From NCBI GenBank assembly GCA_905178155.1, contig CAJINV010000008.1, positions 4,117,420-4,181,419 of the forward strand: a stretch of 64,000 nt of DNA, read 5' to 3'. The position numbers and the translations under genes are program-made. Positions within the stretch are counted from its first letter, which is position 1; the number at the start of each line of letters is the position of its first letter. A model generated the notes under the pieces. The model had not been told where the DNA came from, searched no databases, and was given only the letters and a program-made list of their open reading frames with translations. This document shows, in pieces, positions 1 to 64,000 of this stretch. Source of the stretch: Amoebophrya sp. A120 (lineage: Eukaryota; Protista; Dinoflagellata).

Positions 1-193
1 GTTGCCGTGGCGGCTGCGTTGTGGAGGCCACCCGACCGTCCGTAAAGATGAAGATCTAGCTTTATCTCCGTTCACGTGTAGACTAAAGTCGTCGTCGACA
101 TGTTGAAGATCTCCTTTTAATACCTGACACGACTCCGATCCTAAGCCAGCTTCGACGTTTTCACCTTCAGACTCAGTAGAAAATATTAAACAC

Positions 194-3100
194 ATGATTT
201 TAAATAGAAGCTTTACCCCCCCTCACGAACCGCAGGACGCCGCAACCTCGTGGCTTTTGGTTTCTTTTTTCATCATCATGCGGGGGTTTCTGCACCGAGT
301 AGATCGCTCTTGCGCGGCCGCGGCCACTTCTGCAGTGGTCAGCGCTACCAGTAGTTCATCTACCTCCCCTACTAGCACTAAAAGAGCCGCACGGTTTCAT
401 GTTTCTTCCGGAGATAGAAGTACTTCCCGCTCTCATTTCATTACTCTAGTCGTCTTTCTCTTTTTCATTTTCGCGCACCAGCATGATTTATGTGGTATTA
501 CCTTCCTCGCAACCGCGACCTACCACCCTCTCCTACGTACCAAAAGTTGTACGAAGAATTTCGCAGGGAATGACAATAAAGGTGATCAGCCTAACGGAGA
601 TCATCAGATGGCAAAAACTGCGGCTGAAATAAAGGCCGCGATTTTGAGCCATTTTTCCTTGCACCTGGTCCCAGCGGACAGAAACACGTCCTCGCAAGAA
701 CGGCAGAAAAATCGTTGTTCCAGTGAACAAGACTCTGCGCAGCAGCTACAGGCAAGCCCGCCTCTACTTCGAAGAGATGGGGGGCTTTTTCAAGAATATA
801 ATGCAGCAGGTGGACGGGACGAGGCGGTAGAGGAAGAGGACCACGATCATCAGAGGCAACGAGCCAAGCGAGATGAAAAAACTAGAGCTCCACTCGAGGA
901 CCACGACGATCCTAACAGACCGAGTCTTCTGCTGCTCCCCGAGACATCTCTGGCCAGCCTGGCTGCGAGGCAGCTAGCAGAAACTCGAGAAGATGCTATT
1001 TCCCGGACGAGGATGATGGCACTTCATCGAAGGAAAGCGTGGCAGGAGCACGCTTCTCCTGCTGGTGCGACCGCAGCGAGGGCCCAGAACGGTGAGCAAT
1101 ACGAGGATAGAAGTGCTGATCGTGTACTGCCGAGTACTACATCACGGGTTGCATCTAGTAATACGCCCGATCGGACGAGTGCGGCCTCCAGTTCCAGTTC
1201 CAGTTTTTCAACAAGCTCATCTAGTACTAGCAGAGGCAGCTCGTCGGTGGAAGAAGCCACAAATGCAGCGCCGGCACCAGAGGGAGCTCGACCCAGAGGA
1301 CTGCCAGTATTTCTCATGCGGCCAAACTATGGAAAAGTCCTGCAAGTGGACGGGCTGCAGTTTCAGATCAGCGTAAAAAGGGATGTCGAACGAAGAGGTA
1401 GCCCGCAGGTTGGTGAAGAACCCAGTGCCAGGTGCAGCGGCCACGGTCGAAAAATTGGGACAGCAGCACCACCGGAAGGAGATCCTCCTCGTTGTGGCCG
1501 CATTTTTGCGCAAACAGGAGCTCCAACTTCATGCAGCCTTTTGAATCATGAAAGGTCCGCGCCAGGAGGCTGTGGGCGACCACAAAGTTGTGCAGCAAGA
1601 GATGAAACAGGAGAAGCTGCATCTGCCCCATCTTCCTGTTTCTCCGGCCTGTTCGAAGCCAGCAAGCGCACGCTGGCGTCATGGTCATCACCGACTTCTT
1701 CTTGCGCGGGCAGCGCTTTGGATGCGGACCTACTTCGTGATGTCCTCGGGAAAAAGCGGGGGCGCACAGAACAGGACCACGGTAAGAACGACTGCGGTCG
1801 TCGGTGTGAGGCACCAGCTACCTCAGCAACACGTTGTGCTGGAGCCGCGTGGAGGTCATGGCCTCAACAAGGACGTGGACAAGAAATGAAGCCCTCGTAC
1901 AACACCGCCGAGAGGCCCTCCTCGTCTGTCGGTGAGCGAAAAGTCGTAGTGACCGGGAACTTTTTGTCCTACCACGAGGAGAAACGTGCGGGGGAAAATT
2001 GTCCACGACAAGAGTGGGAACCACAACCAAAAGGTGGCCGTCGTGATGATGGAGAAGTAGAAGGATCTCGTCTTTTCATCACGGAGTCTATCGACCTCGC
2101 GATTCCTGCGAGTTTCGTGGAAAAAAAGCTTCTGCTTCCGACCAGAAAAGCCCATAGTACAACGGCCCCGCCCGCACGAGGACCGGGTGTAATCCAAGAT
2201 GCGACGAAGAATTGTAGTTCTACCCCTTGTTCGCCTATTGTCGCGACTTTCCTGTTCGATGTTTTCCTTGTGCGCGGCCGCGTGGTGTTTGCGCTGGCGG
2301 AACAAAACGAAAATGGAACTACAAATGTTGACGCAACTACAACCCTCGAGCCCCTGTTGATTCAAGACCCGAAGAGGCAGTTGAAAGCCATCACGCACGC
2401 GACCTTCCAGCACGCCAAGCATCGACTCAGCCACGCCGGTTTCTTTTACGGCGCGCCCGCGCTGGTCGCTTCCCTCGGGGCGATCGCTAGTGCGGTGGCG
2501 ATGCTGTACGGGCCATCTTTGTTGCTGCACAACATGACTTTGACCCTCGGCTGCGTCACCGGGTGCATTTGGGGTGCCCAGGCGACGTTCGATATGTTGG
2601 CGGCAAAGCGGGCCCAGGACGAGAGAATTTTGGAGAAAGACTGGCAATTACTCAAGTTCCTGGCGAAAGATTGGGTGGTCTTCGCCTCCCTGATGGCGCA
2701 AGCGCAGTGGCACGGGGGAAGCTGGAATCCGCGGATTGCCCACCGGACGGCTGCGAACGCAGAATGCCTTATCAAAGAGATTGAAGCGCGAATTCAATCC
2801 GGGCAATTCAAACTGAACTCATGGCCCGCGGCGGCCCAACAAACGCGAGCACCTCGTGGGGTTTGTCGGGGAGCTGCTCCCTCAACATCGGCAAATGGAC
2901 CACCAGCTTCGTCGCACGGAGGCTTGCAGCCGCGCGCGCACAGTATAATTCGTCACAGTCTCCTGGCGAGAGGTGAGGATCGCGGTCAAGATCATGAACA
3001 TGCTCAGGGAAGGAACGCCAGGAAATCCGCCCAGTCCTCTGTAGCCCCTTGTAAAGGCAAGATCGTCGGGCATTTGCTTTCTGAGGAAACGAGCACCAAA

Positions 3101-5449
3101 GCGATGCTCCTTGTCATGCAGCTAAACAAACGGAGTGCAGAATCGGTTCTGCGCCAGAAAAAGAATAAAAAGACGCACCGGGCTGAGCGGCCAGACCAAT
3201 CGCTATCTTCGTCCGACGCGGATTTAGTAGTTCAACGCCGCTCTTTAGTGCCATCACCATGCTGTGGAACGGCGACAGCCGCCGAAAGAAGTGCTACTTG
3301 TCTTCCGGGAGACGAAGAACCACATCACGCACAAGGCCAGCAGAGCTTGGGCCAGCTGTGCCAGAGCCAGTGTAGTCAGCTGTCTGCCGCTGGGAGCAGC
3401 CAAGAAGCGACGCAACCGGGTGGACAACTCAGCGGGCGGGTGGAGCCGCAGGACGACAGGAGAAGAAACTTGCACCATGACACGACCGACAACTTCGAAA
3501 AGCCAAACCGCATCTGTTTCGATGAGAAGATGATCCCGTGTAACACGACGAACGCTGCAGGTGCTCCTGGGACGAGCGCAACGAGGTACTACAGCTGCAC
3601 TACGGACAAGTACGAGCACAACTCGTCGAGTAGTACTTCTAGAAGTTGGGCCCCACCTTCTGCTTCGTCATTCATTTCCTGCTTCAGTTGCGACATTTGC
3701 GGCGAGACCGCTGTGGGACTCGGTGCCAAGCCTGTGGCTTGCCCTTCTAAGATAAACTACACGACGAGTTGTAGAAGTTCATCTTCCTCGACGAGTTCAT
3801 CTTCTACAAGATTGAGAAACAAGGATCAGCCTCTAGTCAGAGTTAACCTCCAAGCGCTTCCCTGCGGCCACGTGTTTTGCTCCAGCTGCGTAAATGAGCA
3901 GCGCCGCGAGGTGTTGAAGCAACAGCATGGAGAGGAGTACACAGACAAAATGTTTGCTGCCACGCAGGGGGAGCCAGTTGGGATAACCTGCGCGAAGTGT
4001 CGTGCGGGGTGCTACGCTGTCGGGTGCGAAGCGGTTTGCTCCTCATCGGAATTGCTTGCAGAGCAGACAGGAGTTGTAGAGAACAGCGATTGGGACGACG
4101 AGTGCGCTGGTACAACTAGGGGCGAGCACGAGGAAGGTGCAGCTCCTGAGGGGCTACGAGCAGGAACATCAAGGGACTGTACCGCGGGGCTGTCTGTCTG
4201 GCCCTGGTCTGGATCGAAGAAAGAAACGGTACAACATGCTGAGGCACCTCGTCCACTAGCGCCGTCTACTTCAGCAGCAGCTCTGCAAGCTGCTCATTCC
4301 AGAAGCTCTGATTCCTACTTGGGAGGCTTTGCCGTTGCTGCGACAAGCCGATTCTTCCCACGAATAAGCGTGTTCGCCGGACTGAAAAGTGGTAGGCAAG
4401 AAAAGGCGACCAGCGCGACGGCCCCCAGTTCATCTTCACTAGAAGAGACAGACGAAATAGTACACGACCTCGGCCCGCCGTACATCGACACAGAGGCGGA
4501 TGAGGTACTAAGCAGTCGTGCCTTCGAATTTAGTGATTCCAGTCGTCGCAGTTCCGGCAGAAGTACTTACGGAACTGCCGGAGAGCCCGTTCATCTCGCA
4601 CGACAGCGCAGTGCAAGCACTGCAGCCTCGTCGAGAGATAATCAAGCTCATGCTGCGACAAGAGGTTTTTTATCTGAACAATTGCAGCATGATCATGATC
4701 TTGCACGGCAACTAAAAGATGGTGAGACCGACGAAGTTGATGAAGGCTATGTGATGTTTGAGGAGGTGGAGGAATCCGAGGCGGGACTACTAGAACAACA
4801 TCAACATGATCACGAAAGAACGTGGTTCACGAATCATGGGCAACAAGTAGCCCTGAACGTTCCCACCCTCGAGGAGGACCCCGCAAAGCTCGCTTGGCTA
4901 TTGAGTCTGAGAGTGAATATCTACACGGGCAAAGTCGAAACAGAACAGCCCGTCGTGGTGGAGCGGTGTATCTGTCGTGCTGGGATGAACCACGAAACAG
5001 CTGCACCGACGTCTTCCGCATCCGCTTCTACAGCTGCGCACCATCAATCTGGGCCGGCGACAGGTTCTACTTATTTCCCTGCTTCGTGCGCTGAAATTAG
5101 GGAACCTACTTCGCTAGCACCTTTATTTAGGCATGAACTTACTGCGGTACGAGTCGTGGCCCCTGATCATGATGAAGAAGCTGCAACTCACGCCGGGCGA
5201 GATGGTCACACGACTAGAGGAGTTTCCATCGGGAGAAAACCCTGGTCCAGGATCTGGGCTAAACTTCATTGTTCCGTTTCCCCATCCGCTGCTGCTGCTG
5301 CTGCCGGAATAAACAAGAAGCAGCCCTCACAAGCTGCCCTGCACGTAACGCCGCAGTGCACGGCGCAGCTCTTGAAAAGTTTGAAAGGGGTGGGACATCG
5401 TCCGGAGGAGCGTCGCCGATTGTTTCTGCAGGAAGCTGGAACAAGCTAG
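194..5449 (+). CDS. Large low-complexity protein with RING-type zinc finger and a central hydrophobic segment
   Basis: 1751-aa uninterrupted ORF. CDIC...LPCGHVFCSSC...CAKC (~3690-4000) fits a C3HC4 RING with Ser-rich inserts. Hydrophobic stretch FFYGAPALVASLGAIASAVAMLYG. True start codon uncertain. Confidence 0.7.
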   Translation: MILNRSFTPPHEPQDAATSWLLVSFFIIMRGFLHRVDRSCAAAATSAVVSATSSSSTSPTSTKRAARFHVSSGDRSTSRSHFITLVVFLFFIFAHQHDLCGITFLATATYHPLLRTKSCTKNFAGNDNKGDQPNGDHQMAKTAAEIKAAILSHFSLHLVPADRNTSSQERQKNRCSSEQDSAQQLQASPPLLRRDGGLFQEYNAAGGRDEAVEEEDHDHQRQRAKRDEKTRAPLEDHDDPNRPSLLLLPETSLASLAARQLAETREDAISRTRMMALHRRKAWQEHASPAGATAARAQNGEQYEDRSADRVLPSTTSRVASSNTPDRTSAASSSSSSFSTSSSSTSRGSSSVEEATNAAPAPEGARPRGLPVFLMRPNYGKVLQVDGLQFQISVKRDVERRGSPQVGEEPSARCSGHGRKIGTAAPPEGDPPRCGRIFAQTGAPTSCSLLNHERSAPGGCGRPQSCAARDETGEAASAPSSCFSGLFEASKRTLASWSSPTSSCAGSALDADLLRDVLGKKRGRTEQDHGKNDCGRRCEAPATSATRCAGAAWRSWPQQGRGQEMKPSYNTAERPSSSVGERKVVVTGNFLSYHEEKRAGENCPRQEWEPQPKGGRRDDGEVEGSRLFITESIDLAIPASFVEKKLLLPTRKAHSTTAPPARGPGVIQDATKNCSSTPCSPIVATFLFDVFLVRGRVVFALAEQNENGTTNVDATTTLEPLLIQDPKRQLKAITHATFQHAKHRLSHAGFFYGAPALVASLGAIASAVAMLYGPSLLLHNMTLTLGCVTGCIWGAQATFDMLAAKRAQDERILEKDWQLLKFLAKDWVVFASLMAQAQWHGGSWNPRIAHRTAANAECLIKEIEARIQSGQFKLNSWPAAAQQTRAPRGVCRGAAPSTSANGPPASSHGGLQPRAHSIIRHSLLARGEDRGQDHEHAQGRNARKSAQSSVAPCKGKIVGHLLSEETSTKAMLLVMQLNKRSAESVLRQKKNKKTHRAERPDQSLSSSDADLVVQRRSLVPSPCCGTATAAERSATCLPGDEEPHHAQGQQSLGQLCQSQCSQLSAAGSSQEATQPGGQLSGRVEPQDDRRRNLHHDTTDNFEKPNRICFDEKMIPCNTTNAAGAPGTSATRYYSCTTDKYEHNSSSSTSRSWAPPSASSFISCFSCDICGETAVGLGAKPVACPSKINYTTSCRSSSSSTSSSSTRLRNKDQPLVRVNLQALPCGHVFCSSCVNEQRREVLKQQHGEEYTDKMFAATQGEPVGITCAKCRAGCYAVGCEAVCSSSELLAEQTGVVENSDWDDECAGTTRGEHEEGAAPEGLRAGTSRDCTAGLSVWPWSGSKKETVQHAEAPRPLAPSTSAAALQAAHSRSSDSYLGGFAVAATSRFFPRISVFAGLKSGRQEKATSATAPSSSSLEETDEIVHDLGPPYIDTEADEVLSSRAFEFSDSSRRSSGRSTYGTAGEPVHLARQRSASTAASSRDNQAHAATRGFLSEQLQHDHDLARQLKDGETDEVDEGYVMFEEVEESEAGLLEQHQHDHERTWFTNHGQQVALNVPTLEEDPAKLAWLLSLRVNIYTGKVETEQPVVVERCICRAGMNHETAAPTSSASASTAAHHQSGPATGSTYFPASCAEIREPTSLAPLFRHELTAVRVVAPDHDEEAATHAGRDGHTTRGVSIGRKPWSRIWAKLHCSVSPSAAAAAAGINKKQPSQAALHVTPQCTAQLLKSLKGVGHRPEERRRLFLQEAGTS

Positions 5450-7941
5450 ATTTAGGTTTAAAAGATGTTCTGGAGTGAGATACAGTGACTGATGGAAGAT
5501 CGCAGAAAAAATCCTACCGGTCGATGTTGAAGGAAGTTCGACTAAGCTACAACCGCCGACGAATTATATCCTGAAAAAAGAGACCGCCGGGTCAAGAACA
5601 CATGGAACACGAATGATTGTTGTTGATGCTCAGTGCAAAGGTTTCGCACATTTTTATCTACTTCAGATGTTGTGACAAAGAGAAGACGGCGAGGTCGAGT
5701 TGACACACTGCATACTTAGAAGTTGGAGCACAGTGAAAAAAGCAGGCCATGCTGACGAGAAGGATATCGTCAACTGCCTAGATATCACTGCCACCACTTG
5801 AATTTGTGCACGGAACTTGAGCGAAACTTTTTAGGAACTTTTTTTTGGCCTCTGAAGCTTTCGCCATACCGCCGTGATTGGCGACTTTGAACATTGTTTG
5901 AACATTGGTCGGATCCTTTGTTCGGGGTTCAAGAAGTGGCCCTTCTACCTTTGAAACGCAGGCTGTTTCTTTGATTCAACAAATTCAGCGGCTTCGTTTT
6001 TGAATCAAAAAGAAAACTCGCTTTGGGGCTAGTGCGCCGTCTTTTGCTGGACCATTTCCGACCTGGCCTTGTCCTCGGGCTCAGGTATATCTGGCCCATG
6101 GAGGCGAGATGGACCCTGCGGACGGGGGCAATTCCGTCCATTGCCGGGCCCCAGATTGTTCCGCGTCGCGCCAGGGCTTTTACAACCGCGCGACCACTCG
6201 CTCGCCTTTGTTGGGCGTGGTTATTCGTCACTCCCAGCAAGCTAGCGCCTGTGGCAACGCCCGCGGGGCGTCTGGCCCTTTCTCACATCTACCATACCTT
6301 CGTGTAACGCGCGTTACACGAGCGGTCTATGCTTCCCTTTCGTCGGCAGGCTGTCCCTGGAAGCTACAGAGGGGCGGACGCTCCGAATCTTTCCGACCCC
6401 TCCCCCTGGGGTGTCGGGGGTGATCTTTTCAGGATCTTCGTGGGTTCTCAGGGCGTCGTCTGTGGCCCGTCGTGCCGCCAGTAACCATGCTGACGAGAGT
6501 GATATCGTCAACCGCCTAGATATCACTGCCACCACTTGAATTTTTCCAAAAAAACTTGTGGCTGCGCGCATTTTCGTGCGATTCTTCCTTTTCGAAAACG
6601 CTTGCTGGGCTGCGCCATTCGCTGCGACTGTATCCTCCGGAAAACACTGCCCATACCATGCTGATTCGCCTGGTTTTTTGGGTCGCTTTCGTGCGTCGGC
6701 GCGAGTTGTCCGTGGTGCAAGCCTCCTGGCGGAGGCTTCCTTCCTGAGCTGCCTAGCCATGGCCGCCTTCCCTGGCTAGGCAGCACCGGGAGTGGCCGTT
6801 GTTTTCGGAGTACATGCTCTGGCCGTGGTGCCTTTCGATTCTGCTCTCAGAATGCCTGCGCAGCATCGGGCGAGGGGGTTCTTTGGCAGAGTGGGGCTTC
6901 TGCGTGCACAGCCAGAGAGGCAGCGCCCTATGGCCACGGCCTTGCGCCCACGGCTACTTAGTCCAGGGCAGCAAGGTGCTGGGGTGTGTTCTGCCTCGCC
7001 CCGCTGCTTCGGTACAGTTCGCAGGAATAGCAGCAAAACCACGGGCATCGCAATCTGTACCAGCGGCGTTCGTCCACAATAGAACAGAAAGAAATAAAAT
7101 CTGATAAGGAAGTCTATATCGTCAACCGCCTAGATATCACTGCCACCACTTGAATTTGTGCACGCGCGGCGGTTTCAAGACAATCCAAATCTGGATGAAC
7201 TACGTTGGCAAAGATCCAATTTCACTCTTTCGACACTCTTTTTCAGAACCAAATAGCTAAAGCATCACAATTATCGCATAAGTGTGTATGTCTCTTAATT
7301 ATTATACCAGAAATCGCTTTATTAGATCTCTTTCGCAGCTGCACAAAAATCAGAACAATTCATCAAGCACTACCCGCCCGCCTGAAGAACTTCTACGCCT
7401 GTAGCTATTTTTTTGTTACAGGATATTACTCAAAAACGAAAAGAGCGAATGAATGATGTCCTGGGCTGAGACCTGCGAATTTAATGTCTTGTCGGTGCGC
7501 GTTGTGATTCTGTTTCGTCATTTTTTTCGTTTGTATGAATAATGAACAGCAGGACCTTGTCCTTTTGTGCCTTTTTAGCTTTGTGGTGTTATTTTTGCTT
7601 TGCTGGTTCCCATCATTTCAACTTTATTTTCAAGTGCGGGCAGAGTAAGAATAAGAAACAAATATTTTCAACTTTTTCGCATTCCAGTCGTCCATGAAAG
7701 AAAACCCCTGCGAAGAAAGATCGTTTTGTCGAACAACAAGTACGCGAAGAGTGTGAGTATGCGGATTGATTCTGATCTAGTTGATGAAGTGTTTTAAAGT
7801 TTTACGCGCGACGATGGCCACGACTACACCAGCGACATCAAAAACATTGGGACATCGCAGCTCCGTTCTTGCTTTTGGTACATCAAGGTAAGTACAACTA
7901 CCTGCTGGCTTTTTTCCGGAAAACTGAGTGGAGCCAAGAAC

Positions 7942-8526
7942 GTGAAGAAGATGAGAGTCGTGGCGCGTTCTTTCTTTATCTTGTCCGTAGTGTTCGGAGA
8001 GGTTGCAGAGCAGGCGACACATCAACAAGAGGCAGCGCAGATGCAGATGCAGCCTGTTCATGAAGATGGCGGGCGCGTTCAGCGTCCACCGCAAGACCGG
8101 GCGAAGATCGTGGGAGCTCCAAGTGGCGCCAACGGGGGTGGCGGAAATCCAAGTGGCCCCAACTTGGGCGTGACATCACACCCGGCTTCGCAACCGAGTC
8201 TTCTCGGCGGACTTGCTGACGGACTTGCTGCAGCGGGCTTGTCCTTTTCTTGGCCTTCTGGCCACGAAACTGACGCAGGATCTGCGCCTCCCGCTTCTGC
8301 TGCGGATCCTAAAGATAGCGCTCGCATACCGCAACATCAAGAACAACCTCGTGGACGAAGTCTTGTCCGCAGCGCGGCCAACGAGGACAGACGACGCGCC
8401 ACTCCGTTTGATACTGACAACGAGGATGGGGATGATGAAGACGTCGAGGATCAGGATCCGACGTTGGCCGGCTTGCAGGCGCTAGACGCAGTCACCCGCC
8501 TAAACGCTGACTTTAGGCCATGCTGA
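7942..8526 (+). pseudogene. 5' fragment of a signal-peptide protein gene, truncated by array repeat 4
   Basis: MRVVARSFFILSVVFGEVA looks like a signal peptide. The last codons and the stop (agg cca tgc tga) are supplied by the repeat's left extension at 8515-8526. Confidence 0.5.
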
Positions 8527-8870
8527 CGAGAGTGATATCGTCAACTGCCTAGATATCACTGCCACCACTTGAATTTTTGCGGGCTGGCAGGAGTCGGCCT
8601 TACGCTCTTGCTCGTTGAAAGCGAATTGCTTTGAAGTGCCCTGCTATTGGAAATGAATTACTTACAATGCCTTGGCATAGAAAGTATTTTGTTAGTTTGC
8701 TGTGCTAGTATGTTGCAAGTAATTCGTGTTCAGCGCCAGGTCGTTGAAAGCAACGCGCCTTCAATATAAGGGGTCGCCTAGCAGCTGCCACACTTGAGCC
8801 TTTCGGAAATGCGTTCCCCCACGTCGGACTTGTGCTCTGGCCGGCAGTAGGTCTGAAGACCTCGCGCAAA

Positions 8871-9412
8871 ATCCGAGAACTTCGCGGATGTGAGCTGTCA
8901 GAGAACTTTCGCGCGCAAAGTGCCGAACTTTGGCCCCCTGCTCGTGAAAGTTCGCTCCACGTGTCCAAGCGAGGCGATTGTAGAAAAAAAGCGGAAATCC
9001 TGGGAACTAATTTCTGTAAGTCCGTTGCGTAGGATTTGCAGTCAGGTCGGGATTACCGTCCGAAACGCAGATCCTACGCAACCTACTTACAGAAATTAGT
9101 TCCCAGGATCCCACATACAACAACTCCTCGGATGTCAGCTCACATCCGAGAACTTCGCGGATGTGAGCTGCCAGAGAACTTTCACACGCAAAGTGCCGAA
9201 CTTTGGCGCTTTGCTCGTGAAAGTTCGATCCGCGTGTCCAAATGAGGCGATGTAGAAAAAACACGGAAATCCTGGGAACTAATTTCTGTAAGTCGCTTGC
9301 GTAGGGCGTGTCGCCAGACCGGGACTATCGGTCGAAACGCAGATCCTACGCACCTGCTTCAAAATTTTTGAAAGCCGAAGACTTAGGAACTGCTCTGGGA
9401 ACTAATTTCTGA
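8871..9412. repeat. Direct and inverted repeat cluster in spacer 4 (MITE/TE-end-like)
   Basis: ATCCGAGAACTTCGCGGATGTGAGCTG...CTGGGAACTAATTTCTGTAAGT occurs at ~8871 and ~9144. Inverted arms of ~43 bp at 8997-9039 and 9067-9109. Confidence 0.85.
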
Positions 9413-9489
9413 AAGCTCTAAGTCAACCGCCTAGATATCACTGCCACCACTTGAATTTGTGCACGCATCAAGAAACAGGGGCAGGGCGG

Positions 9490-9750
9490 CAGCTTACCGA
9501 CGCGTTCATCAAGGAGCTCGGAAAGATGCTCGATGAGGGCCTGATCGAGGTCTGGAAGGATGGAGTGCAGTGCTCCTCGGAGCGCATTCTTTCCAGCCGG
9601 TGCATCGTAGACCTGAAGATGGTCAGTAGGTGGCACTTCCGTGTTGCCTGCAGGATCGTTCCGGGAGGTCATCTCAGTTCTCTGGAGGTGTCGGCCGAGA
9701 GTCCAGCTTTGAGCGAGTTGGAGCTCCGTCTGCTGGTCTCGTCTTTGCGC
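9490..9750 (+). mobile_element. Fragment of Ty1/Copia-type reverse transcriptase
   Basis: AFIKELGKMLDEG...RILSSRCIVDLK...VACRIVPGGH...SAESPALSELELRLLVS resembles the Copia RT N-terminus (A..E...L / I.SRWV..K / KARLVARG / TFSP...R.LL). Begins right after repeat 5 and lacks the rest of pol. Confidence 0.6.
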
Positions 9751-10020
9751 AAAGTGCGGGGAAAGCGGGTACTGCGTTCAGGTGACTTGTTTTTGTTTTT
9801 GTTTTTCAATCGAAAGATGAGCGAACAAGATGAGAGATGGTCGTCTGTTTTTGTTTTCATCTTTTTTGTCCACAAGAATAAGAAGGTCGTGATATCGTGC
9901 GTAGCATCGTGAAATAAGTCGTATTGTCGTACTGGACTTTTTTCCTTCGCGCTTTTCTTCTTGTCGTGGTAAAAATAAAGTTGTACGGGTCGGATTTTCC
10001 TTTGTGCCTTTTCTTTGTTT

Positions 10021-10155
10021 ATGCCAAGCACCAGAATTATGGGCAACGAAGGAAAGGCAAACACACATATCCGACCTTGTTTGTATGTTTTGTTTGGGCT
10101 TGGTACAAGCCAGCGCAGTTGAAAGTTCCTAGTTTCTGTTGAAGTTCCGTTTTCG
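10021..10155 (+). repeat. Split direct repeat A1
   Basis: 135 bp; matches 22714-22848 with 2 transitions. Confidence 0.95.
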
Positions 10156-10761
10156 ATTATGAAGTCCTACTGCACTGGCAAGATTGTGGGAGTTTCTCAC
10201 CCACACTAGTTCCCCCTTCAGCAGTCCGTCCAGAGTTCCTGAAGAGTGCCATGGATGATAAATGCGATGACGCAGCCCTCGACCGAGCTTTATGGAAACG
10301 CGCATGCATTTGCGTGCTGACGATGCTCTGAACCGAGACCACCGAACACCGCGCGCACGTTGTGTCACAGGTATAGGTAGAGTTTTTTGTTCTACTTGGT
10401 GATGTTTATGTGATGTACTTGCATTTTCCGCACCCACTCTCTCCATGTTCCATCACATCGAGCACCCAGGTATGCTGTGGTGAACTTGCCCAGCAGTGCC
10501 CCCGGCTTCGGCTAGGCCCACTGCTGAGCTATGTGACCTGCAGCCCCATGCGTTGTCACCAGCGTGACGTAATACGCGTTCCCCTCGAGCCAGCGGGACA
10601 AGTGAAGCCCCACGCTGGATGTGGAAAACCATGCTTGGGATCAGTATGCTTGCTATACTTTGCCTCGTAGCACTTGAGTGCTTCACTATCCCGTGCTTGA
10701 TTTTATCTCTACTCTCACAGCGGCCTTTTGTGATAAGTGACTCAGTCTGATAAGTAGCATC

Positions 10762-11238
10762 ATGACAGAGCCAAGCAAGAAGAAACTCGCGAAGGACAGC
10801 AAGGACTTCGCGCTGTTTGTAGATCCACCTGCGAAATACGACAAAGACGCGCTTGATAAGACCTTAGCCTCCGTAGTTTATCGCCTGAGTGACTGCGAAA
10901 TGGTGATCGAACATGACAGACATTGCCTCATCTCGCTTAAGCGTAAAGAGCTACAGCTTTTGAATCTAGCGAAAGCAATTGAGACGACGCGCGACTCTGA
11001 GACGCGAGAGAAGATTCTCGCAGCAAAGCACGAGTTAGACGCTAAAACTACGGGACTGAGCGGGCAGCCCCTGGATTTCGATAAAATCCTGAACCGCGAG
11101 CGCGGTATCTGGATTAGCAACATCAAGCGCCTTGGTATCTCCAAGGACCAGATCGCTCCGCCGCCCTACCTCCCGAAGAAATATAATAATCCTTGCCTAG
11201 ACTTGCTTGTTTCATTTTTAGAGAATAAAGAATCATGA
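10762..11238 (+). CDS. Accessory ORF of the YR element, 158 aa, basic N-terminus and coiled-coil, unknown function
   Basis: ATG start with NLS-like PSKKK. Its stop overlaps the ATG of a small hydrophobic ORF (ATGA at 11235). Confidence 0.55.
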   Translation: MTEPSKKKLAKDSKDFALFVDPPAKYDKDALDKTLASVVYRLSDCEMVIEHDRHCLISLKRKELQLLNLAKAIETTRDSETREKILAAKHELDAKTTGLSGQPLDFDKILNRERGIWISNIKRLGISKDQIAPPPYLPKKYNNPCLDLLVSFLENKES

Positions 11239-12551
11239 TGAGTCTCTCCTCTCTCCTCGCGGCTGGCCTGGACTTCGCCAAGCGGAACAAGTCGCACTAC
11301 TGTGGATTAGCGTTCTTCTACCTGACGAGCCAGGTGCAAACACCTGGCCTCCTTTTATTATCCATTTTTTCTTTTTTGCCCGAACTCAGTGTTTAGCAAG
11401 CATATTCTGGCGACCCGGGTGTAGGCTTTTCCTAGTTGACAACAAGCGGTGGTGGTACGAGGGGACGCCCTCGATCGTCAGTCCTAGCTCACCTGTCAAG
11501 AACAGTGCAGCATACCGCTACTGAGCCAGTGATGAACCGGCAGGGCCGTACACCCTTGCTGGGGAGCTGACAGCATCAGGTCACTGCCAGTTCTAGTGGC
11601 CGCAAGGCATCCTCTAGCGAAGACTGACCCACCCCGCGCAGCGCGCTTTTCTTGTTCGTGGATCACTCTACCTGACACGCATGACAAATTTGCCCCATCT
11701 TCACTACACCCAGGTCCGCATCGTAGCTGCGATGGTAGTCTACACGTACCTCCTCAGCCCCCAGTCGACGACTTGGATTTCAACCAGTGGAGCGTTTGCG
11801 GGGATGACAAATTACGCCCTCTGGCAAATGGCCGAGTTGTGTCGTAATAAATTTATGCTTTTTGCGCCATGCGTGACAAATTTGAAAAATTTGATGAACT
11901 TATTATGAAAAAGCTGTTCTTGTGCATCCCAAAAGTTTTCTGGTACCAAAAAGCTCCAGGATGCGCCCGTGGCTGTATGGCCAATCTACGGAAGTTGAGG
12001 CTCATGGCACAGCAGAACCGCAGCGAAGCGGCGGGAGCAGCTGCTGAGTTCTTGCGTGTAGATCATCATCATGAGGACTGAAAGTGGTGCATTCCACTAT
12101 TGAAAAATGAACATCTGATGTCTAGTGTGCTACGTTTCAGACGAAAACACTATATCACAAAATGCACCAGCAGAGTCGAAAACTACTAACGAGAATTGGC
12201 GCGACTCAATCGCAGCTCGCGGAGCTGTCACCTCCTGCTTTCCTCCTGTGCTATGAGTTCGGCAGCAAAGATCATTAGAAAACGACGCATCACAATTGTA
12301 GACTCATTGACACCTGCGTCACAGATGAGGTATCACAAATGCAGACTTATAGAGCGACGAGCGCAACACAGCGTGAGAGATTGAGGCAGAGAAACCAGAG
12401 GTGTGAGCGGGTGCATGAGAGACATCTTTTGCGAGCACATAGAGGGATCCTTTCTCACAAAAAACTCTTCTAGGGTGAGCTGCTTTCTTGTTTTTTCTGA
12501 CCAGCCAAAGACGCTGATGATGATTTTCAATAATGCGGTTGCTGGAGATGA

Positions 12552-12702
12552 CCACTTTTGAAGCTGTCCAGCTAATAAGCTGCCCAGTGACGCTCATCAC
12601 CTCCTACGCCACTTTTGAAGCTGTCCAGCTATAAGCTGCCCAGAGACGCTCGCCACCTCGTGCGCCACTCTTGAAGCTGTGCAGCTGTATGCTGCCCAGA
12701 GA
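12552..12702 (+). repeat. Three ~56-57-bp tandem repeats just upstream of ORF1 of the YR element
   Basis: CCACT(T/C)TTGAAGCTGT(C/G)CAGCT...GCTGCCCAG at 12552, 12609 and 12665; ATG follows at 12713. Confidence 0.85.
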
Positions 12703-12712
12703 AGATATCAAG

Positions 12713-15700
12713 ATGGCGACTGGTAAAAATGCCACACCGAAGGCGAAGTCGAAAAGCCCCGCTACTCGAGCCAAAAGCTCGTCTAGCGCGCGGGCATCGA
12801 CGAAGGTGCCTCTGTTTCCTTTTGATGAAGACGACCAGTTTCCTGCATTACAAACAAAGTTTCCTGCATTACAAATTAGCTTCCCCTACGAGAAGCATTG
12901 CGAATTAGTTTCCCGCATTACAAATTCCATTTTCACTTGCGACATCGTCCTCAGGTAAAATCACAGTCCCCTGTGCGGCCATCGCTAGTTGACTCAGATG
13001 ATGAAGGTGGAGTGTCCTCGTCCCCGCCACAGCCACCATCTAGTACGCCACCACCAAGCCCGCCCCAAGAAAAGCCTCCTGCATCACAGCCGCTGCCACC
13101 AAGTACGCAGGACTCAGAGATCGATCTCACCCCTTTCACAAGCTACGCGAGTGGCAGTTCTAGCACCCCGCTGCTGTCACAGCAGGATGACACCTTCCCG
13201 CTGACCGCGTCCCAAGATGACCTCTCGAGACCCTTGATGTCCGCGTCGCAATTTCTGAGTCAGCCGTCGTCGAGACAGCGGCAAGTGGCGACAAAAGTAG
13301 AACTACCTGGCAGCGGTAGTGACGATCGGTTTATTGACATGCACCTACTCGACACTACACTACTGGCTGCTGACCGGAGACGGCTCCACCGCACCAGTCC
13401 CAGCGTCAGTACTGTCGTGCGAAGCTGAAGAACCGCTCGACCCGACGACGCCCAAGGCAACCTCGATCCAGACCACCACGGACAAGAGGAACTCACGAGG
13501 CGTGAAGCTCTTCGACCTAGGCACTGTTCGCCCGATGGGACCACCAGCAGGACCGCCAGCGAAGAAACACAAAAAGTCCGTCTCCTTCGACAGAGCTGAG
13601 ACGCGTGAGTACGCTGTGGGTGCGCCGCCAGTAGTGCAAGCAGAAGATGAAGATGTGTTGATGGAGGACATGTCAGCCCTGAACATCAAGCCCGTGAGCT
13701 CGCTGAATTTGGTGCCAGTCGACCCGGAAGAGCTAGCTCGACGAGAAGAGCTTGAATTGAAATTGTGCATCACAGACAAGCACGCGCAGAAGCTGACGTT
13801 GGACTTTTTCGAGCTGGCAGAAGCGAACTCATCGCCCCTCAGGCAAGATGCTCTCCCGTCGCTGTTCCCGGATGAAGTTGCGCCGTTGTTGCAGCGGCAG
13901 GTGGAAGTGGCGTTCAGAATGACGTCCATGGGGCGCACAGTGCATGCCAGGCTGGTGGAGCGTGATTGTGACTCGAAGAGGCTGTTCGAGGCCAATCTAC
14001 CGCATAGCGCGGACCTGTCAATGAAGCAAGCGCTCGCGATTTTCTGGAGAGTCATCGGTTTGGTCGAACACGACCGCGGCATGCGCGTAGCAGAAGAGAG
14101 CATCGGCGTCTTGACAAGACTAGTCCCTGTTCTTCCTCTTCCCACTTGCCCAGAACGACCGGCAAGCGCAAAAAAGCGGCGGAATTCGCAAAGATTGCAC
14201 CACCTCGCCCTGTCGAGTCCGATCTTCTTCGCGGCGGAGGTTTTGTGCGGAAAATTTTTCGACATCCAGGAATACACGGCAAAGCACTTCAAAAAACCCG
14301 TCTCCAAGCAGACCTTGAAGCTCAGCTCCCAGATGGACCCGGTGTACCAGAAGAAAGTCCAGAAAGTTGACGCTTTCGACATTGCAGACCTTGATAAACT
14401 TTGGGTCAAGACATACAACCTCAACGGCATCGACTACCCGGTCGACGAAGTGTTGAAAGCCTACATTGTCAGCGGGCTGTGGTTGCGGAGAATCTGGCTG
14501 CACCTGTCCGCGGCGGATTGGTATGCGTTGAACGCAATTGCACAGATCCTGCCGGAGCCCTTGCAATTCCTCTTATACGATTTTCAATTGGCGTTTGAAC
14601 AAATCTACTTCAGTAAAATGTTGCCGCAAGAGCTGACAGACATCGTCTTCAGGATGCAGGGCCCGAAGTGGACCCGCGCATTCTGCCGCTCGCTCAACTC
14701 CGAGACCGGGATGCCCCAACCCTTCGCGGAACTACCGACCCTGCATCACTCTGCCATAGATGCAGGCATGCACTTGTTGTACTACGGAGCCCAATTCTTC
14801 AAGCGGACTGGCAGCAATGCAGACCGGAATTTTGCGGAATTCCCAACTGTGGGTGGGTCTACAGATCCCGCCCGTTGGTTCAGCGACAATTTGCAGGACT
14901 CCGTGATCGACATCCTCAGCAACTCGCTGGCGCGCAGCAGGGATTTGAATTCGAGGATGCAAGACTGTCTCCCCCGCGGCAGACAGATGCACAACGTGTT
15001 AGTGATGCACAGCCAAGAACTCCCGGCGTCCTCCAGGATCGACCCGGTTACTTTCCGCCCGTTGCATGCTCTCAACGATGCGGACGCCCGAGAATGTCAC
15101 ACAGTGCTACGCGAGGTCATGAACCAGAGCAAATGCTTTGCCCTCAGCCGCGCCTCGAGGACGGAGCAAGATTATATGAAATGCTTCGCCACCTCGAACA
15201 ATTTTGCGTTGCACGCCGACATCTTGTGCTACGCGCTGGACCACGACCACGCCGCTGACACCAAATTGTCCTTCTTCTCGAGAGTGAAACTCAGTTCGCA
15301 GCCGCGGAGCGGCCCCGTGCTGACGACATCCGCGATCCAGCAGATAGCAGATGACGTGCGGGATAAGCATGAGGAGACAGACGAAGCCCCTGATGCTGCA
15401 GAAGCGACGAGAATTCAAGCAGAGCTTGCTGCTGGCGTGTTAGCGAGCGAAGAGGTTCACTTTGAGGCCTCCGACCACGAGATGGACTTCTACGACTCCC
15501 TGGCTGAAGAAGAAATGTTTGATGCTGCGATGACGGATTTCAAGGATGTGGATAGAAGACTAGTCGACGAGCAGCACATGCTCTTCGCCGACGCCGCTAA
15601 GCGGTCTAAGTCTGTGTCGACAACGTGTGGTAGCAGTCCTCCGTCGTCATCGCCGTTAACGTCGCTTGCCAGCAGAAGCAGCAGCAGCTCGGCGTACGGG

Positions 15701-16723
15701 CAGCAAGTCGCGCCGACCAGCGCGTTAAGCAAGCTCAAAGGCAAACTTGGAAAAGGAAAAAAGCGTTGCCAGGCTGGCAGTGTCAGTAGCAAGTCAGAAG
15801 AGAAGGGAAGTGAACCGAAGCGGTGGCAGGGCGACACGTTGTACCCGGATGCCGGTGCGTACGCGTCAAAGAAAGGGCAAGGAAAGCAGAGGATGTTTGA
15901 GCAGCAGCACGACTATGGGAAAACCAGAGCCCCGCCGCAAGTCGCGCGTCCAAGTCCGTACTCCGCCCCGTTTGTGAGCCCGCACTTCATGCCCTACACG
16001 CACCCAGCATTCCAGTCCCACCAGCCCTCCCCGTTCGACCCCTTCAGCCATCAACTTGGTGGCATGACCCACCTGTTACCGATGCAGCCGGAACCCAGTG
16101 TGGAAAATGCATATGGACGCTGCATTCGCAGGCTCGGGGTAGTCCCCCTCGACGAAGAGGGATGCCCCCTCATAGAAGACCCGGAAAACACGACGTCGTG
16201 GGACCGCAATCAGTTCGAAGACAGTGAAGGTTGGATGGCGTCGTCAGCTTTTGCTCTCCACTGGAGAGCAAGCGGAGCGCCGATTGATTCAACGACAGTC
16301 CAGCTAAGTCCCTTACTCTGGAGGATCTTGAGGCGCATAGTCGACGCGCTCACGGGCGTCAGCGTTATGTTTGTGGTGCATTACTCCAACGACGAGTTGC
16401 TGGCCAGCCAAAAATCACACTTCTGCGGTCACCCGTCCACCATCGCCTACATAGCAGCAGCTGCAGACCCGATCAGGAAGACGCAGCTCGGCGACGCCGC
16501 AGTGACGTTAGCACTCAATGGGTATCATCCCCGCAGTATTTCTTCCGAACAAGAAATAACACAAGCGGTAAAGTTAATGGCGAAGCCCACCTATGCAGAC
16601 GCGAGCCTGTGCACCGCCATGATCCTCATCGCCAAAACAATGCACGGGACGACGGCGTGGCGTGGACCCGAGCTCCGCGTAAATTGTACCTTTATGGCTA
16701 TGCCACAAAAAATTGCTAGCTGA
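12713..16723 (+). CDS. YR-element ORF1 (gag position), ~1265 aa if spliced
   Basis: Three overlapping ORFs join in frame by removing GT-AG introns 12806-12954 and 13316-13379. No domain recognised. Confidence 0.6.
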
Positions 16724-16861
16724 TAGCAGCGACGTTTGCATTCAAGTTTTCTGTCTTCCACTACAATGCAGTTTGTCATGCAGGAAATTTACATCATACC
16801 GAATCTGTAATACCCCTGCCACTGCTGACATTTAGCCCTTTTCTCCTGTGGCATAGCGTGC

Positions 16862-17843
16862 ATGTCGACAGAAAAATGGTCGAAAATCTCCAAAACCTGC
16901 GAAGAGATGCTCCACATCCTGCGGCTGCATCGCGGGAAAGAATTTGAATTAGAATTGAAACAAGCGACGACAATTGCCGAATCGTGTGAGTCGAAAAAGA
17001 TTACTTCAGCAGTGCTAGCGTGCAGTGACCTGCTCAAGAAAGAAGAATTGTTATCGCAGCTCATCGACATCGAAGCGCGATTCACCGCGACCGCGTCGAT
17101 GGACAAGCTGATCTCCGATTTCGACAAAGCCGGTTTGGTCAAGAGGCTCGCCATGCACTGCATCCAGCTGAAAGACGCCGGAGCAGTGCCATCTCCAGAT
17201 GACGTGGTCTTCTGGGCGTCGCAGAACAGAGTCATGATTGGCTTCAGCAAGAAAGCCGAGAAAGACAAGAAGCCGTGGAAAGGAAGCAGGTCGTGGCAGA
17301 AATCCGACGGTGATGAGGATGCCAGGAAGGACAAAGGCGGGAAGAAGAAAGGAAAAGGGAAAGGAAAAGGTAAAGGTGGTGGTGGCAAAAACGACCACTG
17401 GAAAAAGAGCAAAGACAGCTGGGCCGCCAAGAAATCCGGAAATGATGCTGCCTCCGACACGTTCAAGAGTATGATAAATGATGGCGCAACTGCTATCAGT
17501 CATACCTTAGGGATTTCGAAATCCAAGGTGTTAGCGGAGTGCGGGTGCGTCCTCGAAACGTTGTGGCGCAGAAAGATCAAAGCACTGCTTCTTTTCCCTG
17601 CGTGACAGTCTGTTTTTGCCTCGGCCACAGACCTGCACTTCGCCTGATTTATGCATTGCAAATTAGTCAGCTCATGTAAAAATACACTACCTCTCTCCCT
17701 CCTCGTCACAGGTCAACGGACGCCAGTGGTACTGTAAACATCAGGATGGCAAGCATTCTGAAGAACACAAGAAAGTTGACATTTTCTGCAAGGCCGTGGA
17801 TGACGGCGCCTACAACGAGGACGCTGCGGATGATGAGAACTGA
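16862..17843 (+). CDS. YR-element Lys/Gly-rich basic protein with probable spliced last exon
   Basis: ORF 16862-17605 contains KGGKKKGKGKGKGKGGG. A candidate intron 17527-17711 (AAG|GT...pyrimidine tract-CAG|) joins in frame to VNGRQWYCKHQDGKH...DDEN*. AATAAA at 17937. Confidence 0.55.
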
Positions 17844-18938
17844 AGAGCTTCTAGAGGCGTAGAAGCTCTTCGCTTTTGTTTCTGTTTCAAAATGAATGAC
17901 AGCCACAAGTGCTGAGTGCCGCTGTTCTCAAGCTGCAATAAATGCATCAGCGTGCTTTTTATTCAAGTCTGGGACTTCGTATTTTTTACAGAAAAGACTT
18001 GTACAAATCACCGCTGTTTGCGACGACGCACAAATATTCTATCGCTGTGACCATGCCGGCTCGCCATGAATTGGCGCCGTCTGATGTGCCTCAAATGCTC
18101 ACTATGGTGCGTTCGTGCTCCGTCATCACCGTGGTCGTCCTTTCGTGCAAATACACAAAGTTGCGCAAAGAATTCGCACATCGTGAAAAGAATTCGTATA
18201 AAGAGTTCGTACATCAGCCTCAGAGTGAAAGCTAGTGGCGCTCTCGGGCGATCAGTCATATGGGCACGCCTTGAGCGACATGTCCTACATAGTTTTTGAG
18301 AGACCACCGCCACAGCAGTATGAGAGTGACATTCTTGCACGATCTTGATTCTACTCTCCGCACGCAATATATGTTGCTGAGAGACCAGAGTGTTGATGCT
18401 GCCGCATCACAAGAACCATTTTTACCACCACCCTTACAGGACCCGCCCGTAGGAAAGTTGGATGCTCGCACCTAGTGCTAAGTAGTTTTGCCACCCTCCT
18501 TTGAAAATGAAGTTTGGCCCGTGAGTCATGTCACCCTCTCCCGACGTGCACAGGTACCGCTGTTGCAGTGAGAGACTGATTTGCGTTGCTGATTCTGATG
18601 CACATAAATCGATGCAATTTGATAATGAAAGTGCATTGGTTTTTCACTTGCAAAATCAACACAGCAGCGACCTCGTCGACCTCGGCATCATGACCGTCGC
18701 CCGCCACAGACGCCACGCACAGAAGGACTACTCGCAAGACCTGGCGCAAGTAGTGAGAAACGTGAGAAAAGAACCCACAGCATGTGGGAAGAAACAGGCA
18801 TTGTTGATGCATATTGGTAAGCCTCATGGCCTGTCAGGTGAGCATGTACATTTGCAGTTAGAGTGACATTATGACACATAGCTCTGCCTGCATGGAAAAG
18901 CTGATCACTATCAGATTCTACAAGAGCTGGCAGAACGG

Positions 18939-21144
18939 ATGTCGATGGGAGTCGAAGACGTGACTTCAAGAAAAAACCTAGACTCTGTGCAACGCGCGCA
19001 CAAGCAAGACCTGGCAGTGCAGCCGCAGCACGTCACGGACTTGAACACATACTACACACAATGTGGCAGCACTAGGCTCGCCACGGATGTGAAGTCCCCG
19101 GCTTTGTTAGCAAATCTCGCGACTGATAGTGAATTCGCAGATTGCAAAGTTAGATCTAGGCTCTTTGGCTATTGCCTTGAGGATGGTAGCTGGTCCGCGT
19201 CAGGACACTTCAGTCTAGGACTCCCAATCCGAGGCGTAGTAGATAGGTATGGGCTATGGGACAACGCTAAGCCGATGTCCGACAAAGACATAGACCGCCT
19301 CAACTCCTGCCCTGTCTCGCCTAGAGAAAGAGCAGAAGCACAAAAGCAGTTTCACACAATCAGACGCAAGCCGTACCCTTTTGAAACACCTGAGTCATTA
19401 GCAAAAGGCATAGAGGAAATAAATAAAAATATTTTTGACCCCAGCCTACCGCTCAGCGGCTCCAACAGCCCGGTGCTGTGGCCCGTAGAGTCTGAGGCGG
19501 CCGTGCGTGAAAATGGAAATGCAGTAGTGATCCCAGTCTTTACCTTAGGACAGAAATACTGCCCTGTAGAGCAGTACTTCAAAAAGTGCAGGATCATAGC
19601 TAATGAAAAATGGATCAGCTCAAGCATGAGTGCGATCCAAGAGCGCCTCTCCCTTAGTGACTTCCCCACTCACAATAATTGATGCGATCCAGAGCGTCAT
19701 CGCCCCAGGATCTGACATCCCTGTGGTATACCTCAAAAGCCACCTGTATGAGCAAACTTTAGCGAATAAGAACACCCATGAGTCATGGGAGGATCTGCCT
19801 AGAATAGAGAAGGGCTGGACGTGCCCTGTTGGGGACGGCTTTGTGCCGTGTCTCTCAAAATTAGATTTGTTCCAAGCGTATTTTCAGCTTGCGAACAATG
19901 ACGCGGACAACTACTTTATTAGTATCATAGCCCCAGACGGAGAGGTGAAACTCTTTCGCAGCACCGCTCTAACCTTTGGCAATTTGCATTCGGTTTTCCA
20001 TTTTTGCGGAAGCTCGAGTGAGCTTATACAAAAAATTTTACGCTACTACCTGCGAGCCCCCTTTTATGTCTACATCGACGACATAATTAGTATGATGCTA
20101 CCACAGCTTGCAGGTCACGCCCTGCGCTGTGCGAAGCGCATAGTCGCTGCCATAGGCTTTGCCCAAAGCGACCGAAAGGATGAAATAGGTAGACTAAGCC
20201 ATGCCATCGAAGTCCTAGGAATAGCATACAGGGCGCAGCTAGATGGCGCCCACTTCTTCATGCCAGATGACGCGATCACGTCTGCGCTCGACATGATAGA
20301 CGCTTTCCTAGTGTCCCTTGCCTGCTGCGCAGTTAGCCTGAAGCAGACGCAGCGACTACTAGGCACAATGATACACCACCTGTACTTTCGTAAGTATGCA
20401 GACTGTGGCCCAGTTATATCACTACTGAACAGGCTCACATGCCCGCGCGAGCAAGGCAGGCTGAATGCGCCTACAGCAGCAGGATCGCGCGCAGCTGTAG
20501 AAGTACTGCTGCAAGAAGCAAGAGCTACACTGCTTGCAAGCGCCCCGTTTATCATCTCTACCCACACGATCCACAGCTCGTGTGTGGAGCTGTTCACAGA
20601 TGCAGCACTAGAAGGCGCGTCAGTGTGGCTCGGTGGAATTATTCATGCCCCAGAACAGCAGCCGCTGTTTTTCCGCCTGTCCTCCACTGGCAGCCTGGCC
20701 AACCTAGTACTCCCGCCTACGCTGCAGAGCAGGAGAATTTATGTTTATGAACTGCTAGCCATACTAGTTGGACAGAAGCTTTTTGAAGCGCATCTACGCA
20801 ACGCTGTTGGCGTGTCCCACTGTGACAACATAGGAGCTGCCTTTGCTGTTGTCAAAGGGGTGTCGCATGATATCCCTGGTGCTGTGCTTGCCTCCCTCAT
20901 CGGACAGCACAGGAATAGCATCAACAATAAGTCTATCACGCACTACGTTAGGAGCAAAGTAAATCACTCCGACGCAGTTACGCGGGACAGAGAAAGGGAC
21001 TTCCGCCTGTTCATCCAAAAAACAGGCGCTGAGTCAGTAGAAACCGCCCTGCCCGAGTGGCAAAGCGTTGCGCAGCAAGCACTAGATGATGTTGCAGCAA
21101 AAATTCTAACCTATGAGAATCTTTGTGCATCTGTGTCTGAGTAA
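18939..21144 (+). CDS. Reverse transcriptase-RNase H (DIRS-type pol), +1 frame break near 19650
   Basis: RT motifs KCRIIAN, KLDLFQAYFQL, ALTFGNLHSV, YVYIDDII, EVLG. RNase H motifs LFTDAA, YELLAI, HCDN, VRSKVNHSDAVTR. Confidence 0.9.
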
Positions 21145-22224
21145 TGGCCAACTATCACGCCCCTGCGGCATCTTAGTACCGCTACCAGGTCCGCACTGCA
21201 GTGCAAAAGCAGCAGCAGCGACAGCGTGGGGTCCGCGCCCACAACCTGTTCCGCGACCCGAAGAACAAGCTCAGGCTAGATGAGGAGCTCAGGATCTGGC
21301 CCACAGAGCTTAGCTATGGCTATGATTATATGATGAGCAGATCCTGCAGGTGGTCAGCTTTTGTTAGTTGGTTTAACACAAAATTCCCATCCAGAAAGAT
21401 CTACATCCCTAGGATAAATGAGCCACTGGACAAGCTAAAGTGCCCGAGTTTGATGTTCTTGCGTGAGCTACACGAATATGGCGTCCATCTCATAAACGTA
21501 GATCAAGGGCAGTCCTACCACCTGCGCCTAAGCACAGTGCCCCAGCGCCTTAAGCACTTGAACAAGCTAGACGTAGGCTGTGCTTTTGCAATAGAAAATC
21601 AGTGGTCGATGTATGCGTCGCTGAACAGACTTAAGTCGCAGGAAGATCCGCAAAAAGCATCCCCTGTCACGCGACAGCAGCTCGAGAAGCTGAGATACAA
21701 TGACAAACTCCTAATGCAATTCTGGATAGCAACTGCCTTCAGGGTCAGTAGCTTTGCTAGTGTCACGATGGGAAAAATCTTTGATATCGGACAGGATAGC
21801 GCCGGCGAGTTATGGGCCGAGGTTTTCACAGATCATGTAAAATTTAACCCATCGCCAGGAGAGCTAGCTTTTCTCTGTCCTAGTCCCTCTGAAGTTTGTC
21901 TCCACACCAAACGCAGCATGTGTAGAAACAAAAACCGCGTACTACAAGCGGCTAGCACAAGGAAAAATCAAATCCACGCCGCACTGTGCACGTCGCACAG
22001 CCGCTATGGCACTGCGGCTCACCTTTGCATCTATGAACCTTGGTGGAGTATTCACCATTCCTGACCTGTGCATGGACAAAATTGCAGACCAGTTTGGCTG
22101 GTCACGCAAAACAGCACGCAGAAACTTCATCAACTACACTAGGGACTACAAAGCGCATTGCAATTCAGAGCTCTGTTTCCCACGTGCCACCATGAGCTGG
22201 ATTCTGAGTGAGTGGTTTTTGTGA
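21144..22224 (+). CDS. Tyrosine recombinase, interrupted (in-frame TAG at 21174; +1 frame break between ~21868 and ~21980)
   Basis: FWIATAFRVSS (catalytic R) and HVK lie in the first frame. TPHCARR (HxxR), FGWS and NY (catalytic Y candidate) lie in the +1 frame. Start ATG overlaps the pol stop (TAATG). Confidence 0.8.
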
Positions 22225-22495
22225 AGCCCAGTCTGACTGGCACTCTTTTGACGCCAGCAGAGCAGCACACTTCCAAGCTCTGGCTGGGCGCCAAGTTAGC
22301 TTTAAGCAGGTTAGCGGCAAACTGCTGCCGCACGTGGCCTCTAAAGCCTTACAGTTGAACCTGAAGCCACCAAGTTGATTGCTTATCGCCCAACCTGGCC
22401 AGAAGGCCCATGGTATGTCTGCATACCGCTACACTATGGCCGTGCTCATCCCAGATCGTGAAACCCGATTGGCAAATTGATCTTGGATTCCCACT

Positions 22496-23141
22496 GGGTT
22501 GAACCTTGATTACGGTCACACCAGTCGTTCCTCATTGTCGTTCCGTTCTCAAGTCGTTCTAGATCAGTTTGTGATCGTGTTTCAGGTTTAGCCCGTGGCT
22601 AAGACAGATGCGTTGCGCGTGCCACACGCCCCGCGCGATCTTCGGATGAGAAGTGGTATGTGTGTATGTCGGATATGAAAACGGTTGCCTTGACTGTAGG
22701 CGTGATAATAATTATGCCAAACACCAGAATTATGGGCAACGAAGGAAAGGCAAACACACATATCCGACCTTGTTTGTATGTTTTGTTTGGGCTTGGTACA
22801 AGCCAGTGCAGTTGAAAGTTCCTAGTTTCTGTTGAAGTTCCGTTTTCGCCCTCCCGACGTATGCGCGTACTAAAACCCACTCGCAGTGCATCCGTCTTCC
22901 CAGCCCTTGACTATCGTCACTTGGGGTTGAACCTTGATTACGGTCACACCAGTCGTTCCTCATTGTCGTTCCGTTCTCAAGTCGTTCTAGATCAGTTTGT
23001 GGTCGTGTTTCAGGTTTAGCCCGTGGCTAAGACAGATGCGTTGCGCGTGCCACACGCCCCGCGCGATCTTCGGATGAGAAGTGGTGTGTGTGTATGTCGG
23101 ATATGAAAGCGGTTGCCTTGACTGTAGGTGTGATAATAATT
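22496..23141 (+). repeat. 3' split direct repeats B1 (22496-22713), A2 (22714-22848), B2 (22924-23141)
   Basis: B1 and B2 are 218 bp each with 4 transitions; A2 abuts B1 directly. Confidence 0.95.
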
Positions 23142-24720
23142 CTGAGTCGCAGTAGAAATAGATATAGAATGTAAGAAAAGAATAACTTTAAGAAACCGAA
23201 AAAACCCGACTAAACGGGCACAAACGTCCATGACCTTTTTAATGCTTTGGTGGAAACAAAACACACTGGACCCATCCTTTCTTTGTTTGCCCGCTGGTTG
23301 GCTCAAGGTGCCAATGAGTATACGAATTCTTTCGTGTAAAACTTTCCGTGATTCACATTCTGACTATTGGAAGAATTGAAAATACAACACGCATGGGATT
23401 CCGCAGTTCTCGCCGCCAACAAAAGTGATGCTCGAACTGAATCCAGAACGAATCGGTCGCATTACAGGACGTGAGAAGAGCGACTTCTGATCCCGACAGA
23501 CCTATTTTCGACAATATCGTCAACCGCCTAGATATCACTGCCACCACTTGAATTTGTGCACGCAAAAGGTAAGCCGCCAGGCCCTAGCGATTTGCCCAAA
23601 ACAATCCCGCGCCGAGGGCTTTCCGGCGCTCCGTTTTTTCAGGCGCCCGACTGCCGCCGCCCGCCGCACAGGGCCCACAGGCACGACGGCGGGGGCGCGC
23701 CGCCATTCGCGACGGCCGGTCGGTTCATGGGGCTGCGCGAATCGGGCCGCGGCCCCTTATTGGCTTGCGGCGGAGGCCGAACGAAGCCGCCCTTCCGCGG
23801 CCGCCCCGGACAATTTCCGTGGCGCCGGCCTTTTCGTTTCCCTGGAGGTCGTGCATGTGTGCACTTTCGGGGGCTTTGTGGCGCCCGTTTTGCTGGCCGA
23901 AAGTCCGTAGTTAGCTGCTTACCACCAAAATCCACAGCATGCGTTTTTTTTCGCGCCAGCGTGTCCGAGCATGCACCCAGGGAAACGGTGCCGGGCGCCT
24001 CCTCCGGACGCTTTGGGGCTTGCTGCTTCGAAGGGGCATCGAGATGATTTGGCGCATGGCCCAAGGCCAGGCCTTCTGTTTGTTTCTGAGAGTCCTCGCG
24101 CGCTTAACGTGGGAGACCCAATGGCCCATCTGGTGGTGGATTGCCTCGCTGTATTGGAAGATCTCGAAGGGGGATGGCGCCCCTCGGCCCTTTTTGCCCC
24201 CCTCGTCCCTTGCGTTTCGCGCAAATATGCGACCAGCTACTCCAGCCCGGAAGTGATCTCTGTGCGTGGCTATGATGTGGCGTAGGACCAACATGTCTGC
24301 GGAGCAGTCGCCCTGCTTCGAGACGAGGCAACAGCGCAGCAGGGTCTTCGCCAGCGCCGTGCCCTTGATCAAGTATGTCGAGGCGATGCAGCGAAGGCTT
24401 CGCCGCCGGAAAAGGCCGAAAGACCTACAAGCATGGGCGCGCACTAATGTCTCAAAAAGTAGGCCCCTAGTTTTTGTGCGCCACTAGCTAGCTAACTTAA
24501 CTGATTAGCTCGCGCATTGAAGTCGGGGACTATCCTCCTTGGAGAGCCGCTGGCGGATGCCGTCCGGGCAGGTTGCGGGGCCGGTTATCATGAAGCTCCG
24601 CCAGTGCGTTAAAATTTTTTCTCTTTGTGGAAATCCGGGGTAGTGTGGACAGTTTTCGCCAACGTATAGATATCACTGCCACCACTTGAATTTGTGCACG
24701 CATCAAGAAAAGTTGTAAGT

Positions 24721-25331
24721 CTGCCCCGGTAAACCCTCCGTCTTCATCTCCCGCGGACGAAGTAGGCGCAGCTACTTCTTCTATTGACGACTTGAAAAAC
24801 GACCAGCAGAAGATCAATAGTTTGTTTCGAAACAATAAAGATCATGCATTTAACAAGCGGGGCAGGCCGTTGGCCTCGCCCAACCTCAACACTGTGGACG
24901 ACAAGCCCACTGCTTCTGCTAATTCATCTTCGTCTTCAGCTGTGCCTCCAGGCAAGCCAGCTCCAGCATGGGGTGCCAACGCTAACAAGGGACAAAAGCA
25001 TGCCCACCACAAACTTCCGGATCCTTCTTCTCAGAAAAACCATAAGGGTGGGGGAAAGAATCTGAACCAGAAAGAAGTGATTGCTACCTCTGCCCCTGCT
25101 TCTGGACCTGCCTTCCATACTCCACGCGGAGAAACTGTTACCCCTATCCACAACAACCAGCATCATCATCAACCAAAAGGCAAAAACCAGCAAGGAGGCG
25201 GTAACCGCTTGGGTCAGGGATCTGGTCGCTATGCCTTCTCCCTCAGTGACAACAGGCCGCAGAATCATTACAACTTAAATACCCAGGATTTTCAGTCGCA
25301 ATCCCAGTCGCAGCACACTGCTCATCGCTAA
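24721..25331 (+). pseudogene. 3' end of an unknown low-complexity (N/Q/H/K-rich) coding sequence in spacer 7
   Basis: Reading frame starts at or near repeat 7 without a proper ATG and is followed by T-rich 3'UTR-like sequence. Confidence 0.4.
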
Positions 25332-27873
25332 TAGCCTGCTTATGCTTATTTCTATTTTTGCTTATTATCTTTTTCTTTTGCTTATCACTGCTTCTCTTCT
25401 CTCTGCTATCCCAACATGCGATCTATGATAGAGGTAGCTCTCAACTTATTATTGTTTTTTCAATCAAGGTCAAAGTCACTAGCTGTTCCTACACGATCCG
25501 GAAATGATGACGCTGTATTTCCGCTGCATGTTCTGTGCCTATCCACATGAGAGTTTTCGTCATGCAATTTGGCTTCGTCTTCCTATGTTGAGTTCAATTA
25601 TTGAATTGGTTAGTGCGAAGCACCAGAAAGTTCTTATCTCATCTGCAATGCTTGCGTCAGTTATAGCACGCTTTGTGCTACTCTTCTATTTTTGCATGAC
25701 GCCTTGCATAGAGCAGCATTACATTTTATCAACAGGGATTTGTATTGCTTGTCTCTTCATAAAAATGATTCATAGTGCTCAGAGTATTTTTCTACCCTAA
25801 TGCCCTATTTTCTCTTGCATGCATGTAGCATGTGCTGATACATGAAAAGAAGCCATGCTACTCGTATTTCATGTTCAAAAGCGTTTCTTCCGTCGTTTGT
25901 GTAAGCACTGTCTCATGAGAGAAAAAATGAGAGATTGATAGCTGCTGCTATAGCGATGCTGCTGAATCATGAGAGAACAAATGAGAGATTGATAGCTGCT
26001 GCTATCAGCGATGTTGCTTGCCCATTCCCATCACGAGCATATTCATGGCTGGAGCCGCAGATCATGATCGATCTGTGCACCGTCGGCAAACGGTGTGCAG
26101 GTTTAGGCCGGTGCTTAAGGCGCCCGTGAAGACGTTCACATTTACCAGCAGACCACCAGAAAACGTACAAACGAACACTCGCTTGCTCCTTTCCTCTTCT
26201 TCTTTTCGCGCCCTCTTTAGGTTCTCATTGCTCCTCATTTCACTCCTAAAAATGAACAAATCAGCGACTTAGGTGTGCTTTTTATTATTTTTAATTTTTA
26301 TTTTTTAATAGGTTTAATAGGTTACGGTTAGCATCTGTTTACTTTGCTATGCTTATTGTTGTACTTCTCTAGATATCACTGCCACCACTTGAATTTGTGC
26401 ACGCGTGTTGGTGACTATGACGGCGTAACTGGTACTGAACCTGGGGGCCGAGCGAGACTTAGTGACCGACGCTCCTTGTGCGGCGAGGGGTTTTCTGATC
26501 GTTCGACTTTGCTCTTGATGGTGAGTGTGCAGGCGAGCGTCACCGAAAAGCAGGCGCGATCGAGTGCAAAGTGGTGGTGTTGCCTGTGTATAGTAGAATT
26601 TGCTCTGCGTCGCACACCCCATGGCACGCATAGAGTGTGGCCTCCTTGCGTGACCTTTGTTTATTTGCTCCTGTTCCAGACCCAAACACATTTGTAATGC
26701 ATATCGTCCTTTGTGTGGCAAAGTGAAGTAGAGTGGAGGCACATCGCCATGGGCTGGCAAGCGATGGCAACCTACGATCGGCTCTGCCACCGCTTGCGAC
26801 CGAGCGGCCGCCATCTGTTCGACCTTACCACGGAGGCACAAGTGGTGCGCTATGGTTGTGCGACAGCTTCGCGGGCGAACGTAACAAGTAGACGGTGGGC
26901 GCGGTTGCCGTGGCCTTATATCGATGAAAGTGCACCCACCCCATCTTCACACAGGCGTAGTGCTGCAGCAGACACTTTTCAGTCGCGCTTGCTGGTTATG
27001 TTTTATTTCTGGTTTGTAATGGTGCACAAGATATGTGAGCAGATTGCTTCGTGGCGGGGATGTCACTGCCAGAGGCAAACTTGTCATGCATGATACGCGC
27101 GCTCTGTTTCGGATTTGTATAGGCAGATCGCATATCCTGGGTATGGGGTGGGTGTGCTTTTGTTCAAGATATATCTTCCACGGGAATCGCGAGCGTCTGA
27201 AGTCGAATTCGGCGAAAGAGTGCGCGCGATCAGCAAACCTGATTCCACCAACTTGATTCCATTTCTCAACTTGATTCGACAAACGCGATCCTGTCGCAAA
27301 CGTGATCCCGTTAACGTGATTCCGCGAGTAAACTTGGTTCCAAAAATGTCAAAACGTGATACCGATACTTTCTCTAGATATCACTGCCACCACTTGAATT
27401 TGTGCACGCATCAAGAAAAGTTGCAAGTGTCGGGTGATAGAAGAATCTACAACCATTATATATATTTTTACTCGCCCGGGACGATAGCAAAAGATTTGAC
27501 TTGTTTCGTTCTTCATTCCCATGCAACAAGAAGACGCACGACCAGCAGATGCAGGTCTGCGACGCAGTACGGCTGCACTCTGGGAGATGACGATGACTGC
27601 AACCACGAGCAAGCCTAAAGTCTTGCTGCCTGATGACGAACGTCGCAAATGTTCTGATGTTCATGCGCCGCGACCGCCATCTTCCGATCAACAGGCGTAA
27701 GATCTCGATTTCCTGCTGGCTCAGAAGGACAAGCAAGGCGGTTCAAATCTTGCAACATATCCTTGTTGTATGAAAACTACAACTATATGTTTTTTCATTT
27801 TCATCTCGTCTCCTGAGATTGGTAGACCTTGAGATTTGGCAATCTCACATCAAGTACAAGTACTATTTTAACT

Positions 27874-30421
27874 ATGATCACCAACATGCACATGCAGCAC
27901 GAGCCGGCGAGGACGGTTCTTGCGCAGGTGGAGGACCAGCAGAGTTGTACTAGAGTGGGACAATTCCGTAACAAAAACTCTCGCTCTCCGTCGGAGGTCC
28001 GGAGGAAATTGTCCCATGCGAGTGGTGGAGCGCAGCTTCTGTTCTTGCTTGATCTTCTTGACGTCATCGTCCGGTGTGAGTGTGCGCCGGTAGCGGTGGA
28101 AGAGGAACACTTGATGCTGGCGTCCCGGGTAGTTTCTCGTCCGCCTATCCGCCGGTCAGGACCCGGACCGCAACAAGTACTAGATGAAGACCACGCGCGC
28201 CGGCATGAAGTAGTTGAGCCGACCCACCAATTTCTCTTGCAGCCGCCAGAAGTTACTTCGTGGTCCTCCCGAGCAGGCGAAGCTGCGCAAGACGACCCTG
28301 GCAGCACACCAGAAAGTGCTGCGCCCGTCTTCGACTTGAGATTCGTGCCGACGGACCAGGAAGTAGAGACCGCGAGCGGCGGAGGGATAGTACATCAACC
28401 CGCGAGCACCAGAACAAGTGAGATCATGTTGCAAGTGCGCGCCGACGGCGCGGGAGCTGCGGGAGGCGGCGCTGTGAAGACGATAACGACCACTACTGGT
28501 CCCACCCCGAAGACAACTGACCCCGCAGTGAAAGCTCTGGCTTTGCAGCTGCAGCAAATGGAGCAAGAGTTGCGGATGTTGCGGGCAAAGCAAGAGGAGG
28601 ATCAAAGCGCCACGAAGGCAAGGTTCGCCGAGGAAAGAAACGCGACGAATGAAAAGCTGGAGAGCCGTTTTGCAGAGGAAAAAAAACGCGACAGAGCGCC
28701 GTTTTGTCACTGTGCGCAACGTGGGCTCGATTAACGAAATCATTCTGCAGCGCCTGCTCGCCGTTACCATCGCGCGGACGCGCGCGGATGGTTTTACCTC
28801 CGTGGTGTTTCTAGTCGTTGGGTTCATTGCCGCGGTGGTCGGAACGATTTTTCCTACGGTTCTGGTCTTTTTTCCGACCATTCAAGAAGTGCCAGTGGAG
28901 GTGGTGGGCGATAATGAGTACGCGTCCAGAGTTCGCCCCCGCGCCGCGGCAGGCGTGGACGGGGATGAGACCACCACAGGGGAGCAGCAGCCGCAGCAGG
29001 AACAACTACCTGCGCAACAAGAAGCCGGCGGGGCCGCCGTCGTGATGGAGACCGAGACCTACTATTTTCTCCCGGAAGATTTCATTGACCAAGGTACCCT
29101 TTCAAACGTTTGCTGTAGTCACGGCTCGGCCCAGGGGAAAGTATGGTCAGCCTGTCTTGTCTGCTATGCGATGTCCATGCTACTTAGTCGCTACACCTTC
29201 AAACTGTATCCGGATTGGTGTCCGTTCAACGGCGCTGACGATGCGGGCGATCTTGCCAATGCCGAGCTTGGGCTTGGAGAGGTAAGCAGTTTCCGCGAGG
29301 TGATTTACCGAATGCTTTGGTTGCTGGTTCCGAACATCCTCTTCATCCTGGTTGCAGCAATTCCCACGGTGAACGAGGCGGGTGCTCGATCCGGAAAATC
29401 GAAAAAGAACTCCAGCACGACTCCTTCTCCTGCTTCAGGAGTGCGGCCAGTTCTTCTGTCGGACGAGTCCGGCCCGCATGTGCAGGGCGTAAACCCCGAT
29501 AATTTGCGCGAAAACGCCGGCAGTGCTACGAGTGTCGCCCAGGAAGCCTTCTTGACACGAAGCAGAGGCTGGCTCAAGTTCATGCACGGCGGGCTGGCGA
29601 TGATAGCGATTGGTGGGCTCCTTTTGGCTGAGAGTCTACAGCTTTTCGTCGGGGAGGGCGTCCACGTCGTCGATTTGTTCACGATGTCGGGCCAAAGCGC
29701 CCGGAACGCGGCGCAGCACGACGGGTCGTGGGTGGAGCACCGGATGTCGCCGAGTCTGTTTACCGCTGAGACGTCGGAGTGTAACGGTATGTGGCCGTCC
29801 GAGAAGAGACTTCCGAGAATCTTCCGTTTTCGGGTGGTCACGGTGGTTCTCGCATTCGTCTGCATGGTCTGCTGTGCCGTTTCGTCCCTTACGCTCGACA
29901 AGCTTAGAAGTGAAGTAGTTGACGATAAAATTGTGCGGATGCAAAAAGGGTCGCTGGTACCCACCACCACCAGTCTCTTCCTGCCACGTCTTGTGTACAT
30001 CCTCGAGCTGATCACAATGTTGCTCTTGTGGACCCTTCCTTTCTATCCTGCGCTCATCAATGAATACCGATTCCCGGGCGATCTTCGTGCACTGAACCAA
30101 GACATCACAACTCAAGTGAGAGAGATTTACAGGTTCCATGCTGACGCCCTCCCGCAGTGCGGAACGTATTTTGACCTCGCTGCTCCGCGTGTCTGCAGTG
30201 ATCTGGATCAAAATCCGTACAACATTCATTTGAACAATCCAAACGACTCGGAGTATGGTCACTCGAAGTGGATGTGGTGGCAGGCGGAACAGAGCGGCAA
30301 CGTTCCCATCGTGGATGCAAACGAACCGGACCAGGGGTCTTGGAAGAACTGGCTGGCCTACACACAAGAGCGCTGGCTCTGGCACGGGATGGCTCTGGTC
30401 AATGTCACGGAAAGTTCGTGA
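27874..30421 (+). CDS. Multi-pass membrane protein (weak Frag1/DRAM-like pattern) with N-terminal coiled coil; one frameshift in an A8 run at ~28679-28686
   Basis: Removing one A joins the two ORFs and restores the internal repeat RFAEERNAT/RFAEEKNAT. About 6 hydrophobic helices. Family call is tentative. Confidence 0.65.
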
Positions 30422-31435
30422 AGACGAAGGAAGATGGTGCAAAAATAAAAATATCAAAACAAATATTATTTTTAATTTGAACAAAAAGTAAAACAGTTCT
30501 AAAAAAATAGATCTTCGGTTTGAATTCAGCAAAATCTTCTTTCAGTCCTTGTCAACAGGAGGAACTTTTACAAGCTCGGCCGCGCTTCAGCAACAAAAGC
30601 AAGAATGTAGCACAGTTCCGCCTTGTTTTGCAAGTTTTAGACTTATTAAGCGTGCGCCTTAGTTTCCTTTGATTTTAATCTCTTACAGCAAAATTTTGCT
30701 TTTCTCCCTACTAGTTCTGGTGTTTCTCAAGAACGAGCTCAAAGTGGCTCTGTGTCTGTAACAAGCTCGCAGGTCTTTTACTTTTATATTAAGATAGAAC
30801 CCTAAACGTAAACCCTATCTAAAGACAATCTTCAAACGGAGTCGGAGACCGCGCATCCATCTGAAAACCAACAAACAAGAATAACACGGTCGACCTACTT
30901 CACCAACGTGACTCGTCCATATCCTGAAAGTTGAAGTTCCAAGTCGCGATCATGTTAATAAATAGGTACATGTGATCGATACAACAATCACGCCTCGTCA
31001 ATCCGGATCTATCTTGCTCAGGAGCCAAACGCTCAAAAGATTACAAATCTGGATCTTCGAGCTGATTTTGTTTGTGATCAAAGTGATAACAACACCCTGT
31101 CGTGTGGCGGTTGTTTCGGAACAAGTTTTTCCAAATGGCCTCGACCGAGTCATTTTTTTGTTTTTGTATTGATGTAGATTGTAATTCATTTTCCGATTAT
31201 CTGTAACCTCCTTTTTCGTCGAGTGCAGTTGTTGATGTATTCCGATCAGTACACGAACAATATTCCTTGCTAATTTAGTTGTAGCTCTTATCTTGAAAAA
31301 CGACCCGAACAGACTGTTTTTGTTGCGATCACGAGGACGCAAAAACTTTTACAACCGCGCTAATATTTTTTCGTAGATCACACATTTCGATTTAAGTACC
31401 AAAATTTCCTATCACATTTACCTAGTACGCCATAG

Positions 31436-32269
31436 GTGGAGCACCGAGCAACGTTTTCGAGTTCTACCGGTTCCGCACTTATTCCCGACCCCGAGAAGAA
31501 CGGGCAGCATAAGACTGCCTCGTCTTCGCTCGGTGGAATTTCTCCCCGCGCCGGATTCCTCCAAGAGCACAAAATTGTACAATCCCTCTTCAACAAAAAA
31601 GGTACTCATCAAAGAGTAGAGATCATGAATCGCGCCTGGACCAAGCCCAGTCACCGAATCGCGGCCGCGGCACGACCCGGCCAACCGAAAAGTTGTACCA
31701 TTCATCCTGCTGCCAGCACCTCCGCAGGAGCCGTCTTCTTGCTGATGCTATTTTGTAGCTCCGCGATTTTTTCCTCGGAGCAAGCTAGCACGGTGCTTGC
31801 GGTCCGACTGAACAAGATCGGTTTTCGCTCTGCGGCAACAAACCCAAACAAACTGGATCGGTGCAGAAAATTTCGGGAGCAAGTGGCCCCTGTGGTCAGC
31901 CGCCGCGTTCGCGTCGGCCAGGAAATGCGGGCGCAAAACCGGGCTTTCCACCTGAATCCCTGTGCGATATTCGGGGAGGAAAAGGAAACAGCAAAGATCT
32001 TAACCACTGGAGTTCCAATTCCTGGCACCAGCAGCGCAGGCGCGACAAAATCTTCCGAGTATAGTTCCGCGTCGTCGGCCAACAGCAGCCGGTCCTCGAC
32101 TATCGAAGAAGCTTCGACGTATCACCACCTGCAACATCTTCACACCAATATCACCAACAGCACCGCGCCCCCGACTACAGGAGGAGCCGCTGCCTCCCAT
32201 TTACCAGTTGTCGCTTCGCCGCCTCCGTTCCAGTTGTCACCCCGCAACTACCACCCCTTCAATATGTGA
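31436..32269 (+). CDS. Hypothetical protein with one hydrophobic segment
   Basis: 277-aa ORF containing AVFLLMLFCSS; first ATG at ~31625; no domain recognised. Confidence 0.4.
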   Translation: MEHRATFSSSTGSALIPDPEKNGQHKTASSSLGGISPRAGFLQEHKIVQSLFNKKGTHQRVEIMNRAWTKPSHRIAAAARPGQPKSCTIHPAASTSAGAVFLLMLFCSSAIFSSEQASTVLAVRLNKIGFRSAATNPNKLDRCRKFREQVAPVVSRRVRVGQEMRAQNRAFHLNPCAIFGEEKETAKILTTGVPIPGTSSAGATKSSEYSSASSANSSRSSTIEEASTYHHLQHLHTNITNSTAPPTTGGAAASHLPVVASPPPFQLSPRNYHPFNM

Positions 32270-33463
32270 GGAAGGTGATCTAAGTAAAATAAGCAAGCTT
32301 CGGCCAGGGAACTGCGTGCTACTGGCCGTGGGGAGGAATTCAGACATCGAGACACTTATCGCCTGATTTCCTTCTCATTCCAGGTCCACATCAAGACCCT
32401 CAACCACTTTCTGTGGAATTCGGAGCAGCTGCTGCGGATGATGTTGAAAATAAAAGCGAGAAAATGATTGACAATTATGCCAGCACTTTGCCGTAGCCTT
32501 CCTAGAAGCTATGATCTACAGGAGCAATAAAAGATACTAGGTTGTACAAGTTGTACTACCACCAGCCATCTTCTCGAAATCGAGAAATGAATTTATTAGC
32601 GATACCTTTAAAAAAGTAAATGAACACAAAGAACCACGCAGTCGCAGTCTATCTTGATTCGAAAGTCGAAGTTGTAGTTGACGCAACTCCAGTACAGTAT
32701 GTCTTCTCGTCCTGAAAGAATATCCCTACCTAAGAACCATAGAGAATCCGCGAAAATAAATATCGATGAAGTCATCCAGAAAGAACAGTACAGTACTACA
32801 AACGGAAGGAGAATTAGCGATTTGGGATAGCAAGAAGGGGAAGAAGATGAACTTCGATTTCCACCTGTTATAACCCAAATTTAATGATTATGGTCGTACT
32901 TCATATACGTTCCACCGCGCGCACATTTTTTTTTTTCTGATCGAAAATAGGTGTTTTTGTAGAATAAACCATGTGTGCAGACCCTGTGATATACAACCAG
33001 AAAGTTCATGGTGAACAAAATGAAGTAACTTGTTACTTCACGCCATCGAACGATTGATTCGATTCCATGATGTTGATATCTTCTCTACTACTACGCAGCG
33101 AAAGCAGTAGCACTGATGTGCGATCTGGAAAGCCCCCCCGGGGAGATCCTCGTTGGCGAAGTGGGAAGTCACAGCCACTTGTTCGAGTGTGCGGTTCTGG
33201 TTTGACTCCTGGATCTCATGATGTGAAAAACGAGTGAAAGTTTTTCTTGTTTTCGCGCTCCTGCGTGCTGCTTCGTCTCTCCACCCGGCTGCTGGAAGCG
33301 AACTGGGTCCAGGAGATCGTACACGTACAGAAAAACTAATACATTATTCAGTGTCATTGCGGTGAATGCGAAGCAACTAAAGAGACAAAAATCAGGGCGC
33401 TTGTTCTACACTCGTGCTTTCAAGAACTTGAACTTTTTCTCCGAGACAAAAAAGAATAAAAGA

Positions 33464-35404
33464 ATGTTGGCGCCACGTGTCGTGCAAACCGTTCTTTTTT
33501 TTTTCTGCTTGGTGCAGTGGCAATGGGTCTTCTCTGCGGTTTCCGCGGTGAAACTCCAGCCTGCGCTGCACATATCAATATGTAAATATGTCTGCGTCTG
33601 GAAACCTGTGATGCTAAAACGTGGATGACGGAACTACTTCCGAATGCACCACGCACAGCATGACAACTTTCCGGAACGCCTTCTCATACGCAATTCGCAT
33701 GAGAAACTGCCTTTTTGCATGACAAAAGTGGCTCCGACTTTTGCTGGTTCGTTCTGCAATACAGGTTCTCCAGGAATGTAAAGCTAGCACTACAAGTTCC
33801 ATTTTTCCAGAGGAACCAGACATATTTGCACTCGATAGCACACCTTTATCACCCACATGCACTGGTCCGCCAACAAAAAGGCGGCGGAGCAATTGGAAAA
33901 GGCGAAAGCCACTGCCGCAGCGGGGATGACCGACAGCATGATGAGCAGCGCTGCGAACAGCACAAGTTCGGTCGATGTGTTGGGCGCGGGGAGAATGAGG
34001 AAGAGCCAGGACAACACGATCTACAGGCGCAACGATGTTGTTGGTGACTTCGTGCGGGACGGTCGTGGAGCTACAGCGTGTAGTAGTACAACTTGTGAAG
34101 CTGCGCCAGCAACTACTGGAGGAACACCACCAGCTGCAGCGACTGGTGCCACCGTGATATGGAACGATAAAACTGTGTTAGTGTAGGTGTCTTCGGGTGA
34201 CAGCATGACAAATTTGTTCTGCATGACACAGAAATCCTGTCGTGCAGAATTAGTACGGGAAAACACCTGTGCAATAGGACTTCATGGCTGGCTGGCATGT
34301 TGACAAGTGTAACAGTGTTGCATGCTTTGCATGACAGATTTACACTTACACAGTTTTTTTCTCGCATAGGTGAGCGGCGCTCCGGTCGGGAGCAGTTCGT
34401 CCTCCACGGGCCCGGCGTCCAATCTGTTTCAGCGGCAATCGAATTTCTACTCGTATAAGAACATATCAAGTGCAAGAATGTCTGGGTCTGGAAGAATGTG
34501 ATGCGCATTTCAGAACACAGAAAAATCTCTGATGCGTAGGCAGCAAAAGCTGCCCACTTTCTGTCACCAAAATCAGGGATTTGTCATGCGGATTCGACAT
34601 TGCGAACGCTTCGCGAAACCTGTGATGCTAGAGCTTCCATGCCAGACCTTCTGCGTCATGATGCAAAAACAGCATGACTCTTTCAGACCCAGACACTTTT
34701 GCATTTGATAGAGCAACCTGCTCTACAACAGGCGTTCGGTTCTGGAATCCATGGCAGCCCGCACCGCGCGCGACGTTGCCCTGGTTTCCTCGTCAGCGCC
34801 GCACTCGGGCTCTGCTCGTACCACCAGTGCTGGTGCCACGCCGGAAAACAAGCAAGGGGAGGAACCCGAGAGGACGCGCGGTCCTGTTGTGCAAGAAGGA
34901 GCAGGAGTAGATGTTGACTACGTGAAGCAACGGCCCGTGGCGGCGCACAACAAAAGCGGTTCAACATCTCCTGGGGAAGATTTCGTGCCGGTGAAATACC
35001 TCGACAACGAGAGCGCGTCCTTCGAAGCCCCGGCCGCTTTTGAACGGTCCATCTCGGAGCTTTCCACGGCAACGGGGGGCACCGGCGCGGGGATCATATC
35101 CTGTGCAAAAATGTCTGGGTCTGGAAGAATGCGCGATTTGTCATGCAGCTTTTCCATGACCCATGAGGTCTGGAATGCAGGGCCTAGCGTGACAGATTCT
35201 GTGCGATCTCTCTCATGCCTATCCTGCATGAGAAACTCTCTCCAGAGTTGGCCAAAACTGGACGACCTTTGGTAACCATGCAACACAGATTTTTGCATGC
35301 TTCAGATTTAGCATGACAAGTTGCATTCTTCCAGACCCAGACACTTTTACATTTAATAGTTCAACGAACATGACAACTTCGAACTCTACTTTTTTGAGCC
35401 GTAG
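33464..35404 (+). CDS. Hypothetical secreted protein, 5 exons
   Basis: Signal-peptide-like start. Removing four introners (each plus one direct-repeat copy) gives a continuous frame ...ALH|TFITH...ATV|SGAP...YKN|NLLY...GI|NEHDNFELYFFEP*. Confidence 0.75.
33573..33837. mobile_element. Introner (family A-like)
   Basis: TAT...ATA ends, TIR TG(C/T)AAATATGTCTG, perfect direct repeat GCACA. Confidence 0.85.
34158..34368. mobile_element. Introner (family B, 211 bp)
   Basis: TIR AAAACTGTGT.AGTGTA; direct repeat CGTGA/GGTGA. Confidence 0.85.
34464..34710. mobile_element. Introner (family A)
   Basis: TIR TATCAA.TGCAA..ATGTCTGGGTCTG; direct repeat GAACA/GAGCA. Confidence 0.9.
35097..35358. mobile_element. 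Introner (family A)
   Basis: Same TIR; direct repeat GATCA/GTTCA; reverse-complement relative of 50749-51009. Confidence 0.9.
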
Positions 35405-36232
35405 GTAGAGGATGTTAATGCACCACCAAATGACTGTGCTTTCCTGTTCGTCTGACGGGTACTAGGCGCACCCCTCTCAGTCAAAGGATCGTATGTACAG
35501 CGAATGAATTGTATGCTCGCTGCAGTAGAATTTACAGTCGTTTAAACATCGTTCTTCCACCTCTCGACTAGTTACGAGGACACACTATCTGAAATTCACT
35601 CGTCCTCTGGCTCTTTCCGGTTGTGATTTTAAAGAATTCAGACCTCTAGATAATAGGAGCTGACAGGAGCACGCGAGCTCCTATAAAAATGCGAATTGAG
35701 AATACAGACTAGCGGTTCTCTGATAAGTATAAGCAGGTAATCGAAATATACCCGCACTGCGAAATATGTTCATTCCTAAACGGCGCTTCTCTAAATACGC
35801 ATCCTACATGTTGTGGTATCTTCTCACTGATTGATGACTTTCTGCGAAAACAAATTCAAACTTTCCCGCGTAGCTCATTGTCTCTCGCAAGCGATGCCTG
35901 CTGCTGCTGCATCTGGTGCGTAAAGTTATTTCGGCAAGGGTACTAAGACTAACATAGATACCTGGCTCTGGTGGTTCTGCCCCTTTGCGGCACTTAGTCT
36001 TCATTGGTGTTTAGTTGTTCCTCTTTGACATGATGTTGCAACCCTGGAACAAAACCCGGGCTCTCATATACTGTAAAGCACAGTGAACGCGACCCTGAAG
36101 GGGAAAACAACGAAGAACTTTGAGACCACGTCCACGGCGGTTTTCAATGAAAATGTTTGGTATCTATAGAGCCCCTGGTAATTTATTTGATTTGATCGAC
36201 TTGATCCTTTTCACTCGAGTTCGACGGACCCC

Positions 36233-37565
36233 ATGAGTTCGTCTTCCTCGTCCTCCGCGTTTGCTAGTGCCACAAGTGCGATCGGGTCTGTACTCGAGAC
36301 GTTGCTGAAAGAGCGCGGATTTTCTCTTTCACCGGATGGTCTTGACAACGGTTTCCTGCCATCCTCGCAGTCATCAAGTCGAACGGAAACAACGACAAAT
36401 CAAAACCCCTCCCCAGGGCGAGCAGTGCCTCTACTTCCCGCGACAGTCTACTTCATCCGCCATGCGGAGTCTACGGCTAACGTCGCCGCGAAGCGGTTCC
36501 CAAAGGGGTCTCCTGAACGAGAAGAGCAGTACTGTTCGACAGAATATTTCAACGCCGAATTGTCAGACCATGGCGCTAAAACGGCCAGCGAGGAGGTCTG
36601 GGAAAACTTGCGGAAAAACGGGTTTTGTCCTGATGTCATACCCGCTGGGACGATACGTGGATCTGCGATCAACATCGTTTTAATGTCGACCTTGCGTCGG
36701 ACTCTAGCTACCGCAAAGCTCGGGGTCTTCGACAGAATTATTGATATAAGCAACGTCGATCAGGAACAGCAAGACGGAAAAATTTCACCTGCTGATAGTC
36801 CTCCTCGACGTGGCGGTAAAACTAAAAACTGGTTCTGGTTTGCCCACGACGCGATGCGCGAGTATGCGATGGGCGTGGTGCACCCTTGTGACTACCGGGA
36901 TGGCTGCCTGGATGCGGAACGGGAGAGGTACGATTTTATCGACTACTTCCCCGACAACACGGCTCGGGACCCCATCCCGGAAAACGAACCGATGGACGGA
37001 CTGCGGAGGCGCATCGGGGTGGATTTTCGATTGCTACTCGAGGAAATCATGAGCGTAGTGAATGGGTTATCGTTCGGGAAAGCAGTAGCCGCGGCTCCTG
37101 ACGAGGATAGAATACAAGGAGGCTGCGGAGAGGAGGCACAAGAGCACAGCATGGGAAAGTTAACGGCCGGCATAACTTCTCGTTCAAGTAGTGGCGCAGC
37201 AGCCGTGGTAAAAGTTAACATAATAGTCGTTATCCATGTTGACCAAAGCATCGCACGACTCAGTGGGTGCATCATGATGTGCATTGCAATAAAAGCAAAA
37301 TGAAAAAATGAAAATTCAGCAAGGTAAAAAGCGTGTATGCTGTTGATTCAGCTGCTTGTATATTAGTGCAACTGCTACGAAGACGAATGCGATGCTTTTG
37401 CAGTGGAGAACTTTTTCTCATTCCCAGTTTCTTTCCGAACTTTTCCGGACATTCTTACAGGACGAGGAAAATGCCGTTTTCGCCAATTGCGAGGTCCGAA
37501 GCGTCGGCTTGGCAAAACTCATGCAGGGGCTCGCGAATTTTTATGGTGATACGGAAGCTAGATGA
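36233..37565 (+). CDS. Histidine phosphatase superfamily (phosphoglycerate mutase-like) protein
   Basis: YFIRHAES, ELSDHG, STLRRTLATA, MRE. Removing a degenerate introner (37231-37414) restores IIVVSHSQFL...FANCEV. Confidence 0.85.
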
Positions 37566-38205
37566 TTTCGATATATCATCTCTCTAGAAGATGAAGATGA
37601 ACTAATGTGCTTGCACTGAGAAGCGAGTAGAGCTCCGGCAAATAGATGGACAAAGCAGAGTTAAGGAAAAGTCGCTCCGCAAGCTGCGACGTGCGATTGA
37701 AGATATCACAATCACGAGCAGTTCGCGAAACACAAATGCTGGTTGCAGGAGCGTGCTATTCATCGCCATCTGTTCGTTCTTTTTTCGCACGCTTGCTGCA
37801 ATCGTGGATGATAGATACATGGAACGCTTTTCGTAGAACAAGGACGAAGGTCGTGTTTCTTTCATTCCATGCGAAACAAGTGCGGTAAGCGTAGAGTCGT
37901 TCTTGATGAAAGTTCTTTTGCGCCGGACCCCTCGTCCGCGCTTCATACCAACCTGTTGCGTGGTTCTCGGCGGCATAGCTAACGATTGGTGACCAGCATA
38001 GTGCTGCACCATTGAGTTGTAACAAGAGAATCTCTCACAATAGATTCATATTCCTGAAAGTTGAAGATGCCATCAGAATTGAATATGCCATGTCCTGATG
38101 AGCAACTAGTACCGCTGCCTGCAAAGAAAGGCGGGAGGAAAAACACCACCTAAAGGCTTGAGATAAAAATCAAAACGAACTTACTTCTGAAACGGAGAAG
38201 CGATC

Positions 38206-41200
38206 ATGACCCTCCAGTTTCCATTTCCAACCGGAGAGCTGCGTAATCCGCTCTTTCCCGGCATCGGCCCCTTTTCGCAGCCGGTGGCAACTACGAGCAA
38301 AACGTCCTCGGCTTTGACTGGCTCGGCGTTAGGCTTAGGAGGGGCTGGGGTGTTCTCCGGGACGGCAGTGTGGGGAGGTCATCTGGAAGCGGGCGAAACA
38401 GAGGTAAGCACGCACAAGGACAACAAGCAGTCGATTTTGATTTGATGTTCTATCCCGCCTTCTATCATGTCTTTTCAAATTGTTTCTGGTAGTACCAAGA
38501 CAACTTTCATCTCTTTCGAAGATCGCGAAGATGCTCGTCTTCCTGAGTGTGGTCCTTTATGTGAATTTTGTACAACAGGAGCCGACCACCTTTCCACCCG
38601 CGACGCCACCGGAAGCTGTTCATGAACTCGAGCAACCCGACCCATCCTTCAACAACACGACCGCAAGAGCTCCTGCAGGTGGTTCTTTTTTACAGCAGAC
38701 CCACCACCGCACGTCACTCGTCCCACCGTCCCTGCATCTGAATTTCAAGCCCTTCATCGCGCCGCGGCTGCAGCCCAAAGCCGAACTCCTGCTGCGGCCA
38801 CAGAGCGCCAGTGGAGTCGTTGCCTCTACTGCGTCGAGCACCGCTGGTGGCCTGCTGGTGGGAACCTCAGCAGCCTCCTCTTCGTCCTCGCGAAGGCGCT
38901 TGAGAAGCACGGCTTCATCTCGAGCAGCAGCAGGGTCTTCATCTCTCAAAACAAACACTGCTGGTGGAGCACCAGGTGGAGATGATGGTTGCTACAGTTC
39001 TTCGCACGTAGATGTTCAGCAGTTGGACCAACATTCTGAGAAGTACTATGTTCGGGACGACCCTTTATTTCACCTGCAAAACCACCCGCACGGCGACTTC
39101 GACCTCGAGCTCGTACCCTACCACGCCAGCAGGAGTAGTACTACCCACGCAGCACTCCTGAGAGGTCCCCGTGGAGGCGTGCACCAAAACAAGCACGCGC
39201 CTGCTGGTACGCGGGCAGCTGATGCACAGGGCGTGGAGGGTGGTGCTTCTTCAAGAAGCAGACCTGAAGATCATGCTACAACAGCCAGTACTATCCAGTC
39301 CCTCCACCTGGAGAACCTCGAGCAGTTGATCGGCGCTATCGAAAACGAAATCCAGGCAAACGAAAAATTTAGCGCGCCACAGCAAAACGAAGCACTGTCC
39401 CTGGAATTGCTATCCAAGCTCGAACAGCAGAACTACAAGACAGAGGAGCGCGGCACGCTGATTCAGCAGCTTTTGGAAAAACTGAAACTGCAGCTGCAAA
39501 ATTACAGCTCCTCAACGTCGTCGTCCAAAGGAACTATTGGCGCAGTGCCCACCTCCGTGCAAGGGCAAGGAGATGTTGATGAGCCAGGAATTATCCCAGC
39601 GGTTTTGTCAACATCCGGCCGTCTTGATCCTCCGCACGGGGAGGTTGTGGGGCCCCGCAGCTTCGTCTCTCTGTCGAACCAAGCCATGCGGCGGCCTTCA
39701 GCTGCGGCTGTGCAGGATGTTGAGCCACAGCACGTTTCGAAGATGGCTCATGTTGTCCCTGGTGGCGCACGACTAGTGCAGCACCAGCAGCAACACGAGG
39801 TGAAACAAGAGCGAAGGCATTCCGCAGAAGTGTGCAAAGCTGCCCCGGCTCACCCGACGAAGAAGATGCACTTGCAGGAAGTGACTGCAGCGCACCAGGT
39901 ACACCGCCACCCGGCGGATCATGCTGTACCAGGTCATGCAGCTCCACCAGCAGATCAAGAATACCAAGAGGAGGACTGTGTGCGTGGCAGTCAAGAGTTT
40001 GCGGATATGATCGAGCAATTAAGGGGCGAGAATAAAGAACTTCTGCGAGAAGCTGCAGCTTGTGAAGCGGACCGCGAGGGGCAGCGGCAGTTTTTCTTGA
40101 ACAAATACCACCGCGACGATGTTGCATTCGCCGAGTCCAAGAATGAGTACGTCTACTCGAGCGCTTCTAGGGACCACGACCAAAGCGGTAGTTCGACGAA
40201 ACTCGAACCACGCCCCTGGATGCTGCAAGCGGTCAGAGCAAGTTCGTGTGAAACTACGAGGTCAGAGAACCAAAGAGAGTTCTTGCAGAAACAAGCTGAC
40301 GCAGCGCGAAGAGGACATGCCGGGTACACCACTTCCTCCACTGCAGTTCCGCCATTTGCAGCTCGTGAAAACGACAAGCAAAACGTCGCTGTCCAGCAGC
40401 TGCACCAGCACCGCCCAATTGTTGAGCAAGCTCCACGACTGGCACCAGAGACAAAAGACGAAAGCGACGCCCTGCGGGGGCACGTGCAGGAAATGGAGAA
40501 AGAACAGAAAAACGAAACTTTTGCCCGCATATCCTCCGACGAAGGCGCGGAAATTTTGGAAAAGGCGAAGCAGCTGCTCGCAGACCACGATTTTCTGCTA
40601 GACTCCAAGCGGTTTCAAGTGCCGGATGAGCACGACGACGTATCGGCGCATCCATGCATCGACGCCTCAAGAACAGCTCCCACTGCTCACGCTGAACAAG
40701 GAGCTGCAGGACCGCAACCTGAAGATTCGGCAAATGTTGCTCTCGTTTTGCAGGACGAGGAACCAGCGTCCGGCACTGTTCTACCGCATCAACTCAAGAG
40801 CAGCAGTGGGATGAACATCAAGGACGGTGCTGATGAACACGAAGACTACTTTGGCACGCTTGCAACCGCCGCGTGTAGTTCTTCGGGCGTCTGGTCGAAG
40901 CAGCCCTGTAATTATTCCACGTCGACTTCGAAGCAGGCCTCGTCGAAGCTTATCCGATGTAGTAAACTCGCGATCTAGATTGCTTATTTGTGATGCGTGC
41001 AATGCACTGATACTCTTCGTGTGCATAGTTCTTGAGAGAAAGAACCACACTAGTACAACGTAGAAAACATCTGTTCTTGTAAAGGGATGATTTGGATTTT
41101 CGATTTTGCACGCGGATAATGCAACCCTCGTCGTCCTCGCACCCGGACGAGAAAATGACCGAGGAATTACACGAGGGACAAGCGGATTTTGACGAAGATT

Positions 41201-44200
41201 GTAACTACTTTGTGGGTAAAAACGAGCAAGCGGATGGTGTGCAATTCGCTGATGTTGAGGAGCCGTCGTGGAGAAAGAACCAAGATCATGCTAGACAAGA
41301 TGACGGGGCACATGATCCTCGTCGTCCGGAGATGACGCCAAATATCACTGCAGGTTCTTCATCGTCGCAGTGGCGCACGGAAGTAGTCGAAGAGCAGCAC
41401 CATGAAACTGCCGCTACTTTTCAGCACATGCAAGAGGCCCTTGAGGTGGGTAACATTCCCGAGGTTAACATGCCATCGAGAACAAGAGACGCGCAAGAGG
41501 AGGAGCGGCAGAGGTTGCGTCGTGAAAATGAACCCGGCGATAAGCACGAGGATTTGTTTATCGCTTCGCAAAATCACGATAAATCAGCGCTGGTGCTAGG
41601 ATCATCTACTGGCACGTTTTCCACGTCGAGCAGGAAGCCCTCGCCGACCGCCTCTCTCGATATCAACTGTAAAAATGTCTGGGTCTGGAAGATTCTGACA
41701 CTTGTCATGCACGTTTTGCATGAGCCATGATGTCTGTGATGCATACCCTAGCAATACAGATTTTTTGAGGGCTTCTCGATGCCTAATCCGCATGACAAAT
41801 GCTTTCTCAGCGTAGCAAAAGTTGCATTCTGGTTGCTTCTCATGCAATACAGATTTTTTTACAATCCAAAATCAGCATGACAAGTTGGATTCTTCCAGAC
41901 CCAGACATTTTTACAGTTGATACTCGAAGAGGAAAAGCAACGCCTTCTCGACCAGCTCTCCCGATCTGTTATCAAATGTAAAAATGTCTGGGTCTGGAAG
42001 AATGCATGTTTGTCATGCTTGTCTGGCATGACTCTTAAATCTGTCATGCACAACATCCAAGAGCCCCATTTCTCTGTCATGCAGAAACGCAGTTTGTCAT
42101 GCAGAATAGGCAGCACCTAGAGGCTCAGAAACTTGTCATGCTGAGCCAGCATTTGCGGCCTCATCATGAGACGCTACCCAGCATCACAAGTTTCCAGACC
42201 CAGACATTTTTGCATTTGATATCTGTGCAGAACAGTCCATTTCCCAGCGCCCGCGGTTTTCCACCTGCCACGAACAAAAGCATAGGAGCATCGTCGTCAT
42301 CCGGTCACACTGGAGAACAACTACCAGCGGGAGAAGAACATCAACCCCACCTGCCACAAAAGCGCACGCTGACGAGCACGCTGCCTTCCATTCAGGAAAA
42401 AACCGAGAAATTGCTCCAGCGCGCGCGGTCCGAAACGTTGAACACGACTCCGGGCTCGATCGTGGAGAAAAACATTCAGTCGCGGATCGACGCGCTGCAA
42501 AAGATCAGCTCGGATGCGTACTTGCACCAGGAACGGCAGCTGTTCGACCGCAACACCACCGAGAAGGCGATTGGCAGTCTGAAGGGGCAGATCGAGCAGC
42601 TGGAATCGGAGCTGCAGCGACTGCGCACCCCCTTTTTCGCAAACATTCCGAAAGCGTTCGAAATGGCTCTCCTGTTGGTGAATCAGCACGGGTGTCAGGA
42701 ACTTTCGTGGGCCGACGGCTTCTCGCCGCTGCACTGGGCCTGCCAGGCAAACCGCAGGGACATCATCGAGTATCTCATCGAGAAACCCGGCGGGGCCGAT
42801 CTCCTACGCTGCGGAAAAAATAATCTTGTTCACCAAGCATCGCGCCAGATGATAGATGCACAAGAAGAGGTCTAAGTATGTACATGTTTTCTACCCAATA
42901 GGTTTGGTTTTTGCATTATGTTGGATACGTGTATAACACGTCGAAAATGATTCGCCATGTTGGTGATTTTCCATATGATGTCCACTGACTTTTCGCGACA
43001 AGAAGGGCCTGATTCCGTACGACTACGCGAAGCGGGAAACACACCAGGAGCTCTGTCACTGGCTGGAGCAGCTTGGGGCAACCAGTGCGCAGGTAAAATA
43101 GTTACTGAAGCTGGATGCGTTCTTGACGCAAACTCTCATGGCGTTGTTTTCCTTTTCGTATCTGTTGCATCACTTTTGCTATTCCATCTGATTGCGCATT
43201 TATTAATGTTTTTCCCGCAACATCGGTCTAGTACTAGGCTTCGAGGAACGTCGATTGATATCACAAATCTTTTACCAATTTATATTCAGGCTCTGTCCGA
43301 CAGCGTGCTTGAGGCGGAAAACGTTCCGCCAGCCTACATCCATATCCTTCGCAACAGTATCGCATTCGTATCCGTATTACAACATCCAAAATAATTTCTT
43401 GTGCATGACGGGTTCCACTTCTCTTTCGCATCACTGTGACGCTGCACTTCGACGCAACTGGGACAATACTACTTGAGGTGAAGACGATGTATGCAAGTTA
43501 AGATGCTCGTGCGATCATTAGCGTACAACTTTTGCGAAGATGCATAGTCCAAGTGATCCGGCAAATCGAGCAGGAGGGGTACCACAATATGAAATGGCAA
43601 CTGAACTACTCGCTCCTGCACTGGGCGTCGAAGAAGGGGATCAAGAAACTCGTCGAATACTTGGTGCAGCTGAACGCTATCCTTCAGATTCTCTAAATCA
43701 ATCACACTCCTAGTATACTCATCATATTTTTTTCTTGTACTAGGATTGCGGACAGCACCGAAAGAAGGAACAGTTTCGAACCGAGCGGCGCTCTGTTGCA
43801 CGATAATATGTCGTGGCTGTTGTAAACTGCATGCAAATTTTTATGGGTGATCTTTATGTCCCTCTTGTTCCGCATTTTTGGTCCAAGAACAAAACCCATG
43901 ACAATTACCATGAAGTAGTAGAAGGGGAGATTGATGATTTTATTACATTGGACAAACACCGATGTGAATGCAGTGGATTCGATTTCCAGCAAAAGCCCCT
44001 TGGACTACGCCAGCGATTTTGGTACAATATGAATATGCATTAAGTATGCTACGACAGTGATTTGATTAACGCATGATCACATTCCGACCGCTTTGATGTC
44101 AGTTGTCGTTTTAGATGAAAACATTTCCGCAATGTTAAGCAATATCCATTTCCAAGGAGTTCGAGTTTTTCTTCCCGGAATAACTATCAGGTCACTTCGA

Positions 44201-45639
44201 GATCTGTGATTTCCTTGCTAGCGCTGGCGCGTTGCCGCGGATCCAGCGAGAGAAACGCGCGAAGCTGGAAGGAAATCAAGCGCGAAATAGGTCGAACGGT
44301 GGCGCGACGAGGAATCTTAGCACCGCGAGCAGCGCGAATAAAACACGAAATGTGGAAGATGTGCGAATAAACACTACTAGCACGGGTGAGGCCGCCTTGA
44401 ACTGCAAGGAAACCTGGTCATCTCCGTCGGCTCCTGATCTTGAGCATGGTCACCCATCCAAAAACCGGCCCTCCGACGCAGCTCTACCAGCACCGACCGC
44501 CGAGCAGCGTGCCATCGCCGAAGCTACCGCCGCAAAAATCGTGGCCGCGACAGGAGGAACCAGACAACAAAAGCACGAACTCCTGTTTCAGCACGACCAT
44601 AGCGACAGTAACGAGTACCTCCAAGTGGGGCAGCTTCACTACACCGCTTGTATCATGAGGAACAGTTATGTAATTATCTGTTCCCAGGAGCCTTAACCTT
44701 ATTTTTTTAGCAGGTTGGCTGGCGATGTCTCTGCTGTAGTACTAGCAGACAGAAAACGGCACTGCTCCGCACAGCTTGCCTGTAGTCGAAAGAGTGAGCT
44801 GCTTTACCATGCTTGTCTTTCGTTTTTTCTTTCAGACCAAGTTTATTTGTGCAGAAAACTACTGCAGCAAGCCACACTTCTAAATGGAAAAAGCCACTAC
44901 ATAAAGCTACAGCAACACCAATGTCGCTTTCTTTTGCCTATGTCAACTCCGGCATGAGGGATATATCAGAAGATGAAAACTAAATTTTCCTCACGATAGT
45001 CGGGGTGTCTGTGTTGCAAGACGTGCCGATTCCCTACCTGGAGGCCATTTCCCAGGTGGCGCGCCGCGGCTGGCACAAGATGAAGTGGGCCAACAACTTC
45101 ACCCTGCTCCACTGGGCGGCCCGCGCGGGCCGACTCGAACTGTGCGCGTACTTTCTGCAACAGGGCGCCGACCCGGAGTCTCCAGATGACTTCAAGCGGT
45201 CCGCGGTCGAGTACGCGAGACGGAAAGAGTATCAAATGCAAATATGTCTGGATCTGGAAGAGCAGGAGTGCAAGTTTGTCACGCTCTGCTCGCACGAATC
45301 TCAAGTCCGTCACGCACGTTACCCAAACGCCCTAGCGCTAGTCTTCTGTCATGCAGATGAAGCGCAGTCTGCCATCCAGACTGAGCGGCACCTAGTAACT
45401 TGAAAACGAAATAAAGACTTTTTATGCTTGGCGTTGAATAATTGAGGCGTCGCGATGATTTTCCAACCCGCATCACAGGTTAGGTAGTTTCCAGACCCAG
45501 ACATATTTGCAGTTGATACACAGCATTGGTCGGTTGTGGACTTGCTGGAGGGGAATTATGGTCATCTTCATGGGGCGGCTCCGCAAGAACGATAAGTAGC
45601 AAAACGCATCATACACATATCACAATGAAAAACTTCTGA
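38206..45639 (+). CDS. Large multi-exon coiled-coil/ankyrin-repeat protein
   Basis: GT-AG intron 38404-38578 and introners 40951-41118, 41661-41922, 41970-42221 and 45230-45518 join in frame. Ankyrin motifs FSPLHWAC (~42720), YSLLHWAS (~43605) and FTLLHWAA...GAD...AVEYARRKEHWSVVDLL (~45100-45550). Exons between 42.8 and 45.0 kb not fully resolved. Confidence 0.75.
41661..41922. mobile_element. Introner (family A)
   Basis: Near-perfect ~36-bp TIR; perfect direct repeat CTCGA. Confidence 0.95.
41970..42221. mobile_element. Introner (family A, 252 bp)
   Basis: TIR; perfect direct repeat TCTGT; highly similar to 54078-54329. Confidence 0.95.
45230..45518. mobile_element. Introner (family A)
   Basis: TIR TATCAA.TGCAAATATGTCTGG; degenerate direct repeat AAGAG/CACAG. 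Confidence 0.85.
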
Positions 45640-46299
45640 TTTCTCTGTTGCAGAGAAGTACTCGGCACCGTTGACGAAAAACGATCTGTGGCTTGAGTAG
45701 AGTAGATGTGTCGGGCCGCTATATTCGGCAGCGACATACACGACCACCGCACGGCAAGCAGGAGCCCTCGCGTTTTCGAGGAATATCAAGACGAAAAGTG
45801 CCTCGCGCCTTTCAGAAGTTCCAGGACATCATTTTAGTTTGTGTTTGCGTTTAGATGATCGTCGGTCTTATTGTGGCGTTCTGAAGCTTGACTGCAATGC
45901 AAAACTCATCACTGTAGGAAGATCTTTCCTTTTAAAGTTCAACTCAGGTGTTTTACCCATTTGATAGATCCGAATTCAGAATTCCGCGGCAATTCAGGTA
46001 AGAAGGTGCTCCTGCCACCTCAAGGATCATTGAAGATCATGATGAGGTGGTAGACGACAGGAATAGAAGCAATATTTCTTGTGGTCTTGGTTTGAGTGCT
46101 ACCTGTTCCTGTTGAGTTGCAGTCTGACTCCTTTTTTTTTTTTTGCGTCTGTCGTGATCCACCTTGGCTGTGATTTTCATAGTTCAGAAAAAAATGGACT
46201 GACTTGGATCTAATTCATCGTGTGAAAGTAGGTTCTATCCCTTTTATTTCAGCCTGTACCTATGTTTAGCAATCGCACAACTGTCATGTTTTCGAAAAA

Positions 46300-49200
46300 A
46301 TGCCAACGCAAATTGTGCACCTAGTGCGTCGTGCCCGCTCCTGCAATTCATGCTCCTGTCCTCACACGGCAACTGCGGCAATGATGGTGCAGCAAGTTGA
46401 GTCGTCAACTAAAATGTTTCCTCTTTCTAAAAGAGGGGTTGCAGTTGCAACCACAACGAGACGGCGCACCGTCGTTGCCTTAATTTCGTGTCTCTTCAGT
46501 GGAATTATCACACACTTTAGTTTTCGCACCTGCTCACCCTCTAGTGTACTACTGCTCGCGGAAGCCGCCGAGCAGGACGAACAACAAAAATCACAAATAG
46601 ACGAGGAAACAAGCCGGGACCATGAGCATGTGGATGGACGAGGAGGACCAGAGACACCAGCAGCACCCAGCGTCCCGAGCGACGACGGGTGGACGACCGA
46701 GACCAAGGAGAAGAAGGTCCAGTACTCGTTTGGGATGAACTGGGACAATTTTGCCGACTGGATTACGGTGTCCACCGACGAAGACTCCCTGGATGGCGTC
46801 TCCTTGCAGCACAGGCTGAACCCGGTGATTGGCCAACTGCAGACGGACTTTGACCTGTCCCACTTTAAAGAAAAATCCTTCCTCGACCTCGGATGCGGCT
46901 CCGGCCTGCTGTCCACCGCCGCCCGGCAGCTCGGCGCGAAGCACATCGTCTCCGTGGACGTGCAGCCCAAATCTTTGTCCGCCACCCACAAACTGCGGAA
47001 TTGGGCGTTTTTCCGCGACCCCCACGTGCAAGGCGAGAAGGGAGAGCTGGGCATCACCACGTTTGAGCAGGCCTATTTCTACAAATGGGAGATGAACGAG
47101 GTAAATGGGGCGTCGTACGCAGTGCAAATAGGTCTGGGTTCTTGTACGGAGAAGTTGTAACACTTGTATTTTTGCCTGTCCGGCACTCGTCCTACAAAAT
47201 CTGCAATGCATGACGGACAAGAGATCATCGTGAAACGTCATGCTGCAAAAACGCAGTTTGTTTCTAGGGCCGTGCGCAATGCACATATTGAGATGCAGGC
47301 TCATAAAAACTTGATGACATACTTCCTTGGCTGCGCTTAGAAGTGCTCTCTCTCTCAGCATCATGCATAATTAATTTATTAGCATGACAAGTTTTCGACA
47401 GACCCAGCTACATTTATTTGCCATGCATACTTCAAAAAAGACCGCCGGGGACAAGGGAAAAGCCGAGACCCAGGTGGAAGAGCCAATCTCCTTCCCGTAC
47501 ACGCAACTCTACGACGAAGATGGGCGGTCCTGGACCATCGTGCGCGGCAACATACTGGACCCGAAGCTGCCCGGTTTTCTGCGGTCCATTCTGGGCCTCA
47601 CCGAAACCAATGAGCTTGAGCAGCAGGCGTCGCACTCCTTTTCGCTTGACGCCGGAAAAATCGTGAAACCCCCTAGTGCTGCTGCGGGAGAGAAGGATGA
47701 AAAAGACACGCCGTCCGCCGGAATGAAAAAGGGAAAAGCACCTTCTACTGCGGAACGTCAAACCTCCGAAGCTGCTGCGAAAGCAGAAGTACACAACCAC
47801 GCAGCAGTGGCGTCAAACTTTGACTTAGTCTACTCCTACGGTGTGCTGCACCACACCGGCAATCTGGCCGAGGCGCTGCGCCGCGCCATCCCGCTGACCA
47901 AAGTCGCGGGCGGCCGGTGCTTCATTGCACTTTACAATCGGAGACACTGGCCCCACGAGCGCGACGACGAGTGGCTGGACTTGAAGGAGGAGTACCTCGG
48001 TAGCCGGCCGTGGCGCAAGCAGCTGATGGAGCTCTCCTACCTCTTTGCCGACCTGTTTAAGGACTTGAAATCGGAAGTCGACCGCTTCGACGCGGTCAGC
48101 GAAAAGCTCGCTCTCGCCATGTCGGTCGATAAGACCCTGGTGCGGAAGCAGAAGTGGCTCGAGCTCGACCTGGACCCCATTTTGCGCGGCGCGTACCAAC
48201 AACCGCCCGAAGTGTACCTCGGGGACCAAAGCGTGAACGCGGGGAATGGTTCCCCGCCGCGCAACGATCTTCATCAAGATGCGGTGGCAAAGGAGGACAC
48301 AAGAACGGCGTCCTCTGCTACTTCCTCTGGGAGCACCCCCGATCATGAAGAAATAGACCCTTCGCAGGGGACTGGCGCTGCGGCTCGCCAGGAAAATGAA
48401 GATCATCTTCAAGCTCAACATCACCAGGCAAAGATCAACGACAACCGGCAAGTATTGACCTTTGACGACCTGCCGGACCGGCTGCGGCAGCGGTTCATGC
48501 GGAATTTTTTGTATCAGAAATTCAACGCGAATTCGCTGGGTCGCGGCATGAGCTACCTGATCGAGGCCCGCGACAACCTCGGCGGCTACCCGGTGGAGTA
48601 CTCGCACGCCGGTTGGATGACCACGCTGCTGAAGGAGCTGTGCACAACCTGCCGCATCACCAAGATAGACGAGCTGGCAACGACCGGGTACTTGATTACC
48701 TTGACAGCGCTCGATGTGGACGAGTTGTCCGCGAACGGCGACGAGAACCTGGACCAGGAGGTGCTGCTCGAGGTTTCGCCGGAACCCTTTGGGATCAACA
48801 CGCCCCAGAGTCTAGCGAAGATCAAGGACTTCAGTGTGTTTAACGTGGGCCCGAACTTCCACAACACCATTTTCACGGGTTGCTACGGAAGCAGCTCCCG
48901 CAAGTCCAACCTGCTAGCGGACGGGTGGGCAAGGTTTTGGTCGTCAAGAACGCAGAAGTCATTTTCGACGTTTCCACCTGATATAATCCCCGAAGAAGCA
49001 AAGGACAAACAAAATCATGAAGAACTACAACCTGGAAACGAGAACTCCCCCAGTGGTACAACTAGTAGCGCAGGCCTTGACATCAAGGTAGAGCAGGACC
49101 TCCTTGCGACCACGGCTTCCCGGTCGTGCTACGGCGTGTGGCGCCGGCGCCGCGCTGTGAAGGTCCTGCCGCAACAGGTGCTGCCGATCGAGCTTTTTCT

Positions 49201-51892
49201 GGAAAACCAGTCCGAGGGATTGATCGGAGTGAAGTCTTTCCTGAAAGTCACGATGGAAACTGTCGGGCGGCACTTGGCGGGCTACGCGTTGCACTCTCTT
49301 CTGACGAACATCGTGAGCAGCTTGCCGCCGATGGAGCAGGATCATCTTGTTCAAGGACATCAAGCAGCGGGAGGAGGAGGAGGAGAACATGATGCCGAAG
49401 CTGCAAGTAGACGGAAAACGCTGATCAACGAAATAGCAAAACGCCGGTACGCGCCCCTGTTCCTGCCACCACGACCAGAACAGAGAGAAGCAGGACAAGA
49501 TGGCTCTTCTACAACAACATCAAAAGTTAGGCATGATCTTGCGACATCAAGTACAACCGCAGGAGCATTCTACGACGCGAGGAGGTTTTTGAAGCTTTTC
49601 CTCGAACTGGCGCAGCGGGAGCAACATGACGACCCCGCCCCCCTCACAGCCGCCGACTTCGATTTCACCTTTCTCGCCAAGGGACTGCAGATGTACTACG
49701 AAAAGTCCGTGGACCTTTCCTTCTACGAGTCGACCCGGCGGGCGTTTGGCGAAAAGTCGCTGGAGCTCTACCGCCAGCGGGTGTACGGGCGCAACCCGTT
49801 TTTCCAGGGCGCCGCGTACCTGCCCGCCGCCGAAAAGGTGGTCCAGCACCTGGGCCGCTTATTCCGCGAGCGAACCAAGGGCGGCGTAAACGAAGAAGTT
49901 TTTCAGAGGCCGGGGAAGCAGGAGTTGCAGAACTACCTGGACAACTTGGCTGATGGGACAGAAATAAGCGAGGGAGGTACAACAACTTCTCCCGGAGATG
50001 TTGAAGAAGGTACGGCACAAGAACCAAGAGCTTCTTCTACGTCTTCTGCAAATAACTCGTCTCCCGCCCCAGCAATTAATCGTGCGAGCACAATCGCCCC
50101 CGCTGTGAAAGATCCGGCATTCCGGTGTTTTGTGGTACCACTCAGACACTTGTTCGCCGGACGAGCCGCGAGCGCGGCTGAGCTTCTATCCAAGTTGAAT
50201 ACAGAAAATGCGGAAAAAAGTTCCTCGACGACAGCCGGCGGCCCACAAGAACGAGAAGATGATCATAGTCAACGGACCTCAGAAGTGGACGACACAGCAC
50301 CACTGGGAACGGCGGCCGCGGACCGAGTAAAGCACGACGCCGCCCGCAAATTTTTCGATTTGCAGTACCAAAATCCGGATCTGGACCCCGACATATCAAA
50401 ATGAAAAATTACCTCCCTCCCCACATCAAAACGAAGTCTGTGATGCTGGATTTGCGTGCACAAATCGGATTTGTCTTGCTGGATCGGACTGCAGGCCCAT
50501 ACCGAGCCTGAGCAGAGAGGTTTTGGACTAGGTTCTTAGCATGAGAAACGTCTGCGCTGTAGGCCCAACACAGCATCACAAACCGCCTGCATAATGCGGC
50601 GGTTGTCTGTGGAGTTGCCTTCTTGCAAGACAGAGATGATTTGTGGTCGCAAATCAGCAATGCAAATTTTCTGCGACGTACCTTTTCGCTATGGGGAGGG
50701 GGGATTTTTCCTCACAATACGACACGAAGTTTCCGCACACCATCAAACTATGAATTGCAAAAATGTCTGGGTCTGCAAGATTGCAACTTGTCATGGTAAA
50801 TCTGAAGCATGCAAAGATCTGTGTTGCATGAGTGCCAAAAGCGGCACACTTTTGACCAAGTTGGAAGGGAGTTTCTCATGCAGGATAGGCATGGCAGAGA
50901 CCTCGCAGAGTCTGTCATGCTAAGTCCCGCACTCCAGACCTCATGCGTCATGGAAAATCTGCATGACAAGTCTACACTTTTCCAGACCCAGACATTTTTG
51001 CATTTGATACAAACTGACCTACGACAACCACTTCGTCGGGTTCACGCCCAACGGGAAAACCGAGATAGCCGTGTTCGTCAACGACGAGAACCACTTCGAG
51101 CTGCAACTGGACAACCAGAGCGACTTTGTCAAGGACGACTGGATCGCAGACTTGAACTTTTGCAACGAGGCTTTTGCCGGGAACCGGGTGAGCGAGTACC
51201 GGGTGCTGGAATTTCGGTTTGTGGACAATGGAAACCTTCCGATAGGCGAAGAGGAAAACGAGGGAGAAGATGATAATCAAACGTTGACGAATTATGTGGA
51301 CGAAAACACCCGCGCCGGCGCCAGCGCCACAGCTGATCTTCATTATACTAGCGGCACGAATGATCTCCCTGCTGCAGCGACGAGAAATAGAAAGCCGTCG
51401 TCTTCTAGTGCTCTTTCATCTACTGCGTCTGAAACCACGACAAGTAGGAGCTCCAACAAAGATGAAATCAAGACCCAGGCGCAGTATTCCGAGAAGCTGC
51501 TGGACTCCGCCACGCGTCGGCTGCTGCAAAAGAGCGGCAAGAAACACAAATACAGCCGGGTGGTCAAGGGAAAGACGGGTTTCGAGCAGAGCACGAAGGT
51601 CGAGGGCAAAATTTTGTACAAAACCGCTGCCGTGGTGTTCAAAGTTGCGGACGAAGACTTTCGCAAGATGAAGGAAGTACAACAAGAAGAGCGAACGGAC
51701 GGGGTGGACCTCCAACTACACAAAGACGCTCATCAACAAAAAACTCAGTTCGTTTCGGTAAAAGACGAGCAGCTGGACCTGCAGTTTGCCTGGACGGACG
51801 ACTTTGATCCTGATGTCTGTCTGCAAGACGAGCTGCATAAAGATTTCCTAGCGTGTCAGTCCAGGTTCGTCGAAGTTGATAACGTCATGTGA
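46300..51892 (+). CDS. Class I SAM-dependent methyltransferase (bacterial UbiG-like type) with N-terminal hydrophobic leader and long C-terminal extension
   Basis: YSFGMNW, FLDLGCGSGLLS, SVD, FDLVYSYGVLHHTG, FIALYN, RGM...DNLGGYPVE. Introners 47116-47429, 50394-50719 and 50749-51009 join four exons in frame. Start codon uncertain. Confidence 0.85.
50394..50719. mobile_element. Introner (family C)
   Basis: Imperfect TIR (CCCTCCCCA/TGGGGAGGG); perfect direct repeat CGACA. Confidence 0.8.
50749..51009. mobile_element. Introner (family A)
   Basis: TIR; perfect direct repeat CAAAC. Confidence 0.95.
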
Positions 51893-52565
51893 CGACGAGG
51901 ACGACGAGAAAAACAAGTGTATACTACTGTTCCAGAACTTCTTGTTGGAAGGGCGAACGAAGAAACCTCACGTATTCAACAGTGGTCTTCGCATATGAAT
52001 GTCCACTTGCCAACGACGGTTTCCAGAAGGAAAACAGAGTCTGGAGGTATTGCTGATAATGCACACGGTCTTGTTCGAGACGTTGTCCACCCATGTTTCA
52101 CCCTTTGGAAGATGCCAGTGCGACCATGCGAGTCGTGCGCTCTTCTTTTGTGTAAGGGGTCTAGCGATGAAAACATCTGCTGCTCGCCCCAAGAACCTCG
52201 GCGTAGCAGCTGCTCACCCCATAACGGCGTGCTTTTTCTGTGAGGATGAGTGTGAACATATCAAGCGCGGGTTGAGGGATAACTATCAATCGAGTTTCGC
52301 TTTTTTCTGCAACTAAGTTGTACTAAACTACTAGCTACTTCTGTTGACGGATAGAAATTCATTTACCAAGACGCAAATACCATCGCGCTTTTCGCTTCTC
52401 GTTTTCCTTTTTGTGGTGCCTGGTACCACTAAGCATCTCACTGCACCACACACGGCACGCAAGCGTCGCAAAGGAAAGGTGCGGCTTCTATGGCCGCGAA
52501 TGTCATCTCGTCGGGTTTTTTGATTTTGACGTAGCAGTACAACTATTGAGATCAATAGCAAAAAG

Positions 52566-55500
52566 ATGCGTCGCGCCAACCTGAATCTATCCAGTGCAAA
52601 ACTATCGTACTCGTATAAATGCAAGTCTTGCATCACAAATCTTGTTCCCAAGGAAAATCAGCATTACAAATTTTATTTCTCACGCTGAGGAAATTTGTAA
52701 TGCATTTATACGAGTACGATACTTTTGCAGTTCATAGAATCTCGGCGAAGACCACGTCGGGTTTTCCTTCGAGCTCCTATCGATTGCAAAAATGTCTGGG
52801 TCTGGGAGATTGCGATATTTGTCATGCTAGTCTGGTATGACTTTATATCTGTATTGCGTGGCCGCGAAGAGCTCCTCTTCCCTGTCTTGCAAAAATGCGG
52901 TTTCTCATGCGGAGTGCGCAACTCACTGAGAACAACAAAAAAACTTGTCATGCTGGGCAGCGCATTACAGTGTGCTCACTATTCCCTTCCTTGCATCACA
53001 AGTTTCCAGCCCCAGACATTTTTGCAGTTGATAGCTGCTCACGGGTTGCATGTTGGCGATCGCGGTCTTCTCGGGGCTGCAGGCAGTCCTTGTTCCGCGG
53101 GAGTGGTGCGTGGTAATGGTTTTGGTCGGTGGAGTCACTTTGGTTTCCTACGTGCAATACACCAATATGCGGGACCAGTGGGACGAAAGCAGATTCGTTC
53201 CGGTCGCGGCAAGATACATGGATATGCAATGCAAATAGAATCGAAGATCTGTCGTGTCTTCTACGGTTGTGAAGATCATGTTAGACTAGTTCGAAGGTCG
53301 TGACAAGATGGATCTGGTCGTAAGTGAAAAAATAATACCCGAACAGGTCGTGCTGGAAGTAGGGAGTTTATCTATCATGCGATTTATTGCGAATCGTATT
53401 GAATCTGTAGTATGTAAGTCGAAGTTGTGTGCAGTGGCTTGTCAACATACCCTACTCGCTGCCGTAGATTGATAGTCGACCACCTCCAGCTGTTGTTACT
53501 AACAACGCAAGAATAATCAGCGTCTCGTATGATCACCATTACGTGCATCCTTCTAGAAGACCCGGACAACATATTTGCATTTGATAATTCATTGGTGCGA
53601 TTTATTTTGTTGGCGTGCTTCTGGTGCGTGGTCGTGGACGTGGATGCGCAAGCAGCAGCAAAGATTATTTCCTGTCATCTTCATTATGCCTCGCTGGATG
53701 AGTGAGAATGCCAAAGTTGTCGTTTTGTTTCCACAACAAGGGCACCAAGTCCTAGTACTAGAGCGCAAAGCAGCACATTGTCACAAGTACAAGTTGCAAA
53801 AAACACACCAGGATCGTCACCATTCCGCTGCAATTAGTCGAATTCTACCTGCTGTTGAAAGTGGCCACTCCGCCGCCCGAGGAGCATAAAAAGAACACCA
53901 ATTCCCACTTCGTACAACATCAACAAGAAGTCCGCCCCAGTCTCTGTGCCCGTATCCTCCTCGCGGCACTGTCCATGCTCGCTTTCGGCTACATGGGGGA
54001 GACGGAGGTGATGTCTCTGTGGCCGGCCTTTTCCGCGAGTTTGTTTTCCTGGCTGTTCATCGTATACGAGGTCTACTTATCAACTGTAAAAATGTCTGGG
54101 TCTGGAAGAATTCATGTTTGTCATGCTTGTCTGGCATGACTCTTAAATCTGTCATGCACGGTACCCAAGAGCTATGTTTTTCTGTGATGCAGAAGCGCAG
54201 TTTGTCATGCGGAATAGGCAACACCGAGGAGCTCAGAAACTTGTCATGCTGAGCCAGCATTTGGAGCCTCATCATGAGACGCCACCCAGCATCACAAGTT
54301 TCCAGACCCAGACATTTTTACATTTGATACTACTCTGGCGATGCCTCGGTGATCGCGAACAACCTGGCGGCGGGTATCTAATGCAAAAGTATCGTATTCG
54401 TACTAATTGCGTATATGCATTACAAATCTTTGTTTCAAGGCACATCCGCATTACAAATTTAATTTGTAATGCTACGTCAATTTGTAATGCATTTATACGA
54501 GTACGATACTTTTGCAGTTCATAGCGGGGAAAGCGCGGCAGTGGCTCTTGGAGAAGGAGCAGCGCCGGGCAGATAGGGAAGAAACGCAGAAGGAGCTGAT
54601 GAGGAAACTGAAAAACATGAGCAAGACACTCGTGACGGACGAGGAAATCGCGGAAAAGAACCGCCTGATGGCCGCCTTACTGCAGTTGCAGCAGGACGAC
54701 ATGATCCATAGTACCACAGGAGCACCAACTTCTACCGCCGGGACGAGGACCACTTCATCTTCCGAGTTGGAAGATATCAACTACGACGATTTTACGCCTC
54801 CCGTCGCGGTGCAGGCCTTCGATTCGCTGCGAAAAATTCTGCTCTTCGGGTGGTCACTGTATCCGCTGCGCCCGGTGTTTTCGAGGTACGTTTGGAACCA
54901 CGACGAGCACTCGGATATTTCCCTGCAGACCCAGCAGGAGCGCATGAATGGACTGTACAACTTGGGCGACCTCATCAACAAAGTTTTCTTCGTATCCATC
55001 AGGAAAAAAATGTGTCCGTGTAGCTGTAGGTGTTCGGGTGGCAGCATGTTGACAAATTTGTTCTGCATAAGGACAAAGAAATCTAGTCATGCACAGCTGG
55101 CACGTGGTCCACGTGAAAACAAAAGCAAAACGTATTCACATTCGTATGAAACAGCAATAGGACAACTCCATGGTTGGCTAGCATAGCAAGAGTAACTGTG
55201 TTGCATGCTTTGCATATACACACTTTTTCTCTCGCGATACCCTGGCATCGCCGTGTACTCCGTCGCGGGGTCGCTCGAGCAGGAGGAACTCCAGCGCGTT
55301 TTCCGGGTGCGCAAGCTGGAAAACACGATTCTGAAGAAGTGGTTTCGCGAGTTGAAGCAAGCCGGCATCGTATCCTAGAGAAAAACTGTGTAAGGGTAAC
55401 TTTGTGTTGCAGAAAATGCAAAACCGTTACACTTGTCATGCTGGACATGCATCAGAGGCTATTTTGGTATATGTTTTCAAGTGCAAGCTACGCATGACAG

Positions 55501-55967
55501 GTTTTCTGTGTCATGCAGAGCAAACTTGTGATGCTATTTCTCCAAGAAACTTACACTTACACACTTTTTTCCTTGGATACATCGTCGGCAAAAAGTACCG
55601 AGGCCACTGTTTGAAGGAATGGCTAGGCCTGGAAGAGGATGGTGGTGGTTCTTTTTCAACCGCACTTTGGACCACGGCGACCTCGATGGATGGTAATCCT
55701 CGAGGTCTTAAAAGCGATTCACTCTTCGCCAGTGAGGAGCAAAAGCGGATGAAAGAGAGTGGGTACCGGGAGGTGGTCGTGAAAAACATCCCGCCGGCAC
55801 TGGCGATCAAGCTGTCGCAGCAGAGAAAACGCTACGAACAGCAGCGGTTCTTCAGTCACATTTATTCCGGACAAGAAGAACATCTCCAGGGAGGTGGTCG
55901 TGGCGAAAAAAACGGCTTGTTGGGACCTCCGCTACCTTTCTATGTGTTTGATGAAAAATCTGGGTAG
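52566..55967 (+). CDS. Proteorhodopsin-like microbial rhodopsin, paralogue 1
   Basis: Spliced product: GEDHVGFSFELL; RYMDW-IVTIPLQLVEFY; MLAFGYMGE; LLFGWSLYP; LYNLGDLINKVFFG. Seven introners plus one GT-AG intron (53595-53811). An upstream exon is possible. Confidence 0.85.
52588..52736. mobile_element. Introner (family D, 149 bp)
   Basis: TIR TGCAAAA.TATCGTACTCGTATAAATGCA; perfect direct repeat GAATC. Confidence 0.9.
52778..53033. mobile_element. Introner (family A)
   Basis: TIR; direct repeat GCTCC/GCTGC. Confidence 0.9.
53223..53586. mobile_element. Degenerate introner
   Basis: TATGCAATGCAAATA...TATTTGCATTTGATA; direct repeat ATGGA/ATTCA; removal restores RYMD-W. Confidence 0.75.
54078..54329. 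mobile_element. Introner (family A, 252 bp)
   Basis: TIR; perfect direct repeat CTACT. Confidence 0.95.
54375..54523. mobile_element. Introner (family D, 149 bp)
   Basis: Same TIR and length as 52588-52736; perfect direct repeat GCGGG. Confidence 0.9.
54993..55239. mobile_element. Introner (family B)
   Basis: Internal similarity to 34158-34368; degenerate direct repeat CTTCG/CCCTG. Confidence 0.8.
55371..55579. mobile_element. Introner (family B, opposite orientation)
   Basis: TIR TATCC.AG.GAAAAA.TGTGTAAG; perfect direct repeat CATCG. Confidence 0.9.
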
Positions 55968-56324
55968 AAGGTGGGGATAGATCATACTTAATATCATTCT
56001 TTCAGTTGAGTACAACTGGAGTTGTTGTAGCCTACATAAGTTGTATTAGGGTGTTTTTCAGGAGATGACAGGATCATGCAAATCGAAGTCTCTTACTTCT
56101 GCGATAAAATAACAGGAATAGATCTAAGCATTAGATGGTGATAGTCAACATAGGTAGTAGCGGTAGGAGCACCACTTCTGCTTTAACAAGTCATTGCCTT
56201 CACAATGGGACAACATATGCATCCCCGTGAACGAATGAAACTGCGAAGTAAGGGAACATGAACTACAAGCTGAATTTTACAATTCATTATTCCATTCCTG
56301 TACTGATGCACCAGCTTCTGTCAT

Positions 56325-57251
56325 TTGCAAGCGCAATTGGAAGATCTTCTAGAAACCACCCGTACTACCATTTTTTCTTTCTACTACGAAAGTCTCGACT
56401 TCTTGAAACTCGAGCCGAGGCGGAGAGTAGTAGAAAAGGTGGAAATACATCAATTAGGACGTCGTGGAGCGGCGGTCGCGACACCACACCCCATCAACGC
56501 AGCTTCTTATAATTTTCCAGCGCAAAATTACGCGGCCGCTTCATGGACAACTTCTGGCGGACGGGGGCCGCCTACTCGTCCTGTGACTACATTTTTTTCA
56601 GCTACAACGAGCAAGCTAATATCCTCCGCACCCCCGACGCCGTGGAGAATGATTGGAGGCCACGCAAACCCGCCAGCTAGCGTCGCTTTCTCCCAAGAAC
56701 CCCCAATGTTGTTGCACCATGATCATCTGCCTGGCGCGATAACAGGATTATCGAACATGAATGCGCCGGAACACGCTGCATCTACGTCGGTAGCGGCACG
56801 TTCAGTCCTTCCCAGCGACATGAACGTCACGTCTCTACCACCTGCTCAAGCTGCTGGTATACCTGGCCCGGGCGAAAATCCGCTGTACGAAGGTCGTGGA
56901 CATACTGTGCCGCCAGTGGTTCGATTCGCGGACCGCGGTCGTTCCGGCGGTAAGAAAAGTGCGACAAGAACTGGAACTGCTACTACTAGTATTTCACCAA
57001 GTAGAACGGAGGCGGACCTGCAAGGCGGGTCGTTGATGTCGCAACTGCATGACTGGAGTTGTCGACCTCTACCGCAGGAGCAGCCTCCTCTTGTGCAAAA
57101 CAAGAAGGTAGGCCAAAAAGTATATGCGTCGGCGTCGGCGTCGGCGTCCCCAGGTGCAGGTGAACATGAAAACGACACGACCAGCCGCGGTCTGCAACAA
57201 CCCAACGAGTTTTCCTTCGCAGAACAAGGAGTGACCGATATTAAGTCGTAA
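56325..57251 (+). CDS. Hypothetical Pro/Ser/Thr-rich protein or exon
   Basis: 308-codon open frame with host-like composition; no domain recognised; start unclear. Confidence 0.4.
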   Translation: MQAQLEDLLETTRTTIFSFYYESLDFLKLEPRRRVVEKVEIHQLGRRGAAVATPHPINAASYNFPAQNYAAASWTTSGGRGPPTRPVTTFFSATTSKLISSAPPTPWRMIGGHANPPASVAFSQEPPMLLHHDHLPGAITGLSNMNAPEHAASTSVAARSVLPSDMNVTSLPPAQAAGIPGPGENPLYEGRGHTVPPVVRFADRGRSGGKKSATRTGTATTSISPSRTEADLQGGSLMSQLHDWSCRPLPQEQPPLVQNKKVGQKVYASASASASPGAGEHENDTTSRGLQQPNEFSFAEQGVTDIKS

Positions 57252-57980
57252 AGACCAGCTGCTGTTCACAAAGGAAAATGGGCAACATGATGACAGTAAG
57301 TAGTACAACCTCAAACATCACAACCACAAGTGATTCTGATTTCTATTTCTTCGCAAATGACTTCAAGACAGAACTAAAAACAAAGCAAGACAGGGAAATA
57401 AGGACTTCCCCTCCATCAAGATAGATCTTCATGCGGCCGGCCCACTACTTGGTGGTGGATGCATATTTGGATTGTCAGAAAAAACGAAGAGCCTGGCTGA
57501 GACCCGCTGCCGGCGGTTGCCGTTCTTTGCTCTTAGCAACCCAACAAGCACTACGTACTGGAACAGACACCTTCGTTGCTTCCGCAGTCAGAGTTTTGAC
57601 ATGAAGATTCTGCTGCATCTGAGATACCGAGAGGGGCGGGCAACTTTTTTTTCTAGAGAAAAACAGGCCGCTATTCATTGTGGTCAGCAACGAACCAGCA
57701 TCCGGGCGAAGAGAGATGAGCAGGCTATCTCCTCATATGAGCAAGATTGCGACAAGATTGTGGGGGGCTGGCTTTGCTTTTGTTTTCTATGACGTAGACA
57801 GAGGACTCGCACTCGAATGCAAACGAGTGACGAAGAATTTTTTGTGTTTCACCTTCCCGTGGTTCGCTGACAGTGGTGAAATCGAAAAGAAAAGTTATGA
57901 CTAGTCTCAATCCTGCCTAGTAAGAGAAAACGCCTCGATCAGAAGTGGCACGTCCGAAGTAATATTTGTGGCTCTTCAAC

Positions 57981-60900
57981 ATGGCCAACCTCGGCGGCCC
58001 GGGCGCAGCCGGCGGAGGTTCATCTGCATCTGCAGTTGGTACTCTTCTGAACCTCGTCTTTCCCTCCGGTTCCGCCGCTGGGGGCAGTTCATCTCCTCTG
58101 CAGACGATGAGTCCTGCTGCTGTTCCTGACGTCATGACGGCTCTTTCGTCCTCGTCCGGAGCAGGCGTATTAATGCAGGAAGCTGCAACTTCCTCTATCC
58201 CCCCTGTGGAGCAGCAGCAGCACCGCGCTATGCTAGCCGCGTCCTCTCGGATGCAGAAGTCTTTCGACGGATTGCATGGGAATTTACTCGGCAGCAGGAA
58301 CGATCAGATGGATAACCCCTTTCGACAGTATTGAATTTTTTTTTCCAAGCTGCATGTATGTAGTTTGATAATTTTGCAAAAATGGTATTGTTTCAACATC
58401 TCTTGCAACTCTAGAACTACATGAAAACCTTTCTTCTCCAGGCTCGCCATGGTGTTGGACGGTGAGGATCACGTGGGTCTGTCCTTCTGGTTGGCCTCCG
58501 GTTTGTATGAGAGTGCACAACTCCCCCTCCCCCTCATTTGTCATGCACAACCCTAAATCCAAGTGCTTCCCTGTGGCGCTCTTTGCATGACAGATTCTGG
58601 AAGCCCAAACAGTAGCTACACTAGGCGCATGAATTTGTCTTGCACAGGCTCCATGTGTGCTGGTGATTGTATTGTTGTTCATGCAAAACGAATGAGGAAG
58701 AGGGGGAGTTGTGCACTCTCATAGTTTGATGCTGGCCGCCTTGGCGTTTTTCTTTTTCCAGGTTTTCCTCGTGCCCCGGCGGTGGGCCAATTCCATGGTG
58801 GTCGCTGGGCTCGTGTGCGGCGTCGCGTGGCACCACTACACGGAAATGAAGGACATTTGGGCCAGCACGCAGCGCGCCCCCACGGTCTACCGCTATGTGG
58901 ACTGGTACATTAAAAAGATGTTCGTCATGCTGTAAGTTGATTATTACCTACTTACCGCGAAAGCTGCTTGGTTTTGTGAGTTAATCACAGCGCGAGTAGA
59001 ACTAGAGTACAATCTACTTACTTCCTATCAATCTGTTTTACCTAGCATGACCAGTAGTTGAACCAACGGCTCCCCTCCTGTTGTCGTTTGGCAACATTTA
59101 ATATAGCATGACAACGACAACAACAAGAAATAAAGGCTGGTCACCGTGCCGCTGCAAGTGACCGAGTTCTACTTGATCCTCGTGGCGGCCAACCCGGACG
59201 ACAAACCCCCGATCTCCGGATTTCTCTTCTTCCGCCTGCTGGGAGCCTCCCTGCTGATGTTGACATTCGGCTATCTCGGCGAGTCGGATGTGATGGACAG
59301 CTGGATTGCGTTCTGCATCGGCTTCCTCTTTTACGCCTACATCCTCTACGAGGTATTTTTCGGGGAGGCGAGCCAAATCAGCGCGCAGCTCTCTCTCGAC
59401 GAAGCCAAGAAATTTCTCGCCATTTTTGTCGGCAGTAGCAAGAAAGACGACGACGAGGCGGACCTGGACGACGAGGATAGCGGCGCGCAGCGCGATGAAG
59501 TGGACGAACGGGCGAAGCGCGAGGCCATCGAGAAAGCGATGAACTCGGCCAGGTAGAAGTTGATGTTGTACAACTTGCGGGATCATGTGAAATAATGTTG
59601 AATTAAACACATTATATATACACAACTGATTTGGAACTTATTCACACAACCAGACTCGATGGTCTGAGTCTGTGCACAAACACGACCACAATATCATAAA
59701 ACTACACAGCGGGCAGACGGCCGCGAACAGTGTCGCTCTGAAGGAGTTCAAGAAACCCGAGGCGCAACTAGCATTTGAAATCATCCGGATCATCTTGCTC
59801 TTCGGCTGTATCCTGTCTAGAAATTAATAGCGTCCCCACGGCAGCAGGCGGCGTTCTCATCTACTAGTAGTGGCGTTTTGTTTAGTACTGTTTGTGCAGT
59901 CGTGAACAATGTGATGGTCTGCTCTCCATGATATCACGCTGAGGCACTTGATGCTTCGTCATGCAGCCAGGAAGCCTTTAATTACAGCACCACGCTCGAG
60001 CATGCCCAAAAAACTTGTAATGCTCACTTCGAAAGAGTACTGTGGAGTCGTGGGATTGATGCTTTTCTTAAGGATGACGGGGATGCTGTACCCCATCGGC
60101 TACCTCGCGGACGTGGGCGACGACCTGGAGGGGACAAAAACCTTGATATGCTTTGCAAAAAGGCTGGATCTCGAAAGTTGTATATGTAAAAAGCAAGTGA
60201 ATGAAGCGCGCATTGCAGTACGCACTGCTCACGCGTATTACAAATTTTATTTGAGGTGCTATGTATAATTGCGTACTCCGCGTGGAAAATTAATTGCTAC
60301 TGCGTTTTTCCATCACAGGTAGGAGGGCCTTTTCGTGCCCCTGCATCTACTTCATAGAGTCGTCTCGAATCCACATGTGAATCCACATGCGTGACAAATC
60401 TCGCAATCTTCCAGTGACCCAGACATAGTTGCACTGCATACTTGAACGCGATCTACAATCTCGCGGACCTGTTGAACAAGGTGGCGTTTGTATCGCAAGA
60501 AAAAAGTATTACAGTTACACATTTGTTGCGATTTCAGCATCACAGAGCTGTTCTGCATAGCAACGCAAACTTGTAATGCGCAGCCTACCAGGGAAAGCAC
60601 GCATGAAATGAGGCTGGAAAGCATTTTCTGCATGACAGAGGTTGTATGTGTTGCTGGTCTTGCATCAGAGTGTGTAACTGTAGCACTTTTTTCTTCGCAT
60701 AGTTTGGCCTCGCGATTTACTACGCCGCCGGATCGCAGAACGAGCAGGATCGGGCCATTGTGGCGTCGGTCGGCGCGCCCAGCGTGCACGACATTCTGGA
60801 GATGGACACGTTTCTGCACGAGGACGATGACGCGAAGATGATGAACTTGTTCGTGCCGCTATCCTCAGTAATAAACGTCCCAACTTCAGAGTTGTCAAGA

Positions 60901-61765
60901 TAGATATTTTGCTAATATGCTGTCGTGCATGACAGGTTTGGGCTTGCAGTGTGATCATGTGTGGCGCTTTTAAGTAGCTGCATCACATCTCGCTCCCCTT
61001 GTTAGCCTCATTCTGGCATGACAAACTACCAAAGAGCATTAGAAAATTGCACCTTATGTGGTTCGTGCGCATGGAAAAAACGTCCGAGACTTGCTGATTC
61101 TATCTGGGGTGGGGACGACGTCTTCACCCGGGATAGGTCCCGATGAAAAATTCGAGCAATGTCCCAGATCTGCAACTGACCACCTCCGCGTCGAAACCAA
61201 ACATGTTTGGCGCGCCGAACTTGCTGCTCACCGGACCGACCTCTCCGCTTGGCGGTAGTAGCAACGTGGTCGCGGGAACCGCAACAAAAAGCATGTTCGC
61301 GACGGGCACAACAGGGGCTTCCATTTATGCGATTGCACAAATAGTTCTTGTCTCCCTCATTGATTTTTCATTTTCATATAGTCATGCTTCAAAAGATACC
61401 AAAATCCTCATCTTGCAGTTGCCGCTAAGAAAGTAAGGCTCTCTGCGCCGCGACACGTATTATAACTACATCACCAGCCCGTGTGCCTATTTATGCATCA
61501 TGCGGAAGTACGAATATCGAGGAAAAGGGGAGTTGATGTGCACTGTCATACGATTGTGCCGGGAGTGATCAACAGTGGCACGGGTACGGGTGGGCAACAA
61601 GGTAGTAGTACCTCGCCACAATCCAAGTCGATGTTTGCGGGTGGTCTAGGCGGTGGGTTCATGAGCAGCAACTGGGAAGGGGCCGGCGGGAGCGGCAACC
61701 TGTCCACGTCCAGTCCCAATGTGTTCGCAACCTCCATGCCGACGTTCGGGGGAGGCGCCAGTTAG
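57981..61765 (+). CDS. Proteorhodopsin-like microbial rhodopsin, paralogue 2
   Basis: Spliced product: DHVGLSFWLAS; VAWHHY; PTVYRYVDW-LVTVPLQVTEFYLIL; MLTFGYLGE; LLFGWMLYPIGY; LNAIYNLADLLNKVAFGLAIY. GT-AG introns 58328-58441, 58905-59135 and 59553-59709. Introners at 58506, 59809, 60147, 60491, 60860 and 61326. Confidence 0.92.
58506..58723. mobile_element. Introner (family E)
   Basis: Perfect TIR TATGAGAGTGCACAACTCCCCCTC; perfect direct repeat GTTTG. Confidence 0.95.
60147..60440. mobile_element. Introner (A-related, diverged)
   Basis: TATGC...GCATA ends; perfect direct repeat CTTGA. Confidence 0.8.
60491..60701. mobile_element. Introner (family B, 211 bp)
   Basis: TIR AAGAAAAAAGT..TACAGTTACAC; perfect direct repeat GTTTG. 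Confidence 0.9.
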
Positions 61766-63339
61766 ATTTACCAAGAATTACATTTACAGCCAGTACAAGA
61801 AATACAGTTGATATGTACTGCTTGTTATATTGCCCAACTGCTAGTGAAGTTGTAGACCTGCTGTAATCGATCATGTAGTTATACTAGATGGCGTAGATGT
61901 CCCAAAGATTTACTCAGAGTCTCAAGAACGAAAAAGGCAAGCGTGCTGGGGAAGAAGTAACATCTGAAATTTGTTGGTAAATATTTATCAGTATTACATG
62001 CAAGCATGTGAGCACCCAAGTGAAAGATCCTGTGCAAAACAGGACTAGCTGCGGAGACCAGAAAACATTAAGCAAGTAGAGCTGCTGCAAATACTGTACT
62101 AAGCACAGCTCTGCTAGTACCATGTATGAGAACAGGATAGATTCGTAAGTATGACGAAATTTAGACGAATGTAAGAAGCGCAGAGAAAAGTTGAAAAAAG
62201 CAAGTTGGCATATTGAAGATTGTGACGCCGGTGCTTTAGTACAAGAGCAAATTGAAATTCCCAATGTGGTTTTATGGCTTCGCAATATTTTTCGATCTGT
62301 CGGTCCACGTCAATGGAAAAGCAAAAGCCGTGTGTATAACTGTAGGCGTTGACTCTACCCGCCGTTTACGATCTTCCTCGGTCGTACAGCTTCAACGAAC
62401 GTTGTGCGTCTCTCACGACCCGCTGTTCACCGGAGTGCGTCCCCTTCATCTTGATCCACACAGAAAGAAGTTCAAGAACAGCAGGTGCGACGATAATTCC
62501 TTTCATCATCAACTGCTTTCTTCGTACGTTGTGAGTTTGTGCCACTTTTTCGCAAACACGGCTGAACTGAAATAGTCTCACGTCGCTCGCGATTTTGGTC
62601 GACCTTTTTTTGTCAAGTTGCGTAGGTACCAAGATTTAGCATCAAGAACCTGAAAGGTTGATTCGCGCACGACCTGAAGGTGATGAAGCGTATATGAAGT
62701 AGCTAAGAAAGTTGAATTTTTTCGCACACGATCCCAAAAAACAAGAAGAAATATCGACAACACTACATGGATCACGACGGGTTCGGGTTGAACCCTGCAC
62801 TTGTTAACATGAAATGGTCTTGTTGTATTGCTGTTTATAGTCTCGCCCGCTTGCTGTAACATTAGCTAGGACTCATCTATTGGTGGTTCTTGTCGTGATG
62901 GTGCGCCAAATTCTTTCTTGGCTGTCAGCACGGAAGATCCAGCGCCAGCTACGGCAGTATTCAGCTCGACACGTTTCTCTTTTGATATTTCTATTCGCTA
63001 CGCCCAACTTCATTTTCATGTTCAATTTCCTACAGTTTCCGAAAAACACCTTTGGCGAGTGACATAGAAGTATCAATGTGACCGAAAACTCTAGTAAGTA
63101 TCTCATTCCATTTTCAATTTCAATGAAAAACATTCAACCTGAAAAGGATAATGGCTATCGCGCATAGAAGGATCGGTGAATGCCACTAGATTAGCAGCTT
63201 CTGCTGCTTTCATATTCGGAGTGGGAGCCCACAAGAAGTAGAACGGCAAACAGTCGTTGTTCATTCCCGTGCGTAAGTAAGCACGAGCACGGGCGAAGAC
63301 GCTGGGCGGAAGAATAAGAAACGCGACTACTATAGCAGG

Positions 63340-64000
63340 ATGGACGAGCGTTACCAGAGCCGCAGAAAAAACTACAAGAAAGGTACCACCTTCTAAAGAC
63401 AACGTCGTGCTCCTCCTGTTGTGGTAAATTTTGTTGCATTATGAAACCGATGCTCATGGTGCTACGTCATATAGTACGGTCGTGTTGCGTGTTGTCCTCA
63501 CGCTTTTCGTGTAGTAGTCGTAGTGGTAGTTCTAAAAGACGTGAAATATAATCCGAAAAGGTATCGACAGTGAGGACTTCCGCAGACGGCGCGAAAATGA
63601 GGAGGTCCAGATTCGAAAGTCGGAGAAAGAGGCCCAGATTGCTGCGAAGAGGCAGCAGCTGTCGCACTACCGGGATGGCGGTCCACTGGCACCAGGAGAC
63701 CACCAAAACCAGCCCTTCGGTAATCTGCAACAGCTCGCGCAGCAAGCCGGCCAGCCGAACCACAATACGAACACCTTCCAGTACGGAGGCTCAACCTCCA
63801 GCACCGCTGGCGGGGTCATCGGCGGCGAAGACCAGAGACTGGTGCAGATGACGGACGGCAACGACCCGAGCCGGTTTTTCCCGACCGACAACGAGATGCA
63901 AGCCACGTCAACAGCAAGCGGTGCTCTCTCCCCCCTGGAGATTGAAGCGCTGCAGCAGCTGCCCCAGATCGTCGCTGCGATAGGGGCGCCCACGGTGGTG
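63340..64000 (+). CDS. Importin-alpha, 5' part (IBB domain), runs off the window
   Basis: MDERYQSRRKNYKK|GIDSEDFRRRRENEEVQIRKSEKEAQIAAKR after removing GT-AG intron 63383-63560. Frame stays open to the window end. Not present in the supplied ORF track. Confidence 0.85.

Follow-up and report, generated by a model that had tools for sequence, protein, structure and literature searches.

CRISPR arrays gain short spacers at one end, and tandem genomic islands, which lie at the 3′ ends of tRNAs or genes, consist of unrelated modules separated by variable partial repeats around a common core. For eukaryotes, PMC4640811 describes different Utopia families lying in tandem at one conserved target in the U2 snRNA arrays of Phytophthora, with diverged spacers, and a target duplication that reaches 20 bp in some lineages with a precise 3′ boundary. 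Dada DNA transposons occupy U1, U6 and tRNA genes, Perkinsus included, in PMC3706591, and PMC9977147 records long duplications of 126 bp for R9 (as cited there) and of more than 50 bp, variable in length, for Dualen. Ngaro retroelements, as set out in PMC8547959, have split direct repeats in the order A1-[ORFs]-B1A2B2, a reverse transcriptase (RT) and no target duplication. We found no array in the open-access literature comparable to the one described here.

We analysed a window of 64 kb from the genome of Amoebophrya sp. A120, in which a 27-bp core occurs as nine exact copies, all on the + strand, starting at 5779, 6517, 7131, 8550, 9432, 23529, 24667, 26370 and 27375 (start-to-start spacings of 738, 614, 1419, 882, 14097, 1138, 1703 and 1005). 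Both strands of the window were scanned without yielding a tenth copy at up to eight mismatches, there are no partial cores in the window, and three 12-mers from the core were each found in it solely at those nine positions; at random, the expected number of such 27-mers over this length is 6 × 10−12. The first-pass annotation was therefore right that nine identical, co-oriented cores are present here and nowhere else in the window, but its ‘invariant 27-bp repeat’ is only the stretch common to copies that individually span 35–69 bp. The copies reach 0–35 bp to the left and 0–27 bp to the right of the core, within one site of about 90 bp, with left extensions of 35, 32, 15, 35, 10, 15, 0, 0 and 0 bp and right extensions of 7, 0, 8, 0, 17, 9, 27, 8 and 27+ bp for copies 1–9. 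On the + strand these are copy 1 (5744–5812, core 5779–5805), which keeps the original left flank, copy 2 (6485–6543, core 6517–6543), copy 3 (7116–7165, core 7131–7157), copy 4 (8515–8576, core 8550–8576), copy 5 (9422–9475, core 9432–9458), copy 6 (23514–23564, core 23529–23555), copy 7 (24667–24720, core 24667–24693), with one change in its right extension, copy 8 (26370–26404, core 26370–26396) and copy 9 (27375–27428, core 27375–27401), which keeps the original right flank. Only the outermost copies are joined to the flanks, both single-copy by depth, and none of the nine holds the complete site. The array lies 330 bp past the stop of a host open reading frame (ORF) of 1773 aa (128–5449, +) that has weak RING-finger hits and a single-copy depth of 23.8 in contig set X1.

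Unrelated contigs could have been wrongly joined at a repeat or an adapter, and since short reads cannot prove the order of the units, X1 and X2 may be the source sample of the window assembly and the branches of spacer 6 are absent from the X2 graph, such an assembly or library artefact had to be weighed. Short-read DNA contigs nevertheless carry several array junctions: one X1 record passes from the left flank into copy 1, and in X2 a contig joins copy 9 to the right flank at a depth of 41.4 and one record supports copy 7. Among the contigs listed, at least 9 of the 18 core junctions are represented, a coverage that leaves the artefact some room, yet six are bridged by at least 31 letters on both sides and three by 29–30. 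Moreover, two junctions are found again in another sample, from a different study (X4 and X5, the latter holding the junction contig of copy 5), and a control unitig common to copies 5, 7 and 9 stands at 2.9 copies against 3.1 expected. We regard an artefact as extremely improbable. By calibrated depth the core itself is present at about 12–13 genomic copies, some three beyond the nine in the window, compared with a bin depth of 1123 in the same run for an orphan introner arm that lies in spacer 8 (26671–26710). These copy numbers and the junction contigs indicate that the core is neither an adapter nor a common transposable element (TE) end, the two outcomes that the first-pass annotation had named as fatal to its reading, and the spacers, being dissimilar, do not form one family. 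An X3 contig running from left flank through one core to right flank is no more than a hint of an empty allele and was set aside as such, because copies 1 and 9 share 35 bp, longer than the 31-letter assembly words, and because array junctions are present in X4 and X5, which come from that sample too.

Eight nested target-site duplications, each of 35–70 bp and in a non-polar order, would account for the pattern of extensions. Seven of 1430 nested-duplication trees are compatible with the extensions, and shuffling allows a compatible tree in 6.3% of cases, uniform drawing in 4.7%, a borderline result (p about 0.05–0.06). All seven place insertion 3 before 1, 1 before 2, 5 before 4 and 7 before 8, and none is strictly left- or right-polar. 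At 27365–27374 (+) the final bases of spacer 7 recur with one indel, a near copy that we read as part of the eighth duplication; a relative of the end of spacer 8 diverges at 27364, exactly where this piece begins. Of 3000 random pairs, only 2 reach the score of this match, which was picked post hoc. Insertion 8 thus appears, from the sequence, to have taken the end of insertion 7 into its own duplication, which points to duplication during insertion. Together with the nested extensions and the junction contigs, the copied end supports the earlier proposal that one target was repeatedly opened, filled and re-duplicated.

We read the array as an unusual self-regenerating insertion hotspot, most likely filled in trans by target-specific machinery, and modestly favour the view that sequence-specific machinery repeatedly made staggered cuts around the same core and joined in the cell’s own mobile DNA. 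Cuts would fall on either side of the 27-bp core, pieces of mobile DNA would be joined in, and each event would duplicate 35–70 bp of target, leaving two usable targets per insertion; later events would strike internal copies in no fixed direction, and the core would be the footprint that is never cut. Consistent with this, only whole cores occur, and the core is less changed than its extensions, with no changes in 243 core sites compared with 4–5 in 245 extension sites (p 0.03–0.06). One left-extension base must, however, have changed twice (C/T, in copies 1 and 4) or been converted, which counts against the reused target; CpG deamination as the cause was rejected, as the region shows no CpG depletion.

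Spacer copy number was taken as calibrated read depth in short-read DNA contigs, with 23.8 (X1) as the single-copy reference for spacers 1–4. The spacers measure 572–1649 bp when an element nested in spacer 5 is excluded; the range of 0.6–1.7 kb first given for all eight segments does not fit the fifth interval, which is 14.1 kb long and about 0.9 kb once that 13.1-kb element is removed. Compared with each other the eight show no similarity above chance (best pairwise E 0.11), as first annotated, the comparison found no tail common to the inserts, and when the spacers were compared with the window by tblastx, nothing came up but short stretches of low identity, which we take as chance. Spacers 1–4 are repeated within this genome, 2- to about 15-fold overall. 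Spacer 1 (5813–6484, 672 bp) is present in about 8–16 copies (per-site depth 184–372, with one site at 846), and another copy of it continues into different sequence at both ends (loose ends at 5811 and 6484). Spacer 4 (8577–9421, 845 bp), which contains an internal 218-bp duplication and a 54-bp inverted repeat, has about 2–13 copies, varying along its length, and its left end is cut from a longer family sequence at 8580, upstream of which four contigs in X1 and two in X7 agree on a different sequence; a motif from it had no match in the metagenome collection. Spacer 2 (6544–7115, 572 bp) has about three copies (depths 73.1 and 68.6), and its right end runs unbranched into the repeat, extra copies included. 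Spacer 3 (7166–8514, +, 1349 bp), with an ORF (7798–8514) cut by the repeat, has about two (54.5 and 49.4); the second copy, diverged by about 1% or more (11 differences, one of them 11 bp from the junction), also leads into the left extension of the repeat.

The left part of spacer 5 (9476–10018, +; depth 19.3) begins within a Copia-like RT frame (9478–9780), and its right part (23142–23513) resumes 3′ of the nested element; the Copia assignment made at first pass has moderate support, the frame having RVT_2 as an atlas neighbour (score 0.93, rank 5 of 30) but no Pfam hit. Spacer 6 (23565–24666, 1102 bp) has a GC content of 0.61. Spacer 7 (24721–26369, +, 1649 bp) consists of the end of an ORF, 202 codons without a start, followed by non-coding DNA, and a 1332-bp contig adjoining it is at single-copy depth (43). 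Spacer 8 (26405–27364), single copy overall (depth 42.4), has a motif-rich repeat end at 27264–27364 and, like spacer 5, contains TE pieces. The spacers had no match to phages, and the ORFs of spacers 3 and 7 had no relative among viral contigs or, as weaker evidence, among longer proteins. The inserts appear to be mostly the genome’s own repeats rather than the ‘foreign DNA’ of the first-pass annotation.

The same annotation overlooked the nested element, a 13.1-kb Ngaro-type retroelement (10019–23141, +) within spacer 5, which came later than the insert it sits in. Its layout is A1-[ORFs]-B1A2B2, the split direct repeats of Ngaro: A1 (10019–10155, +) is identical to A2 (22712–22848) at 135 of 137 positions, and the stretch at 22496–23141 (+) holds B1 (from 22496), A2, a 75-bp unique piece and B2 (from 22924), with B1 and B2 identical at 216 of 221. 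It was inserted at a TT, shared with the B1/A2 junction, without target-site duplication, and its interior opens one 12.4-kb contig at a depth of 23.1. An ORF of 1140 aa (13301–16723, +) has no family and no atlas hit. A second ORF (19630–21144, +) combines a putative RT with an RNase H-like region, the former on an RVT_1 match of E 3.7 × 10−4, below the cut-off, and the latter on motifs seen by eye; a search for relatives of this RT found none. A tyrosine recombinase (YR)-like coding region (21177–22224, +) follows in two overlapping frames with a frameshift near 21.95 kb, recognized from motifs by eye, with no profile hit and a low-confidence predicted model (pLDDT 38). In split-repeat layout, lack of target duplication, nesting in other mobile DNA and, putatively, RT it resembles the Ngaro elements of PMC8547959; unlike the Ngaro of Cafeteria described there, of about 6 kb, it is 13.1 kb long with extra ORFs that have no family, and unlike Ngaro as that text presents it, it has no detectable homologue and its YR-like region is frameshifted.

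A YR-like gene within the array, together with the unbranched passage of the extra spacer 2 (about threefold) and diverged spacer 3 (about twofold) copies into the repeat and the three or so core copies beyond the window’s, could also mean that the units are cassettes with their own attachment site, each spacer with its piece of repeat excising as a circle and entering a core through homology or the action of a tyrosine recombinase, in the manner of the tandem islands found at the 3′ ends of prokaryotic tRNA genes. Site-specific and tandem insertion occurs among YR retroelements (TATE, PMC6681497), the full site contains an inverted repeat with 9-bp arms and a 12-nt loop, and for the spacer 2 and 3 copies a carried attachment site is the simpler explanation, which argues against the reused target. 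The spacer 1 and 4 copies elsewhere, however, are free of the core and favour the reused target, the hairpin is entire in just two of the nine copies, the YR element sits at a TT in spacer 5 and not at a core, with its YR region frameshifted, and the copied end of spacer 7 points to duplication at insertion. We consider cassettes unlikely.

That at least six of the eight inserts carry repeated or TE-derived DNA, around a core better conserved than its extensions, would also suit a host-maintained capture locus, into which transposon DNA is sampled and from which it is transcribed as a source of silencing RNA. Among the contigs of runs that are probably RNA, a few of low depth match the array’s own copies, and these span cores 1, 5 and 9. 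Over cores 5 and 9 they reach a depth of only 3–6, and to call the runs RNA is a guess; among the X3 matches listed, no contig corresponds to the window’s own spacers 1–3, polarity, a fixed unit and a uniform spacer size are missing, and eight inserts make a tiny archive for a genome rich in TE families. We judge such a locus improbable. A eukaryotic capture system, in which a host or domesticated nuclease binds the core, cuts on both sides and stores kilobase transposon samples in a proto-CRISPR-like TE archive of an alveolate, with units that are transcribed or mobilized as cassettes, is as a whole doubtful, and a CRISPR-like memory function is unproven, several CRISPR rules failing.

The hairpin precedes the final octamer of the core, which we take to resemble an Sm-binding site, and the array might accordingly be read as a decayed tandem small-RNA gene array, for example of a very divergent snRNA, with the core as the conserved part of the RNA and the spacers as diverged sequence plus TE debris. 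U1 is undetected in Amoebophrya (PMC7789003), and the Phytophthora U2 arrays of PMC4640811 have very diverged spacers with different Utopia families. Against this, Rfam gave no match over the array up to E 5, and three short scans were likewise empty up to E 10; every copy is incomplete and the outer copies alone join the flanks, the folding z-score of the modelled site as RNA is modest (−1.7 to −2.2), and the boundaries are sharp, without gradual divergence; we find a small-RNA gene array very improbable. The site was also considered as U1-like or hammerhead-like on the basis of motifs, an idea dropped for want of a model match.

Under the favoured reused target, the agent would most probably be a target-specific non-LTR retroelement whose endonuclease and RT worked in trans on templates other than its own, since the non-LTR class makes long, variable duplications, with a DNA-level nuclease and end-joining capture a close second. 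Counting against the reused target, no nuclease or integrase family was found among the 26 ORFs of the window, both junction sides vary and the inserts share no tail, unlike the precise Utopia 3′ boundary, and the core has no RNA-family match although multicopy RNA genes are what the known target-specific elements insert into. Exact searches with pieces of the core gave no match in metagenome, viral and prokaryote collections. The locus would be a tolerated by-product behind a stop codon rather than a selected archive. The event order is readable at the locus, so that a comparison of isolates bears on whether it is a neutral scar or a selected archive, and the agent, if found, would represent sequence-specific machinery that places kilobase cargo of unrelated kinds at a site defined by 27 bp.

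The analogy drawn at first pass with CRISPR and integron arrays breaks down at several points: the repeats have no fixed length, no polarity is seen, spacer sizes do not match, most repeats lack a whole hairpin and, on the CRISPR side, no integrase family was found next to the array. Unlike a CRISPR array, the locus has copies of variable ends and length, spacers that are neither short nor uniform, no one-end acquisition in any compatible tree and no Cas1-type integrase among the window ORFs. Unlike integron cassettes, which carry the hairpin at each cassette and complete single genes, its hairpin is mostly incomplete and the ORFs of spacers 3, 5 and 7 are each cut at a junction; a YR-like region, frameshifted and recognized by eye, occurs only inside the nested element. 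Tandem genomic islands are prokaryotic and the island carries the repeat, unlike the repeat-free copies of spacers 1 and 4. Like Utopia, R2 and Dada-type arrays, the locus has a target duplicated and reused in tandem, but the site matches no Rfam family or tRNA and its flanks are single-copy (a very divergent RNA being possible), the inserts are not of one lineage, and no single precise junction exists. Utopia, in PMC4640811, targets a multicopy snRNA gene and all inserts are Utopia retrotransposons; here they are unrelated non-autonomous pieces. The duplications are far above usual length, as in R9 and Dualen, and variable, as in Dualen, but in PMC9977147 these flank their own element, whereas here a fixed core is reused by unrelated inserts. 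Dada, as described in PMC3706591, likewise places two families in tandem at one site with the duplicated target between them, in an alveolate, but with a fixed duplication of 6–7 bp, related transposase-coding elements and multicopy RNA-gene targets. Tandem casposons, in PMC4779613, reuse a target so that a duplication of 14–35 bp separates successive inserts, a route to repeat-insert arrays, but they are prokaryotic and Cas1-driven, with a duplication length fixed per element and related inserts. The present locus would be a eukaryotic array of repeats and inserts that grew by reusing one duplicated target, following the logic proposed for the birth of CRISPR from casposon duplications, and it is distinct in that its inserts are unrelated and kilobase-sized and both ends of the duplication float around a fixed core.

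Nine exact copies of a 27-bp core, all on the + strand, lie at 5779, 6517, 7131, 8550, 9432, 23529, 24667, 26370 and 27375 (chance expectation 6e-12). No additional core was found in the window even with up to eight mismatches allowed, and three 12-mers taken from the core are present there solely at these nine positions. The nine identical, co-oriented cores described in the first-pass annotation are therefore borne out, as is its statement that the spacers lack mutual similarity (lowest pairwise E = 0.11). The invariant 27-bp repeat of that description did not hold, however, since the extensions of the core differ from copy to copy, measuring 35, 32, 15, 35, 10, 15, 0, 0 and 0 bp on the left and 7, 0, 8, 0, 17, 9, 27, 8 and 27+ bp on the right of copies 1–9, respectively. 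Repeat length is thus not fixed, and 27 bp is the intersection of all copies. None of the nine copies is complete; the left flank adjoins copy 1 only and the right flank copy 9 only. Changes affect 0 of 243 core sites versus 4–5 of 245 extension sites (p 0.03–0.06). The right extensions group at 0, 7–9, 17 and 27 bp, a spacing of about one helical turn, the eight events being too few for a test.

Read as target-site duplications, the copies give lengths of 66, 42, 70, 37, 59, 36, 54 and 35 bp for events 1–8, the insertions that brought the corresponding spacers; event 8 rises to ∼44 bp if a copied spacer end is included. Under the constraint that a later event copies only what remains in its target copy, 7 of 1430 trees are compatible, none of them polar. 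A compatible tree existed for 6.3% of shuffles and 4.7% of uniform draws (20,000 each), and the tree test alone is borderline. The final ∼9 bases of spacer 8 repeat, apart from a single indel, those that close spacer 7, a match equalled by 2 of 3000 random pairs for a pair picked after looking. Event 7 precedes event 8 in all seven compatible trees and a relative of the spacer 8 end departs at 27364, the start of the copied piece, providing a second line that agrees with nested duplication. Counter-evidence comes from one C/T change that nested duplication requires twice, in copies 1 and 4.

We lean, without great confidence, towards a mechanism in which staggered cuts would have been made repeatedly around a protected 27-bp core, pieces of the cell's own mobile DNA joined in at the cut and the target regenerated at every insertion. 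The first candidate for the agent would be a target-specific non-LTR element acting in trans, since long or variable duplications by non-LTR endonucleases are described in parts of PMC4640811 and PMC9977147. DNA-level capture at a nuclease site may be a close second because there is no precise junction or tail. HUH Replitrons, from the portions of PMC10288648 and PMC9977147 covered, resemble the array in their variable duplications but differ in having a two-base target.

Spacer 4 is a piece cut out of a longer family sequence, spacer 8 contains the end of a repeat as well as an orphan introner arm, and spacer 5 opens within a Copia-like RT reading frame (RVT_2 as atlas neighbour, 0.93) for which a Pfam search returned no match. 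That such pieces of transposable elements (TEs) are archived at the core seems to us rather unlikely, and that they form a TE memory maintained by selection, slightly less likely again. Comparison of the spacers with phage DNA gave no match. Spacer 7 is single-copy across the part covered by contigs and has a 54-bp tandem duplication at 25913–26018. An X3 contig (a run that is RNA by guess; 1243 nt, depth 93.5) includes a ∼90% identical relative of the 300 bp that open spacer 3 (7167–7467), and this relative begins no more than one base from the junction. Another X3 sequence, a copy of spacer 1, departs from the window exactly at the junction (6484) and continues into a short perfect inverted repeat, which may be an element end or family-internal sequence.

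The 0.6–1.7 kb previously given for all spacers fails for the fifth interval (14,097 bp) and holds (∼0.9 kb) once a 13.1-kb element at 10019–23141 is removed, so the earlier observation stands for the cores and unrelated spacers and falls for this interval and the fixed repeat length. The element carries split direct repeats in the order A1...B1A2B2 (135/137 and 216/221 identical), the layout reported for Ngaro retrotransposons in part of PMC8547959. Its RT matched weakly (RVT_1, E 3.7e-4) and had no detectable homologue; RNase H-like and tyrosine-recombinase-like motifs were identified by eye, and a profile search of the latter region found no match. Element and target have only TT in common, and this Ngaro-type element is a late passenger of the array. 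It is unusually long and single-copy, with ORFs of no known family at 10741–11238, 12880–13428, 13301–16723, 16829–17605 and 18882–19682 and a 56-bp tandem repeat at 12552–12702. A diverged second copy, with indels, of the end of the left part of spacer 5 (9816–10020; depth 33.4) runs 23 letters past the element start, possibly representing the element-free state.

Eight of ten read runs were compared with the window. Single-copy depth is 23–24 in the short-read DNA run X1 (left flank, nested element) and 41–43 in X2 (for the right flank, for spacer 8 and for the contig next to copy 7). Among the contigs listed, at least 9 of 18 core junctions were found, six of them with a bridge of 31 letters or more to either side and three with one of 29–30, and two were seen again in a second sample (X4, X5). 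An assembly artefact is therefore very improbable, even though unit order is not provable from short reads and the window itself may come from the sample behind X1 and X2. Because summing contig depths gives only a rough estimate, we calibrated it with a unitig common to copies 5, 7 and 9 (2.9 copies measured versus 3.1 expected). The core unitig gave 9.5 copies versus 6.7 expected, so the genome carries about three extra cores of this type, ∼12–13 in total, far under the introner arm (bin depth 1123).

Copy numbers are roughly 8–16 for spacer 1, ∼3 for spacer 2, ∼2 for spacer 3 and ∼2–13 for spacer 4. Further genomic copies of spacer 1 and of spacer 4 pass into different sequence at the junctions and hence lack the core, which argues against the spacers being cassettes that carry their own attachment site. 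By contrast, the additional spacer 2 and spacer 3 copies continue unbranched into the repeat, implying a second locus or longer allele; this is the best evidence for cassettes, which we regard as possible but doubtful. Spacer 6 branches are absent from the X2 graph. All ten listed differences between window and X1 contig over 7456–8504 alter an A, probably through tie-breaking between two collapsed copies.

The site lies 330 bp past the stop of the RING-like gene on the left and matching contigs, which show neither ends nor strand, stop ∼80 bp past core 9; it therefore probably lies within a transcribed 3′ region. No Rfam family matches the site, and a decayed small-RNA array is quite improbable. 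The snRNA alignments in the PMC7789003 supplement bear on that explanation; they are figures, outside the text search in which the core was not found. One X3 contig runs from left flank through a single core to right flank. We rejected it as proof of an empty allele because copies 1 and 9 have 35 bp in common, more than the assembly word, and because in X4, from the same sample, the spacer 8 end (depth 6.1) is as deep as the right flank (5.9), while the left flank (12.1) terminates in the core.

The window has its long ORFs on a single strand, and unidirectional gene clusters are reported in the portion of the Amoebophrya paper covered (PMC7789003). At least eight introner-like elements of ∼250 bp occur in the right half (33587–55640), bounded by inverted arms that begin TAT, then seven looser bases, then an A run, the motif described for A120 introners in that portion. 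Together these features suggest an Amoebophrya-like dinoflagellate as the host. Two of them (41969–42221 and 54077–54329) are 91% identical over 253 bp. Nearby are an ankyrin-repeat ORF broken by such elements (42039–42875), a methyltransferase-like coding region over two long ORFs (46270–50404; PrmA-like, E 2.9e-9) and, between introner elements, a weakly rhodopsin-like (microbial) ORF (54488–55186; E 1.8e-4, below cut-off).

The array failed the feasible tests for CRISPR arrays and for integrons; of the first-pass reading, the repeated target duplication is supported. We found no description of a comparable array in literature of mostly open-access coverage; the portion of PMC12130899 covered, which calls TEs of this lineage diverse and partly unexplained, describes none. 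The array belongs to none of the Utopia, Dada or casposon kinds, because its target is no known RNA gene, its inserts share no relationship and neither end of the duplication is fixed. It is nevertheless, like Utopia in U2 arrays (PMC4640811), Dada tandem pairs (PMC3706591) and tandem casposons (PMC4779613), as far as the parts of these sources covered describe them, an array built on a reused target.
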